Shown: piece after piece, positions 1 through 32,944 of the stretch | Layout of the letters: the number at the start of each line of letters is the position of its first letter | How positions within the stretch are numbered: the stretch's first letter is position 1 | NCBI RefSeq assembly: GCF_001194135.2 | Contig: NC_069008.1 | Coordinates: forward strand, 6,679,679-6,712,622 | Direction: 5' to 3' | Length of the DNA stretch: 32,944 nt | Source of the DNA: Octopus bimaculoides | Lineage: Eukaryota | Notes under the pieces: generated by a model | The model's database searches: none | What the model saw: the letters and a program-made list of their open reading frames with translations, nothing else | What the model was told of the DNA's origin: nothing | Translations under genes and position numbers: made by a program

Positions 1-148
1 CATACATGACAGACTGTAAGTGCCCTGAGAAAAAAGTTGGGCATAAGAAGTATCAAATGTGGTGTGCAAGAGAGATGACTGCACTGGTATGGTCATGTGT
101 TACGTATGAACGAGGACAGCTGTGTGAAGAAGTAACACTCCCTAACCT
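1..148 (+). mobile_element. RTE-clade LINE ORF2 3' fragment (short copy, homologous to ~463-607)
   Basis: Near-identical to 463-607 (gccctgagaaaaaagttgggcataagaag...gagagatgactgcactggtatgg); encodes LRKKLGIRSIKCGVQER*LHWYGHVLRMNEDS. Confidence 0.8.
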
Positions 149-1200
149 ATCAAAGGAAGATTAACTGGGAAGATAGTGTTTTGTGTGTAGCAGATGCACA
201 GGGGCAATAAACACTGACGATGTACAGAAAACAGATTCCATCACATGTCAGGGGGAATAGCCAGGGCAAAGTTCAGGGAGCTTCTACCTCTGCTGGTAAC
301 TAAGGGCCTCTCGCTCAGGATGAAAGGTAGACTGTATGATGCATGTGTGTGACCTGCCATGCTACATGGCAGTGAAACATGGGCCATGACTGTTGAGGAC
401 CTGCATAGGCTTGAAAGAAATGAAGCTAGTATAATCCGCTGGATGTGTAATGTCAGTGTGTGTACACGACAGAGTGTAAACGCCCTGAGAAAAAAGTTGG
501 GCATAAGAAGCATCAAACGTGGTGTGCAAGAGAGATGACTGCACTGGTATGGTTATGTATTATGTATGGATGAGGACAGCTGGGTGAACAAGTGCTACTC
601 CCTAACTGTAGAAGGAACCTGTAGAAGAGGTAGACCCAGAAAGACATGGGATGAGATGGTGAAGTATGACCTTCAAACATTGGGCCTCACAGAGGCAATG
701 ACAGGAGATCGAGACCTTTGGAGAAATGCTGTAATTGAGAAGATCTGGCAACTAAAGTGAGATTGCAGCCATGGCCATTGCCAGTGTTGCATCTCTGGCC
801 CATTTAAGAGTACCCACGCAATATGATATGCTTGAGAAGACCTGATGAGTTGAGTAAAATCAAAGTCGTAGCTGTCACCAGTGCCCCAACTTGCTCCCGT
901 GTTGGTGGCACATTAAAAGCACCAGCCGAACATGGCCAATGCCAGTGGCACATAAAATGCACTATCCGAACATGATTGATGCCAGGACTGCCTGACTAGC
1001 CCCTGTGCTGGTGGTACGTAAAAAGCACCCACTACTCTCTCGTAGTGGTTGGCATTAGGAAGGGCATCCAGCTGTAGAAACATTGCCAGATCAGATTGGA
1101 GCCTGGTGCAGCTGCTAGCTCACCAGACCTCAGTCAAACCGTCGTCCGACCCATGCCGGCATGGAAAACGGACGTTAAATGATGATGATGATGATAATGA
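149..1200 (+). mobile_element. RTE-clade LINE 3' end (decayed ORF2 C-terminus, 3'UTR, (GAT)n tail)
   Basis: Translation RAKFRELLPLLVTKGLSLRMKGRLYDACV*PAMLHGSETWAMTVEDLHRLERNEASIIRWMC...EGTCRRGRPRKTW matches the RTE ORF2 C-terminus. It has in-frame stops and ends in a ggttggcattaggaagggcatccagc...cccatgccggcatggaaaacggacgttaaa(tga)n tail. Confidence 0.85.
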
Positions 1201-1569
1201 TATATATATCAGCAACTGTCATTAATATCACTAATGCTTCTTTTNNNNNNNNNNNNNNNNNNNNNNNNNNNNNNNNNNNNNNNNNNNNNNNNNNNNNNNN
1301 NNNNNNNNNNNNNNNNNNNNNNNNNNNNNNNNNNNNNNNNNNNNNNNNNNNNNNNNNNNNNGCTTCTTTTTTTTTCTTTTTTCCTTTTCTGGCACCTGTC
1401 ACCACCATTGTCACCAGGCTGAGACGAAAGCCAAGCTGGAGCATCCTGAGCGAAGACCTGTACACTCACTCAGTCACCATCCAACTGATGCTGTCCTCCT
1501 CACGGCATCAGGAAGCAAGATGTACATGTGGACATCACGTTACCGCAACAAGGATGATTGATCCTAATA

Positions 1570-2150
1570 ACCCTGTCCCCTTACCACCACCACCACCACC
1601 ACTGCCACCCCTTCCTGCGTAGATCCTATTCCCACTCCCCCCTCAGTCTCCTCTTTCCTCTTCTTCTCCTTTGCATTCTCTTATCTCTCCCTTGTCTTTT
1701 TACCTCTTCATTGTCTTCAGTCTTTAAATTCTCCTCCTCCTCCTCTTTGCTCTTTTCCCTCACATCCTCCTCCTCCTTTGGTCCCCTCTATTCCCTTCTT
1801 CTACTTCTTCTGCTTCTGCTTCTTCTTCTTTTTCTTCTTCTTCATCTTCTACATCATTTTCTACTTCTCCTCCCCGTCCTCTTCTTCTTCATCCTCCTCT
1901 CCTCCAACTTCATCTTCTTCGTTGTTCTCCCGTCCCCTCCTCCCCTGCTCCTCGTCCCACTCCACCTACGTCTTCATTCTCTTCTCCTCCTCCTCCACCT
2001 TTTTCTTCTTCTCGTTCTCCTCCTCCTACTCCTTCTTGTTCTTCTTCTACTCCTCCTTTTCCTCCTCCTCCTCCTTCTTTTCCTCCTCCTTCTCCTTCTT
2101 TTACTTCTCCTCCTCCACCTACTCCTCAACTGCCTCCTTCTCCTTCTTCC
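1570..2150. repeat. Polypyrimidine (TCC/TTC/CT)n low-complexity tract
   Basis: ~580 bp of almost purely C/T degenerate triplets on the + strand. Confidence 0.95.
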
Positions 2151-3292
2151 TGCCGAGGTTCATCTATGGCCTCACGCAGGTGATGCCAGCAAGAGGAATT
2201 CTTGAGAGCCTTGACATGGCCATCCAGGTAGGAGTTAGGAGGATACTTTATCTCCCTATAATGACGTCAAATTTCTTCCTGTATTGCAGCCGGCGAGATG
2301 GCGGTTTGAGTCTTCACTAAATAGTGAGGATGATACCCAAGAATGTCATGCGCCTGCTGACATCCGAGTATGTCTCCATTAAAAAGATTGCTGATTCATC
2401 AGGGCTCACCGACCTGAATCAGCTATGATTTACCTTTGATAAGTCCAGGTGCTACTGAATACGACCCTGACATCTGGCTGGTGCACTCCCACAAATGGGC
2501 GGCCCAACCAGTGCATGGTGTGTGCAGCGGTATTTCGGGGGGATTTAATTGATAATATCTGGCTTAGTAGAGCGGGTGGGATAACAGAGGTGTGTCTCTT
2601 GGGATTACTCAAGATGCGCTCCAGTGTTTTTTCCACCTTGACGTGAGGAGGTCGTGGGGTCTCCACGTGTCCAATGAGTAGAGTAGGGGCGGAGACCATC
2701 TCGCATGTCAGTGTAGTCTGTGCTGCAGTTAAGAAGCTTACACTTGCCAGACACGACAAATTATGTACTCTGGTAACACGTGAAGCGATAACTCATGGTT
2801 GGAGGCTTAGTGTGGAGCCCTTCTATAGGTTACACGGCTCCAGACTAATCATAGACCTAGTATTTAACAGTCCTGCAAAGGTGGTAGTCGTCGAGGTGAC
2901 CGTTCGTTTCGAACAGGGAGCTGCCTTGCAAGAGGCAGCTCTTGAGAAAGTGCGCAAATATCGGCCACTCATTCCTCTTCTAATGGAAGAGTTTGGGCGG
3001 CCGGTGGATGTGTACAGTGTCCCTGTTGGTGCATGGTGTTCGTCTGCGAACGAAGCACTGGACGCCCGGGGCATCAGAATCGGCAACTACTTAACAGTAC
3101 TGCTATGTTAAGCACTTATAATATGCTGAGGAATTAGCACTCAGCATACAGATCCATCGGGCTGGATCTGGGTGCATCAAAATCTACTGCAAAGGTATGG
3201 CACCGACAACAGGTAAAATACCGGGTTGAATATTCTAGTGGTTCACCCTTGTTCCCTTCTGGGGCAGTGGCGATCACGTCTAATACAAAAAA
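2148..3292 (+). mobile_element. 5'-truncated, decayed R2-clade non-LTR retrotransposon (thumb, zinc knuckle remnant, restriction-like endonuclease)
   Basis: LPRFIYGL...RRDGGLSL thumb motif; ETISHVSVVC knuckle remnant; RHDKLC; IDLVF...VVEVTVRFE...AALEKVRKY...VPVGAW, as in R2 VDVTVRYE/EKVxKY motifs. Stops and frameshifts are present. The 3' end (short A6 at 3287-3292) is uncertain. Confidence 0.8.
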
Positions 3293-3768
3293 GGATGTCT
3301 CCGTTCATGAGCGTCGCTGATGACGAGGCATTGTGGGGCCCAGTGGGTGCAGATGATACCCATGCTGCTAAAAAAGATGGTAATCCTGAGTTTTTGTTTT
3401 TCTGGCCGCTTGTACCAGCGAAAAACAGAAGCCCGGCCCATACAAGTTAATCCAGAAGCAGTTTGGAACATTGCATAAGTTTCCGAAGCATTTTTACTTT
3501 GTTTAACAGAAAACTTTATTATTACATAGTGAGCTTCCAAATTGTTTTCACGTCCTGACTGCATTTTGCAAAATAATCTGCTGCGACAAGCAGTGTTTAG
3601 TAAGATGTGTTGAAAGTGCTGTTACAGCCGTCTCCTTCAATCTGCAATGCAAACGTTGAAAGCTCAGTTTATTGATGTATAGTAATTATGTACTACCATT
3701 AGAATAATCTTGGACAGTTATAACTGCCTCTCCTAAAAAGTCTCAGAGCGTCTGCAATGCCCCTCGTA
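3293..3768 (-). mobile_element. Internally deleted mariner (Tc1/mariner) transposon relic
   Basis: Minus ORF IIKFSVKQSKNASETYAMFQTASGLTCMGRASVFRWYKR (mariner N-terminal HTH) is joined to ITIFFSSMGII (VFFDxxGII-like). A TA-CGAGGG-type terminus lies at 3760-3768. Confidence 0.8.
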
Positions 3769-4002
3769 TACGAAACAACAAATGAATGTTGACGTCTGGA
3801 AAAAATTTAACCATACGTGTTATCAATCAGGGATGACCTGGGCTAAACACTCTCGACAACGACAATACAGCAATTATTTTCACTAAGCACTGCCCTCGAC
3901 CATAATGTAGCAGTTTACACTACAGTCGTCAAAGTTGTGATAAACTAGACTAATAACGACTTCTAGAGACACCGTATTTCAGTATGCAGCTACGAAGTAT
4001 AA

Positions 4003-4258
4003 TAAATGCTTTATAAGACAACACTGTGTGCTACTATGTTAGCAGTGATATTAAATCAATTGTAAAAGCTATCTCTACAGATTTTCTTCAGGAATTATAG
4101 CCAGCGCTGACTTGTTCGGGGTACTCGAATATGAAATGTCGTTACAAATCAGTACTGGCTATAATTTGTATTCAAAATCTGTAGAGTTGACCTTAACAAG
4201 TGATTCAATAGCACTGCTAACATGGTAGGACACAGTATTGACTTCTAAAATGTTTCAT
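4003..4258. repeat. Decayed foldback/MITE-like inverted repeat
   Basis: Arms ~4023-4115 and ~4144-4237 are reverse complements (roughly 75-80% by eye) around a ~28-nt loop. Confidence 0.7.
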
Positions 4259-4475
4259 ATACTTTGTAGTGTATGATGGTTGCATAACATACAAATAACA
4301 ATCTCTCAACTGAAGTCACTGTAACTTCTTACCAAGGTTGATAAATTGATATGCCTAATACCTGGCTCTTGTGTCACTAGTGTAAATGCTGACAGCCTTA
4401 ATGTAAAAAAACCATTCTGCACACTTAGAATAGGATAAGTCCACCTCCAGACTTCTATAGTAGGATATACATTGG

Positions 4476-4531
4476 AGAGAGAGAGAGAGGGAGAGGAAGG
4501 ATTCACAGAGAAAGAGAGAGAGAGAGGGGAG

Positions 4532-4565
<34 letters not shown>
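4476..4565. repeat. (GA)n/(GAAA)n microsatellite
   Basis: Direct reading. Confidence 0.95.
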
Positions 4566-4566
<1 letters not shown>

Positions 4567-5059
4567 CATTGTTATCTTAAATTTCAATAGAAGATAGCAA
4601 AATTAGCAGAGATAGATTCCATGATGGAATTGTGACGTCATAGAAGTATTTGAAAGAACTATATTCTCAATACTTGCCATATTTCTATGAATGAATGAAA
4701 ATTGCTTATAATGTTCGTAATTAAAGCTATTCGTGACTATCCAGTCTTTTATTAGTATATGCATATAATCTAATAATATATAATCTAACGTGTCATTTCT
4801 AAAGAGAGAATGGTGTTGAATTATTGAAATTTGCTTGTTATTTTATGCAGCTCCAGCAATCATGAGTTGTCATAGTAGCTGTTAAATGAAACATCTTTCA
4901 AATGTTGCTAAAAGGGATATATGTGTAACCGTATGTATAGATGTGCATAATATCTCTGTAATCAGTAATGTATTATAGGTATTACTTCTGAATTATAATA
5001 TTTACAACCATTTAACTCTAGACGTTACAAACATTTATTTAGAAACAGATCGCGCGTTC

Positions 5060-5207
5060 GTTCTTTCAGCTTCCGTCTACCAAATCCACTCAAAAGGTTT
5101 TGTTTATAGTAGAAACCATTTGCCCAAATCGCCATACTATGGGTCTGAATCCGGAACCATGTGGTTGCGAAGCAAGCTTCTTACCACACAACGATGCCTG
5201 CATCTAT
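5060..5207 (-). mobile_element. tRNA-derived SINE (octopus-type)
   Basis: Minus strand has A-box-like gttgtgtggtaag and B-box-like ggttccggattcagaccc, followed by ttgggcaa and gagtggatttggtagacggaa. Confidence 0.75.
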
Positions 5208-6045
5208 GAGAACAAGTATATTTATTTTCGTTTTCATCTGTGAGGCTCTTGTATGTTGGGTGATTTATTATTGGTTAATTATTGTAGAGATAATGTACGA
5301 GAATAATTATTTCCTGGGTATAATATTTGTATTGAAGCACAAACTGTTATTTATTTGCTACCAAATTCTATGTTCTAAGATGAGAAACCTACCCCGTACT
5401 GCCTCTGAGAGTATATTCAGAGTATGATTTTACAGAGCGAGACACTCTTACCACAACATATCGTTCCCTGAAAGTTGAAAGTATTTTCTCAGCACAAAAT
5501 GTTCGTCTACAACTTCATTTCTTCCACAATTCAGAGACATCATTTAATCACGCACTGAGTGTTTTCATTGTTTATCTTCAGATCAATTCTGGTCAAGCAC
5601 ATGTATGATTAAGAGCATTCCAGACATGAACAACAGTTTTCTTCATCAGACATTGTTTAAATATATCCCCAAACGTCCTTTATTATACCGTGTTACATGA
5701 AAGATAATTGGCTGATATTTCTAGCAAGTCGAACCACAGCATAAAAGCTCCCCGTAGGCACATTGATGGTTATTAAATATAGACTCATTGATAGATAACC
5801 ATTCACAAGAAATGTAGATGAACTATTGTGTATAGTAATAACTGGTTTTAGTCTCACTCTAATGTATATTCGTGCAGCATTGGCTATGTAATTCCGAATA
5901 CAACTCCATATAAATCCTGCATCATGTGTTTGTGTTATGTGTTATGTGTTGCACCAGACCAATGCCAGTTTGGAAGTACGAGAGATTAGAACTGGCTCTG
6001 CACAGACCATGCAAACCGCTATAATGATATTCCTCGTACAGGTCA

Positions 6046-6205
6046 GGCATCGAGCTGACAGAATCGTCAGCACGTCCGGCAAAATGCTTAGCGGCATTTC
6101 GCCCTCCTTCACGTTCTGACTTCAAATTCCGCCTCAGTCGATCGCTCCAGGATCGATAAAATAAGTGCCAGTCGCATACTAGGGTCAATGCAATTGACTT
6201 GACCC
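6046..6205 (+). mobile_element. tRNA-derived SINE with Nin-domain-like core (partially deleted)
   Basis: gagctgacagaatcgtcagcacg...ttctgacttcaaattccgcc...gtcgat...gataaaataagtgccagt resembles cephalopod Nin-type SINEs from memory; not database-checked. Confidence 0.6.
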
Positions 6206-6490
6206 TCTCTGTGAAATTGATGGCATTGTGCAAACATTTGAAATCAATATACCTTGTACGGGTTATTCAGTAAACCAAAAAATTATTACCAACACAATTA
6301 CACTTTCCTCATAAATTCAAAGGTTTTAGGGAAGAGACGACGAGAACATGGAGAGGATACTATTGGAAGTCTTCAGCATTGACCCGGTACACTGGCAGAT
6401 TTAGGGTCAGGGTCGTCTCCATGGGAACCTTGAAGAACATTGTGCAGTTGCATGTTGCTGAAATCTCATTTGTCGTAACGACGACAGCGA

Positions 6491-6660
6491 CACATACACA
6501 CACACACACACACACATATATATACATACATATGAATGTGTGTGCATCTGTGCGTGTAGTATGCACGTATGTGTGTTTGTGTTTCTTTATGTATATATCT
6601 ATGCGTGTTTATGTATGTATGTGTATGTGTGTGTCTGTATGTATATTCGTATGTATGCAG
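6491..6660. repeat. (CA)n/(TA)n/(TG)n compound microsatellite
   Basis: Direct reading. Confidence 0.95.
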
Positions 6661-6860
6661 CCTTCATTGTGTCATAAGAAATATTTAATTCACTGCATAA
6701 TTATTTTACATGTCTGCGCTAGTAGAACAGACATGTCAAATAGTTTATCATGCACTAAGAGAAAAAAATTCATTAGATGATAAAGGCTGCTGAACGGACG
6801 TCATCCCACGGATATCAAATGGTTAAATAAATGCATATATCATACCTACAAGAATTAAAA

Positions 6861-7183
6861 GAGAATGTCATAATTGCAAAACTAATTCTGGAATATTTGC
6901 TAATGAAGTCCTAATGATACCCGGAATAAAGTTGAATTTAAGCAATGGAATGGGTGCACCCTTGAAGAGGAAGCAAATCCTGACATTGTTGTCATTTGCC
7001 ATGCGAAATCCCAAATCTCAATCTGTGGAGAAGGTTCTTGTATTTTTGTAAGAACCTATATTCAATCATGGTCAGTTGTATGGAGCACCAAGTGGAGTAA
7101 AAAGTAGTGATAATATCAGAATTGAAGACGGTGGAGGAAATAAAACAAAAAATAATGTAATGAAGGGAGTTTTTGATTCATAA
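6861..7183 (+). mobile_element. Helitron Rep/helicase C-terminal relic (PIF1-like motifs)
   Basis: Translation VLMIPGIKL...LKRKQILTLLSFAMRNPKSQSVEKVLVFL*EPIFNHGQLYGAPSGVKS...TKNNVMKGVF parallels the Helitron FAMTINKSQGQSL...PVFSHGQLYVALSRV...TxNVVYKEV region. It has an in-frame stop and a frameshift. Confidence 0.75.
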
Positions 7184-7221
7184 TTGGTTTTGAATTTCAA
7201 TAGAGTGATTTAAGGAGCATC

Positions 7222-7254
7222 TTTCTCTTTCTCTCCCCCCTCTCTCTTTCTCTT

Positions 7255-7295
<41 letters not shown>
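7222..7295. repeat. (CT)n(CTAT)n microsatellite
   Basis: Direct reading. Confidence 0.95.
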
Positions 7296-7469
7296 TGAAT
7301 TTAAATAAATTCTATCCATATAAAATTAAAACTCAAAATTTGTCTGTTATTTATTTTCTTTTTGCCTTGTGATTAAGTTGATTAAGATTAGTATTTCATT
7401 TTAAATAAAATAGTAAATTTCCCCTTTAAGACAAAAAATAAAGTTGAAAATGTTGTTTTGCTACAGCGA

Positions 7470-10222
7470 TGAAGTACCGGCGGGCTGACCTATTATTTCA
7501 CTATGCCTTCTTTTTCACTTCTTCAATTTATAGTTGCATTGAGAAAATTTTGGACTGTGTTTCCTCTGTGTGCTGTCGGATGACTTCTGTTACCAGGATT
7601 TCAACTTCAATATCTATGCTTGGCCAGTTTAGGAAGCTTCGCATCCTTTTGTCGACCACATTTGATCTTTGTCTCGGTGATAAATCTGTCATGTCTCGCA
7701 TTTCTTTATATTTCTTCTAAAGTTACTGGTAGTTTACGCACGATGTTCCACATCACTTTTTTTTATTTCCGCTTCCGCTCTCAGTGCTGCTATTACAGTG
7801 TCATCCAGCAGTGTGTTATCTCTCGGAATTAACCTAGACAGACCATCAGCATATCCCAACTTTTTGAAGTCAGATATTCCATTCTATAATTGTAGTTTAA
7901 TAGAATGGTACCCCACAGCTGCAGTCTGTTTGCCGTAGGTGACGGGATTCCTTTCTTAGATCCGTATATCGTTAGTAGAGGTCTATGGTCCGTTTGCAAC
8001 CAAAAATGTCTGCTGTGAACGAACATTTTCACGCCAAATATAATAACCAATGCCTCTTTTTCAATCTCGCTGTAGCACTTTTCCGCCGGTAATGATGTCC
8101 TTGATGTATTAGCTATAGACTTTCTCTTGCCCTCGTTATCCTTGCGTAGGGGCACGGCCCCTATCCCATACTCGTTAGCATCTGTAGCTAGTATCATCTC
8201 TAACTTTGGGTCTAAATACGTAAGATACAAGTCTGAAGTTATCACAACTCGTTAAATGCTTTCTGGCATTTCTCTGCCCAAACTTATTTAGCTTTTCTTT
8301 TCAGTAATTCATTAAATGGTGACTTTACCTTATGTATATTTGGGAAATATACTTGGTAATAATTTACCAAACCTAGGAATGCCTGTAGCATTGTCATGTT
8401 TGTCGAGAGTGGCATATTCCGTATTGCCGCCGCCCTTGATGGGTCCGGTCTGCATCCACTTTTGTCCATTACTTGACTAGGTATTTTATTTTTTCATCAA
8501 ACATTTGCATTTTCCTCCCGTTTTAGCCCATATTCATTTATTCTCTCGAATATTTTCTTTGTGTTCGACATGTTGCACTCTAGACAGAATGTCATCTAAG
8601 TATGCGATGGCAAAGTCGTAATCACTAAACATCGCATCTATTATTCGTTGGAATATGGCGGGTACCACTTTTGCTCCTTACGGCAGTCGATCGAACTTGT
8701 ACAATCCACTGTGCGTGTTGATTGTTAGCAGATGTGTGCAATCTTCCTCTAACTGAATTTGAAAGTACGCCTTTGAGAGGTCTAACTTCCAGAAAATTTT
8801 CCCTCCATTTAATTTAGCAAATACTTTTCCTGAGCTTGGAAGTGGCTAATTATGTGTGATTAAACAGTCATTTAACCCGGTTGAGAAGTCTTCGCACACT
8901 CTTAGTGTATTATATTTTTTTACTTACCCGCCGGTGCTGTCCAGTCTGCATGGTCAATCTTTTCAATTATATTCAGGCTTTCCAGCCTCTCTAGCTCTTT
9001 TTTGACCTGGTCTACCGCCGCAAACGTTCCCTTTGGGTCTGAAAATAGGTGTTCAATTTTCTTTGATAGCAATCCTTGCTTTTGTTTCTGTGCAACAGCT
9101 TAGAAACTTTCCCAAAAGATTTTTTGGAAAATTTATCATTTTTCGTCTCAGTTATTTCGACTTGTTCAATCGTTTGATTGCTCCGTTTACGTTATTGCAC
9201 AAAACACTTCTGGGTACATCCTACAAGTTAAATTTCTCCACAAATTCGACGCCAAATAAATTCATTAGTTTTCTCAACACATAAACGTTCACTTTTTTGG
9301 TTCGACCTTTGAACATTATATTACAAACGCGTTCACCCATGAAATATAATTTTCTTCCCGTAACACCACGCGCTATTTCGTTTGAACTACAAAACTTTGG
9401 TTTACCCATTTGTTCCCATGTTTTCTTATTTATGATTATGATGCCACTTCTCGGGGTCTAATTGCATTCTGACACTAGTGGTTTCAATCCTCGCGTTCAC
9501 GAATTTTCTGTTTGTTGTAGTCACAAATTTTCCAGCTAACAAACTATTTATTTTCTCTTGTTTGTTCCATTTTCCTATCATTCTAGTTTTGCAGTGCGAT
9601 TTTATATATCCTGTAGACCCATTATGAAAACACTTTGCTTTTTTATGAGGACAGTCTTTTTTCAGGTGCATCCCCTCGCATCCCGATATCTTTTTGGTTT
9701 TCCTGCAACACATTCTTTGTCTTACGACTTTTTTGCATTGGTCTTAGGTGAAAACGCTCCGTTGAATTCTTTCCGTTGCATGCTTTAATTTCAATATCAT
9801 TTCACACACTTCCGACAGTTTCTACAATGTCAAATATTGGCTCATTTCCTGTTTTGCTTGGGTTTTCGTTCAGATTTCTGCTTCCCTTTTATCTTGTGCA
9901 AAGATCGAACACTTGAATGAATCTGGAGTAGGTATATCCAGCCTACACCTCTCACATTCTTTGTTGACTCTGCCTGTGTAAGTAGTGAAGTTTTCATCTT
10001 CGCTCTTTTCTATGTTTAAACATTTCCATCCAATATTAAACAGTTAGCTCTTTTCACTAAACATTTTGCACAAAATGTCAACTGTGTAGATGAAATTTAT
10101 GTCGGACGCATTTTTTAGCATTAGGAAGTTACTCTACTTCCCATGATTTGCTGTCGCTAATTTTCTTAAAACTAGACGCGTTTTCACTTCGTCCGTCCAA
10201 TCCGGACATTCTTTTTCAAAAC
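7470..10222 (-). mobile_element. Decayed Ty3/Gypsy (Mag/K02A2.6-like) gag-pol; no LTR recognised, integrase core missing
   Basis: Gag FEKECPDWTDEVKTRLVLRKL and EDENFTTYTGRVNKECE; knuckle remnant CPHKKAKC; protease remnant MQLD. RT KLDLSKAYFQI...GLYKFDRLP*G...PAIFQR...AIAYLDDIL (~8590-8850). RNase H LATDANEYGIGAV...YSEIEKEAL...LQTDHRPL (7829-8245). Many stops and frameshifts; left boundary approximate. Confidence 0.92.
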
Positions 10223-10974
10223 TTTTCTACTTACCAGTAGAATGTTTGATATGAACTCTGTAGTGACGACTTATTGCAGACGCCATTTTGGAACATTCAT
10301 CTACGCATGCGCATAGGATTAAAGCTTTCGAGAAATCTGNNNNNNNNNNNNNNNNNNNNNNNNNNNNNNNNNNNNNNNNNNNNNNNNNNNNNNNNNNNNN
10401 NNNNNNNNNTCACCATCAGTAGCTAGGCTTCAAACCCATATTGCCTTCGTCAATCTCGGCTGTTGACCAGGCAGGACGTAACTTGGACCAGCTCCTGGGA
10501 GATGGAATACTGATGGCGAGCGATGTCGCGATTCTATGAAAATGCCTTCATAGTTTTGTGTCTAACTAGCAACCCTGCTGCTTTTACAGCAAGGTGTCCT
10601 GGCTACCGATGTCCAGAGATGGAATGTTTATTCGGACAAAATAAATTATTGTTATTTGTCCTCGCTTTTTCCTTCCATGAACTATGTATGGAATTGTGAA
10701 GCACCCAGCAAGTGCTGAATCACATTTTCCTACAAGTCCAAAAGAAAAGTGAAGAAGTGTGAGAAAAGATCATTGATTGATTTGTGGTCGATTAAAAGCC
10801 ATTTCTCGTCCTGTAAAATCCGGAACAAACATTTAGCGATGTGAGGTTGTGATCAAACGAAATATTTAATCCTGAAGGTCATGGAACACTGACCCTTAAA
10901 CATGTATGTTGCCCTGTCTTATCCGTTAACATTCACCTCGACACGAGATAATTACTACGAATCATTATAATTAG
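10223..10974 (-). promoter_or_regulatory. Orphan ZNF 5' cassette (promoter, exon 1, donor GTAAGT at 10234-10229) with no ZNF CDS behind it
   Basis: Reverse complement is highly similar to 31989-32645 (upstream of gene E) and 11666-11937. The sequence switches to Gypsy gag 12 nt into the intron. Confidence 0.75.
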
Positions 10975-11410
10975 CGAGGAATGTGAAGACGCAGGCTGGA
11001 AAGCGGAATATTTTCCACTCGAAGTCGGATGTAGAGGGTTTGTTGGACACTGTGAGACGAGTGTTGTTATCGTTAGGCCTAACTCATCGTAAAGTAAATA
11101 CCACCACGATCGATATCCAAGCCACACTGGAAATGGCTAGCCACTGGATTTGGTTAAAAAGAGACGATTAGCGATGTCTAAAAGAATATTGAGCTGTATT
11201 TAATAACCTGTTGATCTAGCAAGTGGGGCCTCATATCAGTGAGGGGCCGGGGGCGGAGCGCATTCTTTCCTGTTGACCCCATACACTTGCTGGCTTCCGG
11301 TATACGGAGTTCTCGACTGGTAGCCTTTGCATGTGCAAGTTTTTTACAAAATATCTGGACACTTGTACTATCCCACATTTTTAAGGGCATTGTAGTATGT
11401 CTCCTTTGTT
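10975..11410 (+). mobile_element. HERO-clade RLE retrotransposon 3' remnant (with probable 3'UTR)
   Basis: EECEDAGWKAEYFPLEVGCRGF matches the HERO C-terminal PxEVGCRGF motif. It is the inverted paralog of ~15290-15810. Confidence 0.75.
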
Positions 11411-11665
11411 TTTTAAAGACAGAATAATGTAATCTGTTGGAGACTTGGCTGATATTTCTTCAAGGTCGAAAGATCACGCAGAGGCTCGCTCCAGTATACA
11501 TAATTATTATTGTGCTGTGTGATGCTGGATAAAATTAAAAACGTAAATTAACATAACTGAAGGTTTGTTACATTATGTTGGGGATTTTTAATATATGTCA
11601 CCGGTATCGTTTACAAAAGGGGAAAGAACATCACCGACACCGCCTATTGCAAATGTTGAGCTGAT

Positions 11666-12018
11666 CTAATTATAATGATTCGTAGTAATTATCTCGTGTC
11701 AAGGTAAATGTTAATGTATAAGACAGGGCAACATACATGTTTAAGGGTCAGTGTTTCATGACCTTCAGGATTAAATATTTCGTTTGATCACAACCTCACA
11801 TCGCTAAATGTTTGTTCCGGATTTTACAGGACGAGAAATGGCTTTTAATCGACCACAAATCAATCAATGAAATTTTCTCATACTTCTTCACTTTTCTTTT
11901 GGACTTTATATCAAACATTCTACTGGTGAGTAGAAAATATACATTTGCTCCATACATATAAACAGAGGTCTTTGATATCAGAGACAAGGAACTTTTTAAG
12001 AATTCCTCAAGAATTTCT
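11666..12018 (+). promoter_or_regulatory. 5' cassette of ZNF gene A with predicted 5'UTR intron 11926-12000 (GTGAGT...TTTTTAAG)
   Basis: The tcaaacattctactg|gtgagt donor and an AG exactly 18 nt before the ATG are conserved across paralogs. Confidence 0.7.
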
Positions 12019-13272
12019 ATGGAGAACGTTAATCACTCGGACACTTGTAAGACGACTGTTTTTAAGAATGGAGATGCAGTTAGAATGACAGACAGAGATG
12101 AGAAAGCTGAAGACAAAAGTGTTCCTGAATATCACTGTGAGATTTATAGGAAGACATTCTCTTCAGAAGATGAAGTCTTGTCGCACGAAGAAATACACGG
12201 GAAGGAAAAACGGTTCCGTTGTGAAATATGTTGCAAATGTTTTACCACTAATGGTCATTTAAGGACACATAAAAGATTACACACAGGGGAAAAACCCTTC
12301 CACTGTGAAATATGTGGGAAATATTTTACTCGTAGTAGTAGTTTAAAGCAACATAAAAGAGTACATACAGGAGAAAGACCCTTCCACTGTGAAATATGTG
12401 GGGAATCATTTGGTCGTAGTAGTACATTAACAAGACACAAACTTGTACATACCAGGGAAAAACGTTTCCCTTGTGAAATATGTGGGAAATGTTTTGCCAC
12501 TAATACTATTTTAAAGGTACACAAAAGAATACATACAGGAGAAAAACCCTTCCACTGTGAAATATGTGGGAAACGTTTTACCTCTAATAGTAATTTAAAG
12601 ACACATAAAAGAATACACACAGGAGAAAAACCCTTCCACTGTGAAACATGTGGGAAATCATTTGGTTGTAATAGTGCATTAACTAGTCACAGAATTGTAC
12701 ACACTGGGGAAAAACGTTTCCATTGTGAAACATGTGGGAATTGTTTTACCTCTAATAGGGATTTAAAGAGGCATGAAAGAATACATACAGGAGAAAAACC
12801 CTTCCACTGTGAAATATGTGGGAAATGTTTTACCTCTGATAATAATTTAAAGAGACATAAAAGAATACATACAGGAGAAAGACCCTTCCATTGTGAAATA
12901 TGTGGAGAATCATTTCGTTTTAGTAGCACATTAAGAGCACACAAAACTGTACACACTGGGGAAAGACGTTTCCATTGTGAAATATGTGGGAAACGTTTTA
13001 TCAATAATTCTCATTTAAAGCGGCATACAAGAATACATACAGGTGAAAAACCCTTCAATTGTGAAATATGTGGGGAATCATTTGTTTGCAGTGGTACATT
13101 AAGAAAACATGAAGTTGTACACACTGGGGAAAAACGTTTCAATTGTGAAATATGTGGGAAATGTTTTACCTCTAATAGTAGTTTAAAGGGACATAAAAGA
13201 ATACACACAGGAGAAAAAAACCTTTCCACTGTGAAATATGTGAGAAATCATATAGTTCTAGTATTGCATTAA
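12019..13272 (+). CDS. Tandem C2H2 zinc-finger protein (gene A): 12 canonical fingers plus a degenerate N-terminal finger
   Basis: 417-aa ORF with repeated CxxC-x12-HxxxH and TGEKPF linkers. The C-terminus shifts out of frame at an A7 run (13214-13220). Confidence 0.93.
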   Translation: MENVNHSDTCKTTVFKNGDAVRMTDRDEKAEDKSVPEYHCEIYRKTFSSEDEVLSHEEIHGKEKRFRCEICCKCFTTNGHLRTHKRLHTGEKPFHCEICGKYFTRSSSLKQHKRVHTGERPFHCEICGESFGRSSTLTRHKLVHTREKRFPCEICGKCFATNTILKVHKRIHTGEKPFHCEICGKRFTSNSNLKTHKRIHTGEKPFHCETCGKSFGCNSALTSHRIVHTGEKRFHCETCGNCFTSNRDLKRHERIHTGEKPFHCEICGKCFTSDNNLKRHKRIHTGERPFHCEICGESFRFSSTLRAHKTVHTGERRFHCEICGKRFINNSHLKRHTRIHTGEKPFNCEICGESFVCSGTLRKHEVVHTGEKRFNCEICGKCFTSNSSLKGHKRIHTGEKNLSTVKYVRNHIVLVLH

Positions 13273-13344
13273 GAAAGCACAAAACTGTACACACTGGAAA
13301 AGACGTTTCCAATGTGAAACATATGGGAAATGACAGTGAATAGT

Positions 13345-13485
13345 CATCAATATTTAACATCACATTTTCCATGCTGGCATGGGTTGGCCAGTTTGACTTG
13401 AGTTGGCAAACTGGAGAGCTGCACAAGGCTCCAGCTGTTTGTTTTGGCCTGGTTTCTGTGCTTGAATGCCTTTTCTAATGCCAAC
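13345..13485 (-). mobile_element. RTE-tail/SINE copy in the predicted 3'UTR of gene A (antisense)
   Basis: Reverse complement gttggcattagaaaaggcattc...ccaacccatgccagcatggaaaa matches the 1046-1180 tail. Confidence 0.8.
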
Positions 13486-13742
13486 ATGAAATGGTGAAAC
13501 ATGTTAGAAATCATTTTCTCTTCTCTTCTTGTAATCCACAAATACCATCCGGAGAAATTTCTGTTCGCTTTTAATTTTTTGACTGAGACACAATTTCATG
13601 AATCATGATGAGGAAAATGCAAATGAGAGACATTCATCAGTATTTTAACTTCCACATTTTCACACTTGACTGGGTCAGATAGGATTTGTTGAGTCAATCA
13701 CTGTGGTCAGATGCCACTCTTCCAATTAATTACATTCCCAGA

Positions 13743-13883
13743 GTGGTTGGTGTTAGGAAGGGCATCCAGCCAGAGAAACCATGCCAAGTCAGACGGGAGT
13801 GTGGTGCTGCTTCCAGCTTACCAACTCTGGACTAACCGTCCAACCCATGCCAGCATGAACGACAGATTCTAAATGATGATGAT
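13743..13883 (+). mobile_element. RTE-tail/SINE copy in the predicted 3'UTR of gene A (sense)
   Basis: gtggttggtgttaggaagggcatccagcc...ccaacccatgccagcatg...(gat)n. Confidence 0.85.
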
Positions 13884-14221
13884 TTGCCCCTGATTGGTAA
13901 TATTTTCATATAGGAATGGGCTTCCTTCAATTTCTGTCTGTCATATCTACTCACATGTCTTTGGGTGGACTCATTGTTGTGGGCTTATGGAATTACTGGC
14001 ATACTGAAGTCGTCAATAAAGACAGGCGTTATTGAAATATGTACATAATTATAGATGCTAATTTGTGTATGAGGATTTAAATGAAAATGTCAAAATAACA
14101 AAACAAAAACTAAATAATTTTTTTCACTCCCCAAATATTATAAAGGATTGATTACTTTTAATATGTTCCATATTTTGTAGTCAATGATTTACTCGTTATT
14201 CTACATTTTTTTATTTTCTAC

Positions 14222-14227
14222 AATAAA
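14222..14227 (+). terminator. Putative polyadenylation signal of gene A
   Basis: AATAAA followed by GT-rich tgttgtagatgtgtttgt; conserved at orthologous positions behind genes C and D. Confidence 0.55.
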
Positions 14228-14420
14228 TGCTTTCCAAAATTTCATAAATGTTGTAGATGTGTTTGTATTCAAATTCACCAAAATATACATATGTTTGCAT
14301 ATGGGTACATGATCATAGAGNNNNNNNNNNNNNNNNNNNNNNNNNNNNNNNNNNNNNNNNNNNNNNNNNNNNNNNNNNNNNNNNNNNNNNNNNNNNNNNN
14401 NNNNNNNNNNNNNNNNNNNN

Positions 14421-14515
14421 TCTTCAGCTTTCTCATCTCTGTCTGTCATTCTAACTGCATCTCCATTCTTTAAAACAGTCGTCTTACAAGTGTCCGAGTG
14501 ATTAACATTCTCCAT
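14421..14515 (-). CDS. ZNF paralog B, 5' start only (remainder in or lost at the N gap)
   Basis: MENVNHSDTCKTTVLKNGDAVRMTDRDEKAE is nearly identical to gene A. A 99-nt 5'UTR intron is predicted at 14534-14632 (GTGAGT, CTGAC branch, TTTTTAAG). Confidence 0.7.
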
Positions 14516-15289
14516 ATAAATTCTTCAGGAATTCTTAAAAAGTGGGTAAATTGTCAGTTTCTTGTATTAGATATCACAGATCTCTGTTTAAAGCAGAGGA
14601 GCAAATGTAATGAAGTTATATTTTCTACTCACCAGTAGAATGTTTGANNNNNNNNNNNNNNNNNNNNNNNNNNNNNNNNNNNNNNNNNNNNNNNNNNNNN
14701 NNNNNNNNNNNNNNNNNNNNNNNNNNNNNNNNNNNNNNNNNNNNNNNNNNNNNNNNNNNNNNNNNNNNNNNNNNNNNNNNNNNNNNNNNNNNNNNNNNNN
14801 NNNNNNNNNNNNNNNNNNNNNNNNNNNNNNNNNNNNNNNNNNNNNNNNNNNNNNNNNNNNNNNNNNNNNNNNNNNNNNNNNNNNNNNNNNNNNNNNNNNN
14901 NNNNNNNNNNNNNNNNNNNNNNNNNNNNNCCCCTAAACACGCAGCTTGCCCTGTCCTATCCACAAACATTAAAATTCATCTTCTCACGAGCCAATTACTA
15001 CGAATTAGATCAACTTAGCTTGTGCAATGGACGGTGTCGTTGGTATTCTTTCTCCCTTTGTAAACGATACCGGTGACATGTATTAAAAATCCCCAACGTA
15101 ATGTAACAAACGTTCAATTCTATTAATTTACGTTTTTAATTGTATCCAACATNNNNNNNNNNNNNNNNNNNNNNNNNNNNNNNNNNNNNNNNNNNNNNNN
15201 NNNNNNNNNNNNNNNNNNNNNNNNNNNNNNNNNNNNNNNNNNNNNNNNNNNNNNNNNNNNNNNNNNNNNNNNNNNNNNNNNNNNNNNNG

Positions 15290-16545
15290 GAGACATACTA
15301 CAATGCCCTTAAAAATGTGGGATAGTACAAGTGTCCAGCTGTTTTGCAAACAACACGCACATGCAAAGGCTACCAGTCGAGAACTCCGTATACCGGAAGC
15401 CAGCAANNNNNNNNNNGTCGAGAACTCCGTATACCGGAAGCCAGCAAGTGTATGGGGTCAACAGGAGAGAAAGCGCTCCGTCCCCCACCTAACTGATATG
15501 AGGCCCCACTTGCTAGATGAACGGATTATTGATTACAGCTCAATATTCTTTTACACATCCCTCATCGTCTCTTTTTAACCGAATCCAGTGGCTAGCATTT
15601 TCCACTGTCGTTTGGATATTGATCACGGTGGTATTTACTTTACGATGAGTTAGGCCTAACGTTAACCATATTCGTCTCATACTATGTCCAACAAAATCCT
15701 CTACATCCGACTTCGAGTGGAAAATATTCCGCTTTCCAGCCTGCGTCNNNNNNNNNNTCGAGTGGAAAATATTCCGCTTTCCAGCCTGCGTCTTCACATT
15801 CCTCGCTGAAGTTTACATAGCTGTCAGTCTTTCGAGCCCGAGCGGCGCTCCATGTTATCTTCATAAGGAACCGTTAACTCGACTAGATTCACAACTTTCT
15901 TTCATTCAAACCATATCAAAATGTCCGGTTTTTTTTTTTTTCGTAACTTGGATGGGAAAGAGTCCCTGACACCCTGAAAATTCTGCAGTCACCTTCCACC
16001 ATTCTACTTTTCGTTGCTCACAGGAAGCTTGTTGTTCTTCTTGAAACAGATCTGCTGTCCTGAGCGCACGTAGGTAATGAAATCTCTAGTTGGTAAAGGA
16101 CCAAGTTGNNNNNNNNNNNNNNNNNNNNNNNNNNNNNNNNNNNNNNNNNNNNNNNNNNNNNNNNNNNNNNNNNNNNNNNNNNNNNNNNNNNNNNNNNNNN
16201 NNNNNNNNNNNNNNNNNNNNNNNNNNNNNNNNNNNNNNNNNNNNNNNNNNNNNNNNNNCATAGAATGAACGAATCAGAAAACTTAGCCGAGATGTGGTCC
16301 ACCTCCATCTCTTATTCCGACTTATTTTGTTCTCAACATGTTCCCCCCATTTCGTCATCTGTCCTTGTTGAATACATTGGATCGTTTTCACGCTGTTGCT
16401 AACAACAGATCTGCATTTGTTCTGCATCATTCTTGCAAACGGTTTGAACTTATTTGTGCCAAAACCAAGTCCCTTCCGATGATATTGCGTTGCACCCACC
16501 ATATCTTGATGCGTAAGAGAAGAAAAGATGGGCTTCATTGATTCT
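15290..16545 (-). mobile_element. HERO-clade RLE non-LTR retrotransposon, 5'-truncated and decayed
   Basis: GATQYHRKGLGFG...QQGQMTKW...RLSFLIRSFY; ITYVRSGQ; PDILIWFE*KKVVNLVELTVPYEDNME; PLEVGCRGF. These are HERO-type RLE motifs (PD...ELTVPWE). Confidence 0.8.
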
Positions 16546-17015
16546 TGACTCGCCTCTCTCGGTCAATTCTAGGGATGGGGTATTTAAAAGATATTTCATT
16601 TTAATAGCATACTTTTCTGTTACAANNNNNNNNNNGGGTATTTAAAAGATATTTCATTTTAATAGCATACTTTTCTGTTACAAAATATCTTTACTTACTT
16701 ACACACGGGGCCTCGCAAGATTGAGGTTGGGGTCAAAATTTAAAATGAACGTTGTTTTTTNNNNNNNNNNCTCGCAAGATTGAGGTTGGGGTCAAAATTT
16801 AAAATGAACGTTGTTTTTTGGTTGTGTTACTTCCGCATCATCAGTTCATAAAATGTGTTTAGGGACAAAAATATTGAAAAACAGTGAGTGAAAATGAGGA
16901 AGGTGGTCATCGTATCTGCTAGAAACAGCAGCTAAATCTCCCTTAAATCACAGTTTCCTTTGAGAATATTTAGTTCTTTTTCATTCTTGTATTTTTTTCT
17001 TTTAAAAAAAATGGC

Positions 17016-17044
17016 GGATCTTGTTCAAAACGGGAACAAGATCC
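17016..17044. mobile_element. 29-bp GGATCT-ended micro-element with 8-bp TSD AAAATGGC
   Basis: GGATCTTGTTC-AAAACGG-GAACAAGATCC forms a perfect 11-bp stem, flanked by AAAATGGC at 17008-17015 and 17045-17052. The first 19 nt match the 26239 TIR at 17/19. Confidence 0.75.
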
Positions 17045-17929
17045 AAAATGGCTCCTTCCGTGGCGTTTTAATCGTAAAAAAAAATTGGCCGTAATCATCC
17101 CGGAGTGCGATAGGGAGGAGGAAGGGTAGAGAAAATAATTCATAAATTTTCAAAACTTTTTTTTCCTGAAAAGACGATCCCCACCACCACCATTTCCAAG
17201 GCTGTGGCGAAAAACAAATGGAAAAATAATTCTCAAAACGGAGAAATTACAGCTTTTGTGGTTCCCCTGTAGGAAGTGAGGCTGTCACTGAATGGGTGCC
17301 ACACAATTCCTTACGTAATCGTGGAAGGAAAATAGCGGAACNNNNNNNNNNCCTTACGTAATCGTGGAAGGAAAATAGCGGAACAAGAATATCTGAACAA
17401 ATAACGATATTTATTTTTCGTCTGTACAAGCGTTACATCTTGGGACAATCAGTAGCNNNNNNNNNNNNNNNNNNNNNNNNNNNNNNNNNNNNNNNNNNNN
17501 NNNNNNNNNNNNNNNNNNNNNNNNNNNNNNNNNNNNNAATTGTGAAGGCATTCTTCACAGGTTAGCCAACAGCGTGTGGCGCCTTCAATATTCCAGCTAC
17601 ACGGAGCTGGTCAAGTTTGTGTGCTGCTCAGGTCGGCAGTAGAGGCGAAGAGGAACGGTGGCAATCAAGCCTAGCGGCCGCTGATGGCTGCCGATGCACA
17701 TGAGGGGCTTCCTGAAGGCTCTAATCCCTGTGCATGTGTGGATGAAAATCCAACAATGGCAACTGGAACCACCCGAGACTACACCTTTATCTGAAACTCC
17801 GTTTTTTTTTAAAAACTCCTCGCCACACCCACTGCGAAATTTTTATTCACACAAATTTCTTTATAATCGTTATGTATGCCATTTGAAAGATGTTTCTGTA
17901 ACCTTTCATGACAACATACCCATTTTTAT

Positions 17930-18875
17930 GTAAGTTACGAGGGAAAAGAGTCGGGTCGTATGAAGAGATAAAACAACTTTGCATTTAATAACGACAGAGA
18001 TAATAACGTGTGTGTGTGTATAACTTTAATAAGCTCCATTGCTTTATAGTTTTGTAAGTATTACGTACTTTACTGAATGAAAGAAAGTTAACAGNNNNNN
18101 NNNNATAGTTTTGTAAGTATTACGTACTTTACTGAATGAAAGAAAGTTAACAGATTCCAATTATATTGGAATTTGTTGTGAAAAACATTTTCAGTAAGTC
18201 GAGAGACCAGTTTCCAAAAACTCAAANNNNNNNNNNGTGAAAAACATTTTCAGTAAGTCGAGAGACCAGTTTCCAAAAACTCAAACGATTCCGTTTTGAT
18301 GGGAGCGATAAAAGGTTTTCACAACAAATTCAGATATATGTGGAATTTACACCATTACAAGGATATCTGTGGAAAATTTTTATCTAAAAATACCCATTTT
18401 CCCTCCATTTATTAAGAAAGAAATTCGGTTGGGCACTCTTATGTAGGTATGCCATGTGTTTCTTAAAGGCATAGGGTGAAAGACACGGCATGTGAAGTGC
18501 TAAAAATAGGGGCCAACACACCACCAATTCGTCCAACACCATTCCGTTTTCAGAAAATAAATGCAGTTATCTGCGGAATGGTCAAATTAATTGACGTGAC
18601 ATAAAAAACCTGAAATATTATCGATTTTATTTAGTGTTTTCAGCGGTCAACGTACAATCAAACAATCTTTGCTTCTTATAAGGGTAGACATGAAGTATTC
18701 CTTATTTTTCACAGGACAGAACAAAGTCGATTCCTTAATTAATCTTAAACTTAGCTAATTTACCTTATGTTGCGTTTACAATTTACTTTCATCNNNNNNN
18801 NNNTTAAACTTAGCTAATTTACCTTATGTTGCGTTTACAATTTACTTTCATCCTTGACTAATTGTTTTCATTGAC
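17930..18875 (+). repeat. Non-coding block, direct paralog of 26075-27389 (holds the empty site of the 26239 MITE)
   Basis: Colinear similarity from gagggaaaagagtcgggtcg to gttttcattgact; single CAGATTCC at 18151-18158. Confidence 0.85.
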
Positions 18876-19303
18876 TCCTTTTTAATTTGATTAAATAGGC
18901 ACCAAATTTAATTACCTTCGACCTCCATAATTAATATAATCTCATCCAAATGCAACTTCACAACTTACTTTCATTNNNNNNNNNNNNNNNNNNNNNNNNN
19001 NNNNNNNNNNNNNNNNNNNNNNNNNNNNNNNNNNNNNNNNNNNNNNNNNNNNNNNNNNNNNNNNNNNNNNNNNNNTTAGTATTAAATATCTATAACTACA
19101 AGGAGTTGTCAATTATGCTGTAAATACCTCCGATGGGTTGTTCTGTGTTTGCTTTGCTGGATGGTAATATTTTCTGGAGTCTATATTAGCAGTACTAGGT
19201 GTTGGTCATGGTAACCATAGAAATATGCTGTATGACATGGTCAAAGAAAAGGAAATAAAACTTGAGGATGTACCAGTCTCCATATTCTCTATTCTTTTAA
19301 CTC

Positions 19304-19720
19304 ATCATCATCATTTCACATCCATTTTGCCTGATGACATTGGTTGGATGGTTTGAAAGGAGCTGCCCAGGCTCCCTCTCTGTCTTGGCATGGTTTCTGG
19401 ATGGATGTCCTTCCTAATGCCAACCACTTTACAGAGTGTAGTGGAGGCTTTTTACATAGCACCAGCACCTACAAACACGCAAGATGAAGATTACTCAGCC
19501 AGAAAGGGTTGCAAGAATCACCACACTTTTCCTTCGCTTGATGTGTCTTTTCAAGCCCAACAAACCACCAAGAGACTTGGTACCCTGTCATCCACTCTGT
19601 CAGTCCCAACGTCTGTAGATCTTTTCTTATCACTTTGTGCTATGTCTTCCTGGGTTTACCCCTTCCACATGTGTCTACAATTAGAGATTAGCACCTTTGA
19701 TGCAACTGTTCTCATTCCTA
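19304..19720 (-). mobile_element. RTE LINE 3' end and tail (inverted paralog of 27390-27785)
   Basis: (cat)n tail, ccttcctaatgccaacc core, and cttcctgggtttaccccttccacatg (GRGxPRK remnant on the minus strand). Confidence 0.75.
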
Positions 19721-19899
19721 TGAGGTAAGTCACTGTTTAAATTCAAAAATTGAACTTTTTGGATCATGTCCACATATGGCTAAATATTTAAGTTTTTGGT
19801 CCCCTGCAAGATCACAGATAGAACCTGCTTTTTATATTGTGTCCACATGCAAGTATTTCATTTCTTACATATGTATTTTTATATATTTTATCGCTTTAT

Positions 19900-20105
19900 A
19901 TAATTTTTCTGTACATTACCTTTCACCCTGCATATTTTTGCATGTGCATATAGAGACATGTCCATGAACATAATTGTGTGCGTGTGGGTATATATACGTG
20001 GATGTGTGAGCAGGTATGTATGGATGCATACATATATATATGTGGTGGGGTGAATGCATGTGTTTCACGCGAGTGTAAGTGAGTATATGCACATGCATAC
20101 ATACA
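19900..20105. repeat. Degenerate (TG/TA/CA)n microsatellite
   Basis: Direct reading. Confidence 0.85.
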
Positions 20106-20519
20106 CAGATTCAATGAGGATGGTTTTACTTTCTCCCTATTCGGGTAATTTCATAGCTCTTTTGTTTGTCTTAATAACGGTCATCTTCATAGTAATTACC
20201 CTTTCTTTATCAGTCATTTTCATAGCATTTTTGTTTCTCTTAATAACTGACGAGATGCCAGTGCAGACTTCCACCCCAACATCCGACTAATTGTCTCATA
20301 TTATAGTATGGCAACGGACTTGGTTTGGTTTTACATTTGGATGCCTTTCTTAATGCCAACCACTTTAAAGAGTGTGCTGGGAGCTTATTTACATGGCGCC
20401 AGCAACAGTGAAGTCACCAAGACCCTTCAACAGGGGAGAGTAATATTGATTCTGTAAAGAAAGATGTGTAGAAGAGCTACAATGAAAGGCTATTAAATGT
20501 GGAGAACATATGAGCGAAG

Positions 20520-21470
20520 GGGAGATTACTCTATGTGAACCCAACAGAGGGACCAGCGATCCCAGTGGACACTGTATGTCGGATAGATATGGCAAAGTTT
20601 GAGATGCTTAAATTATCTAGTAGAGTAGGATACAGTCTAGTCATCCATACAGTTAATCAGGTTATTTAAGAAGGTCTAATCCCCAGTGACTGGTGTCGCA
20701 GCATCATAGTCAGGTGCAGCAAGGATAAAGGAGATGTCTTAGAAGTGATCACAGACATCAAACTGCTGGACCAGGTAATGAAAGTTATGGAGAGAGTTGT
20801 AGCCCAACTAATTAGGAACAGAATAAGACTAGATGAGATGCAGGTCGGCTTTGCTATTTTTATTGCTAGGCAACTGTAAGAGAAGTATGTAGCTTAGGAA
20901 AAGCACACTGTGCTTGGAATTTGTTGATCTGTAGAAAGTCTTCTACAGAGTATATGGCTCTGTGATATGGTGATCTCTGAGGAACCTGGGGACAGATGAA
21001 CAGCTAGTGAAAGCAGTAAAGAGGGGTGCTGTAAGTAAGGTAGAAATTAGCCATGGGTAGTGACAACTTTAGTTTACAAGAAGGTGGTCCACCAAGGCTT
21101 AGTCCTCAGACCCCTCCTATTCACCATTGTCCTCCAAGCCATAACAGAGGAATTTAAGACTGGCTGCACACAGTAACTACTATATGTTGATGGTCTTGCT
21201 CATATGGCAGAAACTGTAACAAAAATTCCAGGTACGGAAGCAAAACCTTGAATCAAATAGCTTTAAAGTAAATTTAGTAAGAAGAAAATGTACAAGAAAC
21301 CACCCACTTCAGGCAAATAGCCTTGCTTCATATGCTGGAAAAGTGTAGGCAGGAATTCCATGTACCCTGCACAAGCTGTGAGCACACAAGAAGTACAATG
21401 GAATTATAGTGGAGTTAACAGAGAAAGTAGTGTTTGTATGTAACATGCACAGGAGCCATGAAGTCTATAG
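20520..21470 (+). mobile_element. Decayed RTE-clade reverse transcriptase fragment
   Basis: EGLIPSDWCRSIIV...IKLLDQVMKVMERVVAQLIR...DEMQVGF; FVDL*KVF; VHQGLVLRPLLFTIVLQAITEEFKTGC..LLYVDGL. Many stops and frameshifts. Confidence 0.85.
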
Positions 21471-21743
21471 AATACTTCAAAGTAATCTGTCATATTTACA
21501 AACTAACGTCTGAATATTCATAACTTCTGATGATTTGCCATGCATTGCAATATTTAACAGAGATTTCTTCATCTTTATTGTAGTCTGAGCTTGATGGACT
21601 AATTTCTTTTAAAACAGTGATAAGAATACACATGAAAATGATAGAATCCACCAAATAACTGACCCAATCCAGTGACTTGCTGTCTGATGTTCCAAACGCT
21701 TAACTTTAGATATTTCCTCTCAATATGGATGTTGAACAGCACA

Positions 21744-21950
21744 TCATCATCATCATCGTTTAACGTCCGCTTTCCATGGGTTGGACGATTTGACTGAGGA
21801 CTGGTGAAACCGGATGGCAACACCAGCCTCCAATCTGATTTGGCAGAGTTTCTACAGCTGGATGCCCTTCCTAACGCCAACCACTCAGAGAGTGTAGTGG
21901 GTGCTTTTACGTGTCACCCGCACGAACGCCAGTCAGGTGGTACTGCCACA
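21744..21950 (-). mobile_element. RTE-tail/SINE copy
   Basis: (cat)n cgtttaacgtccgctttccatgggttggacg...ctggatgcccttcctaacgccaaccac. Confidence 0.85.
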
Positions 21951-22414
21951 ATTAAATAAAACAGAAATAATTTGAAATTACAGCCTCAAATGTGTCTCCT
22001 CATGAAATATTGTTCTTCAGGAACTTTTGCAATTAATATAAATAATAACATTTATCATAAATATTTGGAGCTTTTGAATGGAACATGTTGAATATGTTGT
22101 AAATGCCCAGCTTTTACATCAACTTAACCTGCTGTTCCTTGAGAAGCTTTAGAAAGTATATGTAACCTTTTTAGAAACAAACTTTGGAAGCATCGAATAT
22201 GATTGGTATTTTACAGACAAGAAAGTAAATTTCAAAAGCAGTAAAGCTTATAAGATGGAATAAATTTGGCAGCAGGAGGTTATGGAAGTTGAACCTGTAC
22301 CACTCAGGTACTGGCTGGGTATTCTAGGATAATGTACCCATGTGCAAACATATATATATTTTGGTGAATTTCAATACAAACACATGTACAACATTTATGA
22401 AATTTTGAAAAGCA

Positions 22415-22420
22415 TTTATT
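22415..22420 (-). terminator. Putative polyadenylation signal of gene C
   Basis: AATAAA on the minus strand, in a block homologous to 14030-14320 and 28690-29000. Confidence 0.5.
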
Positions 22421-22944
22421 GAAGAGAATAACAAAATGTAGAATAACGAGTGAATCATTGACCAACAAAATATTGAACATATTAAAAATAATCAATCCTT
22501 TATAATATTTGGGGAGTGATAAAAATAATTTACTTTTGTCCTCATACACACATTAGCATCTTTAATCATGTATATATTTCAATAATGTCATTGTCATTAC
22601 TGACAACTTCAGTATGCTAGAAATCCTATAAACTCACAACAGTGAGTCCACCCGAAGACATGTGAGTAGATGTGACAGAAAGAAACTGAAGGAAGTTCAT
22701 TGTGTATGTGTGCCTGTTTCACTTGACATAGCATGGTAGTTGTGAGTGTCACCAGTATACAAGTAGTGTTCTTCATTTCTACTCTTCCATGAAAACATGA
22801 TGAATGATGGGGAAAAAGTGGCATCAGGCCATAGAAAATCTCTCGCACCCATTCTAGCATGGAAAGATGGACATATAAATGCTGATGTAGGTCTGATACC
22901 AGTATTTTTCTTATGATTCACAAAATCATGTCTCTGTCTAAAAC

Positions 22945-24285
22945 CTAACAGTGAACAGATCTTTTATGACACTTCAATTTACTTGAAGATACATAAGATT
23001 TCTCACAAATTTCACACTGGAATGGTTTCTCTCCTGTGTGATAACGTTTGTGCTCAATTAAATGAGAATTCTGGATGAAAGATTTTCCACATATTTCACA
23101 ATGGAATGGTTTCTCTCCTGTGTGTGTTCTTACATGTCTGCTTAAAACTGCTTTAGAGGCAAAACATTTCCCACAAATTTCACAGTGGAAAGGTTTTTCC
23201 CCAGTGTGTATTCTTCTGTGTTTTGTTAATGTACCACTACAACCAAACTGTTTTTCACATATTTCACATTGGAATGGTTTCTCTCCAGTATGTATTCTTT
23301 TGTGTCTTTTTAGGACGTAAATAGTAACAAAATATTTCTCACATATTTCACATTGAAATGCTTTTTCTTCTGTGTGACATCGTTTGTGCTCAAATAGATG
23401 AGAATTCTGACCGAAAGATTTTCCACAAATTTCACAGTGGAAAAGTTTTACTCCAGTATGTATTCTTTCATGTCTCTTTAAGTCACCATTAGTTGGAAAA
23501 CATTTCCCACATATTTGACAAGGGAAAGGTTTTTCCCCTGTGTGTATTCTTTTATGCCTTGATAAGATGCTACAAGAACCAAAAGACTTCTCACATATTT
23601 TGCAATGGAAACGTTTTTCCCCAGTGTGTACACTTTTGTGTGTGGTTAATGCACTACTAGAACCAAATAATTTCCCACATATTTCACATCTAAATGGTTT
23701 TTCTCCAGTGTGAATTCTTATGTGTCTTCTTAGTGAGGTACTGGAAACAAATGATTTCTCACATATTTCACATTGGAATGGTTTTTCTCCCCTGTGTATT
23801 TTCATGTGTATCTTTAAATTTCCATTTGTGAAGTAAGATTTCTCACACATTTTGCACTGGAATGGTCTTTCTCCTGTGTGATAACGTTTGTGAACCACAA
23901 GATAAGCATTATCATGAAATGATTTCCCACATATTTCACAGTGAAAAGCTTTCTCACCAGTGTGTAGCCTGTGGTGTGTTTTTAAATCGTGTTTGTAAAC
24001 AAAAGATTTCCAACATATTTTACACTGGAATGGTTTCTCCCCAGTGTGACTACGTTTGTGAACTACAAGCTGAGATTTACGAAGAAATGATTTCCCACAT
24101 ATTTCACAACGGAACCGTTTTTCCTTCTTGTGTATTTCTTCGTGCGACAAGTCTTCATCCTCTGAAGAGAATGTCTTCTTACAAATCTCACGGCGATATT
24201 CAGGAACATTTTTGTCTTCAGTTTTCTCATCTCCATTCTTACAAACAATTACGTTACAAGTGTCCAAGTGATCAACGTTCTCCAT
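22945..24285 (-). CDS. Tandem C2H2 zinc-finger protein (gene C): 14 fingers (last HX4H) plus a degenerate N-terminal finger
   Basis: Uninterrupted 446-aa ORF with TGEKPF linkers. A 118-nt 5'UTR intron is predicted at 24304-24421, with AG 18 nt before the ATG. Confidence 0.95.
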   Translation of the reverse strand: MENVDHLDTCNVIVCKNGDEKTEDKNVPEYRREICKKTFSSEDEDLSHEEIHKKEKRFRCEICGKSFLRKSQLVVHKRSHTGEKPFQCKICWKSFVYKHDLKTHHRLHTGEKAFHCEICGKSFHDNAYLVVHKRYHTGERPFQCKMCEKSYFTNGNLKIHMKIHRGEKPFQCEICEKSFVSSTSLRRHIRIHTGEKPFRCEICGKLFGSSSALTTHKSVHTGEKRFHCKICEKSFGSCSILSRHKRIHTGEKPFPCQICGKCFPTNGDLKRHERIHTGVKLFHCEICGKSFGQNSHLFEHKRCHTEEKAFQCEICEKYFVTIYVLKRHKRIHTGEKPFQCEICEKQFGCSGTLTKHRRIHTGEKPFHCEICGKCFASKAVLSRHVRTHTGEKPFHCEICGKSFIQNSHLIEHKRYHTGEKPFQCEICEKSYVSSSKLKCHKRSVHC

Positions 24286-24289
24286 ATTA

Positions 24290-25735
24290 ATTCTTCAGCA
24301 ATTCTTTAAAAAATGGAGAAATATCTGAGTTAACGTATTATGTTTCACTTTCTTGTCTTAAATATCACAGACCTCTGTTTACATGTGTGGAACAAGTGTA
24401 CCGAACATATTTTCTACTCACCAGTAGAATATTTGATATACAGTGCAGATGAAAAGTGTAGAACGTCGTTAATTGATCTGTTGTTGTTTAAAAGCCATTT
24501 CCTCTCCTGTAAAATAGGAAACAACCAATTAACTTTGTAAAGCTGAAATATTTAATCATAAAGGTGATGGAACACCGACCCGCAAACCTGTAGGTCGCCC
24601 TGTCTTATCCACAAACATTAACGTTCTTCTTAACATGAGATAATTATTACATATGATATAATTAGATCGGTTCAACTAATTAGAAACACGCACTGTAGGC
24701 ATCGTTATTGATATGTAACCGGTGACATATATTTAGAGTCGCCAACATAATACAACAGAAACGGCTTCAATTATATTAATTTTCGTCTTTAGTTGTATCC
24801 AACATCACTCAAAACAATAATTATGGTAAATCTGGTGAAGTATCAAAATTTACCATAACTATTACGTACAAGGGAGAAAGTCATTTGTTTATATATGACT
24901 CAATAAGCTGTCAAACATAAATTGATGGAAAGACGGGGCTCTATTTTTATTTCATTCTATTACATTTTTTGTGGATTATTTGTTTAAAATTAACAATAAG
25001 CCAAAACAGCGTATTGAGAAAAGTTGTATAATTAGGATTGCATTGTAGACTGTCGCCTTTCTTTTCTTAAGACACAACGGTGTGATTTGAAAGAGACTTG
25101 GCTGCTATTTCCAGAAGATCGAAAGACCTTACACAGACTCTCTCCTTTGTACATAATAGTTACTGTTAAGCCCTATTTTAAAGACTTAAATTAATATAAT
25201 TGAAGCTGTTTCTGTTGTATTATGTTGGCGACTCTAAATATATGTCACCGGTTATATGTCAACAACGATGGCCTACAGTGCGTGTTTCTAATTAGTTGAA
25301 CCGATCTAATTATATCATATGTAATAATTATCTCATGTTAAGAAGAACGTTAATATTTGAGGATAAGACAGGGCAACCCACAGGTTTGAGGGTTGGTGTT
25401 CCATCACCTTTATGATTAAATATTTCGTTTCATCATAGCTTTACATCGTTAATTGGTTGTTCCCTATTTTACTGGACAGGGTAAATAGCATTTAATCAAA
25501 AAGAAATCAATCAACGAACTTTCCTCAGCCTTCTCCACTTTACATTTGAACCATATATCAAACATTCTACTGGTGAGTAGAAAATATATCTACATTGCAT
25601 CTGTTCCACACATGTAAACAGAGATCTGTGATATTTAAGTCAAGAAACTGAACGATAATAGATTAACGCAGAAACATTTGTCAGCTTTTTAAGAATCGCG
25701 TAAGAATTAATATGAAGCACAGTGATCACTTGGAC
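24290..25735. repeat. Inverted duplication of the ZNF 5' cassette (arms ~24290-24785 and ~25190-25735)
   Basis: For example, 24630-24780 is nearly the exact reverse complement of 25192-25345; spacer ~400 bp. Confidence 0.85.
25085..25140 (+). repeat. Short dispersed repeat (ttggctgctatttctagcaggtcga-like); other copies near 5708, 11444, 16905(-), 30860(-)
   Basis: Recurring ~35-50 bp motif, probably a SINE fragment. Confidence 0.5.
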
Positions 25736-25836
25736 ATTTCTAACGCAATCATTTTTAAATGTACAGATACAGTTAAACAAACTAATCGAGAAAGCTGAAG
25801 AGAATGTTCCTGAATATCGCTGTGAGATTTGTTTCC
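25545..25836 (+). pseudogene. ZNF 5' stub 1 (donor, intron, ATG 25712, frameshifted leader, ends at EYRCEIC)
   Basis: MKHSDHLDISNAIIFKCTDTV is homologous to the ZNF leader; premature stop. Confidence 0.75.
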
Positions 25837-26075
25837 TTAGCCTTCTTCACTTTACATTTGAACTAAATATCAAACATTCTATTGGTGAGTAGGAAATGTA
25901 TCTACATTGCATCTGTTCCACACATGTAAACAGGACTGTGATAGCTAAGACAAGAAACTGAACCATAATAGATTAACGCAGAGACATATCTTAGTTAATA
26001 AAGAATTTTTAAAAAATTAATATGGAGAACGCCGATCACTTGAACACTTGTAACATACTCATTTTCTTGAAAGAT
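25837..26075 (+). pseudogene. ZNF 5' stub 2 (ATG 26022, truncated after ~17 codons)
   Basis: MENADHLNTCNILIFL, then an abrupt switch to the 26075 block. Confidence 0.7.
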
Positions 26076-26238
26076 ATGAGGGAAAAGAGTCGGGTCGTGT
26101 AAAAACGAAAAAAAACAAAAAAAACTTTGCTCTTTATAACGACAAAGATAATAACGTGTGTGTATAACAGTAATATGCTCTGTTGCTTTATATTACTGTA
26201 AGTATTATTTACTTTACGAAAGAAAGTTGACAGATTCC

Positions 26239-26805
26239 GGATCTTTTTTAAAACGGGGGCCACATTTTTCATTAACGAAACACTTTGAAACGTGGAACAC
26301 TGGTAGAATGTGTCATATAAAACATCTTTTTCTCTTAGTCTTCTTAAAAAAAAAACGAAATCCATAAATTATTCCATGTTAAAGTTGTCGTATTTCTGTA
26401 ATTTCAACCAATCACTGACGTCCATTCAGCCGATATACATTAAGTGCCGACTACATAAACAAACGATTCTGAAACAATTAACCCTAACCCTAACCCTAAC
26501 TCTAACCCTAAGCCTAACGTTAGGGTTAGGGTTAAAGCAAATTTAAAATGAAAAAAGCAAATAAAACGAAGAATCGTTTGTTTATGTAGTCGGCACTTAA
26601 TGTATATCGGCTGAATGGACGTTAGTGATTGGTTGAAATTATCGAAATAAGACAATTTTTTACATGAAATAAATTCGAATACAAAAATATTTTTCTGTTC
26701 TATAACACAAAATAGATAAGTATACGAAGTTTGAAAGTCTTTCGGTACCAAAAACACTACGTAAAACATTAATGAAAAATGTGCCCCCCGTTTTAAAAAA
26801 GATCC
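26239..26805. mobile_element. 567-bp non-autonomous foldback DNA transposon (37-bp TIRs starting GGATCT, 8-bp TSD CAGATTCC; possibly Merlin-like)
   Basis: TIRs match at 36/37; TSD at 26231-26238 and 26806-26813; empty site at 18151-18158; inner 72-bp arms match at 71/72. The superfamily assignment is inference only. Confidence 0.9.
26478..26535. repeat. (TAACCC)n followed by (TTAGGG)n telomere-type repeats inside the MITE loop
   Basis: ttaaccctaaccctaaccctaactctaaccctaagcctaacgttagggttagggttaa. Confidence 0.9.
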
Positions 26806-27389
26806 CAGATTCCAATTATATTGGAATTTGTTGTGAAAAACGTTTTCGGCAAGTCGAGAGACCAGTCTCAGAAAATTCAAACGATTCCGTTTTCATAATA
26901 GATTCGATATATGTGAAATTTACACCATTACAAGGATATCTGTAGAAAATTTTATTTAAAAATAGCCATTTTCCCTACAGTTGGAAAGAAATTCGATGGG
27001 GCACTTTTGTGTAGGTATGTCATGTGTGTAAAAAGTATAAGGTCAAAATACACAGCAAGCGAAGTGCTAGAAATAGGGGCCAACACACCATCAATTCACC
27101 AACCACCATTTCCTTTTCAGAAAATAGATGCACAGTTATCTGCAGAATGATCAAAGTAATTCATGTGACAGAAAAAAAAAAAAAACCTGAAATATTATCG
27201 ATTTTATTTAGTGTTTTCAGTGGTCAATGTACAATCAAAAAAACTTTGCTATTTATAAGGGTAGAGAAGAAATATTACTTATTTTACAGGACAAAACAAT
27301 GTCGATTCCTTACTTAATTTAAAATTGGCTAATTCAACTTATGTTGCATTACAATTTACTTTCATCCTTGTCTAATTGTTTTCATTGAC

Positions 27390-27785
27390 TTACCTCATAT
27401 GAATGAGAACAGTTGCATCAACGGTGCTAATCTCTAATTGTAGAGGCACCATGTGGAAGGGGTAGACCCAGGAAGACGTAGCGCAATGTGATCAGAAAGG
27501 ATTTAAAACTCTTGGTGGTTTGTTCTGCTTGAAAAGACACATCAAACGAAGGAAAAATGTGGTGGCCCTTGCAACCCTCTCCTGCTAAGCATCCCTCATC
27601 TTACATGTTCGTAGGTGCTACTGCCATGTAAAAAGTCCCCACTACAATCTGTAAATTGGTTGGTATTAGGAAGGGCATCCGGTCATACAAACCATGCCAA
27701 GACAGACAGGGAGCCTGGGCAGCTCCTTTCAAACCATCCAACCAATGTCAGCAGGCAAAATGGATGTGAACTGATGATGATGAGT
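27390..27785 (+). mobile_element. RTE LINE 3' end and tail
   Basis: atgaatgagaacagttgcatc...catgtggaaggggtagacccaggaagac (CGRGRPRKT remnant), ttaggaagggcatcc core, (gat)n tail. Confidence 0.75.
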
Positions 27786-28804
27786 TAAAAGAATAGAGAA
27801 TATGGAGACTGGTACATCCTCAAGTTTTATTTCCTTTTCTTTGACCATGTCATACAGCATATTTCTATGGTTACCATGACCAACACCTAGTACTGCTAAT
27901 ATAGACTCCAGAAAATATTACCATCCAGCAAAGCAAACACAGAACAACAGCATAATTGACAACTCCTTGTAGTTATAGATATTTAATACTAATCCGTGTG
28001 GTTAGNNNNNNNNNNNNNNNNNNNNNNNNNNNNNNNNNNNNNNNNNNNNNNNNNNNNNNNNNNNNNNNNNNNNNNNNNNNNNNNNNNNNNNNNNNNNNNN
28101 NNNNNNNNNNNNNNNNNNNNNNNNNNNNNNNNNNNNNNNNNNNNNNNNNNNNNNNNNNNNNNNNNNNNNNNNNNNNNNNNNNNNNNNNNNNNNNNNNNNN
28201 NNNNNNNNNNNNNNNNNNNNNNNNNNNNNNNNNNNNNNNNNNNNNNNNNNNNNNNNNNNNNNNNNNNNNNNNNNNNNNNNNNNNNNNNNNNNNNNNNNNN
28301 NNNNNNNNNNNNNNNNNNNNNNNNNNNNNNNNNNNNNNNNNNNNNNNNNNNNNNNNNNNNNNNNNNNNNNNNNNNNNNNNNNNNNNNNNNNNNNNNNNNN
28401 NNNNNNNNNNNNNNNNNNNNNNNNNNNNNNNNNNNNNNNNNNNNNNNNNNNNNNNNNNNNNNNNNNNNNNNNNNNNNNNNNNNNNNNNNNNNNNNNNNNN
28501 NNNNNNNNNNNNNNNNNNNNNNNNNNNNNNNNNNNNNNNNNNNNNNNNNNNNNNNNNNNNNNNNNNNNNNNNNNNNNNNNNNNNNNNNNNNNNNNNNNNN
28601 NNNNNNNNNNNNNNNNNNNNNNNNNNNNNNNNNNNNNNNNNNNNNNNNNNNNNNNNNNNNNNNNNNNNNNNNNNNNNGTTGAACCTATACCAATCAGATG
28701 CTGGCTGGGTATTCTAAGATCATGTACCCACGTGCAAACATATGTATATTTTGGTGAATTTCAATACAAACACATGTACAACAATTATGAAATTTTGAAA
28801 ATCA

Positions 28805-28810
28805 TTTATT
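28805..28810 (-). terminator. Putative polyadenylation signal of gene D
   Basis: Orthologous to 14222-14227 and 22415-22420. Confidence 0.5.
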
Positions 28811-29289
28811 GTAGAAAATAACAAAATGTAGAATAACAAGTGAATCATTGACTACAAAATATGGAACATATTAAAAGTAATCAATCCTTTATAATATTTG
28901 GGGAGTGAAAAATATTATTTAGTTTTTGTTTTGTTATTTTGACATTTTCATTTAAATCCTCATACACAAATTAGCATCTATAATTATGTACATATTTCAA
29001 TAATGCCTCTATCTTTATTGATGGCTAGTTATTACACAAACCCACAACAGTAAGTCCACCCAAAGAAATGTAAGATGTGACAGAAAGAAACTGAAGGAAG
29101 CCCATCGCATATGTGTGTCTGTTTGACTTGATATAGCATGGTAGTTGTGTCACCAATATACAAGAAGTGGCCTCCATTAAAATAACAGCAACCAGGAGCA
29201 TCTGTTGTCCATTGGAAATATCTTTCTCCAGTGTGTTTTCCTGGTGCTACTATATCATTTAGAATCTGTTGTCCATGGTGGCATGCGGT

Positions 29290-29390
29290 GCACAGTTTGG
29301 ACTAGGATGGTAAGCTGGAAGCAGCACCACACCCCTGTCTGACTTGGCATGGTTTCTCTGGCTGGATGCCCTTCCTAACACCAACCACTC
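29290..29390 (-). mobile_element. RTE-tail/SINE copy in the gene D 3' region (ortholog of 13743-13883)
   Basis: ggcatggtttctctggctggatgcccttcctaacaccaaccac. Confidence 0.8.
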
Positions 29391-29626
29391 TGGGAGTGTA
29401 ATTAATTGGGAAGAGTGGCTTCTGACCACAGAGATTGATTCAACAAATCCTGTCTGATCCAGTCAAGTGTGAAAATGTGGAAATTAAAATATTGATGAAT
29501 GTCTCTCTTTTGTATTTTCCTCATCATGATTCATGAAATTGTGTCTCAGTCTGAAAAATAACAGTGAACAGATCTATCTCCGGATGGTATTTGTGGATTA
29601 CAAGAAAGGAAGAGAAATTTCTAACA

Positions 29627-29757
29627 TGGCATTAGGAAGGGCATGCAGCCATAGAAACAAGGTCAAAACAGACAACTGGAGCAGCTCTCCGGCTTGCCAG
29701 CTCAAGTCAAACCGTCCAACCCATGCCAGCATGGAAAATATGATGTTGAATATTGAT
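29627..29757 (+). mobile_element. RTE-tail/SINE copy in the gene D 3' region (ortholog of 13345-13485)
   Basis: tggcattaggaagggcatgcagcc...ccaacccatgccagcatggaaaa. Confidence 0.8.
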
Positions 29758-29809
29758 CACAGTCATAAATTGTTCCCCAAAGAAAAGAAAGAAAAGGGTT
29801 TATCATATC

Positions 29810-30770
29810 TTACAGCTAAAAGGTTTCCCTCCAGAATGAATCCTTTTCTCATTCATTGATTCACTACAAGACTCAAAAGATTTTTCGCAGTGGGATGGTA
29901 TTTCCTCCTGTGTGACAACATTTGTGGTCAAGCAGACGACCACTCTGAGTAAAAAGTTTTCCAGTGGAAAGATCATTCTCCAGGATGTACTCTTTCCCAA
30001 GTTCTCAGGGTAATACTACAAAAGAATACCCACATATTTCACATTGGAATGGTTTCTCTCCAGTGACTTCGTTTATGAACTACAACCTCAAATTTATGGA
30101 AAAATGCTTTCCCACATATTTCACAATTACCGTTTTCTTCTAGAGTGTATTTTTTGTGGCGTGCATAACTAGATTGCTGAGGGAATACTTTCCCACATAT
30201 TTCACAGTGGAAGGGTTTTTCTCCTGTATGTATTCTTTTATGTCCCTTTAAAGCACTATTCTGGGTAAAACAATTACCACATATTTCACAGTGGAAGGGT
30301 TTTTCTCCTGTATGTATTCTTTTATGTCGCTTTAAAGCACTATTATGGGTAAAACAATTACCACATATTTCACAGTGGAAGGGTTTTTCTCCTGTATGTA
30401 TTCTTGTATGTCCCTTTAAATCACTATTATAGGTAAAACATTTCCCACATATTTCACAAGGGAAACGTTTTTCTGCAGCGTGTACAGCTTTGTGTCGTGT
30501 TAATGTACTACAAGAACCAAATGATTCCCCACATATTTCACAATGGAAACGTTTTTCCCCGGTGTGTACAGTTTTGTGTCTTGCTAATGTACTACTAAAA
30601 ACAAATGGTTTTCCACATATTTCACAGTGGAAGGGATTTTCTCCTGTATGTATGCCTTTATGTGCCTTTAAATGACTATTAGTGGAAAAACCTTTCCCAC
30701 ATATTTCACAATTGAAACGTTTTTCCACGGTGTGTACAGTTTTGTGTGCTGTTAATTTACCACTACAACT
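29810..30770 (-). pseudogene. ZNF gene D: 5'-truncated finger array (7 intact, 1 degenerate and 1 partial finger) with a frameshifted, decayed tail
   Basis: The ORF 30039-30893 is ZNF-like only from ~30770 downward. A 2-nt deletion in the last HTGEKP linker gives HWRETIPM*, and degenerate fingers continue to ~29810. No leader or ATG homolog is present. Confidence 0.8.
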
Positions 30771-31988
30771 ATAAGCAGAAACGATGTGGGCTTGAAAAAA
30801 CAAATAAATATTTAAATGATTTTTATACATGCGAAAGTTAGAAATAAAGAGGAGGGTGGTCTTGTGATGTGCTAGAAATAACAGCCAAATCATCCTTAAA
30901 TCAAAGTTCTACCGCTGAAAATATTTGAAATTTTTGTTTTAGTACCGAAACGACTCCTTCCATAGTTTTTAGGTGCCAAAAAAGAAAAGAAAAAAAGAGA
31001 AAGAAATTGCGAAAAACCGTCGTGAGGGGCATGGTGGGGATGGTGAAAAAAATAAACTTATATGGTCTTTATTTGAAACTCCGTATTTTCTAAACTCCTG
31101 TCCCCGCCTATTCGGAGAACATTTCATCCACATATTTTTTTACAACCGTAATGCATGCAGTCTGAATGATAATTCTATAAACTTTCATTTAAAAAAAATT
31201 CTTGAACGTTATCAGGGAAAAAATGGGGTGGTGTGAATTTTGTGAAACTGCTCTCCGAGCCCCCTAAGAATAATTCTTTCCCATAAATCCTCATATACTC
31301 TGAATGTACAGCATCTAAGGCAGATTTGTTGAAAATTTCGTGAAAATGTATCGATTTTTCTGGAAGTTATGCGGCGACGGAGGACACAACTGTGGTGAAA
31401 CGAGAAAACCTTCTGTCGATCCCATTGAAGCAGAATCGTCTGAATTTTCCGAAACTTCACTCTCCACTTGCGGAAAATGTCATTCACAACCAATTCCGAT
31501 ACAATCGGAATAAATCAACAGTCTTGTGTCCATTAAAATAACTAAGTCCTATTTAAGTAATACTTGTCATAATATGTAGTAATAAAGCTTATTACAGTTT
31601 CTCTCTCTCTCTGTCACACACACGTTAATATCTCTGTCCTTAAAAAAGCAAAGCTTGCTTGTAGGTTGCCCCACTGAAAACAGTAAATGAAATTCATAAT
31701 AGTTCAGATCTTCCGCATCATTTCAATTAATTCCGATAAGTTTATTTATTTTCCGAGAAACTAATGAGGATGGACGAGTCGGTGGTGTAGTCTCATATTT
31801 CTAGCAGTTCGCGTATTGTGTATTTGATACTATGCTTTTTATACACTCAGGGCATACCTACAAAACAGCGCCCCACCGAATGTGTTTGTTCGTAACTTTA
31901 TGGAAAATGGGTATTTTTAAATAAAACTTTCTACAAATATGCTTCTGNNNNNNNNNNNNNNNNNNNNNNNNNNNNNNNNNNNNNNNNT

Positions 31989-32752
31989 CTAATTATAATG
32001 ATTCGTAGTAATTATCTCGTGTGAAGGTAAATGTTAATGGATAAGACAGGGCAACATACATGTTTAAGGGTCAGTGTTCCATGACCTTCAGGATTAAATA
32101 TTTCGTTTGATCACAACCTCACATCGCTAAATGTTTGTTCCGGATTTTACAGGACGAGAAATGGCTTTTAATCGACCACAAATCAATCAATGAAATTTTC
32201 TCATACTTCTTCGCTTTTCTTTTGAACTAGTAGGAAAATGTGATTCAGCACTTGCAGGGTGCTTCACAATTCCATACATAGTTCATGGAAGGAAAAAGCG
32301 AGGACAAATAACAATAATTTATTTTGTCCGAATAAACATTCCATCTCTGGACATCGGTAGCCAGGACACCTTGCTGTAAAAGCAGCAGGGTTGCTAGTTA
32401 GACATAAAAATACGAAGGCATTTTCAGGCTACGACGTCGTTCGCCATCAGAATTGGCATTCTGCTTGGTCAACTGGCCGGGTTGAAGAGAAGGGAATTGC
32501 AGTGAAGCTGGCTGCTGCTGATGATTTCGCATGCGCATAAGTGTTTTCCATTAGATCTTCAGAAAGCTCTAATCCTATGCGTGGATTATGTTCCAAATTG
32601 GCGTCAGTACAAAGTTCACATCAAACATTCTACTGTTAAGCAGAAAATATAACTTCATTACATTTGCTCCATACATATAAACAGAGGTCTTTGATATCAA
32701 AGACAAGGAACTGACAATTTACCCACTTTTTAAGAATTCCTCAAGAATTTCT
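31989..32752 (+). promoter_or_regulatory. 5' cassette of ZNF gene E (99-nt intron equivalent 32636-32734; donor G changed to T)
   Basis: Homologous to 11666-12018 plus a ~390-bp extra segment; CTGAC at 32711 and AG at 32733-32734. Confidence 0.7.
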
Positions 32753-32944
32753 ATGGAGAACGTTAATCACTCGGACACTTGTAAGACGACTGTTTTTAAG
32801 AATGGAGATGCAGTTAGAATGACAGACAGAGATGAGAAAGCTGAAGACAAAAGTGTTCCTGAATATCACTGTGAGATTTATAGGAAGACATTCTCTTCAG
32901 AAGATGAAGTCTTGTCGCAGAAAGAAATACACGAGAAGGAAAAA
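32753..32944 (+). CDS. ZNF paralog E, 5' part (runs off the window)
   Basis: MENVNHSDTCKTTVFKNGDAVRMTDRDEKAEDKSVPEYHCEIYRKTFSSEDEVLSQKEIHEKEK; 189/192 nt identical to the start of gene A. Confidence 0.85.
   Translation, partial: MENVNHSDTCKTTVFKNGDAVRMTDRDEKAEDKSVPEYHCEIYRKTFSSEDEVLSQKEIHEKEK

What the first reader, a model, noticed from the sequence alone, without database searches (positions are those of the whole stretch)
10223..32944. ZNF cluster built from one cassette repeatedly duplicated as head-to-head palindromes
Seen: at least seven copies of the same 5' cassette (10223-, 11666+, 14421-, 24285-, 25190+, 25837+, 31989+). Two pairs are true inverted repeats: 10735-10974 with 11666-11905, and ~24290-24785 with ~25190-25735. 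D/E are also divergent and A/B convergent. In both palindromic pairs one arm leads an intact gene and the other a dead stub or a TE. Established: coleoid C2H2 genes are massively expanded in clusters. Inference: fold-back/inverted duplication seeded at the promoter may drive birth-and-death of these genes, possibly with bidirectional promoters and arm-to-arm conversion.
Basis: partly seen in the sequence, partly recalled or inferred. Interest (0 to 1): 0.75.

Follow-up and report, generated by a model that had tools for sequence, protein, structure and literature searches.

The report
Octopus zinc-finger genes with inverted 5' stubs
A small Octopus bimaculoides zinc-finger gene cluster really does hold seven copies of one gene 5' end, two pairs of them head-to-head, but this is ordinary mixed-orientation duplication and decay in a gappy short-read assembly, not evidence for a special palindrome-making mechanism.

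Summary
All seven 5' cassette copies sit at the stated places. Both inverted repeats are real: 10734-10974 with 11666-11906 (97%, 691-nt spacer), and about 24181-24890 with 25130-25832 (81% overall).

The window is O. bimaculoides chromosome CM046628.1, which is Hi-C scaffolding of the 2015 short-read assembly.

Cassette anatomy:
- a TE-derived upstream stretch;
- a 96-nt untranslated exon (11830-11925, conserved GT donor);
- a short intron;
- a MENV... leader in front of the C2H2 array.

State of the copies:
- Two lead intact genes (417 and 446 aa).
- Three are dead stubs.
- Two run straight into assembly gaps.
- A third finger array has lost its head.

- Pair 2 arms are each other's closest relatives in the window. 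Their inner ~260 bp are 95% identical against 82% further out, which fits arm-to-arm homogenisation.
- In pair 1 the stub's closest relative is a copy 21 kb away, which shares a 391-bp insertion with it, not its partner. Its junction also abuts a 65-bp exact repeat where assembly paths could be swapped.
- Orientation along the seven copies (2 head-to-head, 1 tail-to-tail, 3 same-strand) is what chance gives.

Inverted gene/pseudogene duplicates are well known elsewhere, for example in mouse Mup. Interest is low to moderate.

The parts
10223..10974 (-). Copy A, a dead 5' stub that forms the left arm of pair 1. It consists of X' (10735-10974), a ~480-nt insert region (10253-10734, including the 70-N gap), and the exon end with a GTAAGT donor (10223-10252).
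   Evidence: A is 96.7% identical to B over X. It is about 97% identical to G over the first ~440 nt, including the insert. Homology stops 12 nt into the intron.
7832..9743 (-). Decayed LTR-type retroelement fragment downstream of stub A: a CCHC gag-like ORF followed by RT and RNase H.
   Evidence: PF17917 at 1.6e-18, PF17919, weak RVT_1. ORFs listed. No LTR pair was found.
10975..11665 (+). Spacer of pair 1, which is the upstream stretch U of gene 1. Positions 10975 to about 11170 are the decayed 3' tail of a TE ORF (..EVGCRGF.., ..WIWLKRDD*).
   Evidence: translations; colinear with 15807->15009 of copy C; copy C continues further upstream, so the A|U junction at 10974/10975 lies inside TE sequence, with 2-bp 'AG' microhomology.
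11666..11925 (+). Copy B cassette core and right arm of pair 1: X (11666-11905) plus the exon end. The inferred 96-nt untranslated exon is 11830-11925 (acceptor TTTTACAG|, donor CTACTG|GTGAGT).
   Evidence: the related protein model P0122 reads through 11835-11924, ends at the donor, and resumes at 11977-12054.
12019..13272 (+). Gene 1 CDS, 417 aa: MENV leader, one degenerate finger and 12 C2H2 fingers. A 13th finger is out of frame at 13230. The conserved 3' flank runs to 14319.
   Evidence: The exact protein is on record in GCA_001194135.2. Homology of the 3' flank to genes 2 and 3 is.
14421..15807 (-). Copy C: U, part of X, the exon end, and the leader to codon 31. It is broken over six small contigs and its body lies in, or is lost at, the 100-N gap 14321-14420.
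   Evidence: Every contig end of C that lies within its stretch of homology to B carries exactly 50 bp identical to B.
22945..24285 (-). Gene 2 CDS, 446 aa, 14 C2H2 fingers.
24286..24890 (-). Copy D cassette, the left arm of pair 2. Its upstream homology ends near 24883-24890.
24891..25129 (.). Spacer of pair 2 (~240 nt). Its right part, 25040-25129, is homologous to gene 1's U (11387 onward), so it belongs to E's side.
25130..25831 (+). Copy E, a dead stub and the right arm of pair 2. The exon acceptor AG is mutated to TG, and the leader has a stop at codon 29.
25832..26065 (+). Copy F, a partial direct tandem duplicate of E 25520-25755 (84%), with a stop at codon 27.
30039..30893 (-). Gene 3, a headless C2H2 array. 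It is a 284-aa ORF with 7 fingers matching the strict CX2CX12HX3-4H pattern, and it starts in the middle of a finger. It has no X, exon or leader. Its 3' flank is homologous to that of gene 1.
   Evidence: The exact protein is on record.
31988..32944 (+). Copy G: X, the 391-nt insert (32229-32619), the exon end with its donor mutated GT->TT, the intron, and the leader intact for 64 codons. It is bounded by gaps on both sides.

Best explanation
This is a small, young, lineage-specific C2H2 zinc-finger gene cluster of Octopus bimaculoides. It grows and decays by DNA-level segmental duplication in mixed orientation.

**The duplicated unit** is about 3.4 kb and has five parts:
- a TE-derived upstream stretch;
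- a 96-nt untranslated exon;
- a short intron;
- a single coding exon (MENV leader plus finger array);
- about 1 kb of 3' flank.

**Two independent rearrangements** each placed a second copy of the 5' end in inverted orientation a few hundred bases upstream of a gene.
- The older one produced D/E.
- The younger one produced A/B, with A copied from a G-like unit and not from B.

**Later decay.**
- The redundant heads decayed into stubs through stops, a lost splice site, truncation, a direct partial re-duplication (F) and a neighbouring retroelement.
- One array (gene 3) lost its head.
- In pair 2 the arm segments next to the centre were later homogenised, most simply by gene conversion between the inverted arms.

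**Shown:** the anatomy, the clades, the identity step and the ORF states.

**Inferred:** the order of events, conversion as the cause of the identity step, and the exon assignment, which rests on a related gene model and conserved splice signals.
For: - **Copies and arms:**
- **Locus and assembly provenance:**, and PMC9068888 section 14.
- **C2H2 arrays and retroelement:**
- **DNA-level duplication:** the intron and about 1 kb of 3' flank are kept in genes 1, 2 and 3, and there is no poly-A tail.
- **Two separate clades, so two events:** K2P is 0.02-0.04 within A/B/G, 0.12-0.22 within D/E/F, and about 0.25 between the clades. A, B and G share a 6-bp deletion.
- **A is closest to G:** they share the 391-bp insert and a derived donor +3 A.
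- **Identity step in pair 2:**
- **Stub ORF states:**
- **Exon support:**
- **Arms are not assembly fold-backs:** they differ at 8 of 240 sites and by a 391-bp indel. Pair 2 lies inside the gap-free stretch 19076-28005.
- **Base rates:** 20-40% of linked young animal duplicates are inverted, with head-to-head roughly equal to tail-to-tail (PMC3194840).
Against: - Only one short-read assembly was available. No orthologous or long-read locus could be fetched.
- A, B and G share exact runs of 114-195 bp, longer than the assembler's k of about 51. Paths may therefore switch between paralogs, which makes the small mismatch counts fragile.
- The A|U junction abuts a 65-bp exact node shared with copy C.
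- C and G end in gaps.
- The identity step in pair 2 could instead be a second, younger partial duplication.
- The change point was chosen after looking at the data.
- Sisterhood was tested only among copies in this window, not genome-wide.
Confidence: 0.6

Rival explanations
1. Fold-back (hairpin-primed or template-switch) inverted duplication, seeded recurrently at the promoter, is a systematic driver of birth and death in these genes, with bidirectional promoters and arm-to-arm conversion.
For: - There are two independent head-to-head pairs with short single-copy spacers (691 nt and about 240 nt), and each spacer is contiguous with one arm.
- The pair 1 junction has 2-bp microhomology.
- Pair 2 has an inner identity step compatible with conversion.
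Against: - In pair 1 the arms are not sisters (A is closest to G).
- In pair 2 neither arm is a subset of the other.
- No short inverted seed lies at the pair 1 junction, by my inspection of the bases flanking 10975 and 11665.
- Neighbour orientation matches random expectation.
- A head-to-tail tandem pair exists in the same subfamily (P0122).
- The junctions lie in TE-derived upstream sequence, and the true transcription start is unknown.
- The sample is one window.
Confidence: 0.12
2. Ordinary direct tandem duplication came first, followed by small inversions or deletions (non-allelic recombination between inverted paralogs or TEs) that flipped heads relative to bodies.
For: - There are heads without bodies (A, E, F) and a body without a head (gene 3).
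- A and G are about 95% identical inverted repeats flanking a 21-kb segment, a substrate for inversion.
- The locus is dense in TEs.
- F is a direct tandem duplicate.
Against: - No second breakpoint with matching partner sequence could be identified in the window.
- A published survey argues that most inverted duplicates arise inverted and not by later inversion (PMC3194840).
Confidence: 0.15
3. The adjacency in pair 1, and the tail-to-tail neighbourhood of B and C, is an assembly or scaffolding error of the short-read assembly. The copies exist, but their neighbours or orientation are wrong.
For: - The A|U junction sits at the edge of a 65-bp exact repeat (10973-11037) shared with copy C. That repeat has two possible left neighbours.
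- Copy C is six tiny contigs, and each end within the B-homologous stretch carries 50 bp identical to B.
- A, B and G share exact runs of 114-195 bp.
- The assembly is Hi-C scaffolding on top of 2015 shotgun contigs.
Against: - The junction lies inside an uninterrupted contig (10410-14320).
- The arms are clearly different sequences (8 of 240 mismatches plus the 391-bp insert), so this is not a fold-back artefact.
- If the left neighbours were swapped, an inverted X copy would still lie upstream of a U-X-gene unit.
- Pair 2 is not affected. It lies in a gap-free 8.9-kb stretch, its arms are 19% diverged, and its longest exact inverted run is 84 bp.
Confidence: 0.15

Closest known systems
Mouse major urinary protein (Mup) central cluster: inverted-duplication cassettes, each holding a gene and a divergently oriented pseudogene (PMC2441477; Bishop et al. 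1985 and Clark et al. 1984, as cited there)
   Same: - Gene and pseudogene sit head-to-head as an imperfect palindrome.
- The cluster is fast-evolving and lineage-specific.
- Retroelements lie at the breakpoints.
- Paralogs are homogenised.
   Different: - In Mup the whole inverted cassette (~45 kb in the papers cited there, ~80 kb in PMC2441477) is itself the unit that is repeated in tandem at about 98% identity.
- Here the two pairs arose separately, in different clades.
- The arms here are only 0.27-0.7 kb.
- The partner is a short 5' stub, not a full pseudogene.
Sex-chromosome ampliconic palindromes maintained by arm-to-arm gene conversion (e.g. PMC6790999)
   Same: Inverted arms separated by a short unique spacer. 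In pair 2 a stretch next to the spacer is much more alike than the age of the rest of the arm predicts.
   Different: - The scale here is hundreds of bases, not tens of kb to Mb.
- Only the inner ~260 bp look homogenised.
- The outer arm is 18% diverged.
- One arm is dead.
Fold-back or DSB-induced inverted duplications (PMC10622511) and template-switch inverted duplications (from my own knowledge: ODIRA, Brewer 2011; DUP-TRP/INV-DUP, Carvalho 2011)
   Same: An inverted copy sits close to its source with a short single-copy spacer, and the joint has little or no homology (2 bp 'AG' at 10973-10974).
   Different: - No seeding short inverted repeat was found.
- In pair 1 the inverted copy derives from a different paralog than its neighbour.
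- There is no triplicated segment.
Mammalian KRAB-ZNF clusters that expand by local segmental duplication (my own knowledge) and cephalopod C2H2 expansions (PMC9068888, PMC12513265)
   Same: - Poly-C2H2 genes with a family-specific N-terminal leader.
- Clustered paralogs interleaved with TEs.
- Birth-and-death evolution with pseudogenes.
- Finger-array remodelling; the gene 1 array has a 252-bp super-repeat of three fingers.
   Different: - There is no KRAB or SCAN domain.
- The leader is an octopus-specific MENV... peptide with a degenerate finger.
- The cephalopod papers read here do not describe gene orientation or inverted duplicates for C2H2 genes.

Membership tests
Clustered poly-C2H2 zinc-finger genes (cephalopod expansion) | Tandem C2H2 fingers with TGEKP-type linkers in one long exon | tested here: met
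   Pfam zf-C2H2 and zf-H2C2_2 at E = 1e-39 to 1e-107 for genes 1, 2 and 3. A regex scan finds 12(+1), 14 and 7 fingers. The arrays have an 84-bp period.
Clustered poly-C2H2 zinc-finger genes (cephalopod expansion) | Lineage-specific paralogs that share the N-terminal leader | tested here: met
   The 62-aa leader finds five full-length-leader relatives. Those with an organism name on record are O. bimaculoides or O. sinensis ZNF proteins. There are three arrays and seven heads in 22 kb.
One-step inverted (fold-back type) duplication | Two reverse-complementary arms with a short single-copy spacer | tested here: met
   pair 1 has 241-nt arms at 97% with a 691-nt spacer. Pair 2 has arms of about 0.66-0.7 kb with a spacer of about 240 nt.
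One-step inverted (fold-back type) duplication | The arms are each other's closest relatives | tested here: inconclusive
   Pair 2 meets this within the window (D-E K2P 0.12 in X, against about 0.25 to the others). Pair 1 does not. A shares the 391-bp insert and a derived donor base with G, and B-G (5/240) is smaller than A-B (8/240). Genome-wide relatives could not be searched.
One-step inverted (fold-back type) duplication | The copy is a contiguous subset of its source, with a short inverted seed or microhomology at the joint | tested here: not met
   In pair 2, D lacks the distal upstream stretch and E lacks the body, so neither is a subset of the other. In pair 1, A is a subset of a G-like unit, not of B. 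The joint has only 2-bp 'AG' microhomology and no inverted seed.
Palindrome with arm-to-arm gene conversion | Arm identity is higher than the age of the duplication predicts, without long-term constraint | tested here: inconclusive
   D-E mismatches are 14/258 in the inner part and 64/355 in the outer part. D-B is 22% and E-B 23% in the inner part, so that segment is not slow-evolving. A younger second duplication would give the same pattern. Orthologous arms are needed to decide.
Bidirectional promoter pair | Two divergent transcription starts less than 1 kb apart, both active | not testable with these tools
   No transcript or CAGE data were available. The divergent partners A and E are dead stubs. 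The transcription start may lie upstream of the 96-nt exon, because that exon has a conserved acceptor.
Assembly fold-back artefact | Arms identical, with the joint at a contig end or gap | tested here: not met
   The arms differ (8/240 plus a 391-bp indel in pair 1; 19% in pair 2). Both joints lie inside uninterrupted sequence. A mis-pairing of neighbours at the 65-bp node next to the pair 1 joint remains possible.
Mup-like array of inverted-duplication cassettes | The head-to-head pair itself is the unit repeated in tandem | tested here: not met
   Stub arms A and E are not sisters, and gene arms B and D are not sisters. The clades are (A,B,G) and (D,E,F). The pairs therefore formed separately.

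The most novel reading that the evidence does not exclude
In octopus C2H2 clusters, short inverted duplication of the gene's 5' end, placed a few hundred bases upstream of a paralog, is a recurrent and non-random event. Conversion between the arms then keeps the shared upstream region alike. On this reading, divergent head-to-head promoter modules would be a regular step in making and killing these genes.
Probability: 0.1. Interest if true: 0.5.

Novelty: new member of a known kind. Interest (0 to 1): 0.27.

Why it matters
Cephalopod C2H2 genes are among the largest transcription-factor expansions known, yet how new copies arise at the DNA level has hardly been described. The cephalopod papers read here do not mention gene orientation for C2H2 genes.

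This locus gives one concrete, dated example. It shows a ~3.4-kb DNA-level duplication unit with a TE-derived upstream end, two independent inverted 5' duplicates, rapid decay of the spare heads, and a local identity step that looks like conversion.

It is a useful worked case and a caution about short-read assemblies in such clusters. It is not a new principle, because inverted gene/pseudogene duplicates and palindrome conversion are established in other gene families.

Tried and rejected
- **Cross-species or long-read validation through protein look-ups failed.**
  - The 103-aa leader query found only one generic hit.
  - The full gene 1 query was swamped by vertebrate ZNFs.
  - A profile of seven leaders found nothing.
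  - Gene 2's product is not on record.
  - No O. sinensis or second O. bimaculoides locus could therefore be fetched. L001 and L002 are the same assembly.
- **Retrocopy origin rejected.** The intron and 3' flank are retained and there is no poly-A tail.
- **X as a tRNA-derived SINE or a known RNA rejected.** There were no tRNA or Rfam hits.
- **Inverted arms as terminal inverted repeats of a DNA transposon rejected.** X sits in a fixed position and orientation in front of the leader in five other copies.
- **A simply inserted into the TE stretch rejected.** The sequence left of A (<=10222) does not continue the TE seen upstream of copy C.
- **TE identification incomplete.** Pfam did not identify the TE whose ORF tail forms U.
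- **Albertin et al. 2015 could not be read**.

Full report
**Provenance**

The 417-aa protein of the ORF at 12019-13272 is on record only in GCA_001194135.2, chromosome CM046628.1, of Octopus bimaculoides. L001 and L002 are stretches of the same record. That assembly is Hi-C scaffolding of the 2015 shotgun assembly (PMC9068888 section 14). Local order and orientation therefore rest on short reads. The window holds 18 runs of N.

**Gaps**

All eight 10-N gaps are flanked by exact overlaps of 31-49 bp. They are unmerged contig overlaps, so the sequence there is continuous.

| Gap | Finding |
|---|---|
| 10340-10409 | Flanks colinear with paralog G |
| 14648-14929 | Flanks colinear with paralog B (163 bp in B against 282 N) |
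| 15153-15288 | Flanks colinear with paralog B (117 bp against 136 N) |
| 14321-14420 | Real break: gene 1's 3' flank on one side, codon 31 of a minus-strand leader on the other |
| 31948-31987 | Copy G starts immediately after it |
| 32945-34720 | 1776 N directly after the window end |

**The observation**

They also confirm both inverted repeats.
- Pair 1: 10734-10974 with 11666-11906, 241 nt, 97%, 691 nt apart.
- Pair 2: 24181-24791 with 25832-25179, 81% over 658 columns, with inner blocks at 93-96%.

**Anatomy of the unit**

Taking gene 1 as reference, the unit runs as follows.
- **10975-11665 (U)** is the upstream stretch. Its first ~200 nt are the decayed tail of a TE ORF. Pfam gave no name for it.
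- **11666-11905 (X)** is followed by the exon end.
- **11830-11925** behaves as a 96-nt untranslated exon.
  - Its acceptor is TTTTACAG| and its donor CTACTG|GTGAGT.
  - The donor is conserved in B, C, D, E and F (F has one exonic substitution, CTATTG). It is GTAAGT in A and mutated to TT in G.
  - A related protein model (P0122) reads through exactly this stretch. It stops at the donor and resumes about 40 nt before the ATG.
- **From 12019** the coding exon carries a MENV... leader with a degenerate finger, then the C2H2 array.
- **About 1 kb of 3' flank** is shared by genes 1, 2 and 3, with an AATAAA signal and no poly-A tail.

Duplication is therefore at the DNA level, with a unit of about 3.4 kb.

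Relatives of the leader with an organism name on record are O. bimaculoides and O. sinensis ZNF proteins.

**State of the copies**

| Copy | State |
|---|---|
| B | Intact ORF, 417 aa |
| D | Intact ORF, 446 aa |
| G | Leader intact for 64 codons, then a gap. Its exon is split by a 391-nt insert and its donor is mutated |
| C | 31 codons, then a gap |
| A | Ends 12 nt into the intron; followed by an RT/RNase H retroelement fragment |
| E | Acceptor mutated, stop at codon 29 |
| F | Direct partial copy of E, stop at codon 27 |
| Gene 3 (30893-30039) | Array that starts in mid-finger, with no head |

Only three arrays exist in the 40.9 kb that could be read.

**Relationships**

- A, B and G are 2-4% apart in X. 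They share a 6-bp deletion relative to C, D and E.
- D, E and F form a second clade. The two clades are about 25% apart.
- The two head-to-head pairs are therefore independent events, unlike the Mup array, where the pair itself is the repeated unit (PMC2441477).

In pair 2 the arms are each other's closest relatives in the window.

In pair 1 they are not.
- A shares the 391-nt insert and a derived donor +3 A with G, which lies 21 kb away and is inverted relative to A.
- B is nearer to G (5/240) than to A (8/240).
- A versus G is about 97% over the first ~440 nt. It falls to 60-78% in the distal insert and is high again at the exon end. I cannot explain that mosaic.

**Junctions**

- In pair 1 the spacer is B's own upstream stretch. 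Copy C continues further into the TE at the equivalent point. The A|U joint at 10974/10975 is therefore a breakpoint inside TE sequence, with 2-bp microhomology.
- In pair 2 the spacer (about 24891-25129) carries E's upstream homology to gene 1 (25040 onward), while D's upstream homology stops near 24883-24890.
- D thus lacks distal upstream sequence and E lacks a body. At least two events are needed to explain pair 2.

**Identity step in pair 2**

| Comparison | Inner part (D 24810-24536 / E 25180-25445) | Outer part |
|---|---|---|
| D-E | 14/258 mismatches (5.4%) | 64/355 (18%) |
| D-B | 22% | 16% |
| E-B | 23% | 22% |

The Fisher test gives p = 2e-6, with the change point chosen post hoc. 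The inner segment is not slow-evolving over the long term. A single-age duplication with uniform rates is therefore rejected. Homogenisation between the arms, or a second younger partial duplication, is needed.

**Assembly caveats**

- Within its stretch of homology to B, every contig end of copy C carries exactly 50 bp identical to B, the k-1 signature of a de Bruijn graph.
- The pair 1 joint abuts a 65-bp exact node (10973-11037) shared with C. Which left neighbour belongs to B and which to C rests on read pairs I cannot see.
- A, B and G share exact runs of 114-195 bp, so small mismatch counts among them may be affected by path switches.
- Pair 2 is free of these problems. It lies in a gap-free stretch of 8.9 kb, and its longest exact inverted run is 84 bp.

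**How unusual is it?**

The orientation series - + - - + + + gives 2 head-to-head, 1 tail-to-tail (across a gap) and 3 same-strand neighbours. Random orientation predicts 1.5, 1.5 and 3. In animal genomes 20-40% of linked young duplicates are inverted, with head-to-head about as common as tail-to-tail (PMC3194840). P0122 fuses two nearly identical head-to-tail copies of a sister gene, so direct tandem duplication also occurs in this subfamily. The cephalopod C2H2 papers read here do not discuss orientation.

**Verdict**

- The sequence observation is right.
- The cluster is real but small and half hidden in gaps.
- The two head-to-head pairs are real sequences and separate events.
- One pair shows a conversion-like pattern.
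- The claim of a promoter-seeded fold-back mechanism driving the family is not supported by the one test available here for pair 1, and it is untestable genome-wide with these tools.

This is a new example of a known kind of structure.

Noticed in passing
window 15407-15416, 15748-15757, 16626-16635, 16761-16770, 17342-17351, 18095-18104, 18227-18236, 18794-18803: Every 10-N gap is flanked by an exact duplicate of 31-49 bp. The neighbouring contigs overlap and were joined with N instead of merged. Each such gap therefore adds a false short duplication plus 10 N to the record.
   Followed up: yes
window 32229-32619 (G) and 10253-10734 (A): A 391-nt insert lies inside the 96-nt untranslated exon, only in copies A and G. 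It carries GCGCATGCG and AAAATGGCG motifs, which look to me like NRF1 and YY1 sites (my reading, untested). A and G are about 97% alike in its proximal half and only 60-78% alike in its distal half. Its origin and that mosaic pattern are unexplained.
   Followed up: partly
window 12204-13248: The finger array of gene 1 has a 252-bp (three-finger) super-repeat at 80-85% identity on top of the 84-bp finger period, which points to recent intragenic duplication of finger triplets. A 13th finger at 13230 is out of frame, so the ORF ends early. This is either a real frameshift or a sequence error.
   Followed up: no
window 26239-26805: A fold-back-like element with terminal 37-nt inverted repeats (26239-26275 / 26769-26805, 97%) and a self-complementary core (26366-26675, 78%). 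It is inserted in a ~2-kb repeat that also occurs at 17913-19735.
   Followed up: no
window 1046-1222, 13350-13869, 21602-21913, 27615-27785, 29262-29462, 29530-29856: A short interspersed repeat recurs on both strands. Its translation reads ..WLALGRASS.RN.AKSD... It also lies in the conserved 3' flanks of genes 1 and 3. It looks SINE-like, but no tRNA or Rfam match was found.
   Followed up: partly
window 30846-30926 and 16893-16971: An ~80-nt piece related to the upstream stretch U (about 11428-11500 in gene 1, and 25081-25128 in E) lies directly upstream of the headless gene 3, and again 1.1 kb upstream of copy C. It is either a remnant of an internal deletion in gene 3 or a small independent repeat.
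   Followed up: partly
window 2647-3108 (+) and 10975-11170 (+) / 15873-15685 (-): These are tails of TE ORFs of one type (..K..KY..L....G......VG.RG..). Pfam gave no hit, so the TE family was not identified.
   Followed up: no
protein P0122 (UniParc UPI00071E07E3): This gene model fuses two nearly identical head-to-tail ZNF genes of the same leader family. It splices from the first gene's array into the 96-nt exon of the second, and is probably a read-through or model chimera.
   Followed up: partly

What the first reader, a model, noticed from the sequence alone, without database searches (positions are those of the whole stretch)
13345..13883. Inverted SINE pair in the predicted 3'UTR of gene A: candidate long dsRNA/ADAR hairpin
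Seen: two copies of the same RTE-tail repeat lie in opposite orientation ~257 nt apart, between the stop (13272) and AATAAA (14222). About 33/42 match in the first segment (most mismatches are G-U or A-C type), plus a perfect 18-nt CCAACCCATGCCAGCATG. Established: inverted SINEs in 3'UTRs (e.g. primate Alu pairs) form ADAR substrates that affect retention and stability, and coleoids have very high ADAR activity. Inference: a TE-derived post-transcriptional control module for this ZNF family.
Basis: partly seen in the sequence, partly recalled or inferred. Interest (0 to 1): 0.7.

Follow-up and report, generated by a model that had tools for sequence, protein, structure and literature searches.

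The report
Ordinary inverted SINE pair behind ZNF gene
Two truncated copies of a very common octopus-type retroposon sit head-to-head just downstream of a zinc-finger gene and could fold into a roughly 110-bp RNA hairpin, but pairs like this are commonplace in this genome, and this one shows neutral decay rather than any sign of being a maintained regulatory element.

Summary
The arms are 13344-13485 (minus orientation) and 13729-13886 (plus), 243-260 nt apart and 74.6% alike, with a perfect 18-mer. As RNA they are predicted to form a 112-bp imperfect duplex (-151 kcal/mol, z about -8).

The arms are 5'-truncated 3' ends of an abundant retroposon of about 500 nt with an (ATG)n tail. It makes up about 4% of sampled DNA. 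The two arms belong to different subfamilies. They landed in a stretch of decayed zinc fingers.

Paralogs show the history. Gene B in this window and four other paralogs have the spacer but neither arm. Five paralogs, including gene C in this window, inherited the whole module by gene duplication.

Nothing indicates selection for pairing:
- Only 1 of 112 pairs shows a change on both sides (0.9 expected by chance).
- Arms swapped between paralogs pair as well as native partners.
- The arms diverge at least as fast as their flanks and carry deletions in three of five copies.
- 12-28% of copies of this family already have an inverted partner within 500 nt.

Verdict: a plausible incidental ADAR substrate of a well-described class, not a control module for the family. 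No RNA data could be reached, so transcription and editing remain untested.

The parts
12019..13272 (+). Gene A coding sequence, a C2H2 zinc-finger protein of 417 aa. It ends at TAA 13270-13272 after an apparent frameshift in an A-run near 13205-13215.
   Evidence: ORF list, translation, Pfam zf-C2H2 and zf-H2C2_2.
13273..13343 (+). Out-of-frame zinc-finger remnant. In phase 2 it reads as one more complete finger ending at TAG 13341-13343. All three frames stop before 13344.
   Evidence: Three-frame translation; 84-nt finger periodicity continues to 13332.
13330..13340 (+). Left copy of a putative target-site duplication, ATGACAGTGAA.
   Evidence: Compared with single-copy ATGATGGTTAAAT / ATGATAATGAAAT in empty-site paralogs L035-L038. 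This is an inference.
13344..13485 (-). Left arm: a 5'-truncated 3' end (142 nt) of the retroposon, subfamily 2, in antisense orientation relative to gene A.
   Evidence: Genome hits cover exactly 13344-13485 at 80-84% identity. It is 86.5% identical to the subfamily-2 consensus and 78% to the subfamily-1 consensus.
13486..13498 (+). Right copy of the putative target-site duplication, ATGAAATGGTGAA.
   Evidence: alignment.
13499..13574 (+). Decayed terminal zinc finger and ancestral stop. It is homologous to gene B's last intact finger and TAG stop; in gene A the aligned codon is TAA 13572-13574.
   Evidence: Alignment of the gene A, B and C 3' flanks.
13634..13721 (-). Older fragment of a related dispersed repeat inside the spacer, in the same orientation as the left arm. 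It is present in all paralogs, including those without arms.
   Evidence: Many hits at 76-83% identity on other chromosomes to query positions 149-236; present in L035-L038 and gene B.
13729..13886 (+). Right arm: a 5'-truncated 3' end (about 155 nt) of the retroposon, subfamily 1, in sense orientation, ending in an ATGATGATGA tail.
   Evidence: Genome hits cover query positions 30-184 at 85-89% identity. It is 89.7% identical to the subfamily-1 consensus. Empty site: CCAATTAATA directly joined to TTTCCCC in L035.
14015..14020 (+). First AATAAA after the stop, lying in flank sequence shared only by paralogs. It is kept in gene C but reads AATAAC in L033, L034 and L039.
14029..14317 (+). Another dispersed AT-rich repeat.
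   Evidence: Hits at 74-80% identity on many chromosomes; minus-strand AATAAA at 22415 and 28805.
29254..29757 (-). Paralogous copy of the whole module (both arms and the spacer) behind gene C (30039-30908, minus strand), 84.8% identical to gene A's module.
22530..22947 (-). Gene B's 3' flank, which has the spacer and distal flank but neither arm. It is an empty site for both insertions.
   Evidence: alignment.

Best explanation
The feature is a by-product of transposon history rather than a built regulatory element.

Two separate, 5'-truncated copies of a very abundant retroposon inserted in opposite orientation into the non-coding tail of a C2H2 zinc-finger gene. The element is about 500 nt long with an (ATG)n tail, and the two copies come from different subfamilies. 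The tail they landed in is a run of dead zinc fingers. Both insertions happened in the ancestor of a small clade of paralogs. The whole module was then copied along with the gene by local duplication, and it now exists in at least five places on this chromosome. Since then it has been decaying neutrally.

Inferred, not shown: because no poly(A) hexamer occurs before 14015, an mRNA from gene A would carry both arms. These would fold into an imperfect duplex of about 112 bp closing a loop of about 250 nt. Such a duplex would be a promiscuous ADAR hyper-editing substrate, like the many other inverted-repeat pairs in this genome, with no specific selected role.
For: Shown here:
- The inverted repeat and its predicted stability.
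- The repeat family is dispersed on many chromosomes.
- It is a discrete element of about 490-540 nt with an (ATG)n tail.
- It makes up 4.3% of 58 kb of unrelated DNA, matching the published 4% SINE content of O. bimaculoides (PMC12988792).
- The arms belong to different subfamilies, and the inferred ancestral arms were only 82.5% alike.
- Empty sites for both arms exist in L035-L038 and in gene B, with the spacer present.
- The module is shared by gene C, L033, L034 and L039.
- There is no covariation: 1 of 112 pairs changed on both sides against 0.9 in shuffles, and 90.8% of cells paired against 90.6% shuffled.
- Within-gene arm duplexes average -127.9 kcal/mol against -133.4 for cross-gene combinations.
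- Among paralogs, arm identity is 0.81 and 0.84 against 0.89 for the unique spacer and 0.84 for the flank. The arms and the old-repeat spacer segment carry higher gap fractions (0.14-0.24) than the unique spacer and flank (0.08-0.09), and arm deletions occur in gene C, L033 and L034.
- 3 of 25 copies and 15 of 54 copies have an inverted partner within 500 nt.
- There is no poly(A) hexamer between 13273 and 14015, and there are stops in all frames before 13344.

Established background: metazoan, including octopus, hyper-editing targets dsRNA formed by nearby inverted young repeats (PMC5625713, PMC9989829).
Against: - No RNA data were reachable, so transcription of gene A, the real 3' end and any editing are untested.
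- The neutrality tests rest on only five paralogs, one with assembly gaps, so weak selection cannot be excluded.
- All five clade members still retain at least part of both arms.
- The contig ends at 14320 in an assembly gap, and the ORF ends through a frameshift. Gene A could therefore be a pseudogene or locally misassembled.
- The frequency of inverted partners comes from about 160 kb of loci that were not a random sample.
Confidence: 0.75

Rival explanations
1. One reading: the hairpin is a selected post-transcriptional control module for this ZNF family, acting through ADAR editing, nuclear retention or stability.
For: A stable predicted duplex sits in the likely 3'UTR. The module is retained, at least in part, in all five paralogs of its clade. 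There is a precedent in inverted Alu pairs in primate 3'UTRs (my own knowledge) and strong octopus hyper-editing (PMC5625713).
Against: There is no covariation, and swapped arms pair as well as native partners. The arms diverge as fast as the flanks or faster and carry deletions that remove parts of an arm in 3 of 5 copies. The module is absent from gene B and from L035-L038. The pair was never near-perfect, with ancestral arms about 82% alike. Such pairs are common by chance.
Confidence: 0.05
2. The pair is inert DNA that is never co-transcribed. Either gene A is silent or a pseudogene, or its mRNA ends or is spliced before the right arm.
For: The ORF ends through a frameshift in an A-run, and the downstream fingers are dead. 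The locus is heavily gapped, with an inverted gene fragment directly after the gap at 14321.
Against: There is a 417-aa ORF with intact fingers. No poly(A) hexamer of 16 variants occurs between the stop and 14015. Published work reports that about half of octopus TE insertions are transcribed in some tissue and that ZNF genes are expressed in neural and embryonic tissue (PMC12988792).
Confidence: 0.17
3. The hairpin is a source of small RNAs (an endo-siRNA or hpRNA-type locus) directed against the retroposon family.
For: Only the existence of a long hairpin made of transposon sequence.
Against: The duplex is imperfect, with a longest perfect run of 20 bp. There is no evidence of conservation, and no small-RNA data are available.
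Confidence: 0.02
4. The pair is a single foldback or MITE-type element with terminal inverted repeats, or a chance similarity.
For: A first alignment of dispersed copies seemed to show terminal inverted repeats.
Against: That appearance was an artefact of mixing strand orientations, and it disappeared once the copies were oriented. The spacer between the arms is ancestral gene flank present in arm-less paralogs. The arms belong to different subfamilies. Chance is excluded.
Confidence: 0.01

Closest known systems
Inverted-repeat Alu (IRAlu) pairs in primate 3'UTRs
   Same: Two oppositely oriented copies of an abundant short retroposon lie a few hundred nt apart, downstream of a stop codon. They are predicted to form a >100-bp imperfect intramolecular duplex, the classic promiscuous ADAR substrate.
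   Different: This is a different, unrelated repeat family in a mollusc-type genome. The arms are truncated 3' ends of about 150 nt from two subfamilies and only about 75% alike. No editing, retention or stability effect has been shown here.
Genome-wide hyper-edited inverted-repeat dsRNAs of Octopus bimaculoides and other Metazoa (Porath et al. 2017, PMC5625713; Zhang et al. 2023, PMC9989829)
   Same: The architecture is the same: neighbouring reverse-oriented young repeats within 2 kb. The pair meets the paper's loose criterion of at least 65% identity.
   Different: It fails the paper's 'long, nearly perfect' criterion of more than 95% identity over at least 40 bp. Membership in the edited set is untested at this locus.
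Octopus SINE family said to make up about 4% of the genome (Albertin 2015, as cited in PMC12988792 and PMC9068888)
   Same: Abundance is about 4.3% of sampled DNA. The element is short and non-autonomous, dispersed on all large scaffolds, and enriched around ZNF clusters.
   Different: I could not compare it with the published consensus. No tRNA, 5S or 7SL head was detected, and no partner LINE was identified.

Membership tests
Inverted-repeat retroposon pair acting as an intramolecular dsRNA / ADAR hyper-editing substrate | Two copies of the same repeat family in opposite orientation, close together (within 2 kb) | tested here: met
   Arms 13344-13485(-) and 13729-13886(+), 243-260 nt apart. 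They are the same family but different subfamilies.
Inverted-repeat retroposon pair acting as an intramolecular dsRNA / ADAR hyper-editing substrate | Predicted long, stable duplex | tested here: met
   112 bp at -151.6 kcal/mol, with z = -8.25 and -8.5 against shuffles. It meets the criterion of at least 65% identity but not the criterion of more than 95% over 40 bp in PMC5625713.
Inverted-repeat retroposon pair acting as an intramolecular dsRNA / ADAR hyper-editing substrate | Both arms lie in one transcript (3'UTR) | not testable with these tools
   Sequence is only consistent with this: all frames stop before 13344, and there is no poly(A) hexamer before 14015. No RNA data were available, and the exact look-up of the product found nothing.
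Inverted-repeat retroposon pair acting as an intramolecular dsRNA / ADAR hyper-editing substrate | Clustered A-to-G mismatches in RNA relative to DNA | not testable with these tools
   No read data were available.
Selected cis-regulatory RNA structure | Compensatory base changes that keep the pairs | tested here: not met
   1 of 112 pairs changed on both sides against 0.9 expected; the covariation score was 0.064 against 0.063 in shuffles. Cross-paralog duplex energies are no worse than native ones.
Selected cis-regulatory RNA structure | Slower divergence than neighbouring neutral sequence, and presence across the gene family | tested here: not met
   Arm identity is 0.81 and 0.84 against 0.89 (unique spacer) and 0.84 (flank), and the arms carry more indels than the unique spacer and flank. 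The module is absent from gene B and L035-L038.
SINE in the strict sense (pol-III head plus LINE-derived tail) | Short, non-autonomous, high-copy and dispersed, with a discrete 5' end | tested here: met
   Full-length copies are 490-540 nt with shared ends. The family makes up 4.3% of sampled DNA, and the first-look searches found more than 1,900 candidates.
SINE in the strict sense (pol-III head plus LINE-derived tail) | A head derived from tRNA, 5S or 7SL | tested here: inconclusive
   No Rfam match at E <= 1 inside the element, and no ARAGORN tRNA in seven full-length copies. Degenerate heads can escape both tools.
SINE in the strict sense (pol-III head plus LINE-derived tail) | A 3' tail shared with an RTE-clade LINE partner | not tested
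   Only indirect evidence: an (ATG)n microsatellite tail and no poly(A) tail. RTE elements are known to be active in octopus (PMC9115989). No LINE with this tail was recovered.
Foldback / MITE element | Terminal inverted repeats within one mobile unit | tested here: not met
   The apparent terminal inverted repeat was an orientation artefact. The spacer is ancestral flank.

The most novel reading that the evidence does not exclude
The hairpin, created by two chance retroposon insertions into the dead terminal fingers of a ZNF gene, was co-opted as a working dsRNA element. Possible roles are a local ADAR target controlling nuclear retention or stability, or a source of small RNAs against the same retroposon family. 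On this reading, its inheritance by all five members of a young ZNF subclade reflects that use rather than simple hitch-hiking.
Probability: 0.04. Interest if true: 0.5.

Novelty: new member of a known kind. Interest (0 to 1): 0.14.

Why it matters
It matters little as an individual locus. DsRNA formed by inverted repeats is already described as the main ADAR substrate across animals, and octopus is already known as the strongest hyper-editor. This pair is one of what my samples suggest are very many such pairs in the genome.

The locus is still a tidy worked example of three things. Retroposon insertions can be dated against gene duplication by using empty-site paralogs. The '3'UTR' of expanding octopus ZNF genes can be a graveyard of dead zinc fingers. 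And a TE-derived hairpin can spread through a gene family simply by hitch-hiking. If arm-bearing and arm-less paralogs (A and C against B) were compared in RNA-seq, they would form a natural experiment on what such hairpins do.

Tried and rejected
1. An apparent terminal inverted repeat in the family consensus suggested a MITE. It was an artefact, because genome-search loci keep their genome orientation. It disappeared after the copies were oriented.
2. The search for homologous proteins with gene A's product was swamped by generic C2H2 proteins from vertebrates and returned no near-identical octopus record or transcript.
No transcript contig could therefore be obtained.
I used the roughly 160 kb of loci already held instead.
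5. Rfam and ARAGORN searches for a pol-III head in full-length copies found nothing.
6. The original octopus genome paper could not be opened under the PMC id I recalled. Its figures are cited second-hand from PMC12988792 and PMC9068888.
7. I did not verify which species the genome belongs to. Its 2.34 Gb size, heavily gapped scaffolded assembly, roughly 4% content of this repeat family and C2H2 clusters are consistent with Octopus bimaculoides, but that is an inference.

Full report

Yes. The repeat finder reports two adjoining inverted segments: 13370-13415/13812-13857 (46 nt, 83% complementary) and 13437-13485/13746-13794 (49 nt, 76%). Aligning the left arm with the reverse complement of the right arm shows similarity along about 140 nt.

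A global alignment gives 103 matches, 20 transitions, 15 transversions and 14 gap columns, which is 74.6% identity. In the RNA duplex the transitions correspond to 12 G.U and 8 A.C oppositions.

The 18-mer CCAACCCATGCCAGCATG is perfectly complementary between 13370-13387 and 13840-13857. With up to three mismatches it occurs five times in the window, against 0.01 expected.

As RNA, 13345-13883 folds to -196.6 kcal/mol against -141.9 +/- 6.6 for shuffles, z = -8.25. The arms alone give a duplex of 112 bp, including 11 G.U, with perfect runs of 20 and 18 bp, at -151.6 kcal/mol. The same pairing dominates both the MFE and the centroid structure when the whole stretch 13273-14040 is folded, z = -8.5.

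**2. What are the arms?**

The window lies on a large scaffold of a 2.34-Gb genome. Each arm matches many places on nearly all large scaffolds. The right arm matches at 85-89% identity over 13729-13883, and the left arm at 80-84% over exactly 13344-13485.

After the dispersed copies were oriented correctly, they define a discrete element of about 490-540 nt. It ends in ...CCAACCCATGCCAGCATGGACAAC.GA..TTAAATGATGATGATGA, an (ATG)n microsatellite tail with no poly(A). Both arms are therefore 5'-truncated 3' ends.

The family makes up 4.3% of 58 kb of unrelated DNA, about one copy per 4 kb, and the window holds about nine copies. This matches the published statement that SINEs make up about 4% of the Octopus bimaculoides genome and dominate its repeat landscape (PMC12988792, PMC9068888). 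The species identity of the genome is my inference.

The arms belong to different subfamilies whose consensuses differ by 11%. The right arm is 89.7% identical to subfamily 1 and 82.6% to subfamily 2. The left arm is 78.3% and 86.5% respectively. The arms inferred for the common ancestor of the paralogs were only 82.5% alike, so this duplex was never near-perfect.

No tRNA, 5S or 7SL head was found in full-length copies, and no partner LINE was identified. 'SINE' and 'RTE tail' therefore remain plausible labels, not tested ones.

**3. What is the setting?**

Gene A (12019-13272) encodes a 417-aa C2H2 zinc-finger protein. Its ORF ends after an apparent frameshift in an A-run. Another frame reads one more complete finger and stops at TAG 13341-13343, one base before the left arm. 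All three frames stop before 13344.

The sequence after the left arm is not an ordinary UTR. Gene B's last intact finger and its TAG stop align to gene A 13505-13574. The more distant paralogs show decayed fingers across the same region. The arms therefore sit in a graveyard of dead terminal fingers.

No AATAAA, ATTAAA or any of 14 weaker hexamer variants occurs on the + strand between 13273 and 14015. It is conserved in gene C only. The second, at 14222, lies inside another dispersed AT-rich repeat (14029-14317) and is conserved at the homologous position behind genes B and C.

On sequence grounds, then, an mRNA from gene A would include both arms. That is an inference: no RNA data were reachable. 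The contig ends in an assembly gap at 14321.

**4. History from paralogs**

The non-repeat spacer finds the same module elsewhere on the chromosome. Five places carry both arms:
- gene A
- gene C in this window (29254-29757, 84.8% identical)
- L033
- L034, which has lost the outer half of its left arm
- L039, an unplaced contig with gaps

Five places have the spacer but neither arm: L035-L038 and gene B in this window.

For the right arm, the empty site reads CCAATTAATA directly joined to TTTCCCCATGATTGG, where gene A has CCAATTAATTA + element + TTTGCCCCTGATTGG. The left arm is flanked by ATGACAGTGAA and ATGAAATGGTGAA, where the empty sites have one such stretch, so this looks like a target-site duplication of about 12 nt.

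The spacer is ancestral, so these were two separate insertions and not one composite element. They occurred before the five-member clade diversified, and the module then spread by gene duplication. An older fragment of a related repeat (13634-13721) is shared by all paralogs.

**5. Is pairing maintained?**

I found no evidence that it is.
- On the five-paralog alignment, only 1 of 112 pairs shows a change on both sides, against 0.9 in shuffles. The fraction of cells paired (90.8%) equals the shuffled value (90.6%), and the covariation score is 0.064 against 0.063.
- Left arms pair with right arms of other paralogs as well as with their own, at -133.4 against -127.9 kcal/mol.
- Every arm pairs much better with the family consensus than with its partner.
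- Mean identity among paralogs is 0.81 (left arm) and 0.84 (right arm), against 0.89 (unique spacer) and 0.84 (distal flank).
- The arms carry more indels than the unique spacer and flank: a 7-nt and an 18-nt deletion in gene C's left arm, loss of the tail in L033's right arm, and loss of half of L034's left arm.
- The perfect 18-mer is simply the most conserved block of the whole repeat family.

**6. How unusual is such a pair?**

It is not unusual. Of 25 dispersed copies with 1.5-kb flanks, 3 have an inverted partner within 500 nt. With both subfamily consensuses as probes, 15 of 54 evaluable copies do. A properly random genome sample could not be drawn, so these figures are rough. They still imply that such pairs are very numerous genome-wide.

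The literature already states that most metazoan A-to-I editing lies in dsRNA formed by nearby inverted young repeats. It also reports that O. bimaculoides has the strongest hyper-editing signal of 19 species, with more than a million sites (PMC5625713, PMC9989829). By the criteria of PMC5625713, this pair passes the loose test of at least 65% identity within 2 kb. It fails the 'long, nearly perfect' test of more than 95% over at least 40 bp.

**7. Verdict**

The pair is a hairpin-forming inverted retroposon pair that probably lies within the 3'UTR, and it is a likely incidental ADAR substrate.

The functional half, a control module for this ZNF family, is not supported. The module is restricted to one small clade, it arose from two chance insertions, it was inherited passively, and it is decaying like its surroundings.

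It is a new instance of a well-known kind, and its interest is low. The only modestly useful angle is that arm-bearing and arm-less paralogs sit side by side and could serve as a natural comparison in existing RNA-seq data.

Noticed in passing
window 10734-10974 and 11666-11906: A 241-nt inverted repeat, 97% complementary and 691 nt apart, ends 113 nt upstream of gene A's ATG. It is not a dispersed transposon: all 40 scored genome matches lie in ZNF clusters on the same chromosome, so it is the family's own 5' region present twice head-to-head. The far copy extends to 10506 and abuts an assembly gap, so it is probably the 5' end of a divergent paralog or an assembly artefact. If the two copies were ever co-transcribed, they would form a far better dsRNA than the SINE pair.
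   Followed up: partly
window 24248-24791 and 25179-25749: A similar inverted repeat (about 550-nt arms, 84% identity) overlaps the start of gene B and its upstream region. This suggests that inverted duplication of the 5' region recurs in this ZNF cluster.
   Followed up: no
window 14421-14647: A 227-nt contig lies between two N gaps and carries an inverted copy of a ZNF gene's 5' end (MENVNHSDTCK...), 92.5% identical to 32621-32847. Further on, 15003-15747 mirrors 10988-11671. Either a convergent paralog lies tail-to-tail with gene A inside the gaps, or the scaffold is mis-joined.
   Followed up: partly
window 13205-13215: Gene A's ORF leaves the zinc-finger frame at an A-run (GGAGAAAAAAACC). 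The next finger is complete in another frame and ends at TAG 13341-13343. This could be a genuine truncating frameshift or a homopolymer error in a draft assembly.
   Followed up: partly
window 14029-14317: A separate AT-rich dispersed repeat (74-80% identity on many chromosomes) supplies the AATAAA at 14222. That hexamer is conserved behind genes A, B and C, so it is a possible transposon-derived poly(A) signal for this ZNF subfamily.
   Followed up: partly
window 19076-19574 and 27509-27992: A 500-nt inverted duplication (89.6% identity), including one copy of the retroposon with identical internal breakpoints (19302-19452 and 27631-27783), brackets the region containing gene B.
   Followed up: no
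dispersed copies L016, L019, L029 (family consensus): The full-length retroposon consensus contains an internal tandem duplication of a unit of about 190 nt (GGGCCTCACNGAGGCAATGAC...GGCACGTAAAAGCACC) ahead of the 150-nt tail.
   Followed up: no
window 7829-8251 (minus strand) and 9426-9743 (minus strand): An LTR-retrotransposon RNase H fragment (Pfam PF17917, E = 2.5e-19) lies upstream of gene A, next to an ORF that resembles a gag zinc knuckle but has no Pfam hit.
   Followed up: partly

Follow-up and report, generated by a model that had tools for sequence, protein, structure and literature searches.

Diversification at DNA-contacting codons in young zinc fingers of a KRAB-less octopus gene cluster, with a probable recent one-finger duplication in a truncated copy

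The window analysed here, a stretch of 32,944 nucleotides of Octopus bimaculoides chromosome CM046628.1 (~6.68-6.71 Mb of the chromosome-scale assembly GCA_001194135.2), contains a cluster of poly-zinc-finger genes without KRAB, whose proteins begin with MENV. Position 1 of the window corresponds to about 6,679,679 on the chromosome; the 417-aa open reading frame (ORF) of gene A is placed at CM046628.1:6,691,697, and the position of the copy C ORF is consistent with this. The G+C content is ~35%, and 18 runs of N interrupt the 33 kb. A six-frame scan of the window found 33 canonical C-x2-C-x12-H-x3-H fingers, and Tandem Repeats Finder reported three arrays with an 84-bp period. At least five copies or heads of the family (A, B, C, D and E) lie within ~35 kb:

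12019-13272, plus strand: gene A, intact, its 417-aa ORF encoding a MENV head, a degenerate finger 0 and then 12 in-frame fingers
14421-14515, minus strand: head fragment of paralogue E, matching gene A at 93/95 nt and abutting an N gap (14321-14420)
22945-24285, minus strand: gene B, an intact 446-aa family member with 13 fingers, older and more diverged
30039-30893, minus strand: copy C, which carries the finger pair C5/C6
32753-32944, plus strand: head of paralogue D, matching the gene A head at 189/192 nt

The finger arrays of D and E are wholly absent and fall in assembly gaps, that of D in a gap of 1,776 N (32945-34720) just past the window end, as seen when the locus was extended by 10 kb. 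Because the D and E heads are near-identical to that of gene A while their arrays lie in gaps, some of the very young copies in the cluster are left unresolved by the assembly.

In genes A and B, one exon holds the complete ORF, and a short head is all that precedes the fingers, in keeping with a family plan of a single coding exon that encodes the 'MENV' head and then 12-14 fingers. Pfam matched zinc-finger families alone in A, B and C (for copy C, PF00096 and PF13465, E = 1e-38 and 3e-49), and no match at E<=0.01 to KRAB (PF01352), SCAN, BTB, ZAD or SET was found in gene A, gene B or copy C. The initial annotation, made from the letters of the sequence, had described a family with no recognisable KRAB domain, and for these three members that description holds.

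An exhaustive HMMER search with the 65-aa gene A head matched 70 proteins, a handful of which have the whole head in common, beginning MENV... and continuing into a first finger of the form 'YRCxxCRKTFSSEHEVFxHxEIH'. Five of the six head-bearing relatives that were looked up are named O. bimaculoides or O. sinensis; with taxonomic spread sampled by these six representatives, the cluster would appear to be an octopus lineage-specific expansion of KRAB-less poly-C2H2 genes. A word-index protein search with the gene A head gave no match, and a profile of eight heads matched a single 69-aa Logan fragment, so that the protein index searched with these two queries evidently lacks these octopus ORFs. 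Look-up by exact name found no annotated protein record for the products of A, B and C and no called-gene record for gene B and two representative proteins. When the copy C array was used as a homologue query, the matches were generic vertebrate and insect zinc-finger proteins (identity <=53%), with no orthologue among them.

In all local copies, the finger that follows the MENV head is degenerate (12130-12213, 24100-24180 and 32860-32944). A and D have a Cys to Tyr change (CEIY), B has a Cys to Arg change (YRREIC), and D has, in addition, His changed to Gln. The same finger is a proper C2H2 finger in the more distant relatives P0121, P0123, P0128, P0133 and P0138, and it is degenerate (CEIR) in P0136, another O. 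bimaculoides protein.

Positions 12204-13078 of gene A have a higher-order period of 252 bp (3.5 copies, 85% matches), seen in the protein as a three-finger R-K-K pattern, in which R and K types are those with linker EKR and EKP, respectively. Thus, the arrays of this family also grow by three-finger blocks. Towards the end of the gene (13217-13307), a run of seven A (GGAGAAAAAAACC, in place of the GGAGAAAAACC of other linkers) displaces the reading frame by 2; the ORF consequently closes at 13272, leaving out of frame a 13th finger (FHCEICEKSYSSSIALRKHKTVHTGKDV, 13224-13307) that is otherwise intact. The region upstream of gene A recurs inverted ~700 bp further upstream (10506-10974 and 11665-11905), and both of these copies match the region upstream of paralogue D (31988-32454) at 95-98%, which suggests a palindromic or head-to-head duplicated promoter segment.

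The remaining features of the window lie between and around these genes. Two families of dispersed repeats occupy the flanks of the zinc-finger genes, one at 29254-29400, 21775-21896, 1033-1183 and 13753-13857, and the other at 31630-31944, 18359-18691 and 26932-27267; identity between copies is 69-77% in both, and searches of the window, the dispersed repeats included, returned neither a tRNA-derived nor an Rfam element. An ORF fragment on the minus strand (7829-8245) matches a reverse-transcriptase RNase H-like domain (PF17917, E=2e-19) and is a remnant of an LTR retrotransposon. At 26479-26534, (TAACCC) x 6.7 directly adjoins (GTTAGG) x 2.7, that is, telomere-type repeats lie head to head at an interstitial site, and a CT-rich low-complexity tract of ~350 bp with CTT/CTC/CCT repeats is present at 1794-2151.

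Copy C is a partial paralogue of the intact gene A. Its parts, in the order in which the minus strand is read, are as follows:

30717-30769, minus strand: C0, the C-terminal half of a finger (...SCSGKLTAHKTVHTVEKR); array homology stops inside the finger, which marks the 5' truncation point
30465-30716, minus strand: fingers C3, C2 and C1, all intact C2H2, the first two R-type (EKR) and the last K-type
30381-30464, minus strand: finger C4, FPCEICGKCFTYNSDLKGHTRIHTGEKP, K-type
30297-30380, minus strand: finger C5, FHCEICGNCFTHNSALKRHKRIHTGEKP, with -1 His, +3 Ala and +6 Arg
30213-30296, minus strand: finger C6, FHCEICGNCFTQNSALKGHKRIHTGEKP, with -1 Gln, +3 Ala and +6 Gly, one half of the putative recent 84-bp duplication
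30129-30212, minus strand: finger C7, in frame and degenerate, its second His changed to Tyr (HKKY) and its linker reading LEENG
30039-30128, minus strand: finger C8, ~81% identical to finger 1 of gene B
29800-30038, minus strand: fingers C9-C11, decayed, collinear with A11-A13, with stops, indels and a Cys pair gone
28713-29760, minus strand: 3' flank, paralogous to the gene A 3' flank in inverted orientation

The flank relationship comes from BLAST within the window, in which 29254-29760 matched 13877-13343 at 84% and 28713-29105 matched 14319-13916 at 90%. That the host copy is truncated had been noted from the letters alone, and is borne out: copy C breaks off within a finger at its 5' end and is headless, nothing resembling MENV being found upstream. 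At its other end, a frameshift after the last His of C8 (CAC TGG AGA, compared with CAC ACT GGA GAG AAA CCA) leads to a stop codon at 30039-30041. Being broken at both ends, copy C may be non-functional. Between these ends, ~725 nt (30045-30769, from the truncated C0 to C8) share one frame, C1-C6 and C8 retain all their zinc ligands, and all frameshifts, stops and indels are confined to the ~290 nt beyond the stop, which would imply constraint until recently, repair by gene conversion, or a truncated gene that is still used by way of an unseen 5' exon.

Fingers C1-C6 have exactly the spacing C-x2-C-x12-H-x3-H, a 28-residue period and a linker of TGEKP type, and are, therefore, classical C2H2 (Krueppel-type) fingers. 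C3-C6 read R-K-K-K, compared with R-K-K in gene A, and this one extra K unit is as expected from a single-finger duplication. We rejected a one-to-one assignment of copy C fingers to gene A orthologues, as registers are ambiguous owing to the three-finger periodicity.

The observation from which this analysis started is the near-identity of neighbouring units in copy C. The initial annotation reported that 30193-30276 and 30277-30360 differ at only 2 of 84 nt, and this is exact: the differences are C/G at 30245/30329 and C/A at 30261/30345. Both are nonsynonymous and at contact positions, as had been stated, with C6 and C5 reading CAG and CAT (Gln/His) at -1 and GGA and CGA (Gly/Arg) at +6. 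The two fingers are thus 82/84 identical with 0 synonymous differences. The positions -1, +2, +3 and +6 are indeed the canonical base-contacting ones, since C4-C6 align without gaps to fingers of DNA-bound ZNF568, Aart, PRDM9 and Zif268, and the canonical numbering applies to them.

The third unit described beside this pair (30361-30444) is 6 nt from each of the other two in the unit phase first used, including, from C5 to C4, His to Tyr at -1, Ala to Asp at +3 and Arg to Gly at +6. In true finger phase, C4 and C5 differ at 8 nt in 7 codons, of which 6 are nonsynonymous (three at -1, +3 and +6) and 1 is synonymous (Gly); the additional changes are Asn to Lys, Lys to Thr, and His to Pro at residue 2 (two nt). 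The two counts differ because the earlier phase was shifted by 20 nt, so that the His to Pro nucleotides fell into a fourth unit. C4 is 76/84 identical to C5/C6 and 75/84 identical to A4, A5, A7, A8 and A12. Being about as near to five gene A fingers as to C5, it is a member of the subfamily that stands outside the recent duplication. The description of three near-identical units, therefore, stands for two of them (C5 and C6), which are truly recent, and not for the third (C4, ~90%).

Of the 32 fingers compared in the window, no two are more alike than C5 and C6; A5 and A8 come next, at 78/84. Adjacent finger pairs other than C5/C6 share 47-76/84, and adjacent identities within copy C are 53, 70, 56, 76 and 82 of 84.

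How contact codons evolve was examined in 12 K-type fingers (A1, 2, 4, 5, 7, 8, 10 and 12 together with C1, 4, 5 and 6), so that gene A supplies 8/12 of the set. Pairwise, pS is 0.16, which is close to the neutral divergence between the flanks of A and those of C, and pN is 0.53 at -1/+2/+3/+6 and 0.085 elsewhere. Parsimony on a neighbour-joining tree assigns 29 nonsynonymous and 4 synonymous events to the contact codons, and 30 and 10 to the other 24 codons. The four codons with the most nonsynonymous events among all 28 are exactly the four contact codons, and codons +1, +4 and +5, which are interleaved with them, have 0 synonymous events. We fitted a purpose-built fixed-sites maximum-likelihood codon model (GY94 type, F3x4, shared branch lengths), with likelihood-ratio tests against omega = 1, to trees built from 84 nt each; any gene conversion between fingers would violate this model. 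The fits were as follows:

K-type, n=12, two tree variants: contact omega 4.5-4.8, rest 0.38-0.46 (2dlnL 15.7-18.2, P 8e-5 to 2e-5)
K-type without C5/C6: contact omega 4.85, rest 0.47 (P=4e-5)
K-type, gene A alone: contact omega 6.2, rest 0.48 (P=1e-4)
Control partition (-2, +1, +4, +5): omega 0.57, rest 0.71 (not significant)
Helix block with its own rate, r=0.98: contact omega 4.9, rest 0.38 (P=3e-4)
Contact codons with their own rate, ~2.7 synonymous sites as the neutral yardstick, the most conservative variant: contact omega 4.0, rest 0.39 (P=0.07)

Diversifying selection at the contact residues of the K-type subfamily is supported by these fits. The initial annotation had proposed arms-race-like diversification of contact residues, to be looked for by dN/dS across the fingers of the family. 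An excess of nonsynonymous change at the contact codons is present in the K-type fingers (omega ~4.5-6 compared with 0.4-0.5), also without C5/C6 and in gene A alone, but was not seen in the other fingers of the family that were compared. R-type fingers gave a contact omega of 1.27, gene B fingers one of 0.79, and a pair of arrays located 5.3 Mb from here on this chromosome gave 0.68 and 1.99, none of them significant and all from saturated trees. In O. sinensis (CM016886.1), a duplicated finger pair has 11 nt differences, 7 of them synonymous and some at +1, +2 and +3, with identical helix residues, which is purifying selection on the helix and the opposite of C5/C6. That pair belongs to a 168-bp two-finger duplication; separately, a second copy of a terminal finger occurs 813 bp further downstream and has 3 synonymous differences (both features within locus L004, at 20957-21292 and 22133-23029).

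Taken together, we consider it reasonably probable, with real room for doubt, that the fingers of copy C, in an octopus-specific cluster, underwent a one-finger duplication followed by diversifying selection for new binding specificities. Unequal exchange or replication slippage would lengthen the arrays of this family, either between 84-bp units or between 252-bp blocks of three fingers, and the latest such event, a tandem duplication of one 84-bp finger, would have given rise to C5/C6. As C5 and C6 differ by 2.4%, compared with 10-16% between the A and C flanks, this duplication is much younger than the split of A and C. Two point substitutions, both transversions, would then have followed, at -1 (Gln/His) and +6 (Gly/Arg). 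Under the canonical recognition rules, the 5' base of a finger's DNA triplet is read by the residue at +6 and the 3' base by that at -1, and C5 and C6 are, therefore, predicted to prefer different triplets. The same process is visible across the K-type fingers of gene A and copy C, in which the scaffold is conserved while contact codons change several times faster than synonymous sites, a turnover which the codon analysis within the window shows to be diversifying selection, favouring new binding specificities once a finger has been duplicated.

The pair itself rests on two substitutions, and the caution that the sample is tiny was well placed. We calculated the probability that 2/2 changes are nonsynonymous within the four contact codons:

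Uniform neutrality: P = 0.0115
Scaffold omega 0.45, contact sites neutral: P = 0.031
Scaffold fully constrained, contact sites neutral: P = 0.13
Fitted selection model, contact omega 4.5: P = 0.24

The first of these values is nominally significant. The pattern of C5/C6 fits selection best, but the pair alone is weak evidence and not decisive, and it cannot separate positive selection from relaxed constraint. It is perhaps conceivable, then, that the finger was duplicated in a copy C that had already become a pseudogene, with both changes falling on contact codons by chance. A 5' end cut inside a finger, with no MENV head, the lost zinc ligand of C7, the frameshift that ends the ORF after C8, the decay of C9-C11 and a sequence without an annotated protein on record would all suit such a history, as would the fact that there are two events only. 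We nonetheless regard neutral drift as unlikely, given the value of 0.0115 for both changes being nonsynonymous at contact codons under uniform neutrality, the ~725 nt kept in one frame with the ligands of C1-C6 and C8, which speak for constraint or very recent loss, and the same contact-codon bias in the intact gene A. The pair could also be a product of assembly, in which a mis-resolved tandem repeat has set alleles or paralogous reads side by side, or in which the true copy number is another one. This is a short-read assembly with its 18 N runs in 33 kb, it has lost the arrays of the sister copies D and E wholly to gaps, and it places copy C on a contig of only ~3.3 kb (28678-31947); the two units have exact stretches of ~67 nt in common, one unit fewer would restore the canonical R-K-K pattern, and the copy C ORF is recorded in this assembly alone, with no independent contig. 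Against this, the units have no adjoining gap, the reading frame is exact across all three of them, short-read assemblers usually collapse tandem repeats rather than expand them, and variant sites 16 nt apart would normally give one bubble rather than a tandem pair, so that we judge an artefact to be quite improbable.

Gene conversion, which is known in zinc-finger arrays, bears on the subfamily as a whole. If it had homogenised the scaffold, synonymous sites included, and old contact residues had merely been preserved, then an omega >1 would be an artefact of an underestimated neutral distance. The omega test does pool the synonymous sites of the scaffold, and with those of the contact codons themselves P rises to 0.07; moreover, the Gly/Arg alternative at +6 also occurs in neighbouring fingers. 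Conversion tracts would, however, have had to skip single codons, since +1, +4 and +5 are without synonymous change, and C5/C6 would need three separate tracts, for which a duplication and two point changes are the simpler explanation. The fitted rate of the helix block is 0.98 of that of the scaffold, that is, the helix is not older than the scaffold, which argues against old helices on a homogenised scaffold. Concerted evolution of this kind is, in our view, very improbable, and recent duplication with diversifying selection at the contact residues remains the reading that we prefer.

Perhaps, going further than duplication and selection, the MENV-headed KRAB-less subfamily is an independently evolved genome-defence family, in which the head would serve, much as KRAB or the FiNZ head does, as a new effector (repressor-recruiting) module, the arrays would still gain fingers through 84-bp duplication and have them retuned under positive selection against active octopus transposons, and C5/C6 would be a snapshot of the earliest step. 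On balance, we hold this to be doubtful.

KRAB-ZNF genes and PRDM9 are classically recognised by rapid change in the residues with which their tandem fingers read DNA. C5/C6 alone is a two-substitution observation in a probably defunct copy, and would be a small and ordinary example of this known turnover of contact residues. The young K-type subfamily, on the other hand, is a tractable set of fingers for binding assays and a template for a genome-wide test.

Comparison with known systems places the octopus family beside several others. Like the mammalian KRAB zinc-finger genes, or KZNFs (Emerson and Thomas, 2009, as cited in PMC10547256), it consists of clustered, lineage-specific tandem C2H2 arrays that gain and lose fingers by unit duplication, that combine a conserved scaffold with an excess of nonsynonymous change at -1/+2/+3/+6, and that include many truncated or decaying copies. 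Unlike KZNFs, it has no KRAB by Pfam and has instead a MENV head of ~35-50 aa with a degenerate finger, found among octopus relatives; a further hallmark of KZNFs is the binding and silencing of transposons via a co-repressor. The PRDM9 minisatellite is alike in its 84-bp unit and in near-identical neighbours whose only differences, as in C5 and C6, are at -1 and +6. The octopus family differs from PRDM9, however, in having no PR/SET, KRAB or SSXRD domain, and the copy C array, with one unit pair >95% identical and 79% matches over 6.4 units, is not a minisatellite. The pattern is thus a textbook one for KZNFs and PRDM9, yet membership of either fails on the defining domains.

A closer likeness is found in the FiNZ zinc-finger genes of cyprinid fish (Wells et al., 2023, PMC10547256), which are KRAB-less and lineage-specific, have a short family-specific N-terminal sequence, and show positive selection at base-contacting residues in recent paralogues. 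The octopus genes have another head sequence and belong to another phylum, and FiNZ genes differ from them in the knock-down evidence for transposon repression.

Cephalopod genomes contain some of the largest known C2H2 expansions. The nearest system of all is the octopus C2H2 expansion itself (Albertin et al., 2015, as cited in PMC10547256 and PMC12513265), with the same organism and the same clusters of many-finger genes. Wells et al. (2023, PMC10547256) found transposon consensus sequences to be enriched for the motifs predicted from octopus zinc-finger ORFs. A transposon arms race for octopus zinc-finger genes has already been proposed in the literature; in cephalopods, it is called an open question (Holzinger et al., 2025). 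Motif prediction recovered only 5% of human KZNF motifs (PMC10547256), which makes predictions from the recognition code unreliable for single proteins, and the PAML analysis of Wells et al. (2023, PMC10547256) was confined to zebrafish FiNZ genes. Published cephalopod work has offered only high entropy at contact residues, in a species set that includes octopus, together with the predicted motif enrichment in transposons. To these earlier octopus studies, which were without a codon-level test of omega, the present analysis makes a modest addition, namely a codon-level omega >1 in one small and young octopus finger subfamily of 12 fingers.
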